From Clostridia bacterium (GTDB lineage: Bacteria; Bacillota; Clostridia; Acetivibrionales; DSM-27016): 64,000 nt of DNA. The notes below the pieces were generated by a model. It did not search any database and was not told where the DNA came from. It saw only the letters and a list, made by a program, of their open reading frames with translations. The stretch is from positions 27,297 to 91,296 of the forward strand of contig JAOAIJ010000047.1 in NCBI GenBank assembly GCA_026414765.1. The letters are read 5' to 3'. This document shows, piece by piece, positions 1-64,000 of this stretch (position 1 is the stretch's first letter; every line of letters begins with the position of its first letter). The position numbers and the translations under genes are program-made.

Positions 1-1491
1 TTCTGCTGTTCTGGCAACACACAGCTCGCCTGTCACAGCTCCACCCCCGATTCCTGTCCCCTGTACCAGCACCTTACCTACTATGTGGACTTTTAATATG
101 TTGGTTGTCCCACTGACACCTATTGGCACTCCCGCAGTAATAATAACAAGATCCCCATTGCTTACCAGGCCGGACTCCAACGCCTTTTCAACACCGGTGT
201 CAAACATTTCATCCGTAGTTGATACTTCCCTGACAAGATAAGGAATTATACCCCATGACAGAGAGAGCTGACGCTGTACTTTAGGACTGACCGTTGTTGC
301 TATTACCGGGCATGCAGGCCTGAATCTTGATATCATCCTTGCCGTATGCCCTGACTGCGTAACCGTGATTATAGCAGACGCTTTCAAATCAAGTGCTGTT
401 GTACATGTTGCATGACTGATGGCATTTGTAACACTTGACTGCATTTCAGGCTGTTTGTTTGAAAAACGCTTCCAATAATCAATAGATTTTTCTGCTTTTT
501 CTGCAATCTTTGACATTGTTTCAAGGCTTTCTACAGGATATTTGCCGGAAGCTGTCTCTCCTGAAAGCATTATCGCGCTTGTCCCGTCATATATTGCATT
601 AGCTACATCACTTGCCTCTGCTCTGGTAGGCCTGGGGTTCCTAATCATAGAATCCAGCATTTGAGTAGCCGTAATTACAGGCTTTCCGTTTTTATAGCAT
701 TTTTCAATCAAAGCTTTCTGTACTACAGGTACCTCTTCTACAGGTATTTCTACCCCCAGGTCTCCTCTTGCTACCATTATGCCGTCAGAAACTTTGATTA
801 TATCGTCAAAATTTTGAATCCCTTCACGATTCTCTATCTTGGCAATAACTTTTATCTCCTGTCCGCCATGCTTTTCCAGTACTTTTCTTATCTCTATGAC
901 ATCAGATGCTTTTCTGACAAAGGATGCGGCAATAAAATCAAAGTCATTTTCTATACCGAACTTTATATCTTCAATATCCTGTTGAGTCAATGAAGGCAGA
1001 TGGATCTCCGCTCCGGGTACATTTATACCCTTATTGTTGCCTATAACTCCTCCGTTCAAAACCTTGCAGAATATATCCTTCTTCTTGATCTCTTCTACTT
1101 CCAGTTCTACTAACCCATCATTTATCAGTATACGGCTTCCTCTTTTTACATCCCTATACAATTCCTTATATGTAACAGTCGCTTTTGTATTGTCGCCAAT
1201 GATATCTTCATTTACCAGAACAAATCTGTCGCCCTCCTTCAGGGTAACCTCTCCGGTTTCAAACCTTCCCGTCCTTATCTCAGGGCCTTTCGTATCAAGC
1301 AGGAGCGGAATAGGACGTCCAAAGCTTTCCCTGATCATTTTAAAGCTATCAACTCTTTTTTTATGCTGCTCATGTGTACCATGCGAAAAATTTATACGCG
1401 CAACATCCATTCCCTTTTCTATGAGCTTTTTCAGTATTTCCTCATTATCAACAGCAGGGCCTAAAGTACAAATAATTTTAGTTTTCCTCAT
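1..1491 (-). CDS. pyk: pyruvate kinase, partial (3' end runs off the left edge); includes the start of a PEP-utilizer-like C-terminal extension
   Basis: Absent from the ORF track because it is open at the edge. My translation from ATG 1491..1489 (GGAGG 7 nt upstream) gives MRKTKIICTLGPAVDNEEILKKLIEKGMDVARINFSHGTHEQH...LLDTKGPEIRTG. Near position 1 the frame reads ...TNILKVHIVGKVLVQGTGIGGGAVTGELCVARTAE with no stop. Confidence 0.9.
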   Translation of the reverse strand, partial: MRKTKIICTLGPAVDNEEILKKLIEKGMDVARINFSHGTHEQHKKRVDSFKMIRESFGRPIPLLLDTKGPEIRTGRFETGEVTLKEGDRFVLVNEDIIGDNTKATVTYKELYRDVKRGSRILINDGLVELEVEEIKKKDIFCKVLNGGVIGNNKGINVPGAEIHLPSLTQQDIEDIKFGIENDFDFIAASFVRKASDVIEIRKVLEKHGGQEIKVIAKIENREGIQNFDDIIKVSDGIMVARGDLGVEIPVEEVPVVQKALIEKCYKNGKPVITATQMLDSMIRNPRPTRAEASDVANAIYDGTSAIMLSGETASGKYPVESLETMSKIAEKAEKSIDYWKRFSNKQPEMQSSVTNAISHATCTTALDLKASAIITVTQSGHTARMISRFRPACPVIATTVSPKVQRQLSLSWGIIPYLVREVSTTDEMFDTGVEKALESGLVSNGDLVIITAGVPIGVSGTTNILKVHIVGKVLVQGTGIGGGAVTGELCVARTAE

Positions 1492-2018
1492 TTAATAACC
1501 TCCAAAAATATATGTTAGATTTAAAAATATGCTAAATTTCATAATAAAAGCGCAAGCTATATGTACTTCAGACTTGTATACCGTTATGCAGTATATCGTA
1601 TCTGAAGTTGGCACGATCCGGTGGAAAACATACCCCCAAAATCCACATAAGCCTTACGCCTCTTTGCTTCCAGCCTGCTAGGTTAAAACATTTTCAATAC
1701 ATTATACCATCCTTATTATTATACTGCAAGAATAAAGCATATCAACTTTTTTCAAGTCTGCACAGCCTCACTATTAAAAACAGCATATTCACACCAGGAT
1801 CAAAATTATTATGTTAATCAATTTATTCATATACTTCTCCCCTGAAGATACTACCAATTCCCCTAAATTAATTTTTTTCAATAAACTCATATTTTAAAAT
1901 AACAATATTTATGGTAATATATATGTGTGTCAAATAATGTCATAATATGTTAATTGCGAGCATATCACGATAGCATTGAATTACTTATATCAATTTTAAA
2001 TAACAGGAGGCAAAATAC

Positions 2019-3560
2019 ATGGAACAAAAATCTTTTCTGTGTAAAAATGAGCAGGAAGCCAATGTAATAACCACAAATATATTACTATGGGCTACATTAG
2101 CTTTCCCCGCTCTGATAATTTTAGGAATAGTCGGTGTATTCAACTTTGACATGCAGAGATTATACATATTCAGCACAATAGGTGCAATAGGTGCAGTACT
2201 CCCCTTTGTTTTAAGGAAGCTATCGGTAAACGATACGATACTGAAATACAGTTCCATAGTTATAAGTACATTAATAATCGGAATACTGAATACAAATCAT
2301 CAGATAGGAATCAATATGCTTTATATATTCCCTATTACCCTAAGTTGTCTTTATTTTGACAGAAAATTGACATGGACAGCTTTTATAGTGGGATATGCCA
2401 ATCTGATATTAACACTGTACTTAAGGTTTTCTTTCAGCGGGGAATACGCTACTGCCGGAGAACTTAATGCTGCTTACATTTCCAACCTCAGTGCATACAC
2501 TATTGAATATATCTCGCTGTCTCTAATATTTACAATGCTGACAAGGAGGACAAGAAATCTTCTGGAGGGTATGATGGATTCTGAGGAGCAGGCTTCCATT
2601 CTGAGTAAGTTAAAGGATGTCATGCTTAAGTCCTCAAATGCTTCAAATGTTCTGGCAGATTCGGTAAGCCAGCTTTCATCCACTATGGAGGATACTGCTA
2701 AAGCCAATGATCTGATTGCCAATAACGCAAGTCAGGCAGCAGATGGATGCGAAAAAAATCTGAAATACATAGAAAATACTACCGTGAAAGTAGAGAGCAT
2801 CTCTACTATATTACAGGAAATCTCTTTACAGTCACAGGAAATGTATGAGATATCTGAAAGTACTGATGCTGCCGCTGAAGAAAGTGAAAAGGTTATTACA
2901 CAAGCTATAGAAAATATGAAGGATATAGAAACTTCCACTTATCAGAGCAAAGTATTGATAAACAGGCTTGGAGACCGCTCCGTACAGGTTGGCAAGATAA
3001 TTGAAATGATTACCTCAATTGCCGGCCAGACAAATCTCCTTGCACTAAATGCCGCTATTGAATCCGCAAGGGCCGGTGAGCAGGGAAAAGGCTTCGCAGT
3101 GGTTGCCGAAGAGATCAGGAAACTTGCAGAACAGTCAGCAGGAGCTGCAAAAGAGATATCAAATCTGATAAAACATATACAGGCTGATACAAATGATGCC
3201 GTAAATGCGATGGATCAAGGCTCTGAAACAATAAAAACAGGTATTGATATGGTGCGTTCAGCCGGAAAATCCTTTGAAAAACTCAGAGAATTACAGGAGA
3301 AAACAAACACTAAAGTACATGAAATATCAAGCTCAAGTATTAAAACATCCGAATACGGCCAGCAGATGGTTGAAATAGTAGAGAATATCAAAGCACTCAC
3401 CATGAAGTCACAGGAAGAAGTAGAATCCATAGCATCCTCTACACAACACCAATCAGCAGCAATGGAAGAGATAGCTGCATCCTTTGAAGTAATAGATGAA
3501 ATAGCCCGCGACTTACTAAACTTAAGCAAAAGTATAGAAAATGACAACCTAAAATTATAA
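2019..3560 (+). CDS. methyl-accepting chemotaxis protein with a multi-TM N-terminal region
   Basis: AGGAGG RBS 8 nt upstream. About 6 hydrophobic segments lie in the first 180 aa. Conserved MCP signalling hairpin [37 protein letters not shown]. Confidence 0.9.
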
Positions 3561-3571
3561 ATTTTTTTAAA

Positions 3572-3610
3572 ACAGAAGGGGCAGCATATTTTTGCTGCTC
3601 CTTCTGTTTC
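3572..3610. terminator. bidirectional rho-independent terminator between convergent genes
   Basis: ACAGAAGGGGCAGCA-loop-TGCTGCTCCTTCTGT (15-bp stem, one G-U). T-run on the plus strand and TTTTAAAAAAAT on the minus strand. Confidence 0.75.
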
Positions 3611-3614
3611 AGTT

Positions 3615-4952
3615 CTATAAGTTATCAATTATAGTATGGACAGTATCATCTAATGATGACCCCCTCCTGCCTTTTTCAAAGAAAACATATTCCTTCCTCA
3701 GTTTGTCGTACAGCTTTCTTAAATATTTATAGCTGTAAATGGAATACTTGCTGATTTCATTTATATATTCAGCAGTAAACAGCTTTCTATTTTTCGCTAT
3801 CGCCTGATGTATTAAGAAATTACAATTGTATTTTATCAGACTCTTCATGTTTAAGGAAACAGAAGACTCTAAACATCCGCTTGAGTCCATCACTTTTGAT
3901 ATAAAGTTCATCAGTCTGTTTGTTATAGCGTCCAAAGGCCATTTTCCTGCTATTTGCGAAAAAATGGTCATATGTCCGTTTTCAGCGTCTGTATTTACAT
4001 CCTGCAAATCATCTGCAAGCTGCAAAATAATTCCGAAACCAAACGCAAAATCTGCTTCTTCTACTGTCAAACGACCCCCGACTAAAAAAGCATCAGTCAA
4101 TACCGACATTCCACCTTTTTGAAAACTAATTCCCAGTATATCCCTTTCATACGGCGACGATCTTCTGCATTGCTGCTGCAGACTGTTTTGCTGGGCATCA
4201 TGTATTCCCAGAAGGCTTTCATATATGTGAGGGTATTTTTCCCTAGGATATTCTTCTTCGATCATCTGAACCAAAGTAAAAATATCCTTCTCATATTTGC
4301 TTGACGGTGCTACTGTATCTCCTGCGAGACACCTTCTGAAACGACTGCTGATTTCAGCCTTTTCCACATATTCTATATCAGTTGAATCCAAATAATTGTC
4401 AGTATACGGGTAAAGCATACTATAAGCGAAAATCGGATTTGAGTACCCTATGTCCAGACCTGTAAATGCCTGTAAACTATTCATTATCCACACATTTCTT
4501 ATTGCTTGAAATATATCTTCAAGCTTCATTTCAGGGGCAAAATTCCTTGCTTGCTTCACAAATGAACTGGTAGACTTGATGAAACCTTCACCGAAAACTA
4601 TATCCAGATATTCCTCACTGAATCCAAGGGTTTCTCTTGCAAATTTCCGGGTACTTTTTTTGAATCCCTCTCTCCAGGAAACCTGTTCCAAACCTGGCGC
4701 AGGCAAAGCCTTAAGTTTTTGTGCCATATTCCTTATAAAAATATCTGTCTGTTTTTCTTTTACACTTTTCAGAGCTTTTGCTTTTTCTTCTCCGGCAACC
4801 GGCATATCTGTAGACGTTTCCCACCAAAGCTTTATATACTTGTTTCTAAATTCTCCGGCAAAATCCTGTACCGGAAATATACCACCTGCAATAGAATCCT
4901 CTTGGATAAATGCTCTCATTACACCAGTCATCCCCCGCAAATAAAATATCAA
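3615..4952 (-). CDS. hypothetical protein with isoprenoid-synthase (squalene/phytoene-synthase-like) motifs
   Basis: ILQLADDLQDVNTDAENGHMTIF resembles the second Asp-rich region of head-to-head prenyl synthases (QLxNxLRDVxEDxxxGRxYxP). An upstream Asp-rich segment is YPYTDNYLDSTD. The likely true start is ATG 4919 (MRAF..., GGGGGA 11 nt upstream); the track start is TTG. Confidence 0.45.
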   Translation of the reverse strand: MIFYLRGMTGVMRAFIQEDSIAGGIFPVQDFAGEFRNKYIKLWWETSTDMPVAGEEKAKALKSVKEKQTDIFIRNMAQKLKALPAPGLEQVSWREGFKKSTRKFARETLGFSEEYLDIVFGEGFIKSTSSFVKQARNFAPEMKLEDIFQAIRNVWIMNSLQAFTGLDIGYSNPIFAYSMLYPYTDNYLDSTDIEYVEKAEISSRFRRCLAGDTVAPSSKYEKDIFTLVQMIEEEYPREKYPHIYESLLGIHDAQQNSLQQQCRRSSPYERDILGISFQKGGMSVLTDAFLVGGRLTVEEADFAFGFGIILQLADDLQDVNTDAENGHMTIFSQIAGKWPLDAITNRLMNFISKVMDSSGCLESSVSLNMKSLIKYNCNFLIHQAIAKNRKLFTAEYINEISKYSIYSYKYLRKLYDKLRKEYVFFEKGRRGSSLDDTVHTIIDNL

Positions 4953-5050
4953 TTTCCCTATTTATATAATACGATAAATACAAAACAATGTCTTGATGCT
5001 GAATAAATTAACTGACAAAATTCATCGAATTATTTCGGAAGCACCGGAAT

Positions 5051-5090
5051 GCAAAAAGACTGGAGCCTTTGTGCACCCCAGTCTTTAATA
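5051..5090 (-). terminator. putative rho-independent terminator of the LamG gene
   Basis: Minus strand AAAGACTGG-14 nt-CCAGTCTTT followed by TTGC (T5 if the stem is shortened). Confidence 0.5.
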
Positions 5091-5106
5091 TTTTCTGAAA
5101 TTTATG

Positions 5107-6924
5107 TTATTTTACAACAATTGTAATATTTTGGGAACGGCTGCCGTAAGTAACTGTGACAGTCGCATTTCCTTTACCTGCTGCTGTAAGCTTACCTGTT
5201 GATGAAACAGATACCACCTTTGTATTGCTGGATTTGTAAACCGCCTTGCTTGACACATCCAAACGCTTTATATCATCTTTGCCCACACCCAGCTTTTCAG
5301 CTGGAACAGTAAACAGATGTGTGAGGGAATTTATCTTCAGCTGTACTTCCTGCTTTGCCTTCATTGTCAATGATGTAACTGCCTTAGTACCCGATAATAC
5401 TTCAAGCCCGTCTCTCATAGAGTATAATTCTTTTACCTGGGTCGGTGTCAACGCATAGTTGTAAATTCTGAACTCATCCATGATACCTTTGAAGTAAATG
5501 CTGTCGGTCGTTCCACCTATCCATAACGGACCGCTGGAATTAGATATATCGCCGTCAAACTCTTCAGTTTTTATGAGTTTTCCGTCTATGTATATCTTTA
5601 TTGTGTTTGCATCGCCGTCTGCAGTATCATCATCTTCTGCCTTTCCGTTATAAGTAGCCGTATAATAATACCATCTTCCGTCAACATATTTTTCATTATC
5701 AATTGTGTAGTCTGTATAGTTTACATCCTTATCTATATCAGCCAGTTCCAGTCTGTGCCCACCATTGTTTGCCCAGTCAGTCAGCTTGTAGGAAGTCTCC
5801 TTTTTATTGTGGCTTTCCCCATATTTAGCAAAGATAGGCTGGTTATTCTTGCTCTTTTCCTTATAAACCCACATTCCGAAAGTGAATCCTCTATCCAGGT
5901 CTAATGAATCACTGTCCTTGACTTCAATATAGCTCGCACCATTGAATCTTACTGCTTTTCCTGCAATACCATCTACATACTTGAAGTTGTTTGCTTTTAC
6001 TGCAAAGCCGTCATTGCCACACCCAGACAAGTCTTTAAGGTTGTTTTCAAACTTGTAGTATGCTACAAGCTTGTTTGGCCTGATAACCAGATTTTTGCCG
6101 GATCCATCGGCTACAGCATCATCATAAAGATCCTCAACTTCAGTATAGCTCAGAGCCTTGTTGTAAATTCTCATGTCATCCATAACACCCTTAAAGTAAT
6201 TATCTACTGTCATAAAGTGTCCAAACCCGATATACAACGGCTGTGAGGATTTTATAAGAGATGTGCTCTTCAGTTCACTCTTCACCATTTCCTTGTTGTG
6301 GTATATAGCCATTGTTTCTCCGTCATATGTTGCAGTTACCAGTGTCCATTTATTGATATCAACCTGTTTTTCAGCATGAATATCCTCTGCACCGTCTGAA
6401 TCACAGAAGGTTATCCCGGGTGTCATTGTCCACCATTCGTATACACCATACGGATAATCATAACCTTCTTCATTATACTTAATGATGTATGGTACTCCGC
6501 CTTCCATTGTTTCCTTTTTCCTCATATCATCCTTGTAAACCCAGAAAGAGAAGGTAAATGCATCTCTTATGTCAAGTGAATTACTGTCTTTTACCTTAAT
6601 ATAGCTCTTACCGTCAAGCTTTACTCCCTTACCTAATACAGCATCGACAAAAGTAACGCCGTTTTTTCCTCCTACGGCTACTCCATCATTTGCAAACTGG
6701 GAAGAATCCTTCAAATCCCCATCAAACTTCCAGTGTGCCACCAATCCCTTGTATCCGCCAAGAGAATCGACCACGTCTGCGCTTTCCTCCTGTGCTGCTG
6801 TATCCTGTGACGCTTCTTCCGTCTGATCTTCATCTTCGGCAAACACTACTGTTGCAGAAAACATGCATGTGAGTACAAGTACCAATGTTACTAAGACTGC
6901 AATAAGCTTTTTTGTTTCTTTCAT
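5107..6924 (-). CDS. secreted protein with two LamG/concanavalin-A-like (Laminin_G_3) repeats and a C-terminal Big_2 Ig-like domain
   Basis: Signal peptide KKLIAVLVTLVLVLTCMFSATVVFA. Duplicated blocks LVAHWKFDGDLKDSS...FTFSFWVY and LVAYYKFENNLKDLS...FTFGMWVY. C-terminal TGKLTAAGKGNATVTVTYGSRSQNITIVV. AGGAGG RBS. Confidence 0.8.
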   Translation of the reverse strand: MKETKKLIAVLVTLVLVLTCMFSATVVFAEDEDQTEEASQDTAAQEESADVVDSLGGYKGLVAHWKFDGDLKDSSQFANDGVAVGGKNGVTFVDAVLGKGVKLDGKSYIKVKDSNSLDIRDAFTFSFWVYKDDMRKKETMEGGVPYIIKYNEEGYDYPYGVYEWWTMTPGITFCDSDGAEDIHAEKQVDINKWTLVTATYDGETMAIYHNKEMVKSELKSTSLIKSSQPLYIGFGHFMTVDNYFKGVMDDMRIYNKALSYTEVEDLYDDAVADGSGKNLVIRPNKLVAYYKFENNLKDLSGCGNDGFAVKANNFKYVDGIAGKAVRFNGASYIEVKDSDSLDLDRGFTFGMWVYKEKSKNNQPIFAKYGESHNKKETSYKLTDWANNGGHRLELADIDKDVNYTDYTIDNEKYVDGRWYYYTATYNGKAEDDDTADGDANTIKIYIDGKLIKTEEFDGDISNSSGPLWIGGTTDSIYFKGIMDEFRIYNYALTPTQVKELYSMRDGLEVLSGTKAVTSLTMKAKQEVQLKINSLTHLFTVPAEKLGVGKDDIKRLDVSSKAVYKSSNTKVVSVSSTGKLTAAGKGNATVTVTYGSRSQNITIVVK

Positions 6925-7236
6925 TGGATAAAAACCTCCTGTAAATAATTTGTATTATTGTAATATAGAATTAATGAAATTCATAAGAAGTCAACATAGA
7001 TCAAAAATTCCTGTTTAATCCATTACTGACCTGTTCACAGCCGTTTAGATTCCCGTTATTGCACCATAGGTCTTAAGAAAATTAAGAATTGATATAATAA
7101 TATTATTCCAAATAATACAGCATGTCAATATTTACTAGTGCTTTATTCTCCAAAATAGCCTATGATTCAGCAGAAATAAGTTTTATACATATTGCTTTAT
7201 ATTATCTGTTTATACCTCGTTTGCAAATTACACTCA

Positions 7237-7291
7237 GGAGTGATTTTTGTGTAAATTAGGGGTGATTTTTAGAAGATTCGGGATGATTTTA
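7237..7291 (+). repeat. three direct repeats GG(A/G)(G)TGATTTT(T/A) spaced 22 and 21 nt apart, in the leader of the SBP operon
   Basis: TGATTTTT at 7241-7248 and 7263-7270, TGATTTTA at 7284-7291. Each is preceded by a G-rich triplet or quadruplet. Confidence 0.6.
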
Positions 7292-7531
7292 TCAAAAAAT
7301 AGTATATATATATTGGCATGTTATGGTAATAATGGTATTATATTAAGTTAACTTATTATGCTGGTTGGTTGAGATTACTTGTGTAGTGACTTAGAGGTTA
7401 ACAATAAAAATACTCATAACATCAGTTATTTATTGTAAAACTCTGGTTAATTTGCTATACTTGTACTGCTATATTATGTATATTAATAAATGGTAAACTA
7501 CGACAATTATTCTTTAAGAGGACGTGAATTT

Positions 7532-9016
7532 ATGAATAATTATGTTATAAAAAAGCATACATGGCTATTTCTTTTAGCTTTTTTGTTCATACCTTCAATT
7601 ATGCCCTCCTGTGCTTTCCCATTCTCTAAGTCTGACAAGACCGGACATGTCTCACTTAACATGTGGCATCACTATCTTGGAGAGCAAAAGATTGTATTTG
7701 ACAAGTATATTGAAGAATTCAACAAAACTGTCGGTCTGGAAAAAAATATCGCAATAAAAGCTTACAGTATGGATAATTCCGGGGATATACACAACAAAAT
7801 CATACAATCTGCAAACGGTGAGCCGGGTGCTCCTGACATGCCCGATATGGCAACAGTTTATCCCGGTACGGCTTATACCCTGTATGGTATGGGTAAGGTT
7901 GTATCTGTAGAAAAATATATGGATACAAGTAAAACCGCAAAATATGTGGACAGCTTCCTGGAAGAGGGCAGATTGACCAGCGACAGCGGTATTATCATTT
8001 TCCCGATCGCTAAATCTACCGAACTTTTATATGTTAATAACACTGTATATATGAAATTCCTACAGGAGCATAATGAAAAAAATCCCCCTAACCGTCTGGA
8101 TGAAAGTATGCTCAATACATTTGAGGGTATACTGAAAACAGCAGAGGCATATTATGACTGGACAGATGCCAAAACTCCTGATACTGCCAATGATGGCACT
8201 GCCCTATTCGGATTTGACGCAGCAAGCAATTTTGCAGTTGTCGGATGCCGGCAGCTGAGCAATGACTTTTTCAGCACTAACGGGAGATCCGGTACAATAA
8301 ACCTTGGAAGTCCCGCATTTAGCAAGCTATGGGATTATTACCATATCCCAATGGCAAGAGGATATTTCGGTGCATACAGCTATTACCGTTCAGAAGATGT
8401 GCAGACAGGCGATCTCGTAATGTTTGCAGGTTCGACTGCAGGTGCAAAGTTTTTCCCTAAAACTATAACTTACAAAGATAATACAAAACTGGATATAGAT
8501 CTAAAAGTATTGCCATACCCGGTTTTTGAGAATGGTAGAAAAACTTCAGTCCAACAGGGTGCCGGGGTAGCAATAATGAAATCGACACAGGAAAAAGAGA
8601 AAGCTTCTGCCATATTTTTAGAGTGGTTTACAGATCCGCGCCGCAATACTGAATTTGTATTGAAAACAGGCTATCTTCCGGTTACAAAGGAAGCAATAGA
8701 CAGTATTTTACCGGAAGAGTTAGAAAAACTAAAAAATTATCCTGAGTATACAAATGTCTTAAAAGTAATAAAGCAGGCACTTGAAATGATGAAAACTTAT
8801 GAGTTGTACACATATAAGCCTTTTGAAAACAGTGACGAAATGAGGTTTGCTTTTGAAGATAAGTTCCTTTCTGCAGCAAAAGCCAGCCGTTCAGACTTCC
8901 TAAAAGATTATGAAGCAACAAAAAATCTCGATACCGCTTTCAAAAATATAGCAAGAAAAGATAAATATGAACGTTTTATCGGTGAGGTACGAAATGAAAT
9001 ACTTAAAACCGATTGA
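7532..9016 (+). CDS. extracellular solute-binding lipoprotein (ABC-type SBP family 1-like); no permease or ATPase genes adjacent
   Basis: AAGAGGA RBS before ATG 7532. Lipoprotein signal with lipobox LLAFLFIPSIMPSC. SBP-like N-terminal lobe pattern (LNMWHHY...PDMPDMATVYPG). Confidence 0.6.
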   Translation: MNNYVIKKHTWLFLLAFLFIPSIMPSCAFPFSKSDKTGHVSLNMWHHYLGEQKIVFDKYIEEFNKTVGLEKNIAIKAYSMDNSGDIHNKIIQSANGEPGAPDMPDMATVYPGTAYTLYGMGKVVSVEKYMDTSKTAKYVDSFLEEGRLTSDSGIIIFPIAKSTELLYVNNTVYMKFLQEHNEKNPPNRLDESMLNTFEGILKTAEAYYDWTDAKTPDTANDGTALFGFDAASNFAVVGCRQLSNDFFSTNGRSGTINLGSPAFSKLWDYYHIPMARGYFGAYSYYRSEDVQTGDLVMFAGSTAGAKFFPKTITYKDNTKLDIDLKVLPYPVFENGRKTSVQQGAGVAIMKSTQEKEKASAIFLEWFTDPRRNTEFVLKTGYLPVTKEAIDSILPEELEKLKNYPEYTNVLKVIKQALEMMKTYELYTYKPFENSDEMRFAFEDKFLSAAKASRSDFLKDYEATKNLDTAFKNIARKDKYERFIGEVRNEILKTD

Positions 9017-10700
9017 ACAAAAATTACATTTGGATAAAATGTCACTGAAAAACAGATTGTGGGTTTTACAGATACTGCTGGTTTTTTTATTACTCTCCGG
9101 CATTTATTTTGTTTTAAGTACAACAGGCATCATTGCTTCCTTCAATGACAATTCTTATATGCTGGTAAAAAAGCAGCTTGATATTTCCGCAAAGGAATTA
9201 TCTCAGAGATACTCCTCTATCTCTGCAAATACAATTGAACTTGCCGGGAAACTTAATAAAAGTATTGAAAAAAGCCTCTCAGAACACGGACTCTCCATAT
9301 CAGATTTGAAATCACACCCCTATCTTCTTGAAACTCTGCTGGGAAACGAAGTTGAGAAGGCAGTATTCACCATGCAGAAAACATGTGTCAGTGGTGTATT
9401 TGTATTTTTTGATGCAACCGTAAACCCTACCCTAAGCCATGCCCTGGATAGCAAAGCGGGTTTTTATATAGTTGATATGGATCCGGATGTCATGCCCTAC
9501 AGTTCTGATGCGTTATTCCTTCATTACGGACCACCGGCTGTCGCCCGCGAAAATGACTTTTATTTGCACACAGAGTGGGAGCTTGAGTATGATGCAGGAA
9601 TACAACGAGAGAAAAACTCAACCAGCTTTTATAATATACCTTTTGCAGCAGCATTCAGGAGTAAAGGAACAAGGTTGCAGGATTTGGGGTATTGGAGTCC
9701 CTTCTTCAAAACTACTGAAAACAGTGAACCGGCAATGACATTTTCAGTGCCATTGATTGATAAAAACGGCGTACCCTACGGTGTTTGCGGACTTCAAATC
9801 TCAAAAACATTTTTTGAAAAGCTTTTATCCCAACCGCTTCTTCCTTCATTCAAGCATAAAGTATTACTTTTTTCACTGTCGGATTCAGACAGGATAAATA
9901 TGAAAAACGCAGTTCTTATTGAAGAAAATCCAGGATGGCTGCAGGGAAGCAAGCATGATTATTTACTGTCTTCTTATACTAAAAATAACAAAAACGGGTT
10001 TAAGCGTTATTATTTTGATTCATCAAACCAAAAAAACATACTAGGGCTGGATACAAAAGTCAGTCTGTATCCTTCAAAATCAGTATTCAAGGACGAATAC
10101 TGGGTGTTAGCAGTCCTATTGCCGCAGGAAGATGTAAAAGGGAACAGTCAGTTGTTTTTGTTGTTTGCAGCATTTTTAATCCTGTTTATATTGGGAATCT
10201 TAATATCATACTTTACCAGCAGATATTATGTCAAACCGATAGTAAATACACTCAATAAAATTAAGGAATACGGTCTGCCGTCAAAGAAAACAAATATCCC
10301 GGAAATCGATGACTTCATAGAATTTTTAAAGAAATATCCATATGAATCCGGTCATAATATAAAGACTTCCGTGAAGATGAATTGTGACAACAACCCTATT
10401 ATAGCCCCAGAAACTTCCTTCGAACTGGATAATACTCAGTTTGAAGAATTCACACAGCGCCTAAGCACTCTATCGAAGGCTGAGCGTGAGGTCTTTGACC
10501 TGTATATCAAAGGGCACACTGCAAAAGAAATAAGCCAGATATTATTCATCAGTATTAACACAGTAAAGACCCACAACAAAAGAATTTATGCTAAAATGAA
10601 TGTCAGCTCACGTATTGAACTGCTCACATACTGCTATAAACTTATGGGTGAAAATCCGCAGCAAGATAATCAAAGATATTCAATAACTGATAAAGGGTGA
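8994..10700 (+). CDS. membrane-anchored LuxR/GerE-family transcriptional regulator (TM, ~340-aa extracytoplasmic domain, TM, HTH)
   Basis: GGTGAGG RBS before ATG 8994, overlapping the SBP stop by 23 nt. TM1 LWVLQILLVFLLLSGIYFVL and TM2 LFLLFAAFLILFILGILISYF. C-terminal LSKAEREVFDLYIKGHTAKEISQILFISINTVKTHNKRIYAKMNV. Confidence 0.75.
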   Translation: MKYLKPIEQKLHLDKMSLKNRLWVLQILLVFLLLSGIYFVLSTTGIIASFNDNSYMLVKKQLDISAKELSQRYSSISANTIELAGKLNKSIEKSLSEHGLSISDLKSHPYLLETLLGNEVEKAVFTMQKTCVSGVFVFFDATVNPTLSHALDSKAGFYIVDMDPDVMPYSSDALFLHYGPPAVARENDFYLHTEWELEYDAGIQREKNSTSFYNIPFAAAFRSKGTRLQDLGYWSPFFKTTENSEPAMTFSVPLIDKNGVPYGVCGLQISKTFFEKLLSQPLLPSFKHKVLLFSLSDSDRINMKNAVLIEENPGWLQGSKHDYLLSSYTKNNKNGFKRYYFDSSNQKNILGLDTKVSLYPSKSVFKDEYWVLAVLLPQEDVKGNSQLFLLFAAFLILFILGILISYFTSRYYVKPIVNTLNKIKEYGLPSKKTNIPEIDDFIEFLKKYPYESGHNIKTSVKMNCDNNPIIAPETSFELDNTQFEEFTQRLSTLSKAEREVFDLYIKGHTAKEISQILFISINTVKTHNKRIYAKMNVSSRIELLTYCYKLMGENPQQDNQRYSITDKG

Positions 10701-10706
10701 AATGTA

Positions 10707-12512
10707 TTGAAATTCTACAAAGACAAAATATGGTATTCCACTTTGCTTTCTATACTGATGAAAAGTATAGTGTTTATTGGATTTACAGTTGATAAAACAC
10801 ATTACAGCTTTAATCTGACCGCTGCTTTTAAAAAAGCATTGCCCTGCATATACTATTACGTAAGCTTCATAGTTATCTTTATTTCCTTTGCTTTTCTGTT
10901 TAAAAACCGGGCACGGGTGTGGTATCTAATTATTGTTAATTTGCTGGCTTCAGTGCTTATCCTGACAGATCTGCTGTATTACAGGGGCTTTGACACCATG
11001 CCTTCTTTGCATTTGCTTCAGCAAACTGCAAATCTGGATAATCTCTCAGACAGTATATTTTCGCTATTACATTGGATCGATTCAATTTTCTTCATAGACA
11101 TTATTATTTTGATAGTATTTTTGTTAAGAAAGAAAGAATTGTACAAAAATGCTGAAAGAGCCATAACTGCTTCAGTAGTAATGCTGCTAGTATCAATCGG
11201 AGTAATAGCATATATTCCCGTAAAGGTAGATGTACTTAAGTTTAAAGACCCTGCTATTTACTATTTCCGTTTGTATGATCCTAATATAACAGTCAGGAAC
11301 CTTTCTCCGATAGGATATCACATTTTTAATGCATATGCGTTTTGGAAAGACAGTCAGCCATATAAAATGACCTCAGCAGAAGCTGATGAAGTATCCTCAT
11401 GGTTTGAGGAAAAGAAAGAATTCATTTCTGATAACAAGTATAAGGGTATGTTTATAGGCAAAAACTTGATATTCATACAGCTTGAGTCCTTTGAGAGATT
11501 TGTTCTGAAACAAAAGATTTTTGGTCAGGAAGTAACTCCAAACCTTAATAAAATGCTTGAACACAGTCTGTATTTTCCAAATACATACGAACAGGTCAAC
11601 CAGGGTCAGAGTTCGGATGGAGACTTGATTGCCAATACTTCAGTATATCCTTTAAGACAGGGGAGCACTTTTTTCAGTTATCCTTACACAGTATATAACT
11701 CTTTGCCAAACCTGCTTAAGGGTATCGGCTATTACACAATTGCCCTTCATCCTGACAAGGGCTCCTATTGGAACTGGATGCCGGCTTTGGATTCTATGGG
11801 CTTTGACAAGTGTGTAGATTCCTCGGGGTTTGTTATCGATGAGAAAATAGGTATGGGATTAAGTGACGGTTCATTCTTAAAACAAGTAGAATCCATACTG
11901 GCGAAGCAAAAACAGCCATTTTATTCCTTTATGGTTACACTGTCGAGTCATGCTCCGTTTGATCTGCCTGAAAAGTATTGGGAGCTTAAGCTGAATGAGG
12001 AACTCGACAAGTCTACTCTTGGAGGATATTTCCAAAGCGCGCGCTATGTAGATACACAAATCGGATTTTTTCTGGACAGGTTGCGGCAGGATAATCTCCT
12101 GGATAACTCAGTCATCGTAATATACGGCGATCACTGCGGTGTCCATAAATTTTATCCCAAAGATGTTCAGAAAATCAGTAATCCTGAGAAATGGTGGCTT
12201 GAAAATAATGGACAAATTCCTTTCATTGTTTATCAAAACAATTTCCAGGGTGAAGAGATAAAAACTATTGGAGGCCAAATAGACATCCTCCCTACTGTTG
12301 CATACTTAATGGGAGTTGATGAAGAGAAATATCAATACACATCAATGGGTAGAAACCTGCTGAAAACAAACAGGAGCTTCGTTGTGTTGAAGAATAGAAA
12401 ATTCATATATGATCCGGGTAGTGAACAGTTCAAGGAGTCTGCCGTTAAAGGCCTGGATCTGGCTGACATAATCATTAAGAGCAATTATTTCAAAAAATAT
12501 ATAAAGAATTAG
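10707..12512 (+). CDS. LTA-synthase-family (sulfatase/phosphoglycerol transferase-like) membrane protein, paralogue 1
   Basis: TTG start 7 nt after AAGGGTGA. About 5 N-terminal TM segments, then a sulfatase domain (IFIQLESFE, GQSSDGD, LSSHAPF, YGDHCG). Confidence 0.75.
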   Translation: MKFYKDKIWYSTLLSILMKSIVFIGFTVDKTHYSFNLTAAFKKALPCIYYYVSFIVIFISFAFLFKNRARVWYLIIVNLLASVLILTDLLYYRGFDTMPSLHLLQQTANLDNLSDSIFSLLHWIDSIFFIDIIILIVFLLRKKELYKNAERAITASVVMLLVSIGVIAYIPVKVDVLKFKDPAIYYFRLYDPNITVRNLSPIGYHIFNAYAFWKDSQPYKMTSAEADEVSSWFEEKKEFISDNKYKGMFIGKNLIFIQLESFERFVLKQKIFGQEVTPNLNKMLEHSLYFPNTYEQVNQGQSSDGDLIANTSVYPLRQGSTFFSYPYTVYNSLPNLLKGIGYYTIALHPDKGSYWNWMPALDSMGFDKCVDSSGFVIDEKIGMGLSDGSFLKQVESILAKQKQPFYSFMVTLSSHAPFDLPEKYWELKLNEELDKSTLGGYFQSARYVDTQIGFFLDRLRQDNLLDNSVIVIYGDHCGVHKFYPKDVQKISNPEKWWLENNGQIPFIVYQNNFQGEEIKTIGGQIDILPTVAYLMGVDEEKYQYTSMGRNLLKTNRSFVVLKNRKFIYDPGSEQFKESAVKGLDLADIIIKSNYFKKYIKN

Positions 12513-12610
12513 CAAAACGAGTGAATTTATCGGGAAATTATTATAGTAGCGCTTTTTGTAAACTAAGTGTAAAATATATATGTATTTTAAAACACTCAAG
12601 GAGATAATCA

Positions 12611-13969
12611 ATGATAAGTCCTTTTGAAGTTATGGAAACTATAAAAATGATACAAGAAGAAAATCTTGATATCAGAACCATTACCATGGGTATATCACTT
12701 AGGGATTGCTGCCATTCTGAAGGTATTATCGCCCGTAAAAAGATATATGATAAAATAACACGGTTTGCATCAAATCTGATAAAAGTGGGAGAAGATATAG
12801 AAAAGGAATACGGCATACCCATTATAAACAAGAGAATATCTGTAACCCCCATATCCATGATTGCAGAAAGCTGTGACGAAGAAGACTATGTAAGATTTGC
12901 AGAAACCCTGGATAAAGCTGCTGAAGCTGTGGGAGTAAACTTTATCGGCGGTTTTTCGGCTCTTGTACACAAAGGCTATACAGTAGGTGACAGAAAGCTT
13001 ATCAATTCTATACCTGAAGCCTTAAGTACAACAAAGAAGGTGTGTTCTTCAGTAAATCTGGCTACCACGAAAGCAGGCATAAATATGGATGCCGTGAGCG
13101 AAATGGGGCAGATAATCAAGAGAACCGCTGAACTGACAGCTAAAGACGACGGTCTTGGCTGTGCAAAACTGGTAGTATTCGCAAATGTACCTGAGGATAA
13201 CCCGTTTATGGCAGGCGCATTTCATGGAGTCGGTGAGCCGGAATGTGTAATAAACGTAGGTGTCAGCGGTCCAGGTGCTGTAAAGTGTGCCCTTGAAAAG
13301 GTAAAAGGCGCTGATTTCGGTACAGTAGCCGAAACAATCAAGAAAACAGCCTTTAAAATAACCAGAATGGGACAACTTGTTGCACAGGAAGCTTCCAGAA
13401 GGCTTCATGTGCCCTTTGGGATAGTAGATTTATCTTTGGCTCCTACACCGGCAATCGGGGACAGTGTAGCCTATATCCTGGAGGAAATGGGCCTGGAAAA
13501 ATGCGGTACTCATGGTACTACTGCTGCGTTAGCCCTTCTGAATGATGCGGTAAAAAAAGGCGGTACAATGGCTTCCTCCTATGTAGGAGGTTTAAGCGGT
13601 GCCTTTATACCAGTCAGTGAAGATGCAGGCATGATTGATGCAGTCGTCAAAGGTGCTCTTTCCATTGACAAGCTCGAAGCTATGACCTGTGTCTGTTCAG
13701 TTGGTCTGGACATGATTGTTGTTCCGGGTAAAACCAGTGCTGAAACAATTTCGGCGATTATAGCAGATGAAGTAGCTATTGGAGTAATTAACAATAAGAC
13801 AACAGCTGTCAGGATAATTCCGGCACCGGGCAAAGATGTGGGCGACATAGTAGAGTTCGGCGGCCTGCTGGGTTCCGGACCTGTAATGAAGGTTAACGGA
13901 TTCAGCAGCACAGAGTTCATAAAGCGCGGCGGAAGAATTCCGGCCCCAATACACAGTCTTAGAAATTAA
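12611..13969 (+). CDS. UPF0210 / DUF711 (PFL-like fold) family protein
   Basis: AAGGAGA RBS. N-terminus [33 protein letters not shown] and the 452-aa length are typical of the UPF0210 family. Confidence 0.8.
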
Positions 13970-13985
13970 ACGAGGAGTGATAACT

Positions 13986-14258
13986 ATGGTGAAAGCGGTT
14001 ATAACCGTTATCGGTCAGGACAAAGTGGGAATAATAGCTTCTATCAGCAATATACTTGCAGAATTCAATGTCAACATACTGGATATTTCTCAGACAATCA
14101 TGCAGGAAGTTTTTACTATGATAATGATGACTGACATTTCTCAAATGAATACAAGCTTTTCCATACTGTCCGATAAGCTTGAAAACAAGGGAAAAGAGCT
14201 TGATTTATCAGTTAAGATCCAGCACGTGGATATTTTCAACTCCATGCATAGAATATAG
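13986..14258 (+). CDS. ACT domain protein (UPF0237 family), the usual partner of UPF0210
   Basis: GAGGAG RBS 8 nt before ATG 13986. MVKAVITVIGQDKVGIIASISNILAEFNVNILDISQT. Confidence 0.8.
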   Translation: MVKAVITVIGQDKVGIIASISNILAEFNVNILDISQTIMQEVFTMIMMTDISQMNTSFSILSDKLENKGKELDLSVKIQHVDIFNSMHRI

Positions 14259-14290
14259 CTATCGGAATTCCCTGAAGCAGGTAAGTATTT

Positions 14291-14324
14291 AAAAAGGCGA
14301 TACCCTCAAGTATCGCCTTTTATA
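14291..14324. terminator. bidirectional rho-independent terminator (ACT gene / citrate synthase)
   Basis: AAGGCGATAC-CCTCAA-GTATCGCCTT flanked by A5 and T4. Confidence 0.85.
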
Positions 14325-14328
14325 TTGT

Positions 14329-15684
14329 TTATCTTTCATTAATCGGAATATATGTCTTACCTCTTACAACACTCTTGTAAGCCGGTCTTATGATTCTCTG
14401 TACCCCTATTAGCTCCTCTATTCTATGAGCACACCAGCCTACAATTCTTGATACAGCAAAAATCGGTGTAAACAATTCCGGCGGTATATTCATCATACTG
14501 TAAACAAAACCGGAGTAAAAATCGACATTTGCAGCTATATCCTTACCGGAACCCTTAACCTCCATAAAAATCTTTGGAGCCAATCTCTCGATTGTTGTGT
14601 AAAGATTAAATTCATCTATTTTTCCTGTTTCCTTAGCCAAACCCTCAGCCTTTTCTTTTAGAAGAATGGATCTTGGATCCGAAAGCGTATATACCGCATG
14701 GCCTACACCATAGATAAGTCCTGATTTGTCATACGCTTCTTTTCTCAATATTTTCGCGAGATACTCAGCTACTTCTTCTTCATCTGCCCAGTTGGATATA
14801 TTTGCTTTTATATCCTCCATCATACTCATTACTTTATTATTTGCTCCACCATGTTTGGGACCTTTTAGAGAACCGACAGCAGCCGCTATAGCCGAATAAG
14901 TATCAGTACCTGAAGACGATACTACCCTCGTTGCAAACGCAGAGTTGTTGCCCCCACCATGTTCTGCGTGAAGAACAAGCGCAAGATCAAGAAGTTCTGC
15001 TTCTTCACTTGTATACTTATTATCAGGTCTGATAAGATACAATATATTTTCTGCTATGCTTAATTCAGCCTGAGGCATATGTATAAAAAGACTTTTGCCT
15101 CCATAATAATGTGACTTTGCCTGATATGCATAAGCTACCATTGTAGGGAAACGTGCAATCAATTCAAGACTTTGCCTCAACATATTGCTTAAGCTTGTAT
15201 CATCCGGATTTGGATCATAAGAATAACATGCAAGAACACTTCTTGCCAGCTTATTCATAATGTCCATACTAGGCGCCTTTAATATCATGTCTTCAGTAAA
15301 ATTGTCCGGAAGTGTACGGTACTGTCCGATAAGTTCATTGAATTGGTCAAGTCTGGCTTTGTCAGGAAGCTCCCCAAACAAAAGGAGATAGCATACTTCC
15401 TCAAATCCAAACCTTTTCTCACTCTGAAATCCTTCTACTATATCCCTTACGTCTATACCTCTGTAGCTTAGGCGGCCTTCATCAGGTTTTCTTTCACCTT
15501 CGTCTATGACATAGCCATGCACCTCTCCTATACCGGTGAGTCCTACCAATACTCCTGTGCCGTCACTATTTCTCAAACCTCTTTTTACATTATATTTAGT
15601 ATAAAAGTCAGGATCGATTTTACAGTTGTTCTCAACTAAATATGATAATTCATTTATTATTTTCGTCATTTTATCCATAGTCAT
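14329..15684 (-). CDS. citrate synthase
   Basis: GAGAGGAGC RBS. Citrate synthase motifs LHAEHGGGNNSAF and GSLKGPKHGGANNKV. Confidence 0.9.
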   Translation of the reverse strand: MTMDKMTKIINELSYLVENNCKIDPDFYTKYNVKRGLRNSDGTGVLVGLTGIGEVHGYVIDEGERKPDEGRLSYRGIDVRDIVEGFQSEKRFGFEEVCYLLLFGELPDKARLDQFNELIGQYRTLPDNFTEDMILKAPSMDIMNKLARSVLACYSYDPNPDDTSLSNMLRQSLELIARFPTMVAYAYQAKSHYYGGKSLFIHMPQAELSIAENILYLIRPDNKYTSEEAELLDLALVLHAEHGGGNNSAFATRVVSSSGTDTYSAIAAAVGSLKGPKHGGANNKVMSMMEDIKANISNWADEEEVAEYLAKILRKEAYDKSGLIYGVGHAVYTLSDPRSILLKEKAEGLAKETGKIDEFNLYTTIERLAPKIFMEVKGSGKDIAANVDFYSGFVYSMMNIPPELFTPIFAVSRIVGWCAHRIEELIGVQRIIRPAYKSVVRGKTYIPINER

Positions 15685-15952
15685 TGCAAGCTCCTCTCAA
15701 TCCCATAAATATTGTTTATTTTATCACAAACACAACAAAGCTGCAAGGATGAAAAGCAACTATGTCAAAAATCGAATAAATATGACATTTGCTATTTTTT
15801 ATGCTCCTATTTTGCAAGCTTCTCAAGACGTTGCATGTATAATTATACTTTCTTGTGAATAATTAATTACATCTTCCTTCATATCCGCATCTGGAATTTC
15901 TTTTATGCATTAATTCAGATAAGCAAACTAAACAGCATTACCAACCTGTAAT

Positions 15953-16234
15953 TCAGCCGTTCAAATAACAGTCCACACATAAAACATCACCTTCCGGCTC
16001 ATCCTTATATGCTTTTTTCAATTCCTTACCGCATTTTGCGCACTTGACAATCGCAAACACATCCTCGCCGTCATCAAAAAGATAATTCCCGCATGTTTCC
16101 TCACAACCTTCACCCATACACTCTTCACACTTTTCAGAAGGATAACCGTGAATACACTCATACCTTTCCTCACCGCTCTCCTCAGTTATTATACTTTTTA
16201 GATTTTTACAGCTGTTGCACACGCATTCTTTCAT
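15953..16234 (-). CDS. small acidic cysteine-rich protein (12 Cys, C-terminal CxxC...CxxC zinc-ribbon-like)
   Basis: AAGGAGA RBS. Cys at residues 4, 6, 9, 27, 36, 39, 44, 48, 65, 68, 86 and 89 of 93 aa. Confidence 0.6.
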   Translation of the reverse strand: MKECVCNSCKNLKSIITEESGEERYECIHGYPSEKCEECMGEGCEETCGNYLFDDGEDVFAIVKCAKCGKELKKAYKDEPEGDVLCVDCYLNG

Positions 16235-16355
16235 TCCTGCTTTCTCCTTTAAAAAAACAATAGAGGTAGTATAACTACCTCTATAATTCTAATATATACT
16301 ATTATTCCTGTCTATCAGAATACTATTATCTTACTTCCTAAAAAGTATATTTATT

Positions 16356-16745
16356 TTATTGCTTTACCGGAGCAGTACTTCTCTTGAATATCAAATACCC
16401 TATCCACCCAAATATCAGTGCCGTTAGAAGCGCGTGATAATTCATGTATCCGTATGAGGCAAGCAATCCCTGAAAAACGTTTATTACCTGAATTATCCCA
16501 TATGTAAAAAAACCTATATACAGCATTTTCTGATTAAAACCTGCATATGTCAATAATAACCCAAGTAGAAAGATATAGTACGCTATTGAATAAAGAAGAC
16601 TTCCGACACTGATAAATTCGTTTAGGATCATTACACCCAATCCACCAATCAGAAGAATGATATCAAGTGGAAGCAGAATCTTAAAAAAAGAATGATTGCT
16701 AAAAAATGTTTTAAGCTCATTGCTGATATTCTTAAAAGCTCCCAT
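16356..16745 (-). CDS. hypothetical integral membrane protein (about 4 TM)
   Basis: AAAGGAGTG RBS. Hydrophobic segments run throughout the 129 aa. Confidence 0.6.
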   Translation of the reverse strand: MGAFKNISNELKTFFSNHSFFKILLPLDIILLIGGLGVMILNEFISVGSLLYSIAYYIFLLGLLLTYAGFNQKMLYIGFFTYGIIQVINVFQGLLASYGYMNYHALLTALIFGWIGYLIFKRSTAPVKQ

Positions 16746-16899
16746 ATACGCACTCCTTTCATATAAGTCAACGATTTATGCCGCACCGGCACAAAGAGTT
16801 GAATTTTTAAATCACAAATACGATCAGTAATATAAATATGGCTTTGAATATCATAGTAGAACTAATAAGTTAACCTGCCCAGCCGGTTTGATGAAATTC

Positions 16900-16940
16900 A
16901 AAAGGCAGATATGAGCAATTCACGCTCACATCTGCCTTTT
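16900..16940 (-). terminator. rho-independent terminator of asnS
   Basis: GGCAGATATGAGC-loop-GCTCACATCTGCC. The single mismatch becomes a G-U pair only in the minus-strand RNA. Followed by TTTTGAATTT. Confidence 0.8.
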
Positions 16941-16969
16941 GCCGTATAATTATCAAAACTCTGTTATTG

Positions 16970-18364
16970 TCAGAAATCCGCAGACTTCGTAGTCCTTGGA
17001 AAGGGAATGACATCTCTTATGTTTGTCATGCCTGTCATATACATTATGGCTCTTTCAAATCCGAGTCCAAACCCGGCATGTTTGGTTCCGCCATACTTCC
17101 TCAGTTCAAGATACCACCAGTAATCTTCCTTGCAGAGGCCAAGCTCATCCAGTCTTCTCTCCAAAAATTCAAGCCTTTCTTCCCTCTGACTACCGCCAAT
17201 TATCTCTCCTACACCAGGTACCAGCAAGTCCATTGCTGCCACGGTTTTGTTATCATCGTTAAGTCTCATGTAAAAAGCCTTAATTTCTTTCGGATAGTCG
17301 GTTACAAAGACCGGCTTTTTGTACACTTGCTCAGTAAGATATCTTTCATGTTCTGTCTGCAGATCACTTCCCCATTCCACAGGGTATTCAAACTTATCCT
17401 TGTTTTTCTTCAATATTTCTATAGCCTCAGTATAAGTTACATGTCCGAAATCAGAATTTACTATATTATTCAATCTATCCAAGAGAGTGTTGTCAACAAA
17501 ATTATTGAAAAACTCCATTTCTTCGGGAGCATTTTCCATAACATAATTAATAATAAACTTGAGCATATCCTCAGCAAGTTTCATATCATCCTTCAGATCA
17601 GCAAAGGCTATTTCAGGCTCTATCATCCAGAATTCAGCGGCATGCCTTGCAGTATTTGAGTTTTCAGCTCTGAAAGTAGGGCCGAAAGTATATATGTTTC
17701 TGAACGCCATGCAGTATGCCTCACCGGCAAGCTGTCCACTGACCGTCAAATTTGTTGCCTTTCCGAAAAAATCTTTTGAAAAATCGATATCACCCTGTTG
17801 GCTTTTAGGAATATTATCAAGATCAAAGGTGGTAACCCTGAACATTTCTCCTGCGCCCTCGCAATCACTCCCAGTTATTATCGGAGTGTGAACATTTACA
17901 AAACCTCTTTCCTGAAAAAACTTATGAATGGCGTATGCAGCCAGCGACCTGATTCTGAATACCGCTGAAAACGCGTTCGTTCTAGGCCTTAAGTGTGCAA
18001 TTGTTCTCAGAAACTCGAAGGAATGTCTTTTTTTCTGCAACGGGTATTCGGGTGGGCATTGCCCTTCAACTATTATTTTGTCGGCCTTTATCTCAAAAGG
18101 CTGTTTTGCATTTGGTGTTTCTACTAGTTCGCCTTCTACTATAATAGATGCACCGACTCCAAGTTTGGATATCTCTTTGAAGTTGGATATCCTGGCCTCT
18201 TCAAACACCACCTGTATGCTCTTAAAGAAGGAACCGTCATTTATCTCTATAAATCCGAATGTTTTGGAATCCCTTACAGTCCTCACCCATCCGGAAATCC
18301 TAACAGTCTGATTAACTGATTCTTTTATTTCTCTGTATAATTGCTTTATCGTCTTATTCAGCAT
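16970..18364 (-). CDS. asnS: asparagine--tRNA ligase
   Basis: Class IIb aaRS motifs [29 protein letters not shown] and [41 protein letters not shown]. Confidence 0.93.
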
Positions 18365-18412
18365 ATTGGGTTATTCCTCCCTACAAAACCAGAATTATAT
18401 ATATGTTTTCCC

Positions 18413-19435
18413 TTATAGCAATTTTATATTTGCTTTTTCACATTCTTCAATCATTTCACCAGGCCATACAGAGGCTTGTACTTCCCCTATATGAGCTTTT
18501 CCAAGGAAAAACATGCATATTCTGGATTGACCTATCCCGCCGCCGGCAGTATAAGGGAGTTTTCCTTCAAGTAAATCTCTATGGAATTTATAATGCATAC
18601 GGTCCACACAACCTGCAAGCTTTAATTGAACCGCAAGTGATGCTTCATCTACTCTTATTCCCATTGATGATACTTCAAAAGCCCTATTTAGAACCGGATA
18701 CCAGAATACTATATCACCGTTAAGAGACCAGTCATCATAGTCGGGAGCTCTTCCATCATGCTTTATGCCTGATTTCAAAGTCCCACCTATCTGCATTATA
18801 AACACAGCTTTTTTCTCTTTTGAAATCATATCTTCTCTTTGTTTCGGGGTAAGATGGGGGTACATATCTTCCAGTTCCTGCGTAGTGATAAACGTTATGT
18901 TATCCGGAAGATATCTGTCTAACGAAGGGTATAAATCGCATATGTAGTCTTCTGTCCTTTTAAACACCCTAAATATGCTTTCTACTATCTCTTTCAGTTT
19001 TTCTACCGTACGGTTTTCTCTTGAGATTATAAGCTCCCAATCCCACTGGTCTACATATACAGAATGCAGATTATCCAGGTCCTCGTCTCTGCGGATAGCA
19101 TTCATATCTGTATATAATCCTTCATCCATGCTGAAGCCATAGGATTTCAAGGCCATACGTTTCCACTTCGCCAGTGAGTGTACTATTTCAACAGTAGCAC
19201 CTCCTATGCCTTTGACATCAAACGCAACAGGTCTTTCTACTCCATTGAGATTATCATTCATACCGGTTTCCGCACGCAGATATAACGGTGCTGAGACTCT
19301 TGCAAGGTTTAGTTGTTTTGCTAATTCATTTTCAAAGAAATCCTTTAATACTTTAATAGCTCTTTCGGTTTCTCTGACGGATAAGGCAGGTTGGTAATTG
19401 TCAGGAATTATAAGGTTATCGCTTCTTCGCTCCAT
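18413..19435 (-). CDS. asnA: aspartate--ammonia ligase (asparagine synthetase A)
   Basis: 340 aa. AsnA-type N-terminus ...[33 protein letters not shown] and C-terminal [14 protein letters not shown]. Confidence 0.9.
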
Positions 19436-19589
19436 ACTATTTTTGTCCCCTTTGTCAAAAATATTTTCAAGAGAAATTATATCACTTGAATACGTAAAAA
19501 TCCAATTATATAATTCTCAATTTTTATATATATATCAAATGGTTTCCACATTTTGATATATTTCTTCCAATGATATCAATATAGTATAT

Positions 19590-19626
19590 GTAAAAGGATG
19601 CCTTAATAATCTTAAGGCATCCTTTT
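19590..19626 (-). terminator. rho-independent terminator of pflA (the stem includes the stop codon)
   Basis: AAGGATGCCTTAA-5 nt-TTAAGGCATCCTT (13 bp) followed by TTTTAC on the minus strand. Confidence 0.8.
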
Positions 19627-20343
19627 CATCCACCTGCTTTCCAATATGTTTATTGCTTTTTGTATCTGCTCTTCAGTCGGGCTTTCTATTCCTTCAAGAG
19701 GATATTTTTCCCCCAACTTCTCCCACTTGAAGGCTCCCATATTATGATAAGGAAGAACTTCAATTTTTTCTATATTGTCCAGTTCCCCAATAAACTCAGC
19801 TGCAGCTTTTAAATCACTTTCATCATCCGTATATCCGGGCACCAGTACATACCGTATCCAAACAGGAATTCCCTTTTCACTGAGGTAGCGGGCAAACTTC
19901 CTGATCTTTTGGTTACTCACGCCTGTCAGATTAATATGCTTTTCATCTATCGCATGCTTCAAATCCAGCAGCACCAAGTCGGTAAGCCCAAGCAGACGGG
20001 TTACCTTTTCCGTATCAATAAAACCTGAAGTGTCTAAAGCAGTATGTATTCCCATCTCCTTGCACTTTTCAAAAAGCTCTGTTACGAATTCAGCCTGAAG
20101 TGTAGGTTCTCCCCCGGAAACAGTTATTCCACCGCGTGAAAACTTCATATAGCTGCTGTATTTCTTAAGTTCCTTGATAATATCATCAGTGGTATACCGG
20201 CTGCCTCCTGACGCGTCCCAGGTATCTCTGTTATGACAGTAAGCGCATCTCAGCGGGCATCCCTGCATAAATACAACAAACCTGATGCCAGGCCCGTCTA
20301 CTGTACCAAAGGTCTCAAATGAATGTATGTTTCCGGTAATCAT
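19612..20343 (-). CDS. pflA: pyruvate formate-lyase activating enzyme (radical SAM)
   Basis: CPLRCAYCHNRDTW cluster motif. Start moved to ATG 20343 (MITGNIHSFETFGTVDGPGIRFV), which has a GGGGG RBS 7 nt upstream. Confidence 0.92.
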   Translation of the reverse strand: MITGNIHSFETFGTVDGPGIRFVVFMQGCPLRCAYCHNRDTWDASGGSRYTTDDIIKELKKYSSYMKFSRGGITVSGGEPTLQAEFVTELFEKCKEMGIHTALDTSGFIDTEKVTRLLGLTDLVLLDLKHAIDEKHINLTGVSNQKIRKFARYLSEKGIPVWIRYVLVPGYTDDESDLKAAAEFIGELDNIEKIEVLPYHNMGAFKWEKLGEKYPLEGIESPTEEQIQKAINILESRWMKRMP

Positions 20344-20372
20344 ATAAGCTGCCCCCATTCATTACACGATTT

Positions 20373-22601
20373 CTATATATGTTCATGCAAAGTTCTGTGT
20401 ATCACATCAAGCTGCTGTTCTCTCGTCAGTTTGATAAAGTTAACGGCATATCCAGAAACTCTGATGGTCAGTTGAGGATACTTCTCGGGATGCTCCATAG
20501 CATCAAGCAGGGTCTCCTTCTCAAAAACATTTATATTTATGTGATGCCCTCCCTGTTTGAAATATCCGTCAAGCAGCGCAGCAAGATTATTTATTCTAGC
20601 TTCTTCATTTCTACCCAGAGCCTTCGGTATTACAGAAAAGGTATATGATATTCCATCCTGTGCATACTCATAAGGCAGCTTGGCTATGCTGCTCAGGACT
20701 GCCAGCGCACCTTTGATATCCCTTCCGTGCATCGGATTTGCACCAGGAGCCAGAGGCTCTCCTGTCTTTCTTCCATCAGGGGTATTCCCTGTCTTTTCCC
20801 CATATACAACATTTGATGTAATGGTAAGGATTGAAAGCGTAGGCATCGAATTCCTGTATGTCCTCTGCTTTCTGAGTTTATCCATAAACATTTTCACCAG
20901 CCAGGTCGCAATAGAGTCAACACGGTCATCATTGTTCCCATATTTAGGATAATCTCCTTCCACATCAAAGTCAACAACTATACCTTTTTCATCCCTTACA
21001 GCTTTTACGCGTGCATACTTTATGGCACTCAGTGAATCAGCTACTACAGACAATCCTGCTATTCCGCAAGCCATGGTTCTGAAAACCTCCCTGTCATGCA
21101 GTGCCATTTGCAACCGCTCGTACGCGTATTTATCATGCATGGAGTGGATAATATTAAGGGTATTCATATAGAGTCTCGCCACCCAATCCAGAACCATATT
21201 GAAACGCTCTACCACGTCATCATATTCCAGATACTCCGTATCTACTGCAGAAAATTTAGGGGCTACCTGGCTGCCGCTCATCTCATCCCTTCCACCATTG
21301 ATTGCGTACAGAAGTGCTTTGGCGAGATTGCACCTTGCACCGAAAAACTGCATTTGCTTGCCAAGTCTCATAGCCGATACGCAACAAGCAATACCATAAT
21401 CATCTCCCCAGTAATGCCTCATGATATCATCACTTTCATACTGAATAGAGCTGGTATGGATAGAAAGCTTCGCACAAAATTTTTTAAAGCCTTCAGGAAG
21501 ATGTACCGACCACAAAACTGTCAGGTTGGGTTCTGGTGCCGGCCCCAGGTTATTCAATGTATTCAGAATCCTGAAGGAATTTTTTGTCACAAGAGTCCTT
21601 CCATCCAGACTCATCCCTCCTATGCTCTCAGTCACCCATGTAGGGTCTCCGCTAAAGAGTTTTTCATAATCAGGAGTTCTAAGGAATCTTACAATCCTCA
21701 GTTTGATGACAAGCTGGTCTATAAGCTCCTGCGCCTCATCTTCAGTCAGCTTTCCCTCCCTCATATCTTTTTCGATATATACGTCCAAAAACGTAGAAAT
21801 TCTACCTATGCTCATGGCTGCGCCGTTTTGTTCCTTCACTGCCGCAAGGTACGCAAAATACAGCCATTGCACAGCTTCACGTGCGTTTCTGGCAGGACCC
21901 GAAATATCAAAACCATAGCTGAACGCCATTTCTTTTAGAAGCTTCAGGGCTTTTATCTGCTCGCTTATTTCTTCCCTGTTTCTAATAGTCTCCGCGTCTA
22001 TGTAATCAAATTCCAGATTGACCATCTCATACTTTTTTTCATCGATAAGCCGATCAACACCGTATAAAGCAACACGCCTGTAATCACCTATTATTCTTCC
22101 TCTGCCATAAGCATCAGGTAGCCCTGTTATTATACCTGCTTTTTTTGCTCTCATCATCTCGGGAGTATATACATCATACACACCGTCATTGTGGGTTTTC
22201 CTATATTCAGTGAATATCTTAAGTACATCCGGATCTACTTTTTTGCCATAGGATTCGCATCCCTTTGTTACCATACGCATTCCGCCAAAAGGCATTATAG
22301 CCCTTTTCAAAGGCTCATCTGTCTGAAGTCCTACAACTTTCTCAGAAACTTTATTGATGTAGCCCGGCTTATGGGCGGTTATGGTTGAAACAGTACGGGT
22401 ATCTATATCAAGCACTCCACCGTTTTCCCTTTCCTTTGCCAAAAGCCCTTTTACCTGTTCCCATTGCTGCTTAGTAGAGTCCGATGATCCTTTAAGAAAA
22501 CTGTCATCACCCTCATATGGAGTATAATTTAGCTGAATAAAGTTACGCACATCTATTTCCTCACACCAGTTTCCTTCGATAAAATCTTTCAATGCATCCA
22601 T
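20373..22601 (-). CDS. pflB: formate C-acetyltransferase (pyruvate formate-lyase)
   Basis: Active-site IACCVSAM and glycyl radical motif [11 protein letters not shown]. 742 aa. GAGGTGA RBS. Confidence 0.95.
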
Positions 22602-22683
22602 TCGTAATCACCTCAGGATATATTTACCCTTATTTTGTGCATTGTATCCAAAATAAATTAACCTGTACTATCTAAGTTCAATA

Positions 22684-22698
22684 TGACAGTACATGTCA
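22684..22698. promoter_or_regulatory. inverted repeat TGACA-N5-TGTCA overlapping a TTGACA hexamer upstream of pflB
   Basis: TGACAGTACATGTCA lies 85-95 nt upstream of the pflB ATG. The minus strand reads TTGACA at 22699..22694. Confidence 0.25.
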
Positions 22699-22743
22699 AG
22701 AACAAAATCGGACTATTTATCTTTACCGGTCATTACCCCCATG

Positions 22744-23496
22744 TTATTCAAAAACCCATTCCAACCTTGCAGTGAATGCCTTTTTTTGAGTTGTATGATT
22801 CATCCCCTGAAAAAAGTATACTCCATGGTTTTCCGGATAAATCCCTTTACCGATGGTTATTTTATCCCCCAATTTGGTTTCAGACAGCAGGTCTATCCTG
22901 AGTGAATCCAGCTGTCCCTGCATTGATAAATCCCCGAAAAAGCTGTCCATTATCCAATCGATGTATTTTGCATTATTAACATGCCTATTTACATCTATAT
23001 CGCTATAAGCTGCAGTAATATGACTTTGTTCCGGCAAGTCACATTCTATCTTCAATTTATCAAGCTTTTCATCAATCCCATGTTCTTGCTGATTTATTGG
23101 TATACCCTCAGGTATAACATCTGACATTTTTTTGGGTCTCATTGTATCCTTGTCAAGTACCAGCCATGATGTGGTAGCTGAACACACAAGCTCACCGTTT
23201 CCCTTGAATATTAAAAAATCTCTCACGGCAAATAAGCCATCAGTTCCTTTCGGCCAGGTTTTTACCCTTAACTCGTCTTTCCAGCCTGCAATACCGTACA
23301 CTTTAACTTTAGCTCTGGACAAAACCCATATAAGTTCAGAATTATTAAAACTCTGTATATATCCAAGTTCCAGATTGTTTGCATGATTTGCAGCTGCCTC
23401 CTGCATGTAGCTAAACAATGAACCGGTTTTTATTCTGTTTTTGAAATCAACCTCACTAATTTTTACACTAAAGCTTTCTTCCCAAACTTTTCTCAT
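22744..23496 (-). CDS. acyl-ACP thioesterase
   Basis: 250 aa double hot-dog with FatA/B-like N-terminus FSVKISEVDFKNRIKTGSLFSYMQEAAANHANNL. GAGG RBS. Confidence 0.8.
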   Translation of the reverse strand: MRKVWEESFSVKISEVDFKNRIKTGSLFSYMQEAAANHANNLELGYIQSFNNSELIWVLSRAKVKVYGIAGWKDELRVKTWPKGTDGLFAVRDFLIFKGNGELVCSATTSWLVLDKDTMRPKKMSDVIPEGIPINQQEHGIDEKLDKLKIECDLPEQSHITAAYSDIDVNRHVNNAKYIDWIMDSFFGDLSMQGQLDSLRIDLLSETKLGDKITIGKGIYPENHGVYFFQGMNHTTQKKAFTARLEWVFE

Positions 23497-23565
23497 AGTT
23501 CAACCTCACTTAGTTAATAAGTATTGAATATCCAGCAAACTCAGCTAAACACCAATATATTCCAG

Positions 23566-25215
23566 TCACTCATTCAAGGCTTTACAGGCACATTTGGCTG
23601 CCTCCTCCACGGTAGTGCTTCTTATTATATCCTTTATTACAGGTATTGCTGACGGGTTCATGCTGAACACATCAAGCCCCAACCCCAGTAAAATTTTTAC
23701 CGTTTCAGGGTCTGATGCCATCTCTCCGCACATCGCCGCATATATTCCATGTTTGTGTGCCTGGCAGATGCAATCCCTGATAAGTCTTAAAACATCCGCA
23801 TTCAGGTAATCATTGCATGCTTCGGTTCTACTGCTTCGTTCCGTTGCAAGTGTATACTGGATCAGATCGTTTGTGCCGATACTGAAAAAATCAACCTCCC
23901 GAGCAAGTATATGAGCCGACATCGCAGCTGCAGGTGTCTCTATCATAATGCCTACTTTTATGTCATCACAAAAAGGAACCATATCCAGTTTCAGCTCGGT
24001 TTTAGCTTCCTCCAAAACCCGGTTTGCTCTTATTACTTCCGATACATCTGTTATCATTGGGTACATGATACTGACATTCCCATATACTCCTGCTCTCAAT
24101 ATAGCTTTCAGCTGAGTCTTAAAAATATCCTTTCTTTCAAGGCAAAACCGTATACCTCCGTTACATATAGAAGGTTTTGCTTCCTTATCAAGCCTGAAAT
24201 AAGGAAGTTCTTTATCACCGCCAATATCAAGAGTTCTTATCGTAACCCTCTTCTGCCCCATTTTAGAGACTACTTTTTTATACTCGTAAAACTGGTCATC
24301 CTCTGAGGGAAAATCACTGCTGTTCATATATACAAATTCCGTTCTGAAAAGTCCTATTCCCTGGGCCCCACTATTTAGAACCTCCCCGACATCTGTTCCG
24401 CTCCCAATATTCGCCTCAATAATAAATTCCCTACCATCAAGTGTGACAGCCGGTAAGTTCTTAAGTTTTTTCAGTTTATCCCGGTATTCCTTATGTTCCA
24501 GCTTCTTCGCTTTATATAGATTTATGGTATCCTCACCGGGATTCAAAATAACCTCGCCTTTAAAGCCATCAACTATAATAATGTCACCATTCCTGACTGC
24601 TCCTACAATGCCGTCTATACCTGTGACAGCAGGGATACCTGCTGTTCTGGCAATGATAGCAGTATGTGATGTACTACTTCCCTCTTCCGTTACAAATCCC
24701 TTCAGTCTGCACTTATCTATGGCAGCTGCATCCGAAGGAGAAAGATATTTTGTGACTATCACTGATTCTTCAGGTATGCTGGAAAAATCCGGGAATCCCC
24801 CGGAAAGATTGCATATTATTCTGTTTCCTACATCTTCTATATCAAATGCCCTCTCTTTCAGATAGGCATCATCCGTTGTCCTGAGTGAATCAGATATCCT
24901 TTTAGCTGCCATTTGTACCGCAAACTCAGAATTAACGCTCTCATCAATAATAAATGACTTAATTGATGATATAAATTCCATATCGTTCAACATAGCTTTA
25001 TGTACTCTAAGTATCTCAATAGAATCTGCATTTCCTTCATCCCTTAGTTTTAAAAGAAACGCATCCAATTGCCGCTCAGATTCATTAACTGCTTTGATCA
25101 ACCTGGCAATTTCCGATTCACTATCAGAAATTATAGCTTTTTCTATACTTATATCTTTATTGACTATAAAGGCTTTACCGACTGCTATACCGGCTGAAGT
25201 TCCGATCCCCTTCAT
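23566..25215 (-). CDS. ptsI: phosphoenolpyruvate--protein phosphotransferase (PTS enzyme I family); no HPr or EII gene adjacent
   Basis: Phospho-His motif GSSTSHTAIIARTAGIPAV, plus FFSIGTNDLIQYTLA and catalytic Cys in AMCGEMASD. Confidence 0.85.
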   Translation of the reverse strand: MKGIGTSAGIAVGKAFIVNKDISIEKAIISDSESEIARLIKAVNESERQLDAFLLKLRDEGNADSIEILRVHKAMLNDMEFISSIKSFIIDESVNSEFAVQMAAKRISDSLRTTDDAYLKERAFDIEDVGNRIICNLSGGFPDFSSIPEESVIVTKYLSPSDAAAIDKCRLKGFVTEEGSSTSHTAIIARTAGIPAVTGIDGIVGAVRNGDIIIVDGFKGEVILNPGEDTINLYKAKKLEHKEYRDKLKKLKNLPAVTLDGREFIIEANIGSGTDVGEVLNSGAQGIGLFRTEFVYMNSSDFPSEDDQFYEYKKVVSKMGQKRVTIRTLDIGGDKELPYFRLDKEAKPSICNGGIRFCLERKDIFKTQLKAILRAGVYGNVSIMYPMITDVSEVIRANRVLEEAKTELKLDMVPFCDDIKVGIMIETPAAAMSAHILAREVDFFSIGTNDLIQYTLATERSSRTEACNDYLNADVLRLIRDCICQAHKHGIYAAMCGEMASDPETVKILLGLGLDVFSMNPSAIPVIKDIIRSTTVEEAAKCACKALNE

Positions 25216-25303
25216 ACTTATTACTCCATTTTTATATCCGAATACTAATAATAATTATATCAGAATAAAGTAATTATTTTACCTCTTATGCTGGTTGACT
25301 TAA

Positions 25304-25350
25304 GAAAAAAAGGCAGCAATCAAATAAATTTTGACTCCTGCCTTATGTTC
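25304..25350 (-). terminator. rho-independent terminator of the SEC-C/XRE operon
   Basis: Minus strand AAGGCAGGAGTCAAA-loop-TTTGATTGCTGCCTT followed by T7. Confidence 0.7.
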
Positions 25351-25361
25351 CCTAACCATAT

Positions 25362-26033
25362 CTACAGCTTAACCTCAAGTCTCACAAGTCTTGCCAGTAT
25401 TTTCATACTCCTAAGCTGCACTGTTTCCGTCATCATTTTTCCGTTATTACTTAATAGCATAATTTTATCACTGTCAAGTTTCTTAAGCTGCCTTACAACT
25501 CTGTTTCCATTAATCTCTACAAGGCAAACAGCGTTATTTTCCACTTCCCCTGTCAGATAGGCAAATGCCAGATCGCCTTTGACAATCCTGAAACCGATCA
25601 TATCATTATCCTGGATTTCCAAATAAAGGACCTTGTCTTTTGCATATCCATCAATTTTATTTGAAACTACAGGCAACTGCTTTGTATGTAACACCTTATC
25701 AATGCTATAGTCGTAAACAGGAACAGCCTTCAGTACAGATTCAAACGCATCATTCCATACTTTTTGGACTTCGGGCTGTGGTAACTTAGCCGGAGTTTTG
25801 CTACTCTTTTCCTGTTTTTCAGGCACCACATCGGATATAGGAAGCATCATTTCACTGATTTCTTCTCCCAGGGCCTTTGAAACTCTTTTAATCAGGTCAT
25901 CACTCAATACTTTTTTTCCTGATTCCACTTCTATTATGAATTTTTCAGCGACACCTACCATTTTTGCAAGCTGCTTCTGAGTTATACCCTTCGCTGTTCT
26001 TACACTATTTATCCTGGAACCGATTCTACTCAT
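25362..26033 (-). CDS. XRE-family HTH regulator with a C-terminal S24/LexA-like domain lacking the Ser/Lys dyad
   Basis: N-terminal TAKGITQKQLAKMVGVAEKFIIEVESGKK. The C-terminal beta domain aligns to GDSM...K, but GDSM is DNDM (25599..25610) and the Lys position reads R in VVRQL. Confidence 0.7.
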   Translation of the reverse strand: MSRIGSRINSVRTAKGITQKQLAKMVGVAEKFIIEVESGKKVLSDDLIKRVSKALGEEISEMMLPISDVVPEKQEKSSKTPAKLPQPEVQKVWNDAFESVLKAVPVYDYSIDKVLHTKQLPVVSNKIDGYAKDKVLYLEIQDNDMIGFRIVKGDLAFAYLTGEVENNAVCLVEINGNRVVRQLKKLDSDKIMLLSNNGKMMTETVQLRSMKILARLVRLEVKL

Positions 26034-26046
26034 ATTTCACCTTTAA

Positions 26047-26538
26047 TCAACCGCAGCACTTTTTATATTTCTTCCCACTTCCGCAGGGGCATGGATCATT
26101 TCTTCCTACTTTATTACTGACAGCTATTTTTGATCTTCTATATTCTGAAGTTATTTCCTTCCTCTTTTCTTCAGCTAAAACATTTTCCCATTGAGGTAAG
26201 CTATAAAGCCAGTCTGCCTTAGCTTCAAGCATGTTGAAATACAGTTTCTCAAAATCTATATTCAGTTTGATATCCGAGTCTTCCTGCAGACTCTCTAAAT
26301 CTATTGACTCAACAAGGCTGGTGTTTATACCGTCTAAAAAACCTGTAAAGGTAACTGCATCCATATTAAAGGTCTGTACTAGTTCGTTCAACTTTCCGAT
26401 ATAGACCTTATCATGGTTTTCAAGAATTATTTCATAGTTATCTTTTTCTTTCTCAAAATAATTCTTCCAGAAATTATCATATTCCTTTGGCGCTCTCTCT
26501 TCCTCAGCAAGTGCTTTCCAATCATCATACAAGCTCAT
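26047..26538 (-). CDS. SEC-C metal-binding motif protein
   Basis: C-terminal [28 protein letters not shown] supports ATG 26538 (MSLYDDW). Confidence 0.7.
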
Positions 26539-26751
26539 AGAAAAATTCTCTCCTTTGATCAAAAAAGTATTATGCGGGTAAAACCCGTTGAACTGGATAT
26601 ATTCCTTATTGGGAAAATATCCCCTTATTCACAACAATTATGTGTATATGCATGGCATTGCTTATTATATCATATTTTTTATGTTTGGCTATAGTTATTA
26701 ATTAACCTATTTTATGGTAACTTCATATATTGAAGTATACAAAATTTCTAG

Positions 26752-27420
26752 GTGGTGAAAAATGTGTTTGAACGCTATTGCTACTTTCCGTATGATCCAT
26801 ATAACAGGGCTCCATCAGATATCTCCTATATCAGAATCCTTCATGCATCTCCGGGTGCACCTACTGTGGATATATATGCAAATGAGAATATTATAGCACG
26901 CGGCCTGGTATATAAAGGCTTTACACCATATATCAGGGTTAATACCGGTGTTTATAATATAAATGTTTTCCCATCCGGACAAACTTCAAACCCTGTTTTG
27001 AGTACCAGTATAAATATTCCTCCTCAATCAGTGATGACAGTTGCAGCAGCAGGCAGACCAGCTGAGCTGAGTCTTTTCCCGATTAATGAGCCTTTTGTTC
27101 CAACAACACAGGGGAAAGCTTATGTAAGATTTGTACACCTGTCACCGGATACACCAAGCGTTGATATTACACTACCCAATGGAACCATACTTTTCAGTAA
27201 TGTTGCTTACAAGGGTATTACAGAATATATACCTGTCGATCCGGGAACATATATCCTGGAAGCACGTCCTACAAGTACTGAAGTTATAGCTCTATACGTA
27301 CCCAATATAACTCTTCGTGCTGACAGATTCTATACAGTATACGCAGTTGGTTTGTCCGGAGGTACTCCATCACTGCAGGCACTCATACCCTTAGATGGAA
27401 ATTCGTATATAAAGTTTTAA
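26752..27420 (+). CDS. DUF4397 domain protein (two repeats)
   Basis: Repeated blocks HASPGAPTVDIYANENIIARGLVYKGFTPYIRVNTGVYNINV and HLSPDTPSVDITLPNGTILFSNVAYKGITEYIPVDPGTYILEA. GTG start; an alternative GTG at 26764 lies 9 nt after AGGTGG. Confidence 0.65.
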   Translation: MVKNVFERYCYFPYDPYNRAPSDISYIRILHASPGAPTVDIYANENIIARGLVYKGFTPYIRVNTGVYNINVFPSGQTSNPVLSTSINIPPQSVMTVAAAGRPAELSLFPINEPFVPTTQGKAYVRFVHLSPDTPSVDITLPNGTILFSNVAYKGITEYIPVDPGTYILEARPTSTEVIALYVPNITLRADRFYTVYAVGLSGGTPSLQALIPLDGNSYIKF

Positions 27421-27468
27421 CAATATACCGGCTCAATATCATAAAGGGCATCCATAATGCCCTTTATA

Positions 27469-28371
27469 TTATTCATTACAGAAGAACTCATACTCCCTTG
27501 ACCACTCGCAAACCTCTCCAGGTGCTATATTTATATCTATGAACACTTCAGGGCTTATTACATGTGTAGTCCCCCATAATGCAATAAGTGAAGCAGGCAG
27601 GCAGCTATACTCCTTCACACCTACTCCGCTTGGCATATGTATAAGTTCCCAAATGTGCGGATTTCCTTTTTGATAACCTGCCGGGCGGTTGTAAAAATCG
27701 GACTCAGGCTGCTCCTTCCATGTAATAGTATTTCCGTCAGCTTTCAAAATCCTGCCTTCAGGAATATCATCCAGTTCTACATCAAAGGACATTTTCAAGG
27801 AGTAATCAGGACCTACAAGCTGTCCGTTTATACCAATAAAATTATGATAGTATTCATGGGTAATAATCTGTTTTGTTCCTGTGTTTTTCAGCCGGTATTC
27901 GATCTTAAGCTTGTTGTCGCATACCCTGAGCAGCTTTCTAAGTTCTGCAGAATAGCCATTTGCTTCCAACGGCCCGGAAACAAACTCAATATAGTCTTTG
28001 CCTGTATTGACTTTTATAGGAAAAGGTTCAATTTCATAATTTTCTGCAAAGGAATAAGGTGAATCATCCTTCCTTGTAAGCAGTCCAACCCCAAGCTTAG
28101 GAAATTTTCCACCGGGTTTGGTTTCATCATAACCAATAGCGCTGCTTATACCAAATTCGTTACACAGGCCTGCACCACCGGTTCCTATACCAGGCTTCAG
28201 ACTTTCTGGCACACAAAACTTATATTTCTTATCCAATTCCACCTGCGTTATAAATCCTGTCCAGTCAAAACGTGAGCCTTTGTAAAAAGTGCCAGGTTTG
28301 GAAACAGTCACTTCCAGCCTTGTTGTGGCGATAACAGTTGAATCTTCCAGAGTATCCAAATCATATATCAT
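27469..28371 (-). CDS. hypothetical protein (possibly a mutarotase-like beta-sandwich)
   Basis: GGGGG RBS, 300 aa. No diagnostic motif that I can name. Confidence 0.45.
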   Translation of the reverse strand: MIYDLDTLEDSTVIATTRLEVTVSKPGTFYKGSRFDWTGFITQVELDKKYKFCVPESLKPGIGTGGAGLCNEFGISSAIGYDETKPGGKFPKLGVGLLTRKDDSPYSFAENYEIEPFPIKVNTGKDYIEFVSGPLEANGYSAELRKLLRVCDNKLKIEYRLKNTGTKQIITHEYYHNFIGINGQLVGPDYSLKMSFDVELDDIPEGRILKADGNTITWKEQPESDFYNRPAGYQKGNPHIWELIHMPSGVGVKEYSCLPASLIALWGTTHVISPEVFIDINIAPGEVCEWSREYEFFCNE

Positions 28372-28540
28372 TTTATATACCCCCTAACCTATTGGTTACA
28401 CATGTATTATATTTCATTTAGAAAAACTAAAAAACAAAAATGTAATAAATTTATTTCTTTGTACGAAAATGCATAGTTTCTGCCTTTTTTTATAAAAAAT
28501 AATGTAGAAAAACACTTTTATATACCCAGGGGGAAGTAAG

Positions 28541-30247
28541 ATGGAAGAGCCAATTGTACTAAAACGTGTATTTTCCGAATTTAAAAACCTGAAACACAAA
28601 ATTGATATCAATGCCGCAGCAGTATTCCTGTTGTTTTTTATTTTCAACACTCTGAAAGTCTCTGTTTTCAATTTATTTATCACCAGCTCAACACTAAATA
28701 CCGGAAGTATACTTTATAAGCTTTTATTGTCTTTCTCTATTACTTTTTTATTGTATGAATTACTCTTACTTTTTTCAAGCAGAGTACTTATCTCTGTTTT
28801 TTTCGTACTTCAGACAGTCTACATATTTGCCAACCTCTCATATTACCTGTATTTTCATTATTACTTGCACCTTTCACAGTCGTCTGCTCTGTTTTCGGAG
28901 GGTCTTGGTGCAGCAGGCCATTTCGCTATACCTAAAAATCTGAAATTGTTGATACTGCTAGTTGATCTACCCTTTTTCATATTCTTTCTGCTTCTATATA
29001 AAAGAATTCTCGAATTAAAGAGAAAGCTTCATATTATAAGAAAGTTTATAGCCCTAATATGCCTCTCAGCCATACTGATCACTGAAAGCTGGAATTATGT
29101 CCACAACTACTCGCTGGCGCATTTCATTAAGGACTACTCCTCTTACGAAACACTTATAGTAGAAAGATACGGCACAGTTGTAAATAATGCTGTAGACAGC
29201 TGGGTTAACAGAAACGACCAAAAGCTGATTAATTCTTTAGCATACGGTAAAACAATTTCCGCAAAACCTTCGGCTGCTCAAAAACCTAATTTTGTCATAA
29301 TACAGGTAGAATCAATGGACTCAAATATAATCCGCAAGCAGTATAATGGTAAATACATAATGCCGTTTTTGAATTCAATATCTGAGGAATGCATTTACTA
29401 TCCATATACATTAAGCTATCACAAGGCAGGGGGAACCTCAGACTGTGAATTTTCTACCATGAATAGTATTGAGCCTTTGGATAACTTCCCGTCCATGAAG
29501 ATAAGCAGCTATACATATCCAAACTCATTTATAAAAATCCTGTCTGCAAACTCATACCATACAGCAGTATTTCACGGTAATACGGCATCCTACTTTTCGC
29601 GTGATAAGGCATATGTCAAAATGGGATTTAAAGAATTCCACGACATGCAGAAAATGGGATTGGGCAATGTAGGCTGGGGCGCACCGGACAAGGATGTGTT
29701 CGCTTACACCTTAGGCCAAATGAAAAAACAAATATCCCCATTTCTCTATTATGTAATTACCATGACAAGTCATGGTCCTTATACCAACGCAAATTATTAC
29801 TATGATAATAATAACTACGACGGTATTAATAATGTTGTCGTCCGGGACTATTTCAACTCCATGTCTTATGTAGACCAAACTCTAAACTTTTTTGTTGATT
29901 TTATAAGGGAAAATCTCAAAAACACCTATATAGTAATTCTGGGTGACCACACTCCCGGTATATATAATGATATTTTCAGACAAGCATCTTTTTATCTTGA
30001 CGGGAAGTATTTCGAACTGGTTCCTGTCATGATAATTACTCCTGAAGGGGAAATACGTAAGGAAGAAAGCATTTCAGCTTCATTTCTTGATATTGCACCT
30101 ACAATACTCAGTAAATCAGGTGTTTCATTCCAATACAAAACCAATGGAATTAACCTTTTTAGCTATAAAAGTGCAGGAAGCATCCCATACAAAGGATCAG
30201 ATTATGACCGGAAATTAATATATGAAAAAGTCAGTCCTGTAAATTAA
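28541..30247 (+). CDS. LTA-synthase-family (sulfatase) membrane protein, paralogue 2
   Basis: GGGGGAAG RBS. N-terminal TM bundle, then IIQVESMDS, GGTSDCEF, MTSHGPY and LGDHTPG. Confidence 0.75.
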   Translation: MEEPIVLKRVFSEFKNLKHKIDINAAAVFLLFFIFNTLKVSVFNLFITSSTLNTGSILYKLLLSFSITFLLYELLLLFSSRVLISVFFVLQTVYIFANLSYYLYFHYYLHLSQSSALFSEGLGAAGHFAIPKNLKLLILLVDLPFFIFFLLLYKRILELKRKLHIIRKFIALICLSAILITESWNYVHNYSLAHFIKDYSSYETLIVERYGTVVNNAVDSWVNRNDQKLINSLAYGKTISAKPSAAQKPNFVIIQVESMDSNIIRKQYNGKYIMPFLNSISEECIYYPYTLSYHKAGGTSDCEFSTMNSIEPLDNFPSMKISSYTYPNSFIKILSANSYHTAVFHGNTASYFSRDKAYVKMGFKEFHDMQKMGLGNVGWGAPDKDVFAYTLGQMKKQISPFLYYVITMTSHGPYTNANYYYDNNNYDGINNVVVRDYFNSMSYVDQTLNFFVDFIRENLKNTYIVILGDHTPGIYNDIFRQASFYLDGKYFELVPVMIITPEGEIRKEESISASFLDIAPTILSKSGVSFQYKTNGINLFSYKSAGSIPYKGSDYDRKLIYEKVSPVN

Positions 30248-30261
30248 TCATCCTGCCTGAA

Positions 30262-30310
30262 CTATCCCCACAAGCCCCAAGTTTATAAACTTAAGGCTTT
30301 ATGGGGATAG
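30262..30310. terminator. long hairpin between convergent genes (LtaS-like gene / BGC operon end)
   Basis: CTATCCCCA...AAGCC..AAGTTTATAAACTT..GGCTT...TGGGGATAG. Nested stems surround a perfect 14-nt palindrome. T-runs are weak. Confidence 0.5.
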
Positions 30311-30338
30311 AAATGCACTCCCCGCTCATTACAGAAAA

Positions 30339-30581
30339 CTATACTTTTTCTTTAATATACGAAACCAAATCCCCTACAACCTTAAATCTGTTAAAATCCA
30401 GATCCTCGTCTTCAAGGTCAAGATCAAATTCCTTCTCCAATGCAATAATAGCTTTTATGAACTCAACAGAATTTATGCCCAGGTTAATCAGTTCATCTTC
30501 TATTTCGATTTCTTTGCCTGCCAGTTCACTCAACTGTTTATTCAATATTGCAATTATCCTGCTTTCTACTTCGTTAGACAT
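30339..30581 (-). CDS. free-standing acyl carrier protein
   Basis: 80 aa, acidic. ACP-type motif LINLGINSVEFIKAIIALE. GGAGGAAG RBS. Last gene of the operon. Confidence 0.8.
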   Translation of the reverse strand: MSNEVESRIIAILNKQLSELAGKEIEIEDELINLGINSVEFIKAIIALEKEFDLDLEDEDLDFNRFKVVGDLVSYIKEKV

Positions 30582-30609
30582 AAATTGCTTCCTCCTAATA
30601 TTTAACTTT

Positions 30610-33600
30610 TCATATACCCATCATAGCACATAATTTGTTATAGTACTCGTATTCAAGCTTAATTGCACGATCCAGCTTTTCAGTACATGTTAAGAATGTT
30701 TCCCTCTTATAACGCGATGTATATAAAAGTCTTGCGATCCTTGCCCTTATGAAACTCAGAAGATCTATGCACTCCAGAATAATTCCCTCGATTTCGGAGT
30801 AGTTTGTAACCAGTCTGGAATTTCTGTAGTTCATTGCCTGTTTTGCATTTATCAAGTTGTTAAGCAGTTCCAGCACCAGTGCAGCACTTTCTTTGATTGC
30901 TCCTTCATCCGCTGCAGCTGCTTCAAACTGCTTATAAAACTCTTCATAATACTTGAAACTGTTGAATACTTCATTTTTCACTTCAATAAAGTTGGCTTTG
31001 AAGCTGTGCAAATCATCCTCGTCTTCAATATCAGCCAAACCTTCAATTGAGCTGAATTCATAATAACTTGGGAACTCAGTTTTGTCATGAACCTTCATGG
31101 ATGCAAACTCGATTTCAGAAATATCGATGTTTCTGAAATTCTCCAGGAAGCCATTATATGCATTAACCAAATCCGAATAGCCTATAGTACGTTTTTCATA
31201 AACAAGGCTTCCTGAATGGCGATGCTCCAGTATATCAAAGGTTTTTTCCCTCTCATTAAACCCATAAATCAAAAGGCAATGAGGCCAGTGTGTTTTTTGG
31301 TATGTGTCCTTCCTTATGGATTCATAAAAACAGTCTACACAAACGATAACAAGCTTGTCTGCAGAAATCGCCCTGACTATATCCTGGGTCAGAGTGCTGG
31401 TGTACGGCTTTGATTCTACATGTATCCCAAGCCTTTCCGATACTTCAAAAATTGGGGTTTTCATTAAGTACCCTACATTTACTCCTTCTACCCCCATATA
31501 TTCCCTGTTTCCGTATATACCGATTTCATTTGCCATGTAGGAAAGCACAGATTTGTTAAAATGCCTCACTACCGGAAAAAGTGCACTATAAAAGCATCCC
31601 CTATAAATTATTTCATTAAATGGCTCGACACTATCCAATACCTTCAATTCATCTGAAGAACCGGTTTGTTTGACACTGCTTGCAGTCACCTTATCTTCTG
31701 ACGCCTTCTCTTCAAAGGCTTTAATGTTGTCATCATCACTGCTTTCTGTTTTCTGTACAATATCACTTGCATTTTCCCCTTTATCCAGGTATTCAGCCAA
31801 TTCATATATTGTAGGATGGCTGTTAATATCCGAATATTCTATTATCAGGTTGCTTTTCTCCATTTCAGTTTCCATTCGTACTGCAAGTAATGAATTTCCT
31901 CCCATAGCAAAGAAATCATCATTAATGTCTATTTCCTCCATCCCAAGGAGAGTACCCCAAATCTGCCCTATTATCCTTTCTGTACCGGTATAGTTGCCGT
32001 CTCCTCTTCCTTTAAGCTTTACGTCAGCAAGCTGTGTATTGGATTTTGCTATATTGTTATTCCCTGCTCTGTCTTTTAGTCTTTTTACCGCAGCTGATAT
32101 TTCCGTTGAGATTTTAAAAGGCAGCTCGGTTTCATTTTGGAAAACTTCATGCCCATAATCCGGTTCAGCTATAACTATTCTTCCTACATTCCTGCCAAGT
32201 ACTTCTTCAAAAGCACTTAATGCGTCAGCAGTTGAAATCGTCTTGAATATGTCATCCTTATCAGCCCCAAATTCAACAGCCATTCCGGTTTCCTTCCATG
32301 CAGGCCAATTGATTGTTATTGTCCTTTTTCCTTGCTTGTTCCTGTAGAAACTGAATGAATCCAGGTATGAATTTGCAGCTGTATAGTCCCCCTGCCCGGC
32401 CCCGCCCAATATGGATGCAATGGATGAGAATGATATAAAGAAATCCATCTCTTCACTCCGGGTCAGGTTGTCCAATATCCATGCTCCGTCCATCTTAGGA
32501 TTAATAACGCTTTTGAACGTATCTTCACTCCTATTTATAATAAAACCATTACCTGCTACTCCGGCAGCGTGTATGATGCCGCTTACCCTGCCATATTTCC
32601 CTCTCAGCTCATCTATCAGGACTTTCATAGCATCAAAGTTTGTTACATCAGCACTGCAGCATACAATACTTGCTCCGGAAGCCTCCATCGCCTTTATAGC
32701 TTCAATCTGCTTACAAACCTTCCTGTTTTCATTCTTTGAAAGTATACCGTCCCAGTCCTCCCTCTCCGGGAATTGTGAACGGCTAACAAGGCATAAGTTA
32801 ACTTTTCCTTTCGACGATAGATATTTACCGATTTCCAGACCTAATCCGCCCATACCTCCCGTTATCAGATAGATACCTTCAGCTTTTATTTCGCAGCTGA
32901 CCGCTGCTTTCTCTTCAATATCCATCCTCCGGAACATTTCTATATATCTCTTTCCATTCCTATAGGCAGCCATATACTTTTTACTATCAGATTTAATTTC
33001 ATTAAGAAGATCATCCGCACAAGTATTTTTATCTATGTCCAGACACCTTAAGCTCAATTTGTCATTTTCAGCACCGACAACCTTCCCAATGCCCATGAAA
33101 GCGGCATTATAAGGGTTTATAGCTTCTTCCTCCCCATTAACTTCACTTGCATAATCAGAAATCAATAGCATCTGCAAATTATTTTTAAGTTTTTTGCTTG
33201 ATACCGTCTTAGCTATATAGTACATGCTGAATAATCCATTTTTCTTTTTGCTTTGCAGACTCTCAAAAGTTTCCTTCTCAACAGTTCCGTAAATATTAAG
33301 CATATGTACGATTTTTGAGTATTCATGGATGTTTATGTCTTCGATTAACTTATTGTAGTCTTCTTGTATTCCTTGGATAACAAACCTGTTTTCACCGGTT
33401 TTCTGATACTTGTCTCCAAGTTCTACTTCCGTTACACTGGCACCTGAATCTTTCAATGATTTTACCAGCTCATCTGCAGTCTGAACTTTACTTTTTAATA
33501 CAAGTATTTTCAATCCAGAAATATCTTGCTCTCCGGCTTTCAGATCCTCCTGTACCCAACTCATTTCATAATAAGGACTGCCTTTTCCTGATAATTTTCT

Positions 33601-36471
33601 GAATGTACTGGCCGCTTCATTCACTCTTTTAACTGTATAATCTTCAACTTCTGCAAAAACCAAACCGTCTTCCGTCATCAGAGTGACATCGAAAGTCAAA
33701 CTTTCCGGATTTTCCTGTTTAGGAGACCGTCTCCTCAGATGGCTGTAGAGTTTTCCCGGAGTTGATCCATATGTTTTTAGAACTTTGTAGGTCAGAGGAA
33801 GATAGAGTCCTTCACCAATACTTGTATTAGCCATGTTAATGGCATTATCCATCAGGGAAGGATGCAGCCTGTACTCGTCCAGATCTTTAATAAATTCTGC
33901 CGGAAGCTCAAAGTAACCAAGTGTTTCATTATCACCGATATATGCTTTTCTTCCGCTATTCCACCTTGGTCCGAATCCAAAAGGCCCATTATCATCATTA
34001 CTGTCGCTGATAATTTCCGTGGAACATCTGGCTTTGATTTCGCTGATGTCTACTCTTTTTGCTCCTTCCTGTGTGCCTACCGAAACACTGCCTTCTGCGT
34101 GTTTAGCCCAGTTTCCATCCAAATCCTTGCTTGCGACAATAAAATCAAGATGTCCATCATAAGGCTTGACAATAGTCTGTACTTCCTTCTGCTCCCCTTC
34201 GTTTACTACCAGAGGTGTAATAAAAATAACATTTTTCAGCACTAAGTTTTTGTCCTGGTAGAATTCACTGCTCGCTTCTATAGCCATTTCCAGGTATGTA
34301 GTCCCCGGAACCACGTAATTACCTATTACTCTGTGGTCACTGAGAACCCAATGACGCTTGACCTCAAAATAAGTGGTGAAAATATGACTATCAAATGATT
34401 CCAAATGTTCATCGTACAGAGGATATTTACTTTTGGCATGATCTTTTTGTGTACCGAAAATCATATCACCAAATTCCCTGGGGTTAGCCCACAGCCTTAC
34501 TCGCTCAAAAGGGTATGCAGGCAGCGATACACGTTTGAGTTTTTTGCCTTTGTAAAGGTTATCCCAATCAATTTCAGCTCCCTCTACATAAAGCCTGCTT
34601 AATTCATACAGATCATTTTCAGTGTATGATTCACTTCCGGAAATCCTCTGAATGAGGTTTGATGCCGAAAGGGTTATTCTCCCCATTTGTTCTTCTGTGA
34701 TCCCGGCAGCATCAGATGATTTTTTACCACTTTGCGTAATTTTGTGCTGTCCGAAGAAAACACCGTTTTCATTTGATTTATTGAATCCGTGTTGAGCTAT
34801 GTGAGAAATTTTCTCTTTCAGTTCATCAAAGCTGCCGGCTACTATAGCAATCCTATAAGAAAAGTGTCCTCTCCCGGTATTTGCAGTGAAGCATACATTT
34901 TTCAAGTTGTTATTAGCATTTTTACTGAAGAAATCTGTATATTTTTTTACGTAATCTTCAAGTACATTTTCACTTCTAGCTGATATAGTGAATATTTGAG
35001 GTTTGCCGTCTATGACCGCCTCTGCACTTTTTTCAACTTCGGGGGCCTCTTCAAGAATAATGTGGCAGTTTGTTCCGCTGAAACCGAAGGAGCTCACTCC
35101 TGCTCTCCTCGGAACATCACTTTTTTTCCATTCCCTGGTACTGTCGTTTACAAATATAGGGCTGTTACAAAAATCTATATACGGGTTCGGTTCATCAAAG
35201 TTAATTACAGCAGGAATTTTCTCTTTCTTCATTGCAAGTACTACTTTCATTAAAGATGCCGGACCTGAAGCTGCTACCAAGTGGCCTATATTCGGTTTTG
35301 CCGATCCTATACCGCAAAATTGCTTTTTATCCGTAAACCTTGCTAGCGCATTGGAAAGTCCTTTTATTTCAATCGGATCTCCGAGTACAGTACCCGTAGC
35401 ATGGGCTTCCACGTATGAAATAGTTTCCGGGTTTACTTTAGCATTTTTCCAGGCCTGTATGATCACTTCTTCCTGTGCCTCAGCGTTTGGAGCCGTTATC
35501 CCGTTTGAAGTGCCGTCGTTGTTTATCGCACTTCCTTTTATTACAGCATGAATATTATCTCCATCTTCGACAGCTTTGGACAAAGGTTTAAGGAACAGTA
35601 CTCCGACACCCTCACCCCATACGGTACCGTTTGCATTTTTATCGAATGTCCTGACTTTTGAATCCTTTGATTCCACCATGGACATATTGGTGTTCTCCCC
35701 ATTAATATTGGGACGCGATGCTATCTGAATACCACCTGCAAGTGCATAATCACACTCCTTGTTTTTTAGCGCCTTGCATGCTTCATGTATCGCGGTAGCA
35801 CCTGATGAACAAGCTGTATCTATAACCATTCCCGGCCCTTTAAAATCAAATGCATACGAAATTCTGGTAGCAAGTATGCCTGCCCATGAACCTGTCAGAT
35901 GCATCTGATCCTGTTCAGTTATAATACTGTAGATTGAAGAGTTTGTATTATCTCTCCCTACATATACCCCGGTATTTGTACCTTGTACCTTTTTTCCGCC
36001 GTAGCCTGCATCTTCAATAGCTTCCCATGCAGCTTCCATAAAAACCCTCTGCATCGGATCAATAAACTTTGCTTCTCTCGGGGGGATGTGGAAAAATCCT
36101 GCATCAAATTTATCTACTTCATCAAGATATCCTGATTCTATAAATTTAATCCTTTTATTACTTATATCTTCATCCTTAATATCTGCATTGATCATGGTTT
36201 TTCTTATAACCGTATTGGACAGTACTGTATAAAAATCTTCTTTCCTTTTTTCCGGCAAATCTCTGATTGAAACAACCCCATTTATCAGGTTGTTCCAGAA
36301 TTCTTCAGGGTTATCGGCTTGTGGAAATCTGCAGGCCATACCAATAATCGCAATATCATCGTCTGCTCTTGAAGGCTTTGTTTTTAACTCCAGCAACATA
36401 CTTTTAGCTTCTTCCTGGGATAGTTTATTAGAAGCTACCTGCTTAATAATATAGTTTTTTGTTTTTTCCAT
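30610..36471 (-). CDS. trans-AT type I PKS, terminal module: KS-DH-KR-T plus a C-terminal BtrH_N/DUF4872-like Cys/His domain
   Basis: KS: DTACSSGATAIH, EAHATGT, PNIGH. DH: HWVLSDHRVIGNYVVPGT, HPSLMD. KR: GIYLITGGMGGLGLEIG, GDYTAAN. T: FFAMGGNSLLAV. No AT domain. 346 extra aa follow the T domain. Confidence 0.9.
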   Translation of the reverse strand: MEKTKNYIIKQVASNKLSQEEAKSMLLELKTKPSRADDDIAIIGMACRFPQADNPEEFWNNLINGVVSIRDLPEKRKEDFYTVLSNTVIRKTMINADIKDEDISNKRIKFIESGYLDEVDKFDAGFFHIPPREAKFIDPMQRVFMEAAWEAIEDAGYGGKKVQGTNTGVYVGRDNTNSSIYSIITEQDQMHLTGSWAGILATRISYAFDFKGPGMVIDTACSSGATAIHEACKALKNKECDYALAGGIQIASRPNINGENTNMSMVESKDSKVRTFDKNANGTVWGEGVGVLFLKPLSKAVEDGDNIHAVIKGSAINNDGTSNGITAPNAEAQEEVIIQAWKNAKVNPETISYVEAHATGTVLGDPIEIKGLSNALARFTDKKQFCGIGSAKPNIGHLVAASGPASLMKVVLAMKKEKIPAVINFDEPNPYIDFCNSPIFVNDSTREWKKSDVPRRAGVSSFGFSGTNCHIILEEAPEVEKSAEAVIDGKPQIFTISARSENVLEDYVKKYTDFFSKNANNNLKNVCFTANTGRGHFSYRIAIVAGSFDELKEKISHIAQHGFNKSNENGVFFGQHKITQSGKKSSDAAGITEEQMGRITLSASNLIQRISGSESYTENDLYELSRLYVEGAEIDWDNLYKGKKLKRVSLPAYPFERVRLWANPREFGDMIFGTQKDHAKSKYPLYDEHLESFDSHIFTTYFEVKRHWVLSDHRVIGNYVVPGTTYLEMAIEASSEFYQDKNLVLKNVIFITPLVVNEGEQKEVQTIVKPYDGHLDFIVASKDLDGNWAKHAEGSVSVGTQEGAKRVDISEIKARCSTEIISDSNDDNGPFGFGPRWNSGRKAYIGDNETLGYFELPAEFIKDLDEYRLHPSLMDNAINMANTSIGEGLYLPLTYKVLKTYGSTPGKLYSHLRRRSPKQENPESLTFDVTLMTEDGLVFAEVEDYTVKRVNEAASTFRKLSGKGSPYYEMSWVQEDLKAGEQDISGLKILVLKSKVQTADELVKSLKDSGASVTEVELGDKYQKTGENRFVIQGIQEDYNKLIEDINIHEYSKIVHMLNIYGTVEKETFESLQSKKKNGLFSMYYIAKTVSSKKLKNNLQMLLISDYASEVNGEEEAINPYNAAFMGIGKVVGAENDKLSLRCLDIDKNTCADDLLNEIKSDSKKYMAAYRNGKRYIEMFRRMDIEEKAAVSCEIKAEGIYLITGGMGGLGLEIGKYLSSKGKVNLCLVSRSQFPEREDWDGILSKNENRKVCKQIEAIKAMEASGASIVCCSADVTNFDAMKVLIDELRGKYGRVSGIIHAAGVAGNGFIINRSEDTFKSVINPKMDGAWILDNLTRSEEMDFFISFSSIASILGGAGQGDYTAANSYLDSFSFYRNKQGKRTITINWPAWKETGMAVEFGADKDDIFKTISTADALSAFEEVLGRNVGRIVIAEPDYGHEVFQNETELPFKISTEISAAVKRLKDRAGNNNIAKSNTQLADVKLKGRGDGNYTGTERIIGQIWGTLLGMEEIDINDDFFAMGGNSLLAVRMETEMEKSNLIIEYSDINSHPTIYELAEYLDKGENASDIVQKTESSDDDNIKAFEEKASEDKVTASSVKQTGSSDELKVLDSVEPFNEIIYRGCFYSALFPVVRHFNKSVLSYMANEIGIYGNREYMGVEGVNVGYLMKTPIFEVSERLGIHVESKPYTSTLTQDIVRAISADKLVIVCVDCFYESIRKDTYQKTHWPHCLLIYGFNEREKTFDILEHRHSGSLVYEKRTIGYSDLVNAYNGFLENFRNIDISEIEFASMKVHDKTEFPSYYEFSSIEGLADIEDEDDLHSFKANFIEVKNEVFNSFKYYEEFYKQFEAAAADEGAIKESAALVLELLNNLINAKQAMNYRNSRLVTNYSEIEGIILECIDLLSFIRARIARLLYTSRYKRETFLTCTEKLDRAIKLEYEYYNKLCAMMGI
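30613..31650 (-). other. C-terminal BtrH_N/DUF4872-like domain of the terminal PKS
   Basis: YRGCFYSAL (Cys codon 31594..31596), LVIVCVDCFYESIRKDTYQKTHWPHCLLIYGF, then a helical tail. Paralogous to ORF 46628..47818. No GxSxG, HHxxxDG or Rossmann motif. Confidence 0.55.
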
Positions 36472-36485
36472 TGTTATACATCCCC

Positions 36486-39400
36486 CTACTCCAAAAGTTT
36501 TTCAGCTTCTTCTACAGATATATCTCCGTCAGCAAGTCGTTTCAGCATAGCATCCAATTCCGCATCTATATCGCTGTCATCCTCCTCTATCCTTTCAAAT
36601 TCCTTTTTCTTGTTCATTTTGCTGTCAAGATATGCAGCCATATCACCTATTGTCGAGTAAGTAAATACATCTGAAATATCAACCAATCCGCCATACTCCT
36701 TCTGCATCTCTCTTAGGAGACGTGTCGAAAGAATCGAATCCCCGCCCAAATCGCTGAAGTTATCATATACATCAACTTCATTTATACCCAGAACCAATGC
36801 CCATAGCTTTGCAAGGCTGTGCTCTGTGTCCGTATAATCCTGGTTTATTTTCCCTTTGAGCACAATACTTATACTGCCTAAATCCTTACTGCTATGATCA
36901 GCTTTGTTGATACCGCTACCTTTTGTTTTCCCAAAATTACGCCTGATCTCGTCCGACAAAGCTATAGGCATGGTATCTTTAACAAGTTCTATTACCTTAT
37001 AATTGAGTTTAGCGGGGATGGCCCTGACTACAGCTGAATTTACCAGTTTTTCAAAAGCATTTATGCCTTCTCCGGTAGACACAGGTTTAAACAATGAATC
37101 CTCACTGACTGCATTATAGTCCACTGCCATACCTGTTTCACTCCATGCGGGCCAGTTTATTGCCAAAGCATTCTTCCCTTGTCTTGCCATGTACTGTGCA
37201 TAAGAATCCATAAATGCATTTGCAGCAGTATAATCTCCTTGACCTGGAGCTCCCGTAAGACTGGTAATAGATGAAAACATGATAAAAAAGTCCAGCTTGA
37301 AGTCTTCGGTCATTTTATCAAGAATACACGTTCCTGTCGTTTTTGGTACTAATACATTCCTAAATACACCGGTTTCTTTTTTAATAATAAAACCGTCTCC
37401 GGCCACACCGGCAGCATGAATTACTCCATTTACCGTCCCATACCGGCTTTTTATCTCAGAAATGGCACTTAGTACTGAATCCGGATTGGAGACATCAGCC
37501 GGATAGTGCAAAACTATAGAGCCTGTTTTTTCCATATCTAGGATGTCTGTTATCTTTTTACACAACTTGTAGTCATTATTAGCCTCAAGTATTTCTTCCC
37601 ACCGTTCCCGCTCAGGCAGCGCTGACCTTGTTATCATGCACAAGTTTACTTTTCCTTTTTCAGAAAGGTATCTCGCTACTTCAAGGCCTATACCTCCGGT
37701 GCCGCCTGTGATTATGTATACCCCCCCATTTTTAATTTCAATTTGTCTGGGAGCGAGATCTTTTTTATCTATAGCTCTGAATTCTTCCACATACCTTTTA
37801 CCGTCCCTATAAGCCACAAGCTGCGGATTATCCTGCGCTGCAAGCTCGCTTATGATGTTTTCGGCTTTGGTACTCTCATCTATATCTATGCATACACAGC
37901 TTATGTCCGGGTACTCCTGTTGTATTACTCTACCGAGACCAATAAATGCTGCGTTATGTGGACTAATCTGCTTTTCTGTTTTAGAAACCTCATAAGCATA
38001 GTCGCTTATCAGCGCTAGCCGTATATTGCCTGCTTTTAGATTCACTAACGCTTTTGTCAGATAAAACAGGCTATATACCCCTTTTTCCATCTTCACTTCG
38101 TTTTCTTCTAGACCTCCGCTTTCATCCCTTGATTCAAGTGAAAACATGTGAATGACATGAGATACTTTCTCCGGCAGTTCTGATACCAGGCGAATATAGT
38201 CTTCTTCTGTAAAACCGATTGAATATCTGCATTCATCTATCTTCTCAAAGCAGCTTCCAATCTCAGCACAGTATACCTTTAGGCCTTGGTTTTTCAATTG
38301 TTCCGCCACTTCCGTGCCTCTTTTACCCTTTTCTGTAAACACAAGAACTGCATTGCCGCTTATTTTGCCGGCTATATCTTCAAGAAGCTTTTCATTCCAC
38401 CCTATTTCAAAATAATCCAATACTTTTGACTTATTAGCATTACCGAACTCTGTACTATGTACCTTCTTCACCGTATAGTCTTCTGCTACAGCTATAACAT
38501 TACCTTCAGTATCCAGTATTGATATATCGAAGCATCCGGTTTCACTGTTTTCCTTAAATTCGTTTTTCCTCGATATGTAACTGTATATACAAGCAGGCAG
38601 CCTGTCATATATTTTTAATTTTTTATATGAAAGCGGCAGGTAAAGTCCTTGTCCGATAGTACCGTTACACATGTTTACGGCACTATCCAGCAAAGCCGGA
38701 TGCATGTAGTACTCTTCAAGATCTTTAATATACTCCCTGGGTAATTCCATGTAAGCCAGTATTTCGTCTTCCGCCAGGTGTGCATATTTGAAGTTTTTAA
38801 ACCTTGGCCCTGTCTCTACACCATCGGGTTCTTCTTCTATATCACTTAACTCTTCTATTTTAGAAAACTTTTTCTTTAGCTCCTCAATATCAATTTTATC
38901 CGGCCGTTTTCCTTCAGTTACGAAAAACCGCCCCTCAGAATGTTTTCTCCAGCCTTCTTCTGCCTCTGATTTGCTTATTACCGAAAATTCATAGTATCCA
39001 TTATCCTTTTTCACGACAGTCTGGGCCTCCACTTCCATGCCCTCCTGTGCGGCCAATGGAGCTAAAAACACTACTTCGTTCATTTCAATAACATCACTGC
39101 TGCCAGATCTGTATCCTCTTGCTATCTGGCTTGCTATCTCAATGTGAGTGGTACCCGGAACTACATATGTCCCCGCTACCTTGTGCTCACTCAATACCCA
39201 ATGCTTTTCCACACTGAAATTTGTAGCATAAATATCTATTTCCATAGAATTCGCCAAGCATGTATCCAAAACCGGGTGTCCAATGTTCCCGTAACTGTGT
39301 TTGACTGCCTTCTCATGCGCTTTCCCAGGATCAACCCAATGCTTTTCTTTTAGGAACGGATAAACCGGCAGGCTTACCTTTTTATATTTTGAAGAGTGGT

Positions 39401-41294
39401 AAATCTTTTTCCAATCAATCTCCCCACCTTTAATATAGAGTCTGGCAAGCTCCTCCAGGTTAATTCTGTATTCTTCGGTATTTGCACACCTTCCAGCCTG
39501 TCCGGCTAAGTTATCCGCCTTCAAATTCAAATCTTTCAATTCATCAGAAGTGATTTCGCCATCTAATTTGTTTTGCTTGGAAGCAGATACTATTTTATGC
39601 TCTCCCAGCAGTATTCCTTTCTCATTTATATTTACAAGACCGGTATTTTTTATTAATCCGATTTTACTTTTCAGGTCCTCCATGTTTTCTGCAATCACTG
39701 CAAGCCGCAAGTTATAGTGCCCTCTGCCTGTATTTGCCGTATAGCAAATATTTCTGATTTCGCTTTCTTCCTTATCCAGGTATCCGCTGTACAAATCAAC
39801 CAGCTTGCTTAAAGACTCTCTATTTCTTGCTGATAAAGACAGTATTTGAGGTTTTTCCCCTTCAACAGATTCTTTCAGTTCATTTTTATTTTTATATTCT
39901 TCAAGTATAAGATGACAGTTTGTACCGCTTAATCCAAAAGAACTTATTCCGCATCTTCTGGGAAAACCTTCTGTTTGCCACTTGCTCAACCTGTCATTTA
40001 CATATACAGGAGAATCCTCGAAAGCTATTTTACGATTCGGCTTTTGAAAATGCAAACACGCTGGTATTTCTCCGTTTTTCAAAGCCATAACCGACTTTAT
40101 TAATGCAGCTATGCCGGCGGCATGATCCAGATGTCCGATATTAGTCTTTACAGATGCTACTGCGCAGAATTGTTTTTTTTGCGTGTAATTCTCAAAAGCT
40201 CTCTTAATGCCTGTTATTTCTATAGGATCGCCAAGCTTTGTTCCCGTACCGTGTGCTTCGATGTATGTAATTGTTTCAGGATCAATGCCCGCGTCCTTCC
40301 ATGCCCTGAGTATTACTTCTTCCTGTGCCGCCATATTTGGTGCAGTTATGCCCACAGAACTCCCATCCTGATTTGCAGCACTCCCCTTTATTACGGCATA
40401 AATGTGGTCACCATCTTCGACAGCTTTATTTAGCGGTTTTAGCAATACTGCTCCTACACCTTCCCCAACACCGGTGCCGTCTGAACTGTCATCAAATGTC
40501 TTTGCCCTTCCGGTAGAAGAACCAATTCCAATATTTCCTTGCCCGCTTTTTTCACGTACAGGGACAACTAAAACTTTTACAGATCCTGCAATAGCATAAT
40601 CACATTCTCCGTTTCTTATTGCCTGACATGCCGTATGTACAGCTACAAGTGCTGATGAACAAGCAGTGTCTATCATAACACTTGGCCCTTTCAAATCCAG
40701 CAGGTAAGATATTCTGCTACCGATAATAGATCTTATGTTTCCGGTTACAGCAGCTTCGTCGTTGGTGTCAGTTACCATCCTGCTGTATCTTTTATATTCC
40801 TCTCCAAAGTCGGAGCTGTAGCCTACATACACTCCTGTCCTTGTTCCTGAAAGTGTTTTTCCGCCATAACCTGCATCTTCTATTGCTTCCCATACAACTT
40901 CAAGAAGCAAACGTTGGTTGGGATCCATTAAGTCAGCCTCTTTAGGGGAAATATTGAACATAGAACAATCAAAGTTGTCTATCCTTTTCATATATGCAGC
41001 ATCAATAAATTCAAACTCTTCCTTTGGAACTCCGAGCCTCTCCAAAGATTTTATATATGCTTCCCCTACTTTTTTCCTTTCATTTGAAACCCCGGAGATA
41101 AAATCGCTTCCTTCTTTTATACCCTCCCAAAAATCCTGTGCATTTTCTGCCCAACCAAACCTGCCTGACAAACCTACTATAGCTATGTCACGCTTTGATA
41201 TATTCTCTATCTGAAATCGCGGCTTGGCAGCATCGCCGCTACTTCTTATACCTTTTACACTTAACAGTTTTTCCACCTTTACCCCTCCAGTCAA
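36486..41294 (-). CDS. trans-AT type I PKS: KS-DH-KR-T
   Basis: KS: DTACSSALVAVH, EAHGTGT, TNIGH. DH: HWVLSEHKVAGTYVVPGT, HPALLD. KR: GVYIITGGTGGIGLEVA, GDYTAAN. T: FSDLGGDSILSTRL. The track start is TTG; a GTG at 41276 lies 5 nt after GGAGGGG. Confidence 0.9.
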   Translation of the reverse strand: MTGGVKVEKLLSVKGIRSSGDAAKPRFQIENISKRDIAIVGLSGRFGWAENAQDFWEGIKEGSDFISGVSNERKKVGEAYIKSLERLGVPKEEFEFIDAAYMKRIDNFDCSMFNISPKEADLMDPNQRLLLEVVWEAIEDAGYGGKTLSGTRTGVYVGYSSDFGEEYKRYSRMVTDTNDEAAVTGNIRSIIGSRISYLLDLKGPSVMIDTACSSALVAVHTACQAIRNGECDYAIAGSVKVLVVPVREKSGQGNIGIGSSTGRAKTFDDSSDGTGVGEGVGAVLLKPLNKAVEDGDHIYAVIKGSAANQDGSSVGITAPNMAAQEEVILRAWKDAGIDPETITYIEAHGTGTKLGDPIEITGIKRAFENYTQKKQFCAVASVKTNIGHLDHAAGIAALIKSVMALKNGEIPACLHFQKPNRKIAFEDSPVYVNDRLSKWQTEGFPRRCGISSFGLSGTNCHLILEEYKNKNELKESVEGEKPQILSLSARNRESLSKLVDLYSGYLDKEESEIRNICYTANTGRGHYNLRLAVIAENMEDLKSKIGLIKNTGLVNINEKGILLGEHKIVSASKQNKLDGEITSDELKDLNLKADNLAGQAGRCANTEEYRINLEELARLYIKGGEIDWKKIYHSSKYKKVSLPVYPFLKEKHWVDPGKAHEKAVKHSYGNIGHPVLDTCLANSMEIDIYATNFSVEKHWVLSEHKVAGTYVVPGTTHIEIASQIARGYRSGSSDVIEMNEVVFLAPLAAQEGMEVEAQTVVKKDNGYYEFSVISKSEAEEGWRKHSEGRFFVTEGKRPDKIDIEELKKKFSKIEELSDIEEEPDGVETGPRFKNFKYAHLAEDEILAYMELPREYIKDLEEYYMHPALLDSAVNMCNGTIGQGLYLPLSYKKLKIYDRLPACIYSYISRKNEFKENSETGCFDISILDTEGNVIAVAEDYTVKKVHSTEFGNANKSKVLDYFEIGWNEKLLEDIAGKISGNAVLVFTEKGKRGTEVAEQLKNQGLKVYCAEIGSCFEKIDECRYSIGFTEEDYIRLVSELPEKVSHVIHMFSLESRDESGGLEENEVKMEKGVYSLFYLTKALVNLKAGNIRLALISDYAYEVSKTEKQISPHNAAFIGLGRVIQQEYPDISCVCIDIDESTKAENIISELAAQDNPQLVAYRDGKRYVEEFRAIDKKDLAPRQIEIKNGGVYIITGGTGGIGLEVARYLSEKGKVNLCMITRSALPERERWEEILEANNDYKLCKKITDILDMEKTGSIVLHYPADVSNPDSVLSAISEIKSRYGTVNGVIHAAGVAGDGFIIKKETGVFRNVLVPKTTGTCILDKMTEDFKLDFFIMFSSITSLTGAPGQGDYTAANAFMDSYAQYMARQGKNALAINWPAWSETGMAVDYNAVSEDSLFKPVSTGEGINAFEKLVNSAVVRAIPAKLNYKVIELVKDTMPIALSDEIRRNFGKTKGSGINKADHSSKDLGSISIVLKGKINQDYTDTEHSLAKLWALVLGINEVDVYDNFSDLGGDSILSTRLLREMQKEYGGLVDISDVFTYSTIGDMAAYLDSKMNKKKEFERIEEDDSDIDAELDAMLKRLADGDISVEEAEKLLE

Positions 41295-41306
41295 ACAATC
41301 CTGTTT

Positions 41307-42578
41307 CTATGCGGAAAAGTCCTTATCACTAAATAAGTGTTTCAGACCTGTTTCCTTAAATAACTGATCAAACCTACTGTTTTGTTCCTCCAACGGAGTT
41401 TTTTTAGTAGCAAAAACAGATTTCAGCATGTTTAGTGCTTCCTGCATCTGCTCAATCGTTGGTTCATTTCCAGCGATCTCCATATCCTCCTGCATTTGCT
41501 TCACCTTCTTATATGGCTTGATTACACCATTTTGATACTCATCGTTGTCCCAATTGTTGTTTTTGGTGCATACTGCAATTGCAAGACATCTTGTAATCAG
41601 CTTCATGCGCATTTCTATACAGTCTTGTACTTTAACCGGAATTATTGAAAGTGCTTCTCCCAAATTCTTTATATCCTCTTCCTGGTCATATGAAAATGTA
41701 TTAATTGAAGAAGTGTTGTTCTTCATAAGATTCCTCAATACTGTCTGTGGACCAAGCTCAATTGCCAGATTAACCCCTTGCGCTTCGAGATACTTCATGG
41801 ATTCAATCCAGCGTACGGGCTTTATTATTTGCTGGTACAGGCAGTCCACTATGTATTCGTAACCATCATAGGGCAAAGCAGTAACATTTGAAACCACGTC
41901 CCACTTCAAATGGCTGTATGCGTACTTCTGGAGTTCTTCTCTCAGTTTGTCTGCAGCAGGCTGCATCAGAGGACTGTGAAATGGTGCACTTACTTTTAAA
42001 GGTATTACTCTTGCACCTGACTTTTTCAGTTCATCACCTGCACCGTTAACAGCGGTTGTATGGCCTGAAATAACAATCTGTCCGGGTGAGTTGTAATTTG
42101 AGATTACAACCATACGGTCATTATCTGAAAACTTTTTGCATACAGCTTCTATTTCTTCTTTATTTATTCCGCTGACAGCCGCCATCGCGCCTATACCCTG
42201 AGGAACAGCTTCCTGCATAAACCTGCCCCTGCTGCGGACAATGCTTACAGCGTCCTGGAATTTTATTGCTCCTGCACATACCAGAGCAGAAAACTCTCCC
42301 AGACTGTGTCCTGCAAGATATGCTGGCTCTTCCCCAAATTCACTCATATATGCTTTAAAAGCAGCTACACTGACAGTTAGTATTGCAGGCTGTGTATTTT
42401 CAGTTTTTGTCAATTCCGCTATATCACCTTCAAAACAGAGTTTTTTCAAATCAAATCCCAACACTTCACTTGCTTCACCAAACAGTTCCCTGGCCTCAGG
42501 ATAATTTTCATAAAGATTTTTACCCATACCTACATACTGAGAACCCTGACCCGGAAACAATAATGCAATCTTTTTCAT
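41307..42578 (-). CDS. discrete (trans) acyltransferase, FabD-like with a ~110-aa C-terminal extension, copy 2
   Basis: LFPGQGSQYVGM, GHSLGEFSAL, RGRFMQ, VSAPFHSPLM. The ATG directly abuts the TAA stop of the upstream NRPS gene. Confidence 0.88.
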   Translation of the reverse strand: MKKIALLFPGQGSQYVGMGKNLYENYPEARELFGEASEVLGFDLKKLCFEGDIAELTKTENTQPAILTVSVAAFKAYMSEFGEEPAYLAGHSLGEFSALVCAGAIKFQDAVSIVRSRGRFMQEAVPQGIGAMAAVSGINKEEIEAVCKKFSDNDRMVVISNYNSPGQIVISGHTTAVNGAGDELKKSGARVIPLKVSAPFHSPLMQPAADKLREELQKYAYSHLKWDVVSNVTALPYDGYEYIVDCLYQQIIKPVRWIESMKYLEAQGVNLAIELGPQTVLRNLMKNNTSSINTFSYDQEEDIKNLGEALSIIPVKVQDCIEMRMKLITRCLAIAVCTKNNNWDNDEYQNGVIKPYKKVKQMQEDMEIAGNEPTIEQMQEALNMLKSVFATKKTPLEEQNSRFDQLFKETGLKHLFSDKDFSA

Positions 42579-45500
42579 TTATATCATCCTTTCTATAATT
42601 GAATCTATAACCTCTACATAGTAGTAAGCCAGCTCATCAATCTTTTCTTTTCTTATACGGTTTGCATCGTACTCAAATGTCAGGTTTAATATGTCATTTT
42701 CAATCCTTGCCTTCAGGATAATATCAAAGTAGTTTGTATGATCTGAATCTATAGTGCCGCTGTTGTGGGAAAAAAGCAAAAACACCGAATCTATCTGCTT
42801 GTCACTTCTGATATTCCTTAAGTATTTAAGTGGTAGCGAATCATTTTTACTAATTTTCTCCCTTTTTTCTGCTACAGTTTTGATTAATTCCCTTATGTCC
42901 TTTAAGCCTCCCAGTTCAAATTCCATAGGCATTACCCGTTCTGTACCCTCTAATACAAGGCTTATAGGTATTTCTTCTTTTCCGGACAATTCATAAAACA
43001 AATACACATATGCTCCAAGTAATACATCACTTAAAGCAGTACTATGTTTTTCCGCCGCTTTCACCAGAGCAATACTTGTTTCAGAGTCCAGCTTAAGATT
43101 AATGATTGTGTTTTCGTTCTCTTCTTCATTATCTGTAAAGTACTCCGGCACAATCTTAAGGGATTGGAATTTCACATCACTTATAGTAATTTCTTCTCCT
43201 CCCTCTATCATTTCTGCCAGTTTTGATATTGAAGGATGTGCAAAAATATCTGCAACGTTTACCTTTCCAGGATAATGCTTTTCCAGCTCGGCATGCATCA
43301 TTACCAGAAGTAGTGAGTTTCCGCCAAGCTCAAAAAAGTTATCATCAACACCGATCAGATCCCGCTTCAAAACTTTTCCCCAAATATCAGCAAGTACTTT
43401 TTCCGCTTCTGTCTCTGCGCCTTTATATTCCGATGATAGCTTCGGCCTGTTGAAATCCGGTTCCGGCAGAGCCTTTCTGTCAATTTTTCCATTTGGAGTA
43501 GAAGGAAGCTTGTCCATATGTACATAAATATCCGGAACCATATATTCAGGTAAACTTTTTGACAGGTGATTCCTCAAATCCGACAGGGAAATTTCTGCAG
43601 GTGACGAATAATACGCCACAAGGAACTTGATTCCTGTTTGATCTTCCTTTGCAACTACTGCACATTCTCTGATTCCCTCAAATCTGCTCAGATGCTTTTC
43701 TATTTCCCCTGGCTCAATCCTGTATCCCCTGATCTTCACCTGCTGATCCACTCTTCCCAAGCACTCCAGCCTGCCATCATGTAAAAGCCTTGCCATATCT
43801 CCGGTGCAGTACATTTTTTCACTCTCATGGAAAGGGTCATCAATAAATTTTTCAGCTGTCAGCTCCGGCCTGTTCAAATAACCTCTTGCCAACCCGTCAC
43901 CGGCAATGCATAGTTCCCCGGCAACCCCCACAGGTACAGCTTTTTTCGCTTTATTAAGAACATATACTCTTGTATTTGCAATCGGCTTGCCGACATCTAT
44001 GTTTTCAGCACCTGAAAGCTCACTTATTGTAGACCATACTGTGGTTTCAGTCGGTCCGTACATATTATATATCCTTGAATCTGTCAATCCTTTTAGCTCC
44101 AATAAAAGATTTTGTGGGAAAGCTTCTCCACCTATCATAATTATCTTAAGCTTTTTTAGACAGGAAAGACTGCTGGCACCCTTCAACAGAAGCTGCATCC
44201 TTGAAGGTGTAATTTGAAGCATTTCAACATTATTTATGTCAATTACCTCATTTAAAAGTTTTGAATCCCGCTGCTGCATTTCATCAGCAATGACAATTCT
44301 CAAACCCTTTGTCAAAGGCAGAAGTATTTCAAGTACATGAATATCAAAAGATATTGTCGTCAATGCTAGGATACTTTTTCCCTTACTGAAATCTATTCTG
44401 TCCGTAACTCCTTTGATAAAATTTGAAACAGCTTTATGCTCAATCATTACACCTTTAGGTTTACCGGTTGAGCCTGAAGTATATATAACATAGGCAAGGT
44501 CCTCAGAAGTATTTACAATTTCAGGATCGCCGGTTTCTGAACAATAAGCCTTTTCATCTTCCAAGTTTACTAAATCAATACCCGATAGTCCGGCTCCAGC
44601 TTCCGAACTGCCCGAAAACCCCAATCTGTCTAATAACGAAGATTGAGTTAACAATATTTGAGCCCCGCTGTCCTCCAACATATAAGTCACTCTATCCATA
44701 GGATAATCGGGGTCTATAGGTAAATAAGCCCCACCGGCTTTTAATACAGCCATAATAGCTACTACCATATCAACGGACCGTCCTGTCATTATGCCTACTA
44801 TGCTGTCAGGCTTGACACCTTTTTTCCTCAGAGTCCACGCTATCTGGTTTACTCTTTTGTTCAGATCTGCATATGTCAGCGCATTACCATGGAAAACTGC
44901 AGCCGGACTCTCAGGTGTATTTTTTACCTGCTCCTCAAATTGCTCATGTATTGTTTTGGATTTTGGATACTCAGTATCCGTATTGTTGATACGGTAGACA
45001 GCATTTTCCTTTTCTTCAGGAGTCAGCATATCAATTTCGCAGAGCTTGGCTTCAGGATTATTGATCGCATTTTCCAATATGTTTATAAAATGCCTTCCAA
45101 GCCTCTCTATTGTTTGCCTTTTGAATATCCCGGCATAATAATTTATTTCCAGCTCTATTTCGTTCTTGCTTTCAGTAGCAATGAAACTCAAATCATATTG
45201 AGCCATTTTGAATTTGTAATCATATCTGCTGATATCCAAGCCTTCTGCTTTTATTTCATCAATCCGCATGTTCTGCAAAATGAACATCGCATCAAATATA
45301 GGGTTTCTGCTCAAATCCCTTTTTACCTTAAGTTCATCTACCAGCTGCTCAAAGGGATAATCCTGGTTATCAAACACTTTTAGAACATTACTTCCTACTT
45401 CCTTCAAAAATTCTTCAAAGGATTTATCGGGCTCAGGAAAATTTCTGAATACCAGTGTATTCACAAACACTCCCAATACACTATATGTGTCCGCATGCCT

Positions 45501-46562
45501 TCTTCCTGCCGTAGGTGAACCTACGATAATATCATTTTGTCCGGAGTAGTTTGCCAAAAGAAGGTTGTATACCGCCAGCAGCAGGGTAAACAATGTAATT
45601 CTTTTCTCCCTGGCAAACTTATTCAGTTTTTCCTTAAGCTCATATTCAATCTTAATCTTTAATGTATCACCTTGAAAACTAAACACCTGCGGCCTCATAT
45701 AATCGGCAGGAATATCCAAGGCAGGGATTTCACCTTTCAGCTGTTCATGCCAGAAAGTTTTTTGTGCCTGAATAAGATTACTCTTTAAAAGCCGCCTATG
45801 CCAGTACACATAGTCTTTATACTGTATCCTTAATTCAGGCAGGCCCTTTCCTGCATACAGGTCATTGATTTCTTTTACAAGGATTGATTCAGAGATACCA
45901 TCAGAGATTAAATGATGCATATCCTGTATCAATATATGGATAGGAATACTACCTGAACTCTTTAGCTTCACCAGTTTGAATCTGAACAGAGGCAGCTTGG
46001 AAAGATCAAAAGGCCGTATAAAATCCTTTATAACCGCTTCTAAGTTTTCTTCACCATCTTCCAGCTCCTGGTATTCTATACTTAATTCTACCTTACTATG
46101 AACCCTCTGTATCGGTTCGCCATCCCTAAGTTCAAAACTGGTTCTTAAGGGTTCATGCCTTTGTGCCAGTTTTTCTATAACTTTAGAAAACTTTGTCCTG
46201 TCAAAATCTCCATGGATTTTTAAAACCTGTGTAAGGTTATACGCTGTACTGTCTTTGTCCGACAGGGTCATAATATACATTCTCTGCTGTGCGGCAGATA
46301 AAGAGTAATTCTCACTTTCTTCGATTTTTACAATTGGCTGGTAAAAAATATTATCTTCATCTTGTGTTTCAAAAAATGCGATAATCTCAGCTTTCTTTTC
46401 TATGATAAACTTTTGTATCCCGTCTGTAATAGACCCCTTCGGAGCCTTGTAACGTAATGCACCGTTATCAACCCATAGCTTTATTTTCTTTTTTCCGATT
46501 TCTGTAACGAAGTCACTAACCGACATTTCGAAATAATCTTCACGGTTATTTTCTTCAAACAT
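42579..46562 (-). CDS. NRPS module: TubC_N-type docking, C, A (Gly-like code), T, truncated C-terminal half of a C domain
   Basis: KLWVDNGALRYKAPKG; C3 MHHLISDG; A: YTSGSTGKPKG, GELCIAGDGLARGY, NGKIDRKAL; T: FFELGGNSLL. Pocket code read as DILQMGMVWK. Confidence 0.9.
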   Translation of the reverse strand: MFEENNREDYFEMSVSDFVTEIGKKKIKLWVDNGALRYKAPKGSITDGIQKFIIEKKAEIIAFFETQDEDNIFYQPIVKIEESENYSLSAAQQRMYIMTLSDKDSTAYNLTQVLKIHGDFDRTKFSKVIEKLAQRHEPLRTSFELRDGEPIQRVHSKVELSIEYQELEDGEENLEAVIKDFIRPFDLSKLPLFRFKLVKLKSSGSIPIHILIQDMHHLISDGISESILVKEINDLYAGKGLPELRIQYKDYVYWHRRLLKSNLIQAQKTFWHEQLKGEIPALDIPADYMRPQVFSFQGDTLKIKIEYELKEKLNKFAREKRITLFTLLLAVYNLLLANYSGQNDIIVGSPTAGRRHADTYSVLGVFVNTLVFRNFPEPDKSFEEFLKEVGSNVLKVFDNQDYPFEQLVDELKVKRDLSRNPIFDAMFILQNMRIDEIKAEGLDISRYDYKFKMAQYDLSFIATESKNEIELEINYYAGIFKRQTIERLGRHFINILENAINNPEAKLCEIDMLTPEEKENAVYRINNTDTEYPKSKTIHEQFEEQVKNTPESPAAVFHGNALTYADLNKRVNQIAWTLRKKGVKPDSIVGIMTGRSVDMVVAIMAVLKAGGAYLPIDPDYPMDRVTYMLEDSGAQILLTQSSLLDRLGFSGSSEAGAGLSGIDLVNLEDEKAYCSETGDPEIVNTSEDLAYVIYTSGSTGKPKGVMIEHKAVSNFIKGVTDRIDFSKGKSILALTTISFDIHVLEILLPLTKGLRIVIADEMQQRDSKLLNEVIDINNVEMLQITPSRMQLLLKGASSLSCLKKLKIIMIGGEAFPQNLLLELKGLTDSRIYNMYGPTETTVWSTISELSGAENIDVGKPIANTRVYVLNKAKKAVPVGVAGELCIAGDGLARGYLNRPELTAEKFIDDPFHESEKMYCTGDMARLLHDGRLECLGRVDQQVKIRGYRIEPGEIEKHLSRFEGIRECAVVAKEDQTGIKFLVAYYSSPAEISLSDLRNHLSKSLPEYMVPDIYVHMDKLPSTPNGKIDRKALPEPDFNRPKLSSEYKGAETEAEKVLADIWGKVLKRDLIGVDDNFFELGGNSLLLVMMHAELEKHYPGKVNVADIFAHPSISKLAEMIEGGEEITISDVKFQSLKIVPEYFTDNEEENENTIINLKLDSETSIALVKAAEKHSTALSDVLLGAYVYLFYELSGKEEIPISLVLEGTERVMPMEFELGGLKDIRELIKTVAEKREKISKNDSLPLKYLRNIRSDKQIDSVFLLFSHNSGTIDSDHTNYFDIILKARIENDILNLTFEYDANRIRKEKIDELAYYYVEVIDSIIERMI
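42582..43190 (-). other. 203-aa C-terminal lobe of a condensation-like domain lacking the HHxxxDG lobe
   Basis: IINLKLDSETSIALVKAAEKHSTALSDVLLGAYVYLFYELSG...LNLTFEYDANRIRKEKIDELAYYY. This matches the pattern seen after motif C3 in the two full C domains of this cluster. Confidence 0.5.
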
Positions 46563-46627
46563 GAAACAACCTCCATAAAAATAGTCACTAACCCTTTACT
46601 AAATAATCTTATGAGAATTCATATGTC

Positions 46628-47818
46628 TTAAAACCCATCAAGATTATTTATTGAATTTTTTAGTTGAATGAATATCTCCTCCTCGTAATCCGCGAGAGCC
46701 TTAACCCTGAGAGAAATTTTGGTGTTTACCGGGTCCGGCTCATCCAACAAAGCCCCCTTCATAACAAGTGTGTGCACTGTATGCCACTTTGAGGATGCTG
46801 TCTCCAGTCCGGCAATAATTGTAGATATATCAGGCACATCATGATATACGCTCAGGGCTTTTAAGAATTTTGCAAACTGCCGTCTTCCCCGGACAATCTC
46901 ATCAATCTTTAAAGATATAAGCCAGTTATAGAAATTGTTATACTCTTGAGCTTCTTTAACATAATCAATGTTTTTTTCAAAGTAGCCTGCAAATTCCCTC
47001 ATGGCATTAAACGCTCCGGGAGTTTGCTTTTTGCCTTCGATTTTCAGCATATTATCCTTTAGAAGGTCAAGCCAGGGCAGCTGACTGTTTACATTTTCAT
47101 CAAACCTGATTTTAGTTATTATTGGGCCAATACCTTCTTTAAGTTCATCAACCGAAATATACAATTGTTTTTCCGGTGAAGTGTATGGGTCTATATATAT
47201 AAGGCTATTATTGAGGGAATCTATTCCAACCGCCATAAACGAGTGATAATAAAAATGACTCTTCTTATAATTAGGTGCACAAGGATTCCAATAAGAGTCT
47301 ATCCAAATGATTAAAGGCCTTCCTTCTTCCAGTTCACTCTTAGCAGTATCCAGAACTTGTTCTAACGACTTTACCTCGCAGTTGAAAAGCTTAATGCCAA
47401 GGAAATCTTCTGCCAGCCGCTGGGAATCATTGATACCTGAATCAATCATATTACCAATGATTCCTTGCCTGTCAGCGTCCGGTGTAAATTCGAATCCCCA
47501 TGAATCGGCAAAAACCACTTCATATTCCAGACCTCTCCAGACTGCCAGACTGGCTATCAAGTCCTGAGTACAGTCACAAGTAACATCATGAACGGAATCA
47601 ACATTCAGTAAAATATAGTTTTTACGTAGACTTCTTACTATTTCTTCTTTTTTTTCCCCTATTGTTTTTAGCATCTCCTGTGTAAGTACCCCTTTTGGAG
47701 CCTTATAACGCAATATGTTTCCATCTACCCACAATTTTACCTTCCTATTGTTAAGTTCTTCCAAAAGGTTGTTAATTGTCTGGCTGCCGTCCTCAATGTT
47801 ACCTATGTTCACAAGCAT
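46628..47818 (-). CDS. stand-alone BtrH_N/DUF4872-like Cys/His protein with an N-terminal TubC_N-type NRPS docking domain
   Basis: N-terminus LLEELNNRKVKLWVDGNILRYKAPKGVLTQEMLKTIGEKKEEIV, then CDCTQDLIASLAVWRGLEYEVVFADSWGFEF and EEGRPLIIWIDSYWNPCAPNYKKSHFYYHSFMAVGID. GGAGGGG RBS. Confidence 0.6.
   Translation of the reverse strand: MLVNIGNIEDGSQTINNLLEELNNRKVKLWVDGNILRYKAPKGVLTQEMLKTIGEKKEEIVRSLRKNYILLNVDSVHDVTCDCTQDLIASLAVWRGLEYEVVFADSWGFEFTPDADRQGIIGNMIDSGINDSQRLAEDFLGIKLFNCEVKSLEQVLDTAKSELEEGRPLIIWIDSYWNPCAPNYKKSHFYYHSFMAVGIDSLNNSLIYIDPYTSPEKQLYISVDELKEGIGPIITKIRFDENVNSQLPWLDLLKDNMLKIEGKKQTPGAFNAMREFAGYFEKNIDYVKEAQEYNNFYNWLISLKIDEIVRGRRQFAKFLKALSVYHDVPDISTIIAGLETASSKWHTVHTLVMKGALLDEPDPVNTKISLRVKALADYEEEIFIQLKNSINNLDGF
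47621..47785 (-). other. TubC_N-like docking domain on the BtrH-like protein
   Basis: KLWVDGNILRYKAPKG core, shared with the N-termini of the NRPS genes at 46365..46529 and 56150..56314. Confidence 0.7.
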
Positions 47819-47843
47819 TTTGCCCCTCCAGATAGTTCGTCGA

Positions 47844-49106
47844 TTATGCTGTATAGTCTTTAAACAAATCCTTTGTCCCTGTTGTTTCCAGTATTTTATT
47901 TAGCCTTTCCATCTGCTCGCTGGCAGGAACCTTCTTGGTGTTCAGCACATTTTTCAGCATATCCAAAGCCTCCCTGACCTCTTCGATTGTAGGCTGTCTG
48001 CCTTCCTTTTCCAGCTCATCACGCAAATTTGTCATTTTTCTATATGGCTCAACAACACCTTTTTGGTATTCCTGTTCATCCCAGTTACTGTTTTTTGTAG
48101 AGACAGCAGTCGCAATGCATTTAGTAATAACGGACATTCCTTGCTTTATGTCTTCCACTCCACTGCCATCCGATGATAATAGCTTCTTTGCAGCTTGTAC
48201 GTCAGAGTCTACATCATAAGAAAATGTCTTTATGCCCGGAGCATTTTTCTTCATAAGATTTCTCAACACTGTCTGTGGCCCCAGCTCTATAGCCAGCTCA
48301 ACTCCCTGCTTTTGTACAAACTCCATGGAAGGCTGCCATCTTACAGGCTGTACGATCTGCTTGGATAAATATTCAATTATGCTTACACTTCCCGGATATG
48401 GCATGGCAGTCACATTTGAAACGACAGGAAACTTCAGTTCATTGTATGAGTATTTCCCCATTTCTTCCATTAATTTTTCTGCAGCCGGCTTCATCAGGGG
48501 ACTGTGGAAAGGAGCGCTTACTTTTAGAGGAATTATCCTTGCTCCAAGGGATGTAAGCTTTTCACCCGCTTCTTTTACAGCTTCTGAATGCCCTGATATG
48601 ACAATCTGATCAGGAGAATTGTAGTTTGATACAACTACAGTTTTTCCATTAATTGAAGCCCTGACACAAACGTCTTCTATAACACTCTTATCTACTCCAC
48701 TGACAGCCGCCATACCACCTAACCCCACAGGTACGGCTTCCTGCATGAATTTCCCTCTCTGCCTCACTATCCTTACAGCATCAGAAAAGTTTATCCCTCC
48801 GGCACAACATAAAGCAGAAAATTCACCCAGACTGTGTCCTGCTGCAAATTCAGGCTCTATACCTATTTCCTTCATATATACCCTGAATGCCGCTACACTG
48901 GCAGTTAATAATGCCGGCTGTGTATTCTCGGTTTTCGTCAATTCTTCCATACTGCCTTCAAAACAGAGCTTTTTCAAGTCGAAACCCAAAGTCTCGTTTG
49001 CTTCCTGAAAGATTTCTCTTGCCTCCGTATACAAGTCGCAAAGATTCTTTGCCATTCCAACGTATTGTGAACCCTGTCCCGGAAATAATAAAGCAATTTT
49101 TTTCAT
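47844..49106 (-). CDS. discrete (trans) acyltransferase, FabD-like with a ~110-aa C-terminal extension, copy 1
   Basis: GGAGGAA RBS supports ATG 49106 (MKKIALLFPGQGSQYVGM). GHSLGEFSAL, RGKFMQ, VSAPFHSPLM. Clear paralogue of 41307..42578. Confidence 0.88.
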   Translation of the reverse strand: MKKIALLFPGQGSQYVGMAKNLCDLYTEAREIFQEANETLGFDLKKLCFEGSMEELTKTENTQPALLTASVAAFRVYMKEIGIEPEFAAGHSLGEFSALCCAGGINFSDAVRIVRQRGKFMQEAVPVGLGGMAAVSGVDKSVIEDVCVRASINGKTVVVSNYNSPDQIVISGHSEAVKEAGEKLTSLGARIIPLKVSAPFHSPLMKPAAEKLMEEMGKYSYNELKFPVVSNVTAMPYPGSVSIIEYLSKQIVQPVRWQPSMEFVQKQGVELAIELGPQTVLRNLMKKNAPGIKTFSYDVDSDVQAAKKLLSSDGSGVEDIKQGMSVITKCIATAVSTKNSNWDEQEYQKGVVEPYRKMTNLRDELEKEGRQPTIEEVREALDMLKNVLNTKKVPASEQMERLNKILETTGTKDLFKDYTA

Positions 49107-49153
49107 GTGATTTCCTCCAATCATAACTCTTTGTTTTGTATATTTAATTAAGT

Positions 49154-52100
49154 TTAAAATTCCCCTTCTTCAAAACCCTCTTCGCTGTCCTCTTCTTCTG
49201 CTTTGGCAGACTCTTCCGAATCCCCGTCAAACAATTCTGCCAGCTGCGCTACTGTAGCCCTCTCAAAAAGGCTTTGCAGCGTTATGTTCTTTTTAAACTC
49301 TTTTGCAAGCTCTGAAATCAGTGATGTAGCTAATAATGAATGTCCACCCAGATCAAAAAAGTCATCATTGATCCCTACAGGATAAACCCCTAGAAGATTC
49401 TGCCACATCTCTGCTATAACCTCTTCAGTTCCATTTCTCGGAGCTTCATAAGGAGTTTGAAGTTCAGGCCTGTTACTGCCTTTCTCCTTGTCTTGATTGA
49501 CTACAGCTTTTCCCGCAGCAGTAGCCTTCAAATAATTCCTGATGTTTTCTAGCATGCCTGTGAAGTCTCCGGATGAAACTATTACCTGAGCAGATGCCTT
49601 TGATGATACAATTCTGTCAAGAAGATTCAAACCTTCCTTCACTGTAATTTTATTCTTTACCCTATCTCTTGACTTGCTCTCCGCAGCCATTCCTACCTCA
49701 TCCCATTCATCCCAGTTTATTGCTACTGTGGATGTATCTGAGCAACTGTTTTTATAGTGGGCAAAAGCATCCAGGAAATTATTTGCGGCACAGTAATCGA
49801 TAAAACCTGCATTACCCAGAATAGCGCTGCTTGAAGAGAACAACACAAGAATATCAAGTCTTCTATCCTTGAATAATTCATCTAATACCAGTGTCCCTTC
49901 AACTTTTGGGGTTAAGACTTTAGCAGCTGTCTCATCACTTTTTTCCTGAATCAACCCATTATCCGCAATACCAGCAGCATGTAAAACACCGTCTATATTT
50001 CCGAACTTCTCATCTGCTTTAGCGATAACCTTCCTCATCTGTTCGAGATTCGAAGAATCAGCATTTACGACCATTATTTGGGATCCCAGAGCTTCAATAG
50101 CTTTCAACTGTTTTATTTTTATGCTTGTTTTATCATCAGCACCATGTGAAGACAGCCATTCCTCCCAATTTTCTTTTTCCGGGAAAAATGAACGCCTGGT
50201 CAGCACCAGATTTACTTTTGCCTTTTCTGCCATATACCCGGCAAGTGCAAGCCCGATACCCCCCATTCCGCCTGTTATCAGGTATGTTTTTCCTTCACGC
50301 ACAAAGCTTCTATCGTTGTCGGCTTCCAAAGTTATGCTTTCATGTGTCTGAAGCCATCTGTGCGTGCCCCTCAAGGCAATAATGAACTCAGGGTCTTTTG
50401 ATGTTAACTCTGCCAGGATCAAACCTATGAGCTTTTCTTCCGCATCTGCTGTTTTAGGCAACACTATATCAATGCTCTGACATGAAATTTTCGTATACTC
50501 TCTCGGTATAACCTTACATGGACCCAATACTACCGCTTTTTCAGGATGAACTGTTTGCTCGCTGGAAATCACATGCATATTATTTGTTACAGCAGCCAGC
50601 CTTACATTTTCATCAAGTTCCAGTTCACCCAAAGCTTGTGCTATATACATCAAACTGTAGAATCCATCAATCTGGCACCTTTTTGAAGCTTCAATCCTGG
50701 AATACACATTGCTGTCCCCTGTTACATTCCAAAGATGAACTATATTCCTCAAAGGTTTATCCGAATCTGACACCTCATGGAACAGTGCCCTATAGTCAGC
50801 TTTCTTTTCAGGATTCAAGACAAATGTTGTATCATTTATCTTTCTGAATCCTTCTGCCTTACCAACCGTAATCACATATATGTTTTCTTCTCTGAGGGTT
50901 TTTGCGATTCTTGCCCCCATACCTGTCTCATCCTCAAAAACAATCCAGCATCCTTTTTTGTTCACATTTTTACTGTCAAATGATAATGAGGCTGCCCTTT
51001 TCCAGGATGGTAAATAAAGCCAATTGTTAAAATCCGTGTTGATTGTGCTGACCTGATTCTTTTTATTGACAAACTCCGTCATATTATACTGCTCTACCCA
51101 ATATTTCTTCCTCTCAAAAGGATAAGTCGGGAGTGGAATTCTAAGCCTCTGTTCTCCTTCATGGAACTCTTCCCAATCTATGGCTGAGCCTTCTACCCAC
51201 AGCTTTGCTAAAGCTGTCAGCATAACTTCTTCGTTTGCATTTTTCTCGCCAATAATTTTACTGGTCTCGGAGTATTCACTATCTACATTCTCAGAAATCC
51301 CGGAAAAAATGTACTGCCCCTCTTTTAGTTCAAGAAGACGTACAGCATCCTCCTTATTTTTACAGACAATGGCTCGCCTGTGCTCAAATTCCTTTCTGCC
51401 TATATGCAGTGTGTAAACAGCATCAGCAAAATTGACATTTGGATTGTCTTTGAAAAAACTCGCCAGGTTATCACACATTTTATCCAGTGCCGCAGGGGTT
51501 CTTGCCGATAAGGTTATCAACTGCCACTGTCTGGATGGAGCTGAAGATTTCGAGTCAGGAGCTTCCTCCAAGACAGCGTGGACATTTGTCCCTCCGAAGC
51601 CAAAGGAACTGACACCAGCTATCCTTGGCTTTCCGGTACTTTTCCAGTCTGTAAGCTTAGTATTTACATAAAAGGCGCTGTTTTCAAAATCTATTTTAGG
51701 ATTTGGCAGATCAAAATTTATACTTGGCGGAATCTCTTTATGTTCCAAAGCCAGCGCAGTCTTTATCATTCCAGCTACGCCCGCACCTGATATGGCATGT
51801 CCGATATTACTCTTAACCGAACCTATTGCACAAAAACCTTTCTTTTGTGTGCTCTGATTAAACACCTGTGTAAGAGCCGATATTTCAATAGGATCCCCGA
51901 GTGAAGTGCCTGTACCGTGAGCTTCTATGTAACTTATATCTTCAGGGTTTACACCTGCAAGATTCTGTGCTGCTGCTATTACTTCAGCCTGACCTTCCCT
52001 GCTGGGTGCTGTAAATCCAACCTTTGTTGAACCATCATTATTAACAGACATTCCTCTGATAACTGCATATATGTGGTCACCATCTCTTATGGCGTCTTCC

Positions 52101-52864
52101 ACACGTTTCATCAGAATCACTCCGACAGCGCTGGTAAAAATAGTTCCGTATGCATTGCTGTCAAAAGGCCTGGTATGCCCGTCGGGTGACCCGATCATTC
52201 CTGTCTGGTATAAGTAACCTGATTTCTGTGGAAGCTTTATCCCTGACCCTCCGGCCAAAGCCATATCACAGTGATAATTCAACAAACCTTCATATGCCAT
52301 TGCAATAGCAGTCATTGAAGTCGAGCAGGCAGACTGTACATTTATGCTTGGCCCCTTAAAGTTAAACTCATATGAGGTTCTTGTAGCCAGATAATCTTTG
52401 TCGTTTCCTATTGCAATAGCCAGATCATCCTTTACTCCCAGTTTATTAAGCAAATGATAAAGGAAATAGTAGCTCATGTTGCTACCAGCATAAACTCCTA
52501 CAGGATAATCATAGTCATTTCTTGAATAGCCTGCATCTTCCAAGGCCTCATAGGAACATTCAAGAAAGAGTCTGTGCTGAGGATCCATGTTTTCTGCTTC
52601 CCTAGGATTAAAGCCGAAGAAACCCGCATCAAACATATCAATGTCATCAAGTATTCCTCCCGCAAAGACATAATCAGGGTTATTCAAGCTTTCCTCATCA
52701 ATCCCGCAAGCCCTTGCATCGTCTTTTGAGAAATACGAAATGGATTCTACTCCATTTTTAAGGTTATTCCAAAACTCCCTTATATTCCTTGCTCCAGGAA
52801 ACCGTCCTGACATTCCTATAATAGCTACTCCCTCAAGTGCATTTTGTGTAGGCAAATTATCCAT
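49154..52864 (-). CDS. trans-AT type I PKS: KS-KR-T with an acidic C-terminal tail
   Basis: KS: QSACSTSMTAIA, EAHGTGT, SNIGH. KR: TYLITGGMGGIGLALA, IDYCAAN. T: FFDLGGHSLLATSL. Tail EEEDSEEGFEEGEF. The start lies 3 nt after the upstream stop. Confidence 0.9.
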   Translation of the reverse strand: MDNLPTQNALEGVAIIGMSGRFPGARNIREFWNNLKNGVESISYFSKDDARACGIDEESLNNPDYVFAGGILDDIDMFDAGFFGFNPREAENMDPQHRLFLECSYEALEDAGYSRNDYDYPVGVYAGSNMSYYFLYHLLNKLGVKDDLAIAIGNDKDYLATRTSYEFNFKGPSINVQSACSTSMTAIAMAYEGLLNYHCDMALAGGSGIKLPQKSGYLYQTGMIGSPDGHTRPFDSNAYGTIFTSAVGVILMKRVEDAIRDGDHIYAVIRGMSVNNDGSTKVGFTAPSREGQAEVIAAAQNLAGVNPEDISYIEAHGTGTSLGDPIEISALTQVFNQSTQKKGFCAIGSVKSNIGHAISGAGVAGMIKTALALEHKEIPPSINFDLPNPKIDFENSAFYVNTKLTDWKSTGKPRIAGVSSFGFGGTNVHAVLEEAPDSKSSAPSRQWQLITLSARTPAALDKMCDNLASFFKDNPNVNFADAVYTLHIGRKEFEHRRAIVCKNKEDAVRLLELKEGQYIFSGISENVDSEYSETSKIIGEKNANEEVMLTALAKLWVEGSAIDWEEFHEGEQRLRIPLPTYPFERKKYWVEQYNMTEFVNKKNQVSTINTDFNNWLYLPSWKRAASLSFDSKNVNKKGCWIVFEDETGMGARIAKTLREENIYVITVGKAEGFRKINDTTFVLNPEKKADYRALFHEVSDSDKPLRNIVHLWNVTGDSNVYSRIEASKRCQIDGFYSLMYIAQALGELELDENVRLAAVTNNMHVISSEQTVHPEKAVVLGPCKVIPREYTKISCQSIDIVLPKTADAEEKLIGLILAELTSKDPEFIIALRGTHRWLQTHESITLEADNDRSFVREGKTYLITGGMGGIGLALAGYMAEKAKVNLVLTRRSFFPEKENWEEWLSSHGADDKTSIKIKQLKAIEALGSQIMVVNADSSNLEQMRKVIAKADEKFGNIDGVLHAAGIADNGLIQEKSDETAAKVLTPKVEGTLVLDELFKDRRLDILVLFSSSSAILGNAGFIDYCAANNFLDAFAHYKNSCSDTSTVAINWDEWDEVGMAAESKSRDRVKNKITVKEGLNLLDRIVSSKASAQVIVSSGDFTGMLENIRNYLKATAAGKAVVNQDKEKGSNRPELQTPYEAPRNGTEEVIAEMWQNLLGVYPVGINDDFFDLGGHSLLATSLISELAKEFKKNITLQSLFERATVAQLAELFDGDSEESAKAEEEDSEEGFEEGEF

Positions 52865-52867
52865 ATT

Positions 52868-55800
52868 CTATCCTCTCCTGTGCAGTTGTTTTCTCATAAG
52901 TTTTGCTTCTTTTTGTCTCTGAAGCCTGTCCTCATTTTTGAGGAACGCAGGTTCCGCATTCTCACCGGATATGTACTTGGCCAGTGCGCATATTGTCGAA
53001 TGAGTGAACAGGTCTATTAAAGAAAACTCCCTTTGAAATTGCTTGTTTAAGCGGTTATGTACCCTGGTCAAAAGAAGTGAATGCCCCCCAATTTCAAAGA
53101 AATTGTCGTTTATCCCCACATTTTCTAGTCCGAGCTCTTCTTTCCATATATTTGCCAATATGCTTTCAAGCTCATTCTTTGGCGCAACATACTCAGTCTT
53201 CTTTTCCAACTCAGGCAGCGGAAGCGCTTTACGGTCAGCTTTACCGTTTTGTGATAAAGGCATGGCATCCAAGAATACGAATAATTTAGGAACCATGTAT
53301 TCAGGAAGAGCCTTTCCTAAAAAGGCCTTGATTTCATCTATTTCCGTTTTTGTATCCTTCTCACATACAATATATCCTACCAGGTGCATGTTCCCCGGCT
53401 GCTTTTCCCATGCAGTTACTATACAGTCCTTTACTGAGGGATGCTCTATCAATACTCTTTCAATCTCACCCAGTTCTATTCTTAACCCTCTTATTTTTAC
53501 CTGGAAATCTATCCTTCCAAGATATTCTATATTACCGTCTTCCCTCCATTTTGCCAGGTCGCCGGTACGATATAGTTTCTTCCCGGGTTCCAGCGGATTG
53601 TCGGCAAATTTTTCAGAAGTAAGCTCAGGCCGGTTCAAATATCCCCTTGCCAGGCCAACCCCTGCTATGCACAGTTCTCCCGGTACGCCGACAGGCTGCA
53701 GCTGCAGCTTGCTGTCCATTACATACAGTCTGATATTATCTATAGGCTTCCCAATGGGAATACTATCCAGTTCATTGTCAGTAATGCAGTCAAAATAGGA
53801 TACGTCTATGGTAGCCTCAGTAGGTCCATACAGGTTTGCAAGCTTTGTACCGTTTTTTGCAAGAAGGTTTTTAAAAAGGCTTACCTGTGCAGCAGTTAGA
53901 GCCTCACCACTGGCAAATACCTGTTTTAAGGATGCTACCCTGCCTGTTTCCCCCGTATCCTTCAAGTATTCCAGGAATGAATTAAGCATAGAAGGTACAA
54001 AATGCATAACCGTTATCATGTTTTCTTCAATCGCTTTTACGATTTTCCCCGGGTCCTTTTCAGCTCCAGGCTCAAGGAAACACACCTTCGCTCCCTGCAT
54101 AGCCCACCAGAACATCTCCCATACTGATACATCAAATGTATAAGGGGTTTTTTGAAGTATAGTATCGCTTTTTATTAACGGATACATTTTCTGCATCCAA
54201 TTCAGCCTGTTTACTAAAGAGTGATGTTCTATCAATGTACCTTTCGGCTTTCCTGTAGAGCCGGACGTATAGATCACGTATGCAAGACCGTGAGGGTCGG
54301 CCTTTCCGGCAAGATTTGATTTGTCACCGGTGTATAAAGCTTCATCCTCCAAATAGATTTTTTCAATCTTCTCACCTACATGAATATCGCTAAATTTTTT
54401 GTGAGAAAGTAATAATGAAACATTGCTGTCTTCCAAGATATAGTTTATCCTGTCTTGCGGATTGTGCGGATCTATAGGCAAATAAGCTCCTCCCGCCTTA
54501 ACAACGGCCATTATCCCTATTATCATTTCGAGCGAACGTTCAAGCAAAATACCTATTATGCTTTCCTGTCCCATGCCTTTTTCACACAGTATCCTGGCTA
54601 TCTGATTGGCTTTTTCATTCAGTTCTTTGTAGGTTAACTGCTTATCTCCAAACGAAGCAGCAATATCATCAGGATTTTTCAAAGCATGTTCTTCAAAAAA
54701 CTCATATATTACTTTTTCTTCAGGGTACTCAGCATCAGTGTTGTTAAATTCCTCAAGTATCTGCCTTTCTTCTTTCTCTGTCAACAGCTTGATTTTAGAA
54801 ATTCTCACTTCTGGGTTGGCAGCGATGCTTTCAAGGATATTCAGCAGATGATATCCGATTCTTTCAACTGTTGAAGGGCTAAACAAAGAAGTATTGTAAT
54901 CAAATCCACCCTTCAAGCCCTGATCCGTCTCTGTCAACTGCAGCCTCAGGTCAAAGGGAGACATGCCGCTCTCTACAGCTAACTGCTCCATTTTGAGTCC
55001 TGGAAGATCCAGTTCAACTTTTTGAGTAGTATGTAAAATGAACATCACCTGGAACAACGGCGTCCTGCTTACATCACGTTCAGGTTTCAATTCTTCAAGC
55101 AGCTTGTCAAAAGGCAGCTCCTGATATGTATACGCATCAATGGTCATTTGCTTCACCTTATTCAACACTTCTGTAAAACAAGGATCATTTTCAAAATTTG
55201 TACGCATTACAAGAGTATTCATGAAATACCCGACCAGGCTTTCTACTTCTTTCCTGTTGCGGTTTGCAACAACCGTCCCTGTGAAAATGTCCGTCTGTCC
55301 GGAATACCTGCATAGTAATGCCTGAAAAGCTGTCAGAATCAACATGAACATGGTTACGCCTTCTTTGTTGCATATGCTCTTCAACTTTTCACTCAGTTCT
55401 CTTGAAACCCTGAATGTTTCAAAACCTCCCTCATAAGATTGACTTTTCGGCCTTGGATAGTCAGTAGGAAGCTGTAGTGTCAAAGGGTTTGCCAGCTGCT
55501 TTCTCCAATAGCTTAACAGTTCTTCCAGAGTTTCTCCCTGAAGTCTGTTTCTTTCCCATGAAGAATAGTCTGCATACTCTATTTCAGGCAAGGGAAGTTC
55601 AAGGTTTTTCTCTTTCAGGAATGCCTCATAAAGCTTGAAAAACTCTCCAACCAGGATTGCGTTTGACCAGGCGTCCGATATTATGTGATGTATTGTCATG
55701 GAAAAAACGTATTCTTCCTCACCTGTTTTAAAAAGGCAAAATCTGAATAACGGACCTTTCTCCAAATCGAAAATACGCCTTGCTTCATCCTTTAACACCA

Positions 55801-56314
55801 ATTTGATTTTATTTTCAATCTCTTTTTTATGTACATGGCTCAGATCTACTTCAGCCAGATCTACATCAGCCTTCTTATTAATTACCTGTACAGGACTGCC
55901 ATTTACATTTTTAAAAGTAGTCCTTAGTGATTCATGGCGCTCTACCAATTTTTCCAATGACTTTCTTATGGCTTCCTTGTTTGGTATTCCACTCATTTTT
56001 ACTGCATTGGAAATATTAAACACAGGATTCCCCTTAGTAAACTGGTCAAAAAACCACATAGACTGTTGGGAGAAAGATAGCGGTAGATCTTCCCCTTCAT
56101 CTCTGGATATCCTTTTAATCGGCTCTTTGACCGCTTGAGCCTCCATTTTTACTTGCTTAAGAAATGAAATAACCTCATTCTTTCTATTTGAAAGTTCACC
56201 GAGCAACTCCTTTGAAACTACCCCTTTGGGAGCCTGATAACGGAGAGCACCTTCTTCCAGCCAAAGTTTTACGCCCAGTTCCCTCAGATGAGTTAGAAAT
56301 TCCAGTATCGACAT
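52868..56314 (-). CDS. NRPS module: TubC_N-type docking, C, A (Ser-like code), T
   Basis: VKLWLEEGALRYQAPKG; C3 IHHIISDAWS; A: YTSGSTGKPKG, GELCIAGVGLARGY, NGKADRKAL; T: FFEIGGHSLL. Pocket code read as DVWHFSLIDK. Confidence 0.9.
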   Translation of the reverse strand: MSILEFLTHLRELGVKLWLEEGALRYQAPKGVVSKELLGELSNRKNEVISFLKQVKMEAQAVKEPIKRISRDEGEDLPLSFSQQSMWFFDQFTKGNPVFNISNAVKMSGIPNKEAIRKSLEKLVERHESLRTTFKNVNGSPVQVINKKADVDLAEVDLSHVHKKEIENKIKLVLKDEARRIFDLEKGPLFRFCLFKTGEEEYVFSMTIHHIISDAWSNAILVGEFFKLYEAFLKEKNLELPLPEIEYADYSSWERNRLQGETLEELLSYWRKQLANPLTLQLPTDYPRPKSQSYEGGFETFRVSRELSEKLKSICNKEGVTMFMLILTAFQALLCRYSGQTDIFTGTVVANRNRKEVESLVGYFMNTLVMRTNFENDPCFTEVLNKVKQMTIDAYTYQELPFDKLLEELKPERDVSRTPLFQVMFILHTTQKVELDLPGLKMEQLAVESGMSPFDLRLQLTETDQGLKGGFDYNTSLFSPSTVERIGYHLLNILESIAANPEVRISKIKLLTEKEERQILEEFNNTDAEYPEEKVIYEFFEEHALKNPDDIAASFGDKQLTYKELNEKANQIARILCEKGMGQESIIGILLERSLEMIIGIMAVVKAGGAYLPIDPHNPQDRINYILEDSNVSLLLSHKKFSDIHVGEKIEKIYLEDEALYTGDKSNLAGKADPHGLAYVIYTSGSTGKPKGTLIEHHSLVNRLNWMQKMYPLIKSDTILQKTPYTFDVSVWEMFWWAMQGAKVCFLEPGAEKDPGKIVKAIEENMITVMHFVPSMLNSFLEYLKDTGETGRVASLKQVFASGEALTAAQVSLFKNLLAKNGTKLANLYGPTEATIDVSYFDCITDNELDSIPIGKPIDNIRLYVMDSKLQLQPVGVPGELCIAGVGLARGYLNRPELTSEKFADNPLEPGKKLYRTGDLAKWREDGNIEYLGRIDFQVKIRGLRIELGEIERVLIEHPSVKDCIVTAWEKQPGNMHLVGYIVCEKDTKTEIDEIKAFLGKALPEYMVPKLFVFLDAMPLSQNGKADRKALPLPELEKKTEYVAPKNELESILANIWKEELGLENVGINDNFFEIGGHSLLLTRVHNRLNKQFQREFSLIDLFTHSTICALAKYISGENAEPAFLKNEDRLQRQKEAKLMRKQLHRRG

Positions 56315-56357
56315 ATCTTCCTCCTAAGCTCAATATCTTTGTCATATCCGGCAAAAC

Positions 56358-59300
56358 CTATAATGTACCTCCCTCAAGCTCTTCATCATCAGCAGCCGCT
56401 GCACTTTCAGCAGCCCATCTGTAAGTCTCTATCAACTCGGCTATCCCTGCAATGGTAGTGGTTTCAAAAAGTTTTCTCATAGGTATCTGGACATCAAACC
56501 TCTTACCAAGTTCTGTAGCTACTGCCGCTGCAATCAAAGAGTGTCCACCCAGTTCAAAAAAGTCGTCATATACACCTATAGTGTCGTATCCCAAAACATC
56601 CTGCCACTTATCAGCTATTGCCTTTTCAACTTCATTCCTCGGTGCTGTATAAGAGGTTTCTAATTCAGGACGAGGTCTTTTCTTCAGTTTTTCATTACTG
56701 TTTAAACCATACACATCCGATTTGCTGTTATTTTTCAGACCTACCGAAGATACTTCGACCTTTGGCGAAATATTGCCGAATTCCTTGCTCAGTTCCTCCA
56801 GACGTTTCTTTAACTCTAATATCTCTTCAAGCTGTTTTTTACGCAGCTCATTATCTTTTAAGCCTTCATCATCATCATCAAGATTTACAGTCAAAGTGAT
56901 TTTCCCTTCTGTATATCCCGAATCGATCAATTCATCTGTTATTTCTTCCTTCTTTGAAATGAATACATCAGGCTGTTGGGCATCGACACTACGCTTTCCG
57001 GGTTCTATCCAGTAGCGTTGTCTTTCAAAAGGATATGTCGGCAATATAATACGGTGCCTCTTTTCATTTGAATAGAATTTATTCCAATCAACCCTTCCAC
57101 CTGCCAACCAGAACAAACCAACACATTTTAGTAGTGCTTCCGAATCCGACTTGCCTTCATTTTTAGCTTGCATGGATGAAAGTATGGCTTGGTCTGCATC
57201 CTTTTTTCTAAATTTCTCAACTTCATCACATATTCTCTTTCCGGGACCTATTTCGATAAGTATCTGATCCGAATCCTTCAGTACCTCCTGCAAGCCTTCA
57301 CTAAAGCGTAGTGCCCTGCGCTGGCGTATCCAGTAGTCCTTGCTTGCAGCATCCGAATCCGAAATCCAACTACCTGTAACACATGAGATAAACGGAATTT
57401 TAACTGTATTAAAATTGATAGTTGACATACTTTCCGGCAAGATTTCATCCCTGGAAGCAGCCATCTTCAATGCATCTTCCAGCGTCATGACCTCAGCTAT
57501 ACATGCCGCCACATATTCTCCTACACCTTCGCCAATCATATATTGAGGCTCTATCCCCCACTTAATCATCAGCTTAGCCAGTGAATACTCAATAGTAAAC
57601 ATCGCAGCCCTGCCAACACTGTACTCATCCATCTTTCTTGCAGCTTCTTCAATTGAAGTATCGGGATAAAGTAACTTACGTATGTCTATGTTTAATAAGC
57701 TTTCCAGTATCTTTCCGCATGAATCCACTGTCTTTCTGAAGAAGCTTTCCGTATTATACAGTTCTAAGCCCATATTCACATACTGGCCTTCTCCGGGAAA
57801 CATAAATACTACAGGCTGCTCCTTTGGTTTTTGGAAATGAGAAAAGACACGGTCAGCTGGCATTGATTCTAAACTTGCTGCCAAATCTGCATTGTCACGG
57901 CACAGCACTACCCTGCGGTGATTGAAATTCCTTCTGCCCACATGTAATGTGAATGCTGTGTCAGCCAGGTTTATATCAGGATTTTTTCTCATATATTCCG
58001 CAAGGTTACTTGTCATCTTTTCCAGTGCAGTACCAGTCTTTGCCGATAATGATATCAACTGCCATGGTCTGCTTGATTTCTTAGAAGGTTCCAGTTCCGG
58101 TGCTTCTTCCAATATTACATGCGTGTTTGTACCACCTATTCCAAAGGAGCTTACTCCTGCCCTTCTCGGGAATCCATTTGTCTCCCACTTTGAAAGTTTG
58201 GTATTTACATAAAAAGGACTGTTTACAAAATCAATCTTGTGGTTAGGTTCTTCAAAATTCAGGCTTGGCGGTATTACCTTGTGCTCCATTGCCAGAACGG
58301 CCTTAGCCAGACTTGCAAGCCCTCCCGCATTTACAAGATGCCCTATGTTCGTCTTAACAGAACCGATAGCACAGAACTGTTTCTTTTTTGTATGAGATCG
58401 GAAAGCTTTAGTTAATGCTGCTATTTCTATAGGATCGCCCAGATCCGTACCCGTCCCGTGACCGTCAATGTATGTAATTGTCTCAGGGTCAATTCCTGAA
58501 ACAGCTATAGCTTCTGCAATACACTCAGCCTGCCCATCCACATTTGGGGCTGTATAACTGTTTTTATTCGAGCCGTCATTATTTATTCCCGTTCCTTTTA
58601 TGACAGCGTGTATATAATCACCATCTGCTAAGGCATCCTCAAGTCTTTTCAATGCTACTATGACGAGACCGCTTCCGCTTACTGTCCCATTAGCTTTAGA
58701 GTCGTAAGCACGGCAGTGGCCATCTGAAGATCCGATTCCACCTTCCTGGTAGAAAAAGGCCTCGTTTCTTGAAACCTGAAAGCTGACACCACCTGCAAGG
58801 GCAAGGTCACAGCTGTAGTTTTGAAGGTTCTGGCATGCATAGTGCAATGCAACCAGTGAAGATGAACACAATGTATTAACATTTACGCTTGGCCCCATCA
58901 GATTCATCTTGTATGATACCTTTGTGGATAAGAAATCCTGTCCGTTTGCAAGCATGATTTTAAACGTTCCTACGCTTTCCACCAGGCCTGGGTTTGAATA
59001 AAGATTCCGTATCATATATCCGCTTAAGTTTGCACTTCCAAATACCGCTACTCTTCCATCATACAGTTCGGAGTTATATCCTGCGCGCTCAAGTACTTCC
59101 CATGCGCTTTCAAGAAATAGTCTGTGCTGGGGGTCCATGACTTCAGCTTCTCTTGCTGAGTAGTCAAAGAAAGATGCATCAAACTCATCCATCCCGTCGA
59201 GAATCGCATCTGCAGCTACAAACCTTGGGTTATCCAGCAAATGTTCATCTATACCCATCTTTAATAATTCATCACGATTGAAAAACTTTACAGATTCTAC

Positions 59301-59414
59301 CCCGTTGTAAAGGTTATGCCAGAATTCATCGACATTCTGTGCACCCGGGAAACGCCCGGTCATGCCTATTATAGCTACGTCACCCATAGAATTGCTTTCT
59401 TCATAATTACTCAT
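56358..59414 (-). CDS. type I PKS: KS, degenerate AT relic, T
   Basis: KS: NTLCSSSLVALH, DGHGTGT, TNIGH. AT-like FMFPGEGQY...MIGEGVGEY...IEIGPG. T: FFELGGHSLIAAA. The ATG overlaps the upstream stop by 8 nt. Confidence 0.9.
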   Translation of the reverse strand: MSNYEESNSMGDVAIIGMTGRFPGAQNVDEFWHNLYNGVESVKFFNRDELLKMGIDEHLLDNPRFVAADAILDGMDEFDASFFDYSAREAEVMDPQHRLFLESAWEVLERAGYNSELYDGRVAVFGSANLSGYMIRNLYSNPGLVESVGTFKIMLANGQDFLSTKVSYKMNLMGPSVNVNTLCSSSLVALHYACQNLQNYSCDLALAGGVSFQVSRNEAFFYQEGGIGSSDGHCRAYDSKANGTVSGSGLVIVALKRLEDALADGDYIHAVIKGTGINNDGSNKNSYTAPNVDGQAECIAEAIAVSGIDPETITYIDGHGTGTDLGDPIEIAALTKAFRSHTKKKQFCAIGSVKTNIGHLVNAGGLASLAKAVLAMEHKVIPPSLNFEEPNHKIDFVNSPFYVNTKLSKWETNGFPRRAGVSSFGIGGTNTHVILEEAPELEPSKKSSRPWQLISLSAKTGTALEKMTSNLAEYMRKNPDINLADTAFTLHVGRRNFNHRRVVLCRDNADLAASLESMPADRVFSHFQKPKEQPVVFMFPGEGQYVNMGLELYNTESFFRKTVDSCGKILESLLNIDIRKLLYPDTSIEEAARKMDEYSVGRAAMFTIEYSLAKLMIKWGIEPQYMIGEGVGEYVAACIAEVMTLEDALKMAASRDEILPESMSTINFNTVKIPFISCVTGSWISDSDAASKDYWIRQRRALRFSEGLQEVLKDSDQILIEIGPGKRICDEVEKFRKKDADQAILSSMQAKNEGKSDSEALLKCVGLFWLAGGRVDWNKFYSNEKRHRIILPTYPFERQRYWIEPGKRSVDAQQPDVFISKKEEITDELIDSGYTEGKITLTVNLDDDDEGLKDNELRKKQLEEILELKKRLEELSKEFGNISPKVEVSSVGLKNNSKSDVYGLNSNEKLKKRPRPELETSYTAPRNEVEKAIADKWQDVLGYDTIGVYDDFFELGGHSLIAAAVATELGKRFDVQIPMRKLFETTTIAGIAELIETYRWAAESAAAADDEELEGGTL
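57240..57812 (-). other. inactivated, internally deleted cis-AT domain relic
   Basis: GHSxG is replaced by GEGVG (codons 57519..57533, checked on the DNA). GQGSQ is replaced by GEGQY. About 95 aa separate the active-site loop from IEIGPG, against roughly 190 aa in intact ATs. No xAxH motif. Confidence 0.75.
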
Positions 59415-62400
59415 CGATTTCCACTCCTTTTCTTCGTTGCATTTGCTGCCTTCTTTGCTTCATGAACTCCAATTGTTTGTTTACCCTGCTGTTAACCTCA
59501 GTAAAAGCAGGCTGCTCCTCTGAAGTACTGCTGTTATTAATATATTTGGACAGTAATGATATGGTATTGTATTTATACAGATCGACAACAGCTATATCTG
59601 TTTCAAATGCTTCTTTTAGTTTTGAATGCAACTGTATCAACAACAACGAATCTCCGCCAAGTGCAAAGAATTCGTCATGTATACCTACTCTTTCCATACT
59701 CAGTGTATCTTCCCATATTCCGGCAAGTTTCTTTTCTATTTCATTTTTGGGCGGTACATATTCATTTTCCAATTCAGGTCTTGGATGTAACGTTCTGGAA
59801 GCTGCTGCCTCATCAAGAGACTCCTTCACATTTGGCTGATTCAAGTAATTGGCATCTTCAATAGCTGTCTTTATATCCTTAGTTGATACAATAACCTGAG
59901 GCCTGAAACAGCCATTAATAATTTTCTTAAAAGCTTCCTTACCCTCATAAGCTGCAATCCCCTCGTTCATCACTCCCGGTTTACCTTTAAATGAATCCTC
60001 GTACAGCTTTCCTATACTTACATATTCTGACTCATGAGAGCCACCTGACGTCTTGCTCCTGATATTCGCCGCAGCAGCTTCCCCTGTCAGCCTCATTGAA
60101 AAGTTTCTTATCTCTGCCAGTTGAGTACCATTACCACTGAGTATATCAATATCACACGTTATTACTTCCTGTAGGGAACCGTACCCGTTCTTAAACCTTA
60201 TATGCCCGTAAATCTTTTGTTCCAACACGCCTTTTATAATAAGCCTTTCATATGAGAACGGCAGGAAATTTCCTCCTCCGGCCAGCCTCAGTGCTCCGGT
60301 TGCCACATCCAGCAAAGCTGGGTGAAGCTTGTAGTTGTCCAAATCAGCATTAAAATCTTGTGACATTTCAACTTCAACCAGACCTTCATCAGACCCAAGT
60401 GAAAATCTTTTCAAAGATCTCCATCTTCCTCCGAAGCTGATAAATTCTTCTGAAAGTTTTTGTCCCTCGCCGGATGCAAATACTGTCCGGCTGTTGCATC
60501 TATCCTTAAGTTCCTGAATATTATATACAGTATTGTTCCTTTCATTTGAAGCCTTGATGTTCCCCTTCACATGTAAAAGCCAGTTTGCTGTTTCAGCCTC
60601 TTCTCCGTGCGGTTTTGAGACTATACGAAAATCAAACGAACCGCCGTTTTTATTCATTACCGTAAACACATCACGGCTTTCACCTGTTTTTACCGCCAGC
60701 GGATTAAGGAAAATCACTTCACTTATCTGGGCATTTACTTCTCCGGTGATATCTTCAAAGGCAGCTCTTGCCATTTCAAGATATGTTGTACCTGCAATCG
60801 TAGGTACACCGAGGACAAGATGCTCAGACAACACCCAATCTTTATCAGGAGAAAGTTCTCCCGCATATATAATCTTTTCTGGACTATCAGATATGCACTT
60901 CCCTAATATGGGGTGCAGTTCTTCTTCCTGCAAGTCTGATACCTGTCCCAATCCTTTAGCCATACCTACACCAGGCCATCTATCCCAGTCAATTGATATG
61001 AAACGCGTACCTCTGCGCGAGTCGTGTGCATGAGCGAAGGCATCAAGGAAGGCGTTTGCAGCACTGTAATCTATTTGCCCGAATCCGCCTGTAATTGCAT
61101 TGAGTGAAGAGCAGAGCATAAAGAAATCAAGTTTGCAATCTTCAAATGCTCTGTATATCTCTATAGTTCCCTGTACTTTTGGTGCAAGTACCTGTTCTGT
61201 ATTTTCTTTCTTTTTAAACTGGATCATTCCGCCGCCCGGATTACCAGCAGCGTGTATAATACCGTCAACTCTTCCGAATCTGCTTTCAACCTGCCCGCGC
61301 AGGTTTTCCAGTTCATTTTTATTAGTAACATCCGCCTGACAGACAAGTATCTCTGCACCCGCTGACTGATATTGCTTTAACTTTTTTATCTTCCGGGATA
61401 CTGCATTCTTCTTACCGTGACTCTCTATCCAATTATCCCAATCCGCCTGTTCAGGAAATTCTGACCTGCTGACAAGAATCAATTTTGCTTTCATCTCTTG
61501 AGCAAGGTACTCTGCAAGAACAAGCCCTATTCCACCCAAACCTCCTGTCATCAGATAAACCCCATTGTTTTTAAGTTTTACGGCAGAATTCTCTTTTTCA
61601 TCCAGCTTTATTCTTTCATAGGTTTCTGTCCAGCGCTGCAGCCCACGGTATGCAACCATATCCTCATCCGAATTTGAATAAACCTCCAAAGTCAGACACT
61701 CAAGCATATCCTGTTCATCTATGCTGTCCGGTTCAGGTAACATCAGGTCTATGCTGCTGCATTTTATATTGGGATATTCCCTCGGTATAACCCTGCACGG
61801 TCCGAGATGCAATGATTTTTCCGTATAAATAGTCTTTTCATTGACTATTTTATGTAAATTGTTAACTACCACCTTTACCCGTATCATAGAAGACCATCCC
61901 TGGCTTCCGATTGCCTGCGCCAGATAGAGCATGCTATAAAACAGCTTTTCTCCACAGCCTGAAGCTTCCCCGCTTTCCACAGCCGCGTCTCCCTCTGTTA
62001 TCCCGAACAGGTTTACGATTTTTGTAGGAGTTATACCCACTCCTGACATGTCTTTCAACATATTGTCATAGTGAGTATAGTTGCCGACATTAATAATGTA
62101 GTTTTTGTTATCCATCTTTCTGTATTCTTCTCCTGAAACAGCAACTATAACTTCACCCTTTTGATCCTTCAGACACTTTACAAACTTGTCGGTAAAGTAG
62201 TTTCTCTCCAACAGGACAAGTAAAACTTCGTTTCCATTTTCACTGCCGTAAGCCAAATCTTCGGTAGACTGCTTCCAAACAGGAGTATAAAACCACTCGG
62301 ACAACTCTGACCGTTTCATCGCCTTTAAATTAGGTTTTTCAGTTTCTGCAGGTACAGTTTTCTTTACCCAATAAGACTGCCCTTCAAAGGGATAGGAAGG

Positions 62401-64000
62401 AAGAGACACACGTTTTCTCTTCTGTCCTTCATATAACCTTGCCCAATCTAGCTTCGCACCGTTTAGCCAGAGGTTTCCCAATTCATCCAATGAATACTTT
62501 CCAATATCATCATGTATTGTCTGAGAATTTGAAGAAGCTTGCTCTTCTATACTGCTGAAAATCCTACCTGAATCTTCGCCACGTTTTTCCAGAGCATCGA
62601 TGGCATCTGCAATGGATGTACATATGAGAAATCTTCTACATTCAAATTCCTTTCTGCCTATTTGTAAAGTGTACGCAATGTCAGCCAAATCTGAATCCTT
62701 ATTTCTCTTAAGGAAGTCTGTAAACTGTACTGTCAAGCGTTCCAGGGCTTTGTCGTTCTTTGCTGAAAGTACAAGCAGGTATTGAGCATTACAACATGTA
62801 CTGCTCTCTACAGCCGGTGCTTCTTCAAGCACTGCATGAGCATTCGTCCCCCCTATGCCAAAGGAACTGATGCCTGCCCTTAAAGGACTGTTCTCACTCT
62901 TCCATTCATTAAGTGTGTTGTTAACAAAAAACGGAGTGTTTTTGAAGTCTATTTTAGGATTTGGACTTTTAAAGTTCAAACTTGGAGGTATCTTCTTATG
63001 GCGCAGTGCCAAAACGGTCTTTATCAATCCGGTGACACCTGAAGCGGCATCAAGATGCCCTACATTAGTCTTAACCGAACCAATAGCACAATACCCCTTC
63101 TTATCGGTCTTTCTGCTAAATACCTTAGTCAAAGCTTCAATTTCTATAGGGTCCCCAAGAGGAGTTCCCGTTCCGTGTGCCTCGATATAGGTAATTGTGT
63201 CCGGAGCTATACCTGACTTCGACTGAGCTTCTTCTATTGCCTTCGATTGCCCATCGATGCTAGGCGCAGTATAACCCATTTTCAATGCACCATCGTTATT
63301 TATAGCCGTACCTTTAATAACCGCACTGATGCTGTCTCCATCAGAAACTGCGTCTTCCAGTCTTTTCAGCACTACGACACCTGCACCGTTTCCACCGACA
63401 GTACCTTTTGCCTGTTCGTCAAAAGCCCTGCAGTGCCCGTCAGGTGAAAGAATCATGCCCTCCTGGTATAAATAGCCTGCCTTTTGAGGCATACGTATGC
63501 TTACACCTCCGGCAAGCGCCATATCGCATTCTCCGCTTATAAGGCTCTGGCAGGCAAGATGTACGGCAACAAGCGAGGAGGAACAAGCCGTCTGGACTGT
63601 CACACCAGGTCCCTCAAGGTTCATTTTGTATGCTACGCGTGTAGCTAAGAAATCCTTATCATTGCTTGTCATTATCTGGTAGTCGTTTGCTAAACCTTTA
63701 GAACGGTCATCCCACAGGTTTTTAGCATATGTATTCATACCCACACTAGCATATACACCTATCAAACCATTGTATTTTCCCGAATCATACCCTGCATCTT
63801 CAAGGGCTTTCCAGGACTCTTCCAGGAAAATTCTTTGCTGAGGATCGAGAACCTCAGCTTCTCTCGGATTGTATCCGAAGAAATGGGCATCAAATTTATC
63901 TATATCATCCAAAGCTCCCCATGCCTTTACATATCCCGGTTTCTTCAACACATCGGGAGCAACGCCTTCTTCCATCACCTGCTCATCTGTAAAGCGGGAT
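59407..64000 (-). CDS. trans-AT type I PKS, partial (5' end beyond the right edge): KS-KR-DH-T
   Basis: The frame stays open upstream of the track start (...SRFTDEQVMEEG...). KS: QTACSSSLVAVH, EAHGTGT, TNVGH. KR: GVYLMTGGLGGIGLVLA, IDYSAAN. DH: LHPILG, LSEHLVLGVPTIAGT, HPALLD. T: FFALGGDSLLL. Confidence 0.9.
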   Translation of the reverse strand, partial: SRFTDEQVMEEGVAPDVLKKPGYVKAWGALDDIDKFDAHFFGYNPREAEVLDPQQRIFLEESWKALEDAGYDSGKYNGLIGVYASVGMNTYAKNLWDDRSKGLANDYQIMTSNDKDFLATRVAYKMNLEGPGVTVQTACSSSLVAVHLACQSLISGECDMALAGGVSIRMPQKAGYLYQEGMILSPDGHCRAFDEQAKGTVGGNGAGVVVLKRLEDAVSDGDSISAVIKGTAINNDGALKMGYTAPSIDGQSKAIEEAQSKSGIAPDTITYIEAHGTGTPLGDPIEIEALTKVFSRKTDKKGYCAIGSVKTNVGHLDAASGVTGLIKTVLALRHKKIPPSLNFKSPNPKIDFKNTPFFVNNTLNEWKSENSPLRAGISSFGIGGTNAHAVLEEAPAVESSTCCNAQYLLVLSAKNDKALERLTVQFTDFLKRNKDSDLADIAYTLQIGRKEFECRRFLICTSIADAIDALEKRGEDSGRIFSSIEEQASSNSQTIHDDIGKYSLDELGNLWLNGAKLDWARLYEGQKRKRVSLPSYPFEGQSYWVKKTVPAETEKPNLKAMKRSELSEWFYTPVWKQSTEDLAYGSENGNEVLLVLLERNYFTDKFVKCLKDQKGEVIVAVSGEEYRKMDNKNYIINVGNYTHYDNMLKDMSGVGITPTKIVNLFGITEGDAAVESGEASGCGEKLFYSMLYLAQAIGSQGWSSMIRVKVVVNNLHKIVNEKTIYTEKSLHLGPCRVIPREYPNIKCSSIDLMLPEPDSIDEQDMLECLTLEVYSNSDEDMVAYRGLQRWTETYERIKLDEKENSAVKLKNNGVYLMTGGLGGIGLVLAEYLAQEMKAKLILVSRSEFPEQADWDNWIESHGKKNAVSRKIKKLKQYQSAGAEILVCQADVTNKNELENLRGQVESRFGRVDGIIHAAGNPGGGMIQFKKKENTEQVLAPKVQGTIEIYRAFEDCKLDFFMLCSSLNAITGGFGQIDYSAANAFLDAFAHAHDSRRGTRFISIDWDRWPGVGMAKGLGQVSDLQEEELHPILGKCISDSPEKIIYAGELSPDKDWVLSEHLVLGVPTIAGTTYLEMARAAFEDITGEVNAQISEVIFLNPLAVKTGESRDVFTVMNKNGGSFDFRIVSKPHGEEAETANWLLHVKGNIKASNERNNTVYNIQELKDRCNSRTVFASGEGQKLSEEFISFGGRWRSLKRFSLGSDEGLVEVEMSQDFNADLDNYKLHPALLDVATGALRLAGGGNFLPFSYERLIIKGVLEQKIYGHIRFKNGYGSLQEVITCDIDILSGNGTQLAEIRNFSMRLTGEAAAANIRSKTSGGSHESEYVSIGKLYEDSFKGKPGVMNEGIAAYEGKEAFKKIINGCFRPQVIVSTKDIKTAIEDANYLNQPNVKESLDEAAASRTLHPRPELENEYVPPKNEIEKKLAGIWEDTLSMERVGIHDEFFALGGDSLLLIQLHSKLKEAFETDIAVVDLYKYNTISLLSKYINNSSTSEEQPAFTEVNSRVNKQLEFMKQRRQQMQRRKGVEIDE
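60079..60921 (-). other. DH (double hot-dog) domain placed after the KR catalytic domain
   Basis: It lies between IDWDRWPGVGMA (KR end) and GIAAYEGKEAFKKIINGCFRPQVIVS, a tail that directly follows the KR in the other modules. The His codon of LHPILG was checked at 60913..60915. Confidence 0.7.

What the first reader, a model, noticed from the sequence alone, without database searches (positions are those of the whole stretch)
30339..64000. Open-ended hybrid trans-AT PKS/NRPS assembly line of at least 34 kb in one compact operon
Ten co-directional minus-strand genes have gaps of 0-65 nt or overlaps: an ATGAGTAA overlap at 59407-59414, TAG-AAT-ATG at 52864-52870, and TAA directly followed by ATG at 42578-42581. 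In transcription order they are: KS-KR-DH-T (5' end off-window); KS-AT relic-T; dock-C-A(Ser)-T; KS-KR-T; AT; dock-BtrH-like; dock-C-A(Gly)-T-half C; AT; KS-DH-KR-T; KS-DH-KR-T-BtrH-like; ACP. All five KS domains keep the Cys-His-His triad. No ER, MT, E, Cy, TE or R domain and no PPTase is visible. The flanks are housekeeping genes, and the downstream border is a strong hairpin at 30262-30310. I cannot match this architecture to a characterised pathway from memory.
Basis: partly seen in the sequence, partly recalled or inferred. Interest (0 to 1): 0.72.

Follow-up and report, generated by a model that had tools for sequence, protein, structure and literature searches.

The report
Orphan polyketide-peptide line with papain-like transacylases
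This is an intact, uncharacterised trans-AT polyketide/peptide assembly line from an uncultured anaerobic Clostridia genome that has no thioesterase and instead carries two papain-fold acyl-transfer units of the closthioamide CtaG / lincosamide CcbD type, so its chain is probably handed over or released in an unusual way.

Summary
Gaps are -8 to 65 nt, and the domain order is as described. All five KS domains keep Cys-His-His. The A-domain codes read Ser and Gly. The AT in gene 2 is a relic and the second C in gene 7 is only its C-terminal lobe. No TE, R, ER, MT or PPTase was found.

The DNA is a GenBank MAG ("Clostridia bacterium", proteins MCX8132079-087, contig 115,901 bp). No syntenic cluster exists among the GTDB species representatives. 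The best partial synteny is with uncharacterised metagenomic clusters at 52-70% identity. Homologues suggest gene 1 extends about 5-6 kb past the window and starts with A-T-C-A-T.

The distinctive part is the two "BtrH-like" units. Structure prediction and Foldseek place both in the CtaG/CcbD/AziU3 papain-fold class of carrier-protein-dependent transacylases. The triads are Cys83-His192-Asp210 in gene 6 and Cys1626-His1731-Glu1749 in gene 10. Gene 6 carries a TubC-type docking domain. Gene 10 fuses the domain after its last T, and a discrete ACP follows.

My best reading is that these units replace a thioesterase and transfer or release the chain by aminolysis. The acceptor is unknown. I rate this a new variant of a known kind, of moderate interest.

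The parts
59407..64000 (-). g1 (5' end off-window): KS-KR-DH-T; the window cuts the KS at about profile position 54
   Evidence: Pfam. KS triad. KR Tyr/Ser/Lys and the DH His motif (HLVLGVPTIA variant). Homologues L001 and L002 (63-65% identity) are A-T-C-A-T-KS-KR-DH-T ORFs of >=3241 and 3518 aa.
56358..59414 (-). g2: KS, inactive AT relic (GEGVG in place of GHSLG), T. Acidic C-terminal tail ...DDEELEGGTL
   Evidence: 70% identical to the gene after the g1 homologue in L001.
52868..56314 (-). g3: TubC_N docking domain, C (HHIISDA), A (Ser code DVWHFSLIDK), T
   Evidence: NCBI MCX8132087.1
49154..52864 (-). g4: KS-KR-T with acidic tail ...EEDSEEGFEEGEF
   Evidence: 60% identical to the first gene of L035.
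47844..49124 (-). g5: discrete FabD-like acyltransferase (GHSLG, Arg117 and His201 equivalents) plus a ~130-aa C-terminal extension. The annotated start is probably the ATG at 49106.
   Evidence: The exact 426-aa product is not in the protein collection, while its neighbours are.
46628..47818 (-). g6: TubC_N docking domain (aa 15-65) fused to a CtaG/CcbD-class papain-fold transacylase (aa 71-396). Triad Cys83-His192-Asp210.
   Evidence: Pfam. Family alignment A1 has near-invariant C13/H122/D140. AF2 model pLDDT 94.8. Foldseek hits AziU3/U2, CtaG and CcbD at E 5e-9 to 1e-5, TM 0.61-0.69. NCBI MCX8132084.1 'C39 family peptidase'.
42579..46562 (-). g7: TubC_N docking domain, C (HHLISDG), A (Gly code DILQMGMVWK), T, then only the C-terminal lobe of a condensation domain (about 42591-43136) with no HHxxxDG motif
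   Evidence: The L035 homologue (52%) has a longer second C stretch that also matches the N-terminal half of the g3 and g7 C domains.
41307..42578 (-). g8: second discrete FabD-like acyltransferase, 62% identical to g5
   Evidence: NCBI MCX8132082.1 'ACP S-malonyltransferase'
36486..41294 (-). g9: KS-DH-KR-T
30610..36471 (-). g10: KS-DH-KR-T followed by a terminal CtaG/CcbD-class domain (aa ~1600-1953, nt 30613-31764 analysed). Triad Cys1626-His1731-Glu1749.
   Evidence: Pfam sub-threshold BtrH_N at 24-26 bits. hhalign against the g6 family gives 92.6% probability, with the Cys and His aligned. Alignment A3. AF2 model pLDDT 74.3. Best Foldseek match is CtaG, E 3e-7, TM 0.69 normalised to the target.
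30339..30581 (-). g11: discrete 80-aa ACP (LGINSV motif, unlike the GG[HDN]S motif of the module T domains)
   Evidence: NCBI MCX8132079.1
30262..30310 (.). Long imperfect hairpin between the convergent g11 and the LTA-synthase-family gene (28541-30247); no U-tract

Best explanation
This is an intact, orphan trans-AT PKS/NRPS biosynthetic operon from an uncultured anaerobic Clostridia MAG. Two discrete FabD-like ATs (g5, g8) should load malonyl units onto AT-less PKS modules.

If the genes act in their order, the part in the window adds seven units to an upstream acyl or peptidyl starter. These are an enoyl C2 unit (g1), a beta-keto C2 unit (g2), Ser (g3), a beta-hydroxy C2 unit (g4), Gly (g7) and two enoyl C2 units (g9, g10). 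The starter is probably made by an off-window A-T-C-A-T part of g1.

The line has no thioesterase or reductase. Instead it holds two papain-fold Cys-His-Asp/Glu transacylases of the CtaG/CcbD/BtrH class. Known members take an acyl group from a carrier-protein thioester onto their Cys and pass it to an amine (ping-pong). I infer that the domain fused after the last T of g10 off-loads the finished chain by aminolysis. The acceptor would be either a free amine or an amine tethered to the adjacent discrete ACP g11.

I also infer that g6 is recruited by its TubC-type docking domain to an acidic C-terminal tail, most likely that of g4. There it would act on the intermediate bound to that T domain, by branching, an alternative off-loading route or acyl transfer.

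Shown here: the gene and domain anatomy, the catalytic residues, the folds and the rarity. Inferred: collinearity, the docking partner, the release role and the nucleophile.
For: - Domain anatomy and intact catalytic motifs.
- No TE or R domain in the cluster.
- g6 model: pLDDT 94.8. Its full-length structural matches are only AziU3/U2, CtaG and CcbD, including CcbD in complex with a PCP. C39 peptidase domains match only in part, TM about 0.3.
- g10 terminal domain: best match is CtaG. hhalign against the g6 family gives 92.6%, with Cys and His aligned. Its Cys-His-Glu triad is the one described for CcbD/LmbD (PMC12945683). The g6 Cys-His-Asp triad and its spacing (C13/H122/D140 of the domain) mirror CtaG C11/H128/D144 (PMC12865890 and PMC7183216).
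- The same family sits directly after the last T of other TE-less megasynthases. Examples are L035 dock-C-A-T-BtrH and L039, where the 3709-aa last protein of a PKS/NRPS carries it near its C-terminus, followed by about 220 further residues, and the next gene is unrelated. P0160, P0210, P0223 and P0233 are further examples.
- The closest relative of g6, P0122 (42%), lies about 6 kb from a BtrH_N + two carrier proteins + adenylating enzyme set.
- The g6 and g7 docks share the core K(V/I)KLWVDxxxLRYKAPKG, and g2 and g4 end in acidic EEGx[LF] tails.
Against: - No acceptor-forming genes (amine biosynthesis, or an adenylating enzyme for g11) are visible in the window.
- L035 and L039 have no ACP after the T-BtrH-like terminus, so the g11 link is weak.
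- g7 has its own intact C domain, so g6 is not needed for the g4-to-g7 hand-over.
- The g10 domain scores below Pfam's BtrH_N threshold, and its model has only medium confidence (pLDDT 74, three disordered stretches).
- AziU3/U2, which has the same fold, is not a transacylase, so fold alone does not fix the chemistry.
- The 5' end of the line and any further genes are unseen. Expression is unknown.
Confidence: 0.55

Rival explanations
1. The papain-fold units are hydrolases rather than amide-forming transacylases. The g10 terminal domain would release the chain as a free acid, standing in for a thioesterase. The docked g6 would be an editing enzyme that clears stalled or mis-primed T domains, the job done by acyl hydrolases or type II TEs in other trans-AT systems.
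For: The fold derives from cysteine proteases, and an acyl-Cys intermediate can be resolved by water. Both discrete ATs look like true FabD-type transferases (62% identical), so no dedicated proofreading acyl hydrolase is evident. No amine-supplying genes are visible in the window.
Against: Apart from AziU3/U2, which forms an aziridine rather than hydrolysing, the characterised full-length structural relatives or class members all form amides. These are CtaG, CcbD/LmbD, BtrH and AsbE. The helical C-terminal domain that builds the acceptor/carrier tunnel is kept in both units.
Confidence: 0.2
2. The cluster corresponds to an already characterised pathway that I could not recognise without MIBiG/antiSMASH.
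For: Trans-AT PKS/NRPS clusters are common in cellulolytic Clostridia (PMC3250452). The module logic, with amino acids between enoyl units, recalls bacillaene-type lines (own knowledge). MIBiG could not be searched.
Against: g6 and the g10 terminal domain have essentially no close relatives among 5.8 billion clustered proteins. The search found only g6 itself, and for g10 a single 45% fragment. The best genome-level relatives are unnamed MAGs at 42-70% with only partial synteny. No paper in the library links BtrH-type domains to trans-AT PKSs.
Confidence: 0.07
3. The locus is a decaying or silent relic. The AT relic, the half condensation domain and the odd terminal domain would be debris of recombination, and no product is made.
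For: g2 carries a dead AT fragment and g7 only the C-terminal lobe of a C domain. No PPTase lies in the window. Clostridial PKS clusters are often silent in culture (PMC3250452).
Against: All 11 ORFs are open over 33.6 kb. Start/stop junctions are tight or overlapping. Every catalytic motif tested is intact. AT remnants flanking the KS are normal in trans-AT modules (own knowledge).
Confidence: 0.1
4. g6 is what GenBank calls it, a C39 family peptidase that processes a ribosomal peptide and has nothing to do with the assembly line.
For: Peptidase_C39_2 scores 27.0 bits against a 24-bit cut-off. The NCBI name is 'C39 family peptidase'.
Against: It carries an NRPS/PKS docking domain (TubC_N, 58.7 bits). 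It lies inside the operon, with gaps of 25 and 65 nt. The window holds no ABC transporter; precursor-peptide genes were not searched for. C39 domains cover only the N-terminal lobe (TM about 0.3), whereas CtaG and CcbD cover the whole protein.
Confidence: 0.03

Closest known systems
CtaG, papain-like ligase of closthioamide biosynthesis (Ruminiclostridium cellulolyticum; PDB 9quz/9qvj; PMC12865890, PMC7183216)
   Same: The two-part fold (papain-like N-domain plus helical C-domain) is the best or near-best structural match for both g6 and the g10 terminal domain. The Cys-His-Asp triad sits at almost the same positions. The host lineage is also an anaerobic Clostridia. A discrete carrier protein lies next to the g10 domain, echoing CtaG's use of two carriers.
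   Different: Sequence identity is only 13-15%. CtaG is a free-standing enzyme in a non-modular pathway. Here one copy carries a TubC-type docking domain and the other is fused to the last module of a trans-AT PKS. Donors here would be polyketide-peptide chains. The acceptor is unknown.
CcbD/LmbD, lincosamide condensation enzymes (PDB 7yn1, 7yn2, 9dkr; PMC12945683)
   Same: Same fold (E 1e-6 for g6, 3e-4 for g10C). The carrier-protein-dependent ping-pong mechanism uses a Cys-His-Glu triad, the triad found in g10 (C1626/H1731/E1749).
   Different: CcbD is free-standing and transfers prolyl units to an amino-sugar. No sugar genes lie in this window, though glycosyltransferases flank the related T-BtrH-like terminus in L035.
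BtrH (butirosin) and AsbE (petrobactin) ACP-dependent acyltransferases
   Same: g6 scores above threshold for the Pfam BtrH_N family. These enzymes take an ACP-bound acyl donor and pass it to a free amine acceptor (PMC12865890), which is a model for off-loading.
   Different: They are discrete enzymes of non-PKS pathways. g10 scores below the Pfam threshold. I made no direct sequence comparison with BtrH or AsbE here.
Uncharacterised metagenomic clusters L035 (ENA LEMO22-1 scaffold_78) and L039 (GCA_026416815.1)
   Same: Both are PKS/NRPS lines of anaerobe type. Their last module carries a T followed by a BtrH-like domain, and no TE is called nearby. L035 shares KS-KR-T / AT / dock-C-A-T-C with g4/g5/g7 at 60/65/52% identity, in the same order.
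   Different: Neither has a docked stand-alone g6 equivalent or an ACP after the terminus. In L035 the terminal module is NRPS (C-A-T), not PKS. Neither has a known product.
Bacillaene-type trans-AT PKS/NRPS hybrids (Bacillus pks/bae)
   Same: AT-less KS modules served by discrete ATs, NRPS modules inserted between enoyl-forming PKS modules, and a Firmicutes host. Bacillus PKS proteins are among the KS-level hits to g1 (about 57% over 31% of the query for the best-aligned hits of this kind).
   Different: The similarity is at KS level only, with no synteny. Bacillaene lines end in a TE and contain beta-branching cassettes (own knowledge). Neither is present here.
AdmF, transglutaminase-like condensing enzyme of andrimid biosynthesis
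   Same: It is a CA-clan Cys enzyme that forms an amide between two carrier-bound substrates within a hybrid NRPS/PKS pathway (cited in PMC7183216).
   Different: It belongs to a different family within the clan. It did not appear in my fold or sequence searches. It is not docked or fused.

Membership tests
trans-AT modular PKS | KS-containing modules lack a functional in-module AT | tested here: met
   g1, g4, g9 and g10 have no Acyl_transf_1 hit. g2 has only profile positions 1-118 of 319, with GEGVG in place of GHSLG.
trans-AT modular PKS | Discrete AT gene(s) in the cluster with an intact catalytic Ser, His and Arg | tested here: met
   g5 and g8 align to E. coli FabD with GHSLG, the Arg117 equivalent and xFHS.
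trans-AT modular PKS | Elongating KS domains with the Cys-His-His triad | tested here: met
   All five KS domains.
NRPS module (C-A-T) | HHxxxDG-type C motif, an A-domain specificity code and the T-domain Ser | tested here: met
   g3 has HHIISDA, DVWHFSLIDK and GGHSL. g7 has HHLISDG, DILQMGMVWK and GGNSL.
TubC-type beta-hairpin docking domain (PF18563) | N-terminal domain scoring above Pfam's gathering threshold | tested here: met
   g3 72.5 bits, g6 58.7 bits, g7 57.6 bits, against a 26-bit cut-off.
TubC-type beta-hairpin docking domain (PF18563) | A matching short acidic C-terminal motif on the upstream partner | tested here: inconclusive
   g2 (...DDEELEGGTL) and g4 (...EEGFEEGEF) have such tails. 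That gives two tails for three docks in the window. Pairing is inferred, not tested.
CtaG/CcbD/BtrH class of papain-fold, carrier-protein-dependent transacylases | Two-part fold: papain-like N-domain plus helical C-domain | tested here: met
   g6: TM 0.61-0.69 to AziU3/U2, CtaG and CcbD over the whole length. g10C: TM 0.66-0.69 (normalised to the target) to CtaG, from a medium-confidence model.
CtaG/CcbD/BtrH class of papain-fold, carrier-protein-dependent transacylases | Cys-His-Asp/Glu catalytic triad | tested here: met
   g6 has C83/H192/D210, at near-invariant family columns. g10 has C1626/H1731/E1749. These come from alignment; I did not inspect the geometry in the models.
CtaG/CcbD/BtrH class of papain-fold, carrier-protein-dependent transacylases | Acyl donor presented on a carrier protein; product is an amide | not testable with these tools
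   Only context supports it: fusion directly after a T domain, a docking domain, and an adjacent ACP.
Pfam BtrH_N (PF14399) | Score at or above the gathering threshold of 29.7 bits | tested here: met
   g6 scores 36.9 bits. The g10 terminal domain scores only 24.1-26.4 bits and does NOT meet the threshold.
C39 bacteriocin-processing peptidase | Peptidase domain linked to an ABC exporter and double-glycine precursor peptides | tested here: not met
   No ABC transporter in the 64-kb window; precursor-peptide genes were not searched for. PCAT1 and C39 domains align only in part, TM about 0.3.
Canonical PKS/NRPS chain release (type I TE, terminal reductase, or terminal C domain) | TE, NAD-binding R, or a complete terminal C domain at the end of the line | tested here: not met
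   No Thioesterase, Abhydrolase or NAD_binding_4 hit in any of the 11 proteins. The only extra C domain, in g7, lacks its catalytic lobe.
Characterised BGC (MIBiG entry) | Syntenic, high-identity match to a cluster with a known product | not testable with these tools
   MIBiG and antiSMASH were not available. The indirect searches were negative.

The most novel reading that the evidence does not exclude
A modular trans-AT PKS/NRPS has recruited CtaG-type 'distal' transacylases as true assembly-line parts. One plugs into the line through an NRPS docking domain and modifies or diverts a T-bound intermediate in trans. The other is fused as a terminal off-loading domain and transfers the full chain onto an amine carried by the neighbouring discrete ACP, or onto a free amine. 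This would be a thioesterase-free, carrier-to-carrier release logic not yet described for modular synthases. It recurs, uncharacterised, in other anaerobe megasynthases.
Probability: 0.3. Interest if true: 0.75.

Novelty: new variant of a known kind. Interest (0 to 1): 0.55.

Why it matters
Papain-fold, carrier-protein-dependent ligases (CtaG, CcbD) were defined structurally only in 2023-2026, and so far only as free-standing enzymes of non-modular pathways. This locus, with L035, L039 and several database megasynthases, shows the same fold fused after terminal T domains of TE-less PKS/NRPS lines. In one case the fold is equipped with an NRPS docking domain.

If these units are the off-loading or branching catalysts, they add a new release and ligation module to the PKS/NRPS toolbox. 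That module would be useful for engineering amide-terminated or conjugated products. The locus also points to an unexplored product family in uncultured anaerobic Clostridia. If they are only hydrolases, the locus is just one more orphan trans-AT cluster.

Tried and rejected
**Extending the locus past 64000 failed.**
- The exact g2 and g6 products are not indexed in the contig collection.
- The full-length g1 protein was not returned by the homologue search.
- An exact 50-mer from the window end is absent from the JGI metagenomes.
- The genome is not among the GTDB species representatives.

**Comparative context for the g6 family was limited.**
- None of the 32 genome loci fetched with g1 contains a BtrH-like gene, so they gave no comparative context for it.

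**Other searches that found nothing useful.**
- PDB searches by sequence gave nothing meaningful for either BtrH-like unit, so fold comparison was needed.
- Literature searches for BtrH + trans-AT, DUF4872 and 'BtrH-like' found no description of such domains in PKSs.
- The supplement of the CtaG paper is not held.
- I checked celluxanthene biosynthesis (cex) as a possible identity and rejected it. It uses an iterative PKS with KASIII enzymes.
- The intrinsic-terminator scan found none at the border.
- Rfam and tRNA scans of the window were empty.

**Not attempted.** I did not try a transATor-style KS clade assignment, because no reference set was available. The KR stereochemistry motifs were ambiguous.


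Full report
**1. Observation**

The ORF table shows eleven minus-strand ORFs running from 30339 to the window end. Intergenic distances are -8, 43, 3, 29, 25, 65, 0, 12, 14 and 28 nt.

Pfam gives the following order:

| Gene | Domains |
|---|---|
| g1 | KS-KR-DH-T (KS cut by the window edge) |
| g2 | KS - AT fragment - T |
| g3 | TubC_N dock - C - A - T |
| g4 | KS-KR-T |
| g5 | AT |
| g6 | TubC_N dock - BtrH_N/Peptidase_C39_2 |
| g7 | TubC_N dock - C - A - T - partial C |
| g8 | AT |
| g9 | KS-DH-KR-T |
| g10 | KS-DH-KR-T - weak BtrH_N |
| g11 | 80-aa PP-binding protein |

Eleven is correct.

**2. Catalytic detail**

- **KS.** All five KS domains keep the active-site Cys, the HGTGT-type His (HATGT in g10) and the NxGH His.
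- **A domains.** Aligned to GrsA-PheA, the specificity codes are DVWHFSLIDK for g3 and DILQMGMVWK for g7. These are the textbook Ser and Gly codes.
- **C domains.** Both have HHxxxD(G/A).
- **Relics.** The g2 'AT' covers only profile positions 1-118 of 319 and reads GEGVG where the nucleophile motif GHSLG should be. The g7 tail matches only positions 217-435 of 456 of the condensation profile, which is the C-terminal lobe without the His motif. The L035 homologue of g7 has a longer second C stretch that also matches the N-terminal half of the g3 and g7 C domains, so g7's is probably a truncated derivative.
- **Discrete ATs.** g5 and g8 are 62% identical paralogues of FabD type. They keep the Ser, Arg and His residues and carry a ~130-aa extension.
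- **KR and DH.** The KR catalytic residues are present in all four KRs. g9 and g10 have canonical DH His motifs and g1 has a variant.
- **What is absent.** No TE, R, ER, MT, E, Cy or PPTase was detected.

**3. Surroundings and origin**

The 30 kb downstream of the cluster encode housekeeping functions of an anaerobic Firmicute. These include two LTA-synthase-family proteins, PtsI, pyruvate formate-lyase and its activase, AsnA, AsnS, citrate synthase and a chemoreceptor. G+C is slightly higher in the cluster (0.40-0.435) than in the flank (0.36-0.39 for most bins).

Exact look-ups identify the products as GenBank proteins MCX8132079 (g11), 080 (g10), 082 (g8), 083 (g7), 084 (g6), 086 (g4) and 087 (g3). 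They come from a 'MAG: Clostridia bacterium' on a 115,901-bp contig, and each is a singleton cluster.

The border hairpin at 30262-30310 is strong (dG -40.5 kcal/mol for the 101-nt stretch that holds it, z = -5.9). It lacks a U-tract and lies between convergent genes.

**4. The unseen 5' end**

I could not retrieve the contig beyond 64000. Two MAG loci are collinear with g1-g2.

- **L001.** A single ORF of at least 3241 aa has a C-terminal 1535 aa that is 63% identical to g1. A g2 homologue at 70% follows it.
- **L002.** It has a 3518-aa ORF, followed by a g2 homologue at 59%.
- **Both.** The extra N-terminal part is A-T-C-A-T.

By homology only, g1 probably extends about 5-6 kb past the window and begins with a loading module.

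**5. Relatives of the cluster**

None of the 32 genome loci found with g1 contains a BtrH-like gene. The best partial synteny is L035, an ENA metagenome scaffold. It carries KS-KR-T (60% to g4), AT (65% to g5) and dock-C-A-T-C (52% to g7) in the same order. After that come a glycosyltransferase and a dock-C-A-T-BtrH-like terminal protein. No product is known for any of these loci. Trans-AT PKS/NRPS clusters are known to be frequent and cryptic in cellulolytic Clostridia (PMC3250452), so the general kind is not new.

**6. The BtrH-like units**

*Rarity.* Word-based searches of 5.8 billion clustered proteins returned only g6 itself, and for the g10 domain a single 45% fragment.

*Family size and forms.* An exhaustive HMMER search of 1.84 billion representatives with the g6 catalytic domain found 744 relatives at E<=1e-3, but only 18 at E<=1e-30. 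The nearest, P0122, is 42% identical. The family occurs in three forms:
- proteins of about 320 aa;
- proteins of about 530 aa;
- domains placed directly after a T domain at or near the C-terminus of NRPS or PKS proteins, for example dock-C-A-T-X, A-T-KS-AT-T-X and KR-T-X.

Among the 150 best representatives, no other small protein carries a docking domain.

*Triad.* A 49-sequence alignment has near-invariant Cys13, His122 and Asp140 of the domain. These are g6 C83, H192 and D210.

*Fold.* The AF2 model of g6 is confident (pLDDT 94.8, pTM 0.92). Its only full-length PDB matches are AziU3/U2, CtaG and CcbD (E 5e-9 to 1e-5, TM 0.61-0.69). C39 peptidase domains cover only part of it. The g10 domain aligns to the g6 family profile (hhalign 92.6%) with the Cys and His in register and Glu1749 at the Asp position. 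Its medium-confidence model (pLDDT 74.3) is closest to CtaG (E 3e-7).

**7. What that class does**

- **CtaG** is a papain-like ligase. It takes p-hydroxybenzoate from one PCP onto Cys11 and transfers it to the distal amine of a tri-beta-alanine chain on a second PCP. The mechanism is ping-pong with the triad C11/H128/D144 (PMC7183216, PMC12865890).
- **CcbD/LmbD** use a Cys-His-Glu triad to move a carrier-bound prolyl unit onto an amino-sugar amine (PMC12945683).
- **AziU3/U2** shares the fold but forms an aziridine, so fold alone does not prove transacylation.

**8. Mechanistic reading**

*Shown.* This is an intact trans-AT PKS/NRPS with no TE or R domain. It has two class-typical Cys-His-Asp/Glu units. 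One carries a dock, and the other is fused after the last T and followed by a discrete ACP. The ACP's LGINS motif differs from the GG[HDN]S motif of all the module T domains.

*Inferred.*
- **(a) Collinear assembly.** The line would build [starter]-enoyl-C2, beta-keto-C2, Ser, beta-hydroxy-C2, Gly, enoyl-C2, enoyl-C2.
- **(b) The g10 terminal domain is the off-loading catalyst.** The same arrangement ends the TE-less lines in L035 and L039. Release would most likely be by aminolysis.
- **(c) g6 docks on an acidic EEGx[LF] tail.** Only g2 and g4 have such tails, and three docks compete for them. The g6 dock closely resembles that of g7, and g6 lies between g4/g5 and g7. So g4-T is the likeliest site of action.

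The nucleophile is unknown in both cases. g11 may be an acceptor or a donor carrier, as in the CtaG two-carrier scheme. However, L035 and L039 have no such ACP, which weakens that link.

**9. Rivals**

- A hydrolytic role (TE or editing surrogate) cannot be excluded. I give it 0.2.
- A known pathway is unlikely given the singleton status of the distinctive proteins, but MIBiG was not searchable (0.07).
- A decayed cluster is unlikely given 33.6 kb of open frames and intact motifs (0.1).
- The GenBank name 'C39 family peptidase' for g6 is very probably a misnomer (0.03).

**10. Verdict**

The cluster as a whole is a new member of a well-known kind. The integration of CtaG/CcbD-class transacylases into a modular line, docked in trans and fused as a terminal domain, is not described in the literature I could search. 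That makes it a new variant. Interest is moderate (0.55). It would be clearly higher if the terminal domain is shown to release the chain by carrier-dependent amide formation.

Noticed in passing
window 30339-30581 versus the T domains of g1-g10: All ten in-module carrier domains, including those of the PKS modules, have a PCP-like GG[HDN]S(L/I) motif. The discrete g11 has an ACP-like LGINSV motif. This suggests g11 is served by different partners.
   Followed up: partly
window 47844-49124: The exact 426-aa translation of g5 from the first ATG is not in the protein collection, although all its neighbours are. The annotated start is probably the ATG 18 nt downstream (MKKIALLFPG, as in g8), which widens the g4-g5 gap to 47 nt.
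   Followed up: partly
window 22744-23496 (-): A FatA-type acyl-ACP thioesterase (PF01643/PF20791) lies about 7 kb downstream of the cluster, separated from it by PtsI, a repressor and other genes. It is probably fatty-acid housekeeping, but it is the only thioesterase-like gene in the window.
   Followed up: no
window 25362-26033 (-): A LexA-like repressor (HTH_3 plus a Peptidase_S24 domain, 223 aa) of unknown regulon sits between the housekeeping genes and the cluster flank.
   Followed up: no
window 10707-12512 (+) and 28541-30247 (+): There are two LTA-synthase/sulfatase-family paralogues, both far below the LtaS equivalog cut-off. The second converges on the end of the PKS operon.
   Followed up: no
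window 1-64000: Not one Rfam family at gathering threshold and no tRNA gene in 64 kb. That includes the regions upstream of asnS/asnA, where a T-box might be expected in Firmicutes.
   Followed up: no
L033 744-3861 (and the same genes in L034): About 6 kb from the closest g6 relative, P0122, lies a compact set: BtrH_N protein (353 aa), carrier protein (78 aa), adenylating enzyme (501 aa) and carrier protein (89 aa). It looks like a closthioamide-style non-modular thiotemplated system in a spore-former. An IS element lies between the set and P0122.
   Followed up: no
L036 10001-19179: A cis-AT A-T-KS-AT-T-BtrH-like protein (P0160) is followed directly by DHQS-II, DeoC-type aldolase and HAD genes, and preceded by an NRPS and a B12-radical SAM enzyme. 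The downstream genes could make an amino-cyclitol or aminoshikimate-type acceptor for the terminal transacylase.
   Followed up: no
L035 8908-17360: Two glycosyltransferases and an unannotated 331-aa protein flank the dock-C-A-T-BtrH-like terminal protein. This hints at a sugar-amine acceptor, as in the butirosin and lincosamide systems.
   Followed up: no
alignment A2, columns ~380-570 (P0123-P0128): The ~530-aa form of the family carries a conserved ~200-aa C-terminal domain (motifs NNxGFG, DNISC, LGCxExGN, HxFAISL). It had no Pfam hit in the one member scanned, P0123.
   Followed up: no
window 30001-64000 versus 1-30000: G+C is modestly higher in the cluster (0.40-0.435) than in most flank bins (0.36-0.39). 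This is compatible with horizontal acquisition but not strong evidence for it.
   Followed up: no

Follow-up and report, generated by a model that had tools for sequence, protein, structure and literature searches.

A predicted papain-fold transacylase domain behind the last carrier of a clostridial polyketide synthase

Architecture of the cluster end

The window, i.e. the whole 64,000-nucleotide stretch analysed here, contains a cluster of polyketide synthase (PKS) and non-ribosomal peptide synthetase (NRPS) genes. Its last PKS gene (30610..36471, minus strand; ORF, translation and Pfam) encodes a protein of 1953 aa with the order KS-DH-KR-ACP followed by a C-terminal papain-like domain. An exact look-up identifies the protein as MCX8132080.1, which at NCBI is labelled only 'SDR family NAD(P)-dependent oxidoreductase'. 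Pfam detects KS, DH, KR and PP-binding, while AT is absent, hence the module is of the trans-AT type. The last ACP comprises residues 1501-1562 (31786..31971, minus strand; Pfam PP-binding); the carrier motif FFAMGGNSLLAV, from which the sequence-only reading had started, was found there, with Ser1527 (GGNS) as the attachment serine. That reading had the protein continue for 346 aa past the last carrier, at 30613-31650. The coordinates are right and encode residues 1608-1953 on the minus strand, and 346 aa is the length of what we assign, using Pfam, an AlphaFold (AF2) model and Foldseek, as a CtaG/CcbD/BtrH-type transacylase domain; the full tail after the ACP is longer, approximately 390 aa, consisting of an acidic, Ser-rich linker of about 45 aa and the domain of about 340 aa. 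In fused homologues, a median of 87 aa separates the carrier serine from the catalytic cysteine. The last ACP is presumed to be the acyl donor to the fused domain.

Directly downstream lies a gene for a discrete carrier protein of 80 aa (30339..30581, minus strand; ORF and Pfam PP-binding, 35.3 bits against a cut-off of 20.8), with the attachment motif LGINS38VEF. Its start is located 28 nt past the PKS stop codon and is preceded by AGGAGG, and the encoded carrier has no C-terminal docking tail. This gene had been overlooked in the sequence-only reading. The PKS and the discrete carrier are the final genes of the cluster and are followed by a convergent sulfatase gene, and the same cluster end is seen in locus L007.

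The preceding PKS module (36486..41294, minus strand; Pfam and termini) is again KS-DH-KR-ACP, and it ends in a helical tail that is a probable docking partner for the N-terminus of the last PKS. Further upstream, an NRPS module (42579..46562, minus strand; Pfam) contains a TubC_N dock, C, A and T, and a 202-aa tail that represents the C-terminal half of a condensation domain. A stand-alone paralogue of the C-terminal PKS domain is encoded at 46628..47818 (minus strand; Pfam and hhalign), and a PKS module KS-KR-ACP at 49154..52864 (minus strand; Pfam and termini) ends in the acidic tail EEDSEEGFEEGEF, which may dock to the beta-hairpin of either the NRPS or the stand-alone paralogue. Collectively, the docking tails agree with a colinear order.

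No TE, R or terminal C domain was detected by Pfam in the visible cluster, 30.3-64 kb, and a check for a dedicated TE in the same range, of the kind that would have spoken against transacylation, found none; the cluster runs past coordinate 64000, and the part beyond could contain a TE, genes for amine biosynthesis or an adenylating enzyme. Likewise, none of the 38 loci with a fused domain showed an integrated TE within 10 kb. An acyl-ACP thioesterase at 22744-23496 was considered as release enzyme and rejected, as it is of the FatA type and its neighbors, 7 kb past the end of the cluster, are housekeeping genes (PFL, PtsI, LexA-like).

Fold, family and catalytic residues

The domain occupies the same C-terminal place after the last carrier as canonical type I TE, R and terminal C domains, but differs from them in motifs, Pfam assignment and fold. 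As first noted from the sequence, GxSxG, HHxxxDG and GxGxxG are all absent from the 346 aa in a motif scan. In agreement, Pfam returned no Thioesterase or Condensation match in the domain, and no NAD_binding/SDR match after the last carrier. The closest Pfam family is BtrH_N (PF14399), with 24.1 bits for the whole protein and 26.4 bits (E 9e-6) for the excised domain, below the curated cut-off of 29.7; the match spans profile positions 51-130 of 134, and stand-alone homologues of the domain score 19-30 bits. Peptidase_C39_2 is also found below its cut-off (E 1.5e-4). DUF4872 (PF16169), the C-terminal half of BtrH-type proteins, gave no Pfam match in the domain at its cut-off of 28 bits, and neither did DUF6005, the AsbE family, which is weakly detected in two stand-alone homologues (E 9e-4 and 3.5e-3, under the 25-bit cut-off). 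NCBIfam yielded zero family matches for the domain, and a search of the family profile against PDB sequences returned coiled-coil noise only.

The AF2 model (pLDDT 81.5, pTM 0.79) is bipartite, with a papain-like half that harbors the catalytic residues and a five-helix half. The helical C-terminal half expected from the sequence is thereby recovered, as five long helices over residues 243-373 of the 376-aa query. The 17 best Foldseek matches in the PDB, all with probability 1.0, are exclusively CtaG, CcbD and AziU2/U3, aligned over 346-383 columns in 16 cases and 299 in the remaining one, with TM-scores up to 0.62, and the next match has an E of 0.09. The structural comparison to BtrH and papain-like folds that the sequence-only reading had called for therefore returns full-length matches, and BtrH and AsbE have been placed in the same fold class (PMC12865890). 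On the model, the domain belongs over its full length to this bipartite CtaG/CcbD/BtrH/AsbE class, with a papain-like alpha/beta half and a helical half; the assignment rests on a predicted structure. Its position behind the ACP would also provide the carrier-bound acyl donor that is characteristic of the class. Hence, the earlier proposal of a BtrH_N plus DUF4872 architecture holds at the level of fold and fails at that of HMMs, where BtrH_N stays sub-threshold and DUF4872 is undetected.

Cys1626, His1728 and His1731, named in the sequence-only reading as candidate catalytic residues, are present at the given positions, and conservation singles out two of them. Cys1626 (codon 31594..31596, minus strand), the predicted acyl-accepting nucleophile, and His1731 (31279..31281, minus strand), the predicted general base, are found in 53/53 sequences. 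In the model, Cys1626 is placed at the N-terminus of the first helix, and His1731 opens a beta-strand (PHCLLIYGF). The Cys/His set would be completed by a residue that had not been proposed, Glu1749 (31225..31227, minus strand), on the beta-strand after that of His1731 (ILEH), which is Glu in 52 of the 53 sequences and Asp in one. Together, conservation and model secondary structure predict a Cys-His-Asp/Glu triad in papain order. In addition, Asn1619 (31615..31617, minus strand), in an invariant P-F-N motif seven residues before the cysteine (53/53 homologues), is a candidate oxyanion-hole residue.

Comparisons to characterized members of the class reveal both likeness and difference. The lincosamide enzymes CcbD and LmbD share the bipartite fold (Foldseek probability 1.0, E 1.3e-5, TM 0.56/0.59, approximately 375 columns) and a Cys-His-Glu triad, and use a ping-pong mechanism with a carrier-bound donor in carrier-dependent amide synthesis (PMC12945683), but they are stand-alone proteins of about 350 aa with 10-12% identity, a free amino sugar as acceptor and a place outside modular PKS/NRPS. 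CtaG of the closthioamide pathway, from Ruminiclostridium cellulolyticum and thus also from Clostridia, has the same fold (E 2e-6 to 1e-5, TM up to 0.53/0.62), but differs in its Cys-His-Asp triad, its stand-alone nature, its NRPS-independent pathway and its 13-15% identity. BtrH, the butirosin ACP:aminoglycoside acyltransferase, is linked to the domain through the sub-threshold Pfam similarity and combines an ACP-bound donor and an amine acceptor with a bipartite papain-plus-helical architecture (PMC12865890), but is stand-alone and typified by the DUF4872 that is undetected in the PKS domain.

The stand-alone paralogue and the distribution of the domain

The paralogue (MCX8132084.1, 396 aa, named 'C39 family peptidase' at NCBI) combines a docking domain with a BtrH_N-type transacylase. 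Its N-terminal TubC-type beta-hairpin docking domain (residues 15-65; Pfam TubC_N, 58.7 bits) matches AerJ, TubC and EpoB, and a PDB sequence search with the whole protein gave matches through this domain alone. BtrH_N reaches 36.9 bits, above the cut-off of 29.7; DUF4872 is insignificant (11.4 bits, E 0.27; 20.6 bits in the homologue of locus L006), and the NCBIfam model DarH_acyl, a BtrH-related acyltransferase, scores 15.5 bits against a cut-off of 300. The paralogue in the window is more closely related to BtrH than the C-terminal PKS domain is. The relationship between the two, already proposed from the sequence, is recovered by hhalign (probability 98.6%, E 7e-16, 284 columns, 11% identity), which pairs GCFY with DCTQ and HWPHCLLIYGF with HFYYHSFMAVGI, precisely the blocks aligned by eye before; pairwise BLASTP gave nothing significant (best E 1.1). 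The paralogy is accordingly judged distant and visible at profile level only. Cys1626, His1731 and Glu1749 align with Cys83, His192 and Asp210, a triad that is invariant in the family of the paralogue.

An HMM search recovered 643 cluster representatives (50%-identity protein clusters) at E<=1e-30; among the best 150 of these, 82 have a length of 500-4500 aa and carry the domain at their extreme C-terminus. In 38 of 52 non-redundant homologues (a set distinct from the 52 loci of the genome scan) the domain is fused behind an ACP or PCP, and in those 38 it ends the protein. At least 38 species-level genomes carry the domain, predominantly those of Paenibacillus and Clostridia, with others from Chloroflexota, Myxococcaceae and Atribacteria. 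A word-indexed homologue search, with 8 stand-alone relatives and zero fused ones, was misleading when compared to the exhaustive HMM search and the genome scan. In locus L038, KS-DH-KR-ACP is followed by a stand-alone copy of the domain, a discrete carrier protein and a homologue of the 46628-47818 paralogue, and this locus is likely the fission counterpart of the fused arrangement.

A carrier gene directly downstream accompanies 17/38 fused genes as compared to 1/54 other megasynthase genes (Fisher p 2.7e-7), a statistic that overstates independence because 11 of the 17 pairs come from related Paenibacillus/Cohnella clusters. Within 10 kb, a discrete carrier gene is found in 36/50 loci. Hence, the 80-aa carrier of the window is a likely partner of the transacylase domain.

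Possible routes of chain release

Based on the fold, the conserved Cys and His and the lack of a TE in the visible cluster, the transacylation or aminolysis suggested by the sequence-only reading is supported, and we propose, at a probability of roughly 0.6, that the 346 aa constitute a catalytically competent, carrier-dependent papain-fold transacylase that off-loads the chain via acyl-S-Cys1626, probably as part of a two-carrier relay. The finished chain, for which the KS-DH-KR-ACP order of both final modules predicts a dienoyl thioester, would wait on Ser1527 in the fused ACP. With His1731 and Glu1749 activating it, Cys1626 would then attack the thioester and form an acyl-S-enzyme in the first half of a ping-pong cycle, from where the acyl group would pass to a nucleophile other than water. 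The immediate partner is most likely the 80-aa discrete carrier, either via its phosphopantetheine thiol, i.e. a hand-over of the chain, or via a loaded amine-bearing unit, and the paralogue encoded at 46628-47818 may finish the transfer to the final acceptor, probably as an amide. The window reveals neither an acceptor nor an enzyme for loading the discrete carrier, and we infer in which direction the transfer runs, what the acceptor is and that it is other than water. Counting against this reading, L016, L024 and L041 have the domain in a gene other than the last megasynthase gene, and 8 loci contain stand-alone type II thioesterases.

Several precedents are compatible with this sequence of events. 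CtaG has been shown by experiment to work between two distinct carrier proteins via an acyl-Cys intermediate (PMC7183216; PMC12865890), in line with the proposed relay. Fusion of a carrier N-terminal to a papain-like transacylase is known from AsbD-AsbE and MllDE of the petrobactin and methylolanthanin pathways (DUF6005), in which the fused carrier is the donor (PMC11317620; PMC12865890), but these contain a single aryl carrier, belong to NRPS-independent siderophore pathways and use a polyamine acceptor. In enacyloxin release, KS0, the discrete PCP Bamb_5917 and the beta-hairpin-docked C domain Bamb_5915 take the chain from an ACP via a discrete carrier to a docked condensing enzyme, matching the proposed order, and the beta-hairpin dock of the stand-alone paralogue is of the same type (PMC13324335). 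The proposed relay would parallel this route mechanistically but with protease-fold enzymes; two papain-like enzymes would stand in place of KS0 and the C domain, to which they are unrelated. Such a dual transacylation in enacyloxin chain release was reportedly described by Masschelein et al. in 2019.

Alternatively, in the sense of the sequence-only reading, acyl-S-Cys1626 may be attacked directly by a polyamine, an amino sugar or another soluble amine, with the downstream carrier serving another step. This is how BtrH, AsbE and CcbD/LmbD operate, all of which pair carrier-bound donors with free amine acceptors (PMC12865890; PMC12945683), and the Cys-His-Glu triad is common to the domain and CcbD; moreover, a carrier gene directly downstream is lacking in 21/38 fused genes. 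We nevertheless regard direct aminolysis as unlikely, as no amine-biosynthesis gene is seen in the window, the carrier gene lies only 28 nt from the PKS and the pair recurs across differing module architectures. Indeed, with a discrete carrier gene adjoining the PKS, aminolysis by a free amine is no likelier than a carrier-to-carrier relay.

The polarity could also be the reverse, with the discrete carrier donating an acyl group and the domain capping a distal amine or hydroxyl of the ACP-tethered chain, which would then be released by the paralogue or by an unseen TE. CtaG draws an acyl group from a second carrier and places it on the distal amine of a peptide bound to a carrier (PMC12865890), and there are loci compatible with such a role. 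In L016, the NRPS that ends in the domain precedes another NRPS, in which a C domain comes first and a terminal C domain last. The fused gene and its carrier are adjoined in L013 and L046 by adenylating enzymes together with additional carriers. We give this possibility little weight, for the fused carrier is the donor in AsbD-AsbE/MllDE, no enzyme loading the discrete carrier is seen in the window or in L007, and the stand-alone paralogue would be left as the only release catalyst of the cluster in the window.

Papain-fold enzymes are by default hydrolases, and sequence does not discriminate a transferase from a hydrolase. The domain, which sits at the usual TE position in a cluster where the TE itself is absent, could therefore hydrolyse the thioester to the free acid, or form a macrolactam or macrolactone via an internal nucleophile of the chain, and the CtaG acyl-enzyme does slowly hydrolyse (PMC12865890). 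However, the characterized Cys-bearing members of the bipartite fold class are all transferases and none is a hydrolase, and simple hydrolysis needs neither a conserved partner carrier gene nor co-occurring paralogues. Precedent in the family hence favors transacylation, and we consider TE-like release to be quite improbable. It is barely conceivable that the domain lacks a role in acyl transfer, as a structural or docking remnant or through non-acyl chemistry as in the top Foldseek match AziU2/U3, a functionally unrelated aziridine-forming enzyme (PMC12865890), given that Cys and His are invariant and Glu is retained in 52 of 53 sequences (one Asp) from several phyla, which argues for papain-triad catalysis.

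Returning to the proposed transacylation, we tentatively suggest, at somewhat less than even odds, that a last carrier, a papain-like Cys-His-Glu domain and a small carrier together form a widespread and previously unrecognised termination unit of modular PKS and NRPS systems, a transacylation relay ending in an amide. This proposed unit is often joined by one or two more paralogous transacylases. A literature search, covering sources other than subscription-only papers, found no publication that describes the domain fused to a modular PKS or NRPS.

In conclusion, the domain is missed by current annotation, being sub-cut-off in Pfam, without a model in NCBIfam and part of an 'SDR family oxidoreductase' at NCBI, and genome-mining tools will consequently mispredict the termination of such clusters. 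The motif [IV]D[CS][FY]YE[SP][IF]R together with EPFN-x6-C may serve as a mining signature, and the fused ACP-transacylase-carrier unit could be used as a portable amide-forming off-loading tool. How polyketides and non-ribosomal peptides are released determines their final chemistry. To our knowledge, the recognised types of release domain are few, namely TE, R, terminal C and some special cases, to which a protease-fold transacylase integrated into a megasynthase would add a new one.

A papain-like domain behind the last carrier of the PKS

The ORF at 30610-36471, on the minus strand like all cluster genes, encodes a 1953-residue protein in which Pfam recognizes KS, remnants of the KS-AT linker, DH, KR and PP-binding domains and no AT domain. 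Because two stand-alone acyltransferases are encoded nearby (41307-42578 and 47844-49124), we assign it as a trans-AT PKS. The carrier motif FFAMGGNSLLAV provides Ser1527 as attachment serine, and behind this ACP follow an acidic, Ser-rich linker of ~45 residues and ~340 further residues up to the stop codon. The sequence-only reading placed a BtrH-like domain at 30613-31650, which corresponds to residues 1608-1953, and here GxSxG, HHxxxDG and GxGxxG motifs are indeed missing, as it stated for TE, C and Rossmann motifs. Cys1626, His1728 and His1731 are found at the positions it gave. The proposed BtrH_N plus DUF4872 architecture is supported by fold (see below) and not by HMM: Pfam matches BtrH_N with an E-value of 9e-6, at 26.4 bits under the cut-off of 29.7, and DUF4872 is not matched. 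Peptidase_C39_2 is likewise matched under its curated Pfam cut-off (E 1.5e-4), and NCBIfam returns no match for the domain; the subfamily thus escapes the Pfam cut-offs and NCBIfam. In the NCBI record of this MAG (Clostridia bacterium), the PKS is named 'SDR family NAD(P)-dependent oxidoreductase'.

A confident AlphaFold2 model built on nine sequences (pLDDT 81.5, pTM 0.79) displays an alpha/beta half and, behind it, five long helices, in agreement with the helical C-terminal half noticed earlier. Foldseek searches of the PDB yield 17 matches with E<=3e-4, each with probability 1.0 and 299-383 aligned columns, before E rises to 0.09 at the next match. The 17 comprise the closthioamide enzyme CtaG, the celesticetin enzyme CcbD and AziU2/U3, placing the predicted fold in the CtaG/CcbD class and bearing out the anticipated similarity to BtrH and papain-like proteins. 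This bipartite papain-plus-helical fold has been described, with BtrH, AsbE and the AsbD-AsbE fusion MllDE placed in one class (PMC12865890). CcbD/LmbD use a Cys-His-Glu triad for carrier-dependent ping-pong amide synthesis (PMC12945683).

In an alignment of 53 non-redundant domain sequences, from the window and public-genome loci, Cys1626 and His1731 are present in all 53 and His1728 in 51, so the Cys/His conservation expected from the first reading is borne out. Glu1749 is found in 52 (the remaining one has Asp), Asn1619 of a P-F-N motif, seven residues ahead of Cys1626, in 53/53, and Asp1713, Arg1720 and Gly1737 are invariant. In the predicted model, Cys1626 sits at the start of a helix and His1731 and Glu1749 on consecutive strands, a Cys-His-Glu arrangement in papain order.

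Cluster organization, discrete carrier and docked paralogue

In transcriptional order, which runs from high to low coordinates, Pfam identifies KS-KR-DH-ACP (59407 to beyond 63978, exiting the window), KS-AT remnant-ACP (56358-59414), an NRPS with TubC_N dock, C, A and T (52868-56314), KS-KR-ACP (49154-52864), AT (47844-49124), a TubC_N dock plus BtrH_N protein (46628-47818), a second docked C-A-T NRPS with half a condensation domain (42579-46562), AT (41307-42578), KS-DH-KR-ACP (36486-41294) and the KS-DH-KR-ACP protein with the papain-like domain (30610-36471). KS N-termini are preceded by basic helical tails and beta-hairpin docks by acidic tails, compatible with a subunit order colinear with the genes. 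The KS-ACP module at 56358-59414, possibly non-elongating or a beta-keto module, has no reductive domains, and its AT remnant covers only positions 1-117 of Acyl_transf_1. In the second NRPS, the PCP is followed by a final 202 residues (42579-43187) that match only the C-terminal half of the Pfam condensation profile (positions 217-435 of 456), the half with HHxxxDG being absent. Similar tails behind A-T or C-A-T proteins occur in the public-genome loci L023, L024, L025, L027, L036, L039 and L041, always in clusters that also have the domain fused to a megasynthase.

Neither TE, reductase nor terminal C domain is encoded in the visible part of the cluster, which continues off the window. Its end is marked by a convergent sulfatase-family gene (28541-30247, plus), with housekeeping genes beyond; a second such LtaS-like gene lies at 10707-12512 (plus), and a 300-residue ORF near the former (27469-28371, minus) has no Pfam match. 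A FatA-type acyl-ACP thioesterase gene (22744-23496, minus), 7 kb past the cluster end and among genes for pyruvate formate-lyase, its activase and PtsI, probably serves fatty-acid metabolism and not PKS release.

A likely partner gene was overlooked in the sequence-only reading. Starting 28 nt past the PKS stop codon and preceded by AGGAGG, the ORF at 30339-30581 (minus) encodes a discrete carrier of 80 residues with the motif LGINS38VEF (PP-binding, 35.3 bits; cut-off 20.8); a gene of this size escapes ORF lists with a 100-residue floor. The antisense 110-residue ORF overlapping this region (30301-30633, plus) was rejected as an artefact. Homologous small carrier genes, on the same strand and starting within 250 nt downstream, follow 17 of 38 fused genes compared to 1 of 54 further megasynthase genes with carriers in the same loci (Fisher p 2.7e-7), where 11 of the 17 pairs stem from related Paenibacillus/Cohnella clusters. 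Differing architectures have the pair too (L007, L008, L013, L036, L046, L048), and a discrete carrier lies within 10 kb in 36 of 50 loci. Directly behind the KS-KR-ACP-domain gene and small carrier of L013 (11315-15010) are encoded a type II 3-dehydroquinate synthase (Pfam DHQS) and a DeoC/LacD-family aldolase, together with another carrier and a free-standing adenylation enzyme. The first two resemble GriH and GriI of 3-amino-4-hydroxybenzoate biosynthesis, which would make a carrier-loaded amino-aromatic acid the putative acceptor in L013.

BLASTP finds no match between the domain and the protein encoded at 46628-47818 ('C39 family peptidase' at NCBI). The paralogy claimed earlier is nevertheless recovered by hhalign of the two families (probability 98.6%, E 7e-16, 284 columns spanning both halves), pairing Cys1626 with Cys83, His1731 with His192 and Glu1749 with Asp210, the latter residues being invariant in the paralogue family. 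The paralogue exceeds the BtrH_N cut-off (36.9 bits), and its N-terminus is a TubC-type beta-hairpin docking domain matching the solved AerJ, TubC and EpoB docks. Docks of this type recognize short motifs at the C-termini of subunits that end in a carrier, e.g. in enacyloxin release (PMC13324335). For three TubC_N-type docks, no more than two acidic tails are visible, EEDSEEGFEEGEF and DDEELEGGTL (C-termini at 49154-49230 and 56358-56430, minus); therefore, the paralogue has either to use one tail jointly with an NRPS module or to dock onto a subunit whose gene lies beyond the window. Homologues in L018, L024, L036 and L041 are without dock, and that of L006 is fused to a polysaccharide deacetylase and followed by a carrier protein and an amidohydrolase.

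Distribution and genomic neighbours

While a word-indexed search returned only eight relatives, all stand-alone, an exhaustive profile search gave, among 1.84 billion cluster representatives, 1382 matches at E<=1e-3 (643 at E<=1e-30), and in 82 of the 150 best representatives the domain occupies the extreme C-terminus of 500-4500-residue proteins. Scanning one genome per species identified 52 loci, mostly in Bacillota (Paenibacillus, Cohnella, Brevibacillus, Clostridia, Ruminiclostridium, Lachnospiraceae) and further in Chloroflexota, Myxococcaceae and Atribacteria. In 38 non-redundant cases the domain sits behind an ACP or PCP, in architectures including KS-DH-KR-ACP-X, KS-KR-ACP-X, KS-ACP-X, C-A-T-X and A-T-X (X, the domain), with a median of 87 residues from carrier Ser to catalytic Cys; 14 copies are stand-alone. 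Nearest are L006 and L007 (domain identity 49-50%), each likewise encoding a KS-DH-KR-ACP-X protein. L038 contains an unfused version of the same parts, KS-DH-KR-ACP, stand-alone domain, carrier protein and paralogue homologue in succession, thereby providing Rosetta-stone-type evidence for the domain acting together with the last ACP. In L003, L004 and L057, a stand-alone family member (P0007) lies in a sugar-metabolism-like cluster with two carriers, an AMP-binding enzyme and no PKS, reminiscent of butirosin, where a sugar is acylated.

Recurrent neighbours are trans-ATs (20 loci), ABC exporters (16), radical SAM-SPASM proteins (12), homologues of the stand-alone paralogue (10), type II thioesterases (8), a methoxymalonyl-ACP-type cassette (6) and GT2 glycosyltransferases (5). 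In addition, 17 loci (L008 12061-13167, L012 11114-12214, L025 12580-13686 and 14 others) encode a third, distant BtrH-like subfamily of ~370 residues, related to the PKS domain at an hhalign probability of 98.7% and absent from the window. A frequent Paenibacillus order is carrier protein, radical SAM-SPASM protein, third-subfamily protein and GT2 glycosyltransferase. In the 10 kb around each fused copy, no megasynthase with an integrated TE is encoded; terminal C domains are present in L016, L022 and L050, and a TE-ending NRPS adjoins the stand-alone copy of L017.

Proposed chain transfer

In the best-supported reading of the domain, the finished acyl chain would move from Ser1527 of the fused ACP onto Cys1626 and then be handed to a nucleophile other than water. 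The immediate partner would most likely be the co-transcribed discrete carrier, with the docked paralogue as a candidate for the final transfer. This route builds on the fold class and the conserved triad, on the fused position behind the last carrier, on the neighbouring carrier gene and on the absence of canonical release domains from the visible part of a cluster whose upstream part lies outside the window. The donor/acceptor polarity is proposed by analogy to AsbD-AsbE, and the carrier as acceptor and amide formation are likewise putative. Weak points are that no loader enzyme for the discrete carrier is visible in the window and that the domain gene is not the last of the cluster in L016, L024 and L041.

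A first rival is direct aminolysis by a free amine, in line with the sequence-only reading, which proposed transacylation or aminolysis for chain release or transfer. Reverse polarity is a second alternative, a distal capping as in CtaG, which forms an acyl-Cys intermediate and shuttles the acyl group between two carrier proteins. The third is hydrolytic or cyclising release by the domain, and the last is a non-acyl role.

The known carrier-dependent papain-like transacylases BtrH, AsbE, CtaG and LmbD/CcbD are stand-alone enzymes, and the one known fusion, AsbD-AsbE/MllDE, is to a single carrier. In full-text searches, whose scope was literature outside subscription-only papers, we found such a domain described neither at the C-terminus of modular PKS/NRPS proteins nor as paired with a small carrier of its own. 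The domain is hence of clear interest for assembly-line enzymology and genome mining.

Follow-up and report, generated by a model that had tools for sequence, protein, structure and literature searches.

An in-frame fusion of a β-hairpin docking domain with a BtrH/CtaG-type papain-like enzyme in a clostridial trans-AT PKS-NRPS gene cluster

The gene at 46628..47818 of the window, by which we mean the whole 64,000-nucleotide stretch of clostridial DNA that was analyzed, raises the question of why a BtrH-like enzyme should begin with a docking domain of the assembly-line type, and to which carrier protein it would be recruited. All features given below with window coordinates lie on the (-) strand. 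The gene encodes a 396-aa protein with the NCBI name 'MAG: C39 family peptidase [Clostridia bacterium]'. We found the protein to be an in-frame fusion of a TubC_N/β-hairpin docking (bHD) domain (residues 12-66; 47621..47785) and a BtrH/CtaG-type papain-like acyltransferase domain with a C-terminal helical region (residues 68-396; 46631..47617). Searches with both Pfam profiles were positive above the gathering score; TubC_N (PF18563) matched residues 15-65 with an E-value of 6e-16 (58.7 bits against a gathering score of 26), and BtrH_N (PF14399) matched residues 83-203 with an E-value of 5e-9 (36.9 bits against 29.7). A preliminary description of this DNA had proposed a stand-alone BtrH-like enzyme carrying a TubC_N domain, and this architecture was confirmed. 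The AF2 model of the complete protein showed a pLDDT of 92.1 and a pTM of 0.87.

The docking domain was assigned from Pfam, PDB matches, the predicted structure with Foldseek and a bHD class comparison. Residues 15-66 matched the bHD of AerJ (E 3e-8) and those of TubC and EpoB (E 4e-5 each) in a phmmer search of PDB sequences. The predicted fold is alpha-beta-beta-alpha-alpha, with helices at residues 12-24, 47-55 and 57-66, strands at residues 28-32 and 35-39 and pLDDT values of 82-93; upon superposition with the AerJ bHD (8aqq), Foldseek gave a TM score of 0.83 and an rmsd of 1.4 Å. Every consensus residue of the hairpin, KLWVDGNILRYKAPKG, is present. TubC_N was also matched at the N-termini of two NRPS subunits encoded by the genes at 52868-56314 (E 3e-20) and 42579-46562 (E 1e-15), and their docking domains are 38-43% identical to that of the fusion protein. 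The earlier proposals that the N-terminus has the TubC_N docking fold and is homologous to both NRPS N-termini were thus borne out.

The second part of the protein was assigned from the BtrH_N match, its homologues and a Foldseek match to CtaG. An exhaustive search found 749 homologues of this part, 409 of them at E<1e-10. The model is bipartite, consisting of a mixed alpha/beta part (residues 68-239) and long helices (residues 249-394), and Foldseek aligned it with CtaG over 334-349 columns (E 5e-9, TM 0.67-0.69). The Cys-His-Asp triad is complete. The predicted nucleophile Cys83 (codon 47570..47572) is conserved in 98% of 150 relatives and is nearly invariant in A1, whereas the predicted catalytic residues His192 (47243..47245) and Asp210 (47189..47191) are conserved in 95% and 98% of these relatives, respectively, and the spacing of the three residues resembles that of C11/H128/D144 in CtaG. 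The earlier view of a BtrH-like Cys/His enzyme therefore agrees with the profile match, the conserved triad and the CtaG-like predicted fold. For DUF4872 (PF16169), the C-terminal region of BtrH itself, the match was weak (E 0.27; 11.4 bits, cut-off 28), and the homologue P0007 reaches 22 bits with this profile. The NCBI name would make the protein a C39 bacteriocin-processing peptidase, a group with which it shares the papain-like clan. We rejected this assignment because the Peptidase_C39_2 match is partial (residues 146-212, profile positions 79-143 in the C-terminal half, 27 bits) and the best structural and sequence relatives are acyltransferases. Moreover, no ABC-transporter fusion and no transporter or leader-peptide/precursor genes were found near the gene in the window.

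Among the 150 best relatives from 1.84 billion representative proteins, this protein was the only direct bHD-BtrH fusion. A DNA pattern specific to the fusion gave 0 matches in 241 M metagenome contigs, and close relatives of the protein were found neither in GTDB genomes nor in JGI metagenomes. Word-index protein searches, with the full-length protein against 5.8 billion clusters and with the family profile, returned essentially the protein itself and are no gauge of rarity. This survey, which the preliminary description had suggested, yielded no second example, so the fusion is not a common, already annotated architecture. A single MAG contig is the only source of the sequence, with no independent assembly, and one contig and one sequence in 5.8 billion clusters, together with the lack of close relatives in GTDB genomes and JGI metagenomes, would also fit an assembly or frameshift artefact of the MAG, or a decaying gene. 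This explanation is nevertheless very improbable, as the reading frame is continuous and is preceded by a Shine-Dalgarno sequence GGAGG (47825..47829), which lies 6 nt upstream of the ATG and was graded a strong RBS, and the stop codon of the trans-AT gene is 25 nt upstream, an operon-like spacing. The junction DNA showed no frameshift sign and no ambiguous run, and both sides translated to consensus sequence. The docking domain is only 38-43% identical to those of the neighboring NRPS subunits, so it is not a mis-joined copy, and the triad is complete in a confidently predicted fold.

To which carrier the fusion protein might dock can be approached from its gene neighborhood. The gene order is trans-AT, fusion gene and Gly NRPS, in agreement with the earlier placement between a trans-AT gene and the Gly module. 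The trans-AT immediately upstream (47844..49124; 426 aa) is FabD-like. An acyl-hydrolase role for either of the two trans-ATs was considered and rejected, since both pass the FabD equivalog cut-off and look like genuine FabD-type malonyltransferases. The downstream NRPS (42579-46562) has the specificity code DILQMGMVWK, read by hand as Gly, and carries its bHD at 46371..46520; this bHD is 43% identical to that of the fusion protein. The NRPS upstream of the KS-KR-ACP subunit (52868-56314; bHD at 56153..56308) has the code DVWHFSLIDK, which corresponds to Ser. The proteins ending at 49154 and 56358 had been named before as candidate docking partners, with an acidic tail on the KS-KR-T protein, and acidic tails were recovered after the carrier domains at both protein ends. 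The KS-KR-ACP subunit (gene 49154-52864), whose ACP and tail span residues ~1140-1236 with the phosphopantetheine Ser (GGHS) at residue ~1175, ends in ...SEEGFEEGEF (49157..49186; longer form ...AEEEDSEEGFEEGEF), and the KS-ACP subunit (gene 56358-59414) ends in ...DDEELEGGTL (56361..56390; longer form ...AAADDEELEGGTL). The cluster thus has three bHDs and only two acidic C-terminal tails.

Comparison of eight related clostridial clusters revealed that tail type and bHD type co-vary and that two motif classes are conserved. Class 2 comprises the bHDs that follow [FY][DE]EGx[LIF] tails, and both the fusion protein and the Gly NRPS belong to it, whereas the bHD of the Ser NRPS is of class 1, with the KS-ACP tail as its predicted partner. 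The bHD of the fusion protein scored 74.5 bits against class 2 and 57.0 bits against class 1, with 16/16 leave-one-out controls correct; the margin of 17.5 bits is as large as that of the Gly NRPS in this cluster and was derived from 16 related-cluster sequences, whose two classes also differ by phylogeny. The docking domain therefore belongs to the class of the KS-KR-ACP tail (...FEEGEF), the same class as that of the Gly NRPS, and this tail is the predicted docking site of both proteins. At the related locus L004/L014, two subunits whose bHDs are 98% identical come after the homologous KS-KR-ACP tail, and one of these subunits ends in a BtrH-like domain, which shows that branching at this ACP occurs within the cluster family; in L004, the KS-KR-ACP, AT and Gly NRPS proteins are 60%, 65% and 52% identical to those described here. 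The covariation and this locus lend sequence-level support to the earlier suggestion that the enzyme may dock like a module and compete with the Gly NRPS at the tail of the KS-KR-T protein.

On this basis, we propose that the fusion protein is a docked, trans-acting thioester acyltransferase or off-loading enzyme at the KS-KR-ACP subunit, in competition with the Gly module, a reading to which we give about an even chance. With an assembly-line-type docking domain, the enzyme most likely attaches to one particular carrier protein of the line. A papain-like BtrH/CtaG-type thioester acyltransferase with a Cys-His-Asp triad would have acquired an N-terminal bHD, and this bHD would bind the ...SEEGFEEGEF tail that is also used by the next module, the Gly NRPS. 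Docking would keep the enzyme beside the KS-KR-ACP carrier. The ACP-bound intermediate, predicted to be a Ser-containing β-hydroxyacyl thioester, could then be taken onto Cys83 and passed to a nucleophile, for which an acceptor with an amine or hydroxyl group, a hydroxyl of the chain itself and water are the candidates. The outcome would be a programmed branch or off-loading step that rivals chain extension by the Gly module.

That the carrier would serve as the acyl donor is suggested by the cluster context and by fused relatives. In 9/150 of the best representatives, a domain of the same family lies directly behind a T/ACP domain at the C-terminal end of a megasynthase, which points to the adjacent carrier as the acyl donor. 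Examples are P0023 (in L004; bHD-C-A(Ser)-T-BtrH, with a C-terminal extension) and P0042 (A-T-KS-AT-T-BtrH, likewise extended). These fused domains and the protein studied here form one sequence family (25-30% identity, E 1e-27 to 1e-34), and the gene clusters in which they are found are of one family as well. In contrast, they are covalently tethered to the carrier and have an extra C-terminal extension of ~205 aa, whereas the fusion protein has no extension and the docking domain replaces the tether. This extension, common in relatives, was absent from every protein in the window; the extra 212 aa at the C-terminus of the Gly NRPS were considered as its counterpart and rejected, as they are a condensation-domain remnant.

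The direction of transfer could also be the reverse, with the docked enzyme acting like CtaG and passing an acyl group from another carrier or CoA to the Ser or KR-derived hydroxyl of the KS-KR-ACP intermediate, as an on-line tailoring step. The amine acylated by CtaG is attached to a carrier (PMC7183216, PMC12865890), bHDs are used by on-line tailoring enzymes, the AerJ halogenase being one, and free hydroxyls are expected on the intermediate because Ser is activated by the upstream module and a KR is present in the docked subunit. We consider this direction unlikely, however, since the intermediate has no free amine, whereas characterized family members make amides, the fused relatives occupy a chain-terminating position, and the window shows neither a separate small carrier protein nor a stand-alone adenylating enzyme as a possible source of the donor. 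The off-loading reading, for its part, is weakened in that the portion of the cluster covered by the window shows no genes for the supply of an amine or a sugar; the cluster extends upstream beyond position 64000 on the 115.9-kb contig. A distinctly unlikely alternative is an editing hydrolase, in which the papain-like domain would clear stalled or mis-primed thioesters from the docked ACP, similar to a type II thioesterase for one carrier. The fold is that of a cysteine peptidase/hydrolase, the NCBI name is that of a C39 family peptidase, water is a nucleophile that is always at hand, and with both trans-ATs of the FabD type an acyl hydrolase is not evident in the window. Editing enzymes normally serve all carriers, however, so a docking domain for a single tail would be unexpected; the characterized BtrH, CtaG and AsbE are transferases, and related clusters lack a gene at this position.

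This last observation also bears on how much weight the docking domain can carry. The AT and Gly NRPS genes adjoin, with no BtrH gene between them, in seven syntenic clusters (L007, on contig JAOABQ010000084.1, L010-L014 and L017), in which the BtrH-like domains are free-standing or fused behind T domains. With no gene at this position in the nearest syntenic clusters, the step would not be essential to the core pathway. The linker between the two domains is also very short, at ~3 residues, as, in the model and the alignment, residue 66 closes the last bHD helix and the catalytic domain begins at residues 68-70, where I69/L70 align with Met1 of stand-alone homologues. The flexible linker of ~20 residues that is typical of characterized bHDs (PMC9113145) was not found in the AF2 model or the homologue alignment. 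The reach of the enzyme to the ACP could therefore be restricted, which counts against the docked-enzyme reading.

These features raise the alternative that the bHD is an evolutionary left-over or a weak binder and that the enzyme acts elsewhere, for example alongside a second BtrH-like domain, or as its heterodimer partner, in releasing the full-length chain. The window contains such a domain, a divergent BtrH/C39-like domain (BtrH'; 30613..31680) that forms the C-terminal end of the last PKS module (KS-DH-KR-ACP-BtrH'), in the usual thioesterase position; no thioesterase domain was found in the cluster, and the line ends in BtrH' instead, a point that also favors the docked off-loading reading. 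BtrH' matched Pfam BtrH_N (E 5e-5) and the family HMM (E 5e-9), hhalign gave a probability of 93% with Cys and His aligned, and homologues are present in L017 and L023. Its relationship to the fusion protein appears at the profile level only, with no significant similarity to the last-PKS C-terminal domain in BLASTP, and a single-sequence prediction of its fold reached a pLDDT of only 39.8. Relatives commonly have two BtrH-like proteins or domains in a cluster (L001, L005, L006 and L013, with tandem, overlapping genes in L005), and the structurally related AziU2/AziU3 pair crystallizes as a complex (8gs1). We nevertheless regard a left-over docking domain as improbable; the bHD is well conserved, scoring 33 bits over the Pfam cut-off with pLDDT values of 82-93 and a complete hairpin consensus, a matching tail is encoded two genes upstream, and the last PKS has no acidic tail.

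To place the proposed docked enzyme among known systems, we compared it with characterized bHD enzymes and with characterized relatives of its catalytic domain. bHDs have been described on trans-acting enzymes, including TE, MT, reductase, halogenase and stand-alone C (PMC9113145). The stand-alone condensation enzyme Bamb_5915 from the enacyloxin system (PDB 6cgo) and the aeruginosin halogenase AerJ (8aqq), whose bHD is 38% identical to that studied here, similarly carry an N-terminal bHD on a non-module enzyme and are recruited to a short acidic motif at a carrier C-terminus, as is predicted for the fusion protein. One tail can recruit more than one subunit (PMC9113145). Because bHDs on trans-acting enzymes have already been published, the novelty is narrower than the preliminary description implied; both parts and the docking principle were known, and what is new is the papain-like BtrH/CtaG-type passenger. 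The published bHD partners are C, E, Cy, TE, MT, reductase and halogenase domains, with bHD-TE, -MT and -reductase fusions cited from Kosol et al. 2019 in a review (PMC9113145). Apart from its passenger and its linker of ~3 rather than ~20 residues, the fusion protein is unlike other bHD trans-enzymes in that its predicted docking site is mid-line and shared with an extending module, not at the chain end.

On the catalytic side, CtaG (closthioamide, Ruminiclostridium cellulolyticum; PDB 9quz among other entries), BtrH (butirosin) and AsbE (petrobactin) are papain-like, carrier-dependent transacylases that share the bipartite fold and the Cys-His-Asp triad with the fusion protein, and CtaG also shares its clostridial thiotemplated context. 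CtaG consists of a papain-like domain at its N-terminus and, at its C-terminus, a region rich in helices (PMC12865890), and experiments on CtaG and BtrH showed that carrier-bound acyl donors are loaded on the catalytic Cys and transferred to amines (PMC7183216, PMC12865890). The identity with CtaG is only 14-16% in the structural alignment. The three enzymes are free-standing, belong to NRPS-independent pathways and recognize their carriers without a docking domain, whereas the protein described here has a bHD and lies inside a modular trans-AT PKS-NRPS line.

BtrH-like domains in place of thioesterases were found in a clostridial family of trans-AT PKS-NRPS clusters, one of which is from the cultured Ruminiclostridium cellobioparum. 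Our literature searches turned up neither an account of BtrH-like terminal domains in assembly lines nor a product for the related R. cellobioparum cluster. Papain-like thiotemplated ligases such as CtaG, BtrH and AsbE have been recognized as a catalyst class only recently, and docking domains rank with the most portable means of rewiring PKS/NRPS assembly lines. Their combination in a natural protein would demonstrate that a 55-residue tag plus an acidic tail of ~10 residues can direct a ligase of this kind to a selected carrier, which could be put to direct use in engineering the off-loading, amidation or branching of intermediates, and the two-class tail/bHD code provides a testable specificity rule. 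Docking-domain competition might even act as a programmed switch, although we regard this as rather unlikely; the papain-like ligase and the NRPS module would vie for a single ACP tail, some of the flux would leave mid-line by the docked ligase while the rest would be extended and released by BtrH' in place of a thioesterase, and both enzymes might join short and long chains to a common acceptor. If this were true, CtaG/BtrH-type ligases, so far known only from NRPS-independent pathways, would have been incorporated into modular PKS-NRPS lines in three formats that can stand in for one another, namely free, fused and docked.

The open reading frame at 46628-47818 (minus strand) encodes a protein of 396 residues; its ATG is preceded by a GGAGG box 6 nt upstream, and the stop codon of the trans-acyltransferase (trans-AT) gene lies 25 nt upstream. 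Pfam assigned residues 15-65 to TubC_N (E 6e-16; 58.7 bits, threshold 26), a β-hairpin docking domain (bHD), and residues 83-203 to BtrH_N (36.9 bits, threshold 29.7), with a partial match to Peptidase_C39_2. TubC_N was also found at the start of both NRPS subunits in the cluster, in agreement with the preliminary description, which held the three N-termini to be akin. A PDB sequence search matched residues 15-66 to three solved structures, the bHDs of AerJ halogenase, TubC and EpoB. The AlphaFold2 model, for which the input alignment comprised 48 homologues, was confident (pLDDT 92.1, pTM 0.87) and revealed an N-terminal part (helix 12-24, hairpin 28-32/35-39 and helices 47-66), a mixed α/β domain spanning residues 68-239 and a long helical one at 249-394. 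In Foldseek comparisons with the PDB, the N-terminus superposed on the AerJ bHD with a TM-score of 0.83, an rmsd of 1.4 Å and 38% identity, and the model matched the papain-like transacylase CtaG (E 5e-9, TM 0.67-0.69, approximately 340 columns); the AziU2/U3 pair was matched with similar scores. The spacing of Cys83, His192 and Asp210 resembles that of the experimentally proven CtaG triad C11/H128/D144 (PMC7183216), and these residues were 95-98% conserved among the best 150 of 749 relatives. Pfam, PDB matches, model, Foldseek and triad together fully confirmed the proposed union of a TubC_N docking domain with a BtrH-like enzyme. Since I69/L70 align with Met1 of stand-alone homologues, the bHD is joined at the point where a stand-alone-type gene begins; the linker, new here, is nearly absent (approximately 3 residues), whereas bHDs usually have about 20.

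An exhaustive HMMER search with residues 66-396 against 1.84 billion representative proteins revealed 749 relatives at E < 1e-3. Among the best 150, 56 were bare proteins of approximately 320 residues, 83 had an unannotated C-terminal extension of approximately 205 residues, and 9 sat behind T/ACP domains near a megasynthase end; only our protein carried a bHD directly ahead of the catalytic domain, so the fusion is not a common architecture. The closest relative among the matches listed, P0002, was 42% identical and lacked a bHD, and neither GTDB species genomes nor JGI metagenomes yielded a close relative. A degenerate DNA pattern designed for the fusion (bHD hairpin, 58-68 residues, WG of the conserved SWGF motif) gave 0 matches in 241 million metagenome contigs and, in the window, matched this gene alone. 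One MAG contig is the sole source of the sequence, and a rival reading regards the fusion as an artefact. In 7 of 7 syntenic clusters the Gly NRPS directly follows the AT gene (spacer of 137 nt in locus L007), which suggests gain of the fusion gene at this position in the window's lineage. The extension of approximately 205 residues (e.g., P0003-P0006 and P0008; columns ~390-570 of the alignment of BtrH-like relatives) was conserved without a Pfam match, its motifs including DLSxYxNNxGFG, DNISC, LGCxExGNxS, IAWxG and HxFAISL; all C-terminally fused BtrH-like relatives among the best 150 contained it, and it was absent from our protein and P0002.

All cluster genes lie on the minus strand. In transcription order, a KS-KR-DH-ACP PKS (59407-63978) is cut by the window end, and the cluster hence extends further upstream; it is followed by KS-ACP (56358-59414), a Ser-type bHD-C-A-T NRPS (52868-56314; hand-read code DVWHFSLIDK), KS-KR-ACP (49154-52864) and a trans-AT of 426 residues (47844-49124). 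The fusion gene comes next, ahead of the Gly NRPS (42579-46562; bHD-C-A-T, hand-read code DILQMGMVWK), and thus lies between the trans-AT gene and the Gly module as originally described. A second trans-AT (423 residues, 41307-42578), KS-DH-KR-ACP (36486-41294) and the last PKS, KS-DH-KR-ACP with a C-terminal domain (30610-36471), complete the order, and housekeeping genes lie below 30600. Both trans-ATs passed the FabD equivalog threshold and end in an extension of approximately 130 residues with a conserved ending; each gene stands ahead of a subunit that bears a bHD or starts with a KS. The cluster resembles two joined cassettes that other genomes have separately, cassette B being present in L018-L022, L025 and L054. 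The 212 C-terminal residues of the Gly NRPS (42582-43217, minus strand) form a truncated condensation-like remnant behind the T domain, with weak C-domain and TIGR01720 matches and no HHxxxDG motif; the syntenic L007 protein keeps it, whereas the L004 protein has a complete C domain in its place. The remnant may now mediate contact with the KS subunit that follows.

Acidic tails behind a carrier domain were present in just two cluster proteins, KS-ACP (DDEELEGGTL, 56361-56390) and KS-KR-ACP (SEEGFEEGEF, 49157-49186), and because the cluster has three bHDs, one tail must serve two partners. Of 77 related loci retrieved from GTDB genomes with the neighbouring trans-AT as probe, seven (L007, L010-L014 and L017; L011 and L012 are cultured Ruminiclostridium cellobioparum) shared the cassette KS-ACP/Ser-type NRPS/KS-KR-ACP/AT/Gly NRPS at 50-74% protein identity. 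In related clusters, LEGGT[IL] tails precede bHDs with KLWLE..YQAPKG (class 1), and [FY][DE]EGx[LIF] tails precede bHDs with KLWVE..RYKAPKG (class 2), a code seen in the window and in loci L007, L010-L015 and L017 and kept across eight clostridial clusters; shared ancestry of the clusters compared could contribute to this signal. The K/Q position in RY(K/Q)AP of the hairpin is a candidate specificity determinant. HMMs of the two classes assigned 16/16 known cases correctly (leave-one-out), and the bHD of the fusion (KLWVDGNILRYKAPKG) scored 74.5 bits for class 2 versus 57.0 for class 1, the same margin as the Gly NRPS bHD (73.8 versus 56.0). This assignment predicts that it docks on the KS-KR-ACP tail, in common with the Gly module.

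An independent parallel was found in L004 and L014, which are the same cluster. Its KS-KR-ACP tail (EYEEGQI) is homologous to that in the window, and behind this single tail-bearing protein come two subunits, bHD-C-A(Gly)-T-C and bHD-C-A(Ser)-T with a BtrH-extension (L004 4093-8799 and 9962-15031), whose bHDs are 98% and C domains 73-88% identical, while the A domains differ. As both follow the KS-KR-ACP with near-identical bHDs, clusters of this family, judged by sequence, really do have a tail common to two subunits, one with a BtrH-like domain. The pair looks like the outcome of a natural bifurcation or of gene conversion that recently affected the N-terminal didomain.

The C-terminal domain of the last PKS (approximately 350 residues; 30613-31680, minus strand) showed weak BtrH_N and Peptidase_C39_2 matches in Pfam, matched the family HMM (E 5e-9) and aligned with the family profile at 93% hhalign probability, Cys and His included; the Cys of GCFY is invariant and the His of PHCLLIYG is present. 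The line thus has no thioesterase and closes in a second, divergent BtrH-like domain, a terminal arrangement of modular lines for which no description was found in the searched literature. Homologues (33-38% identity) occur C-terminally in a 2247-residue bHD-NRPS-PKS protein of L017 and in L023. One rival reading makes the fusion protein a partner of this terminal domain. Relatives' loci often hold at least two BtrH-like genes (L005 9031-10960, in tandem with an 11-nt overlap; L001 2800-3861 and 10001-11005; L006), adjoining small carrier proteins and adenylating enzymes as CtaG-like mini-pathways, and by analogy with AziU2/U3 these pairs are possibly heterodimers.

The catalytic Cys of CtaG and BtrH is acylated by a carrier-protein thioester, after which the acyl group goes to an amine (PMC7183216, PMC12865890). 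Where BtrH-like relatives are fused directly behind a T domain and occupy the chain-terminating position, that T domain must be the acyl donor; because a docking domain is the non-covalent version of this tether, we propose a docked transacylase. Held on KS-KR-ACP by its bHD, the protein would take up the Ser-containing β-hydroxyacyl chain on Cys83 and hand it to a nucleophile, and the resulting branch would compete with extension by the Gly module. We regard the docked transacylase as the probable overall reading and give off-loading at KS-KR-ACP roughly even chances; alternatively, the same enzyme would acylate a tethered intermediate on-line, or act as a dedicated editing hydrolase. For the docked transacylase, glycosyltransferases in related clusters and sugar-aminotransferase-type genes beside the BtrH-like genes of L006 hint at a sugar-type acceptor; no genes of either type are visible within the window.

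The occurrence of bHDs on trans-acting enzymes is published: according to the review PMC9113145, which summarises Kosol et al. 2019, their partners are C, E, Cy, TE, MT, reductase and halogenase, and one docking motif can recruit several subunits; the PDB contains a bHD structure of the AerJ halogenase. In contrast to published papain-like thiotemplated ligases, which are free-standing in NRPS-independent pathways, our protein bears a bHD. This combination is new here, as is the predicted mid-line docking site common with an extending module. The cluster of R. cellobioparum DSM 1351 (L012 11330-20980; also L011) encodes bHD-C-A(Gly-type)-T with a 370-residue C-terminal domain without assigned family, a 412-residue protein likewise without assigned family, a GT2 glycosyltransferase, an adenylating enzyme that stands alone and a BtrH-like protein of 318 residues; the searched literature names no product of this cluster. 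The bHD-BtrH fusion is well supported as an observation and its mechanism is plausible; the docked-ligase mechanism is easy to test experimentally, and R. cellobioparum, being cultured, would be a practical experimental handle on the cluster family.
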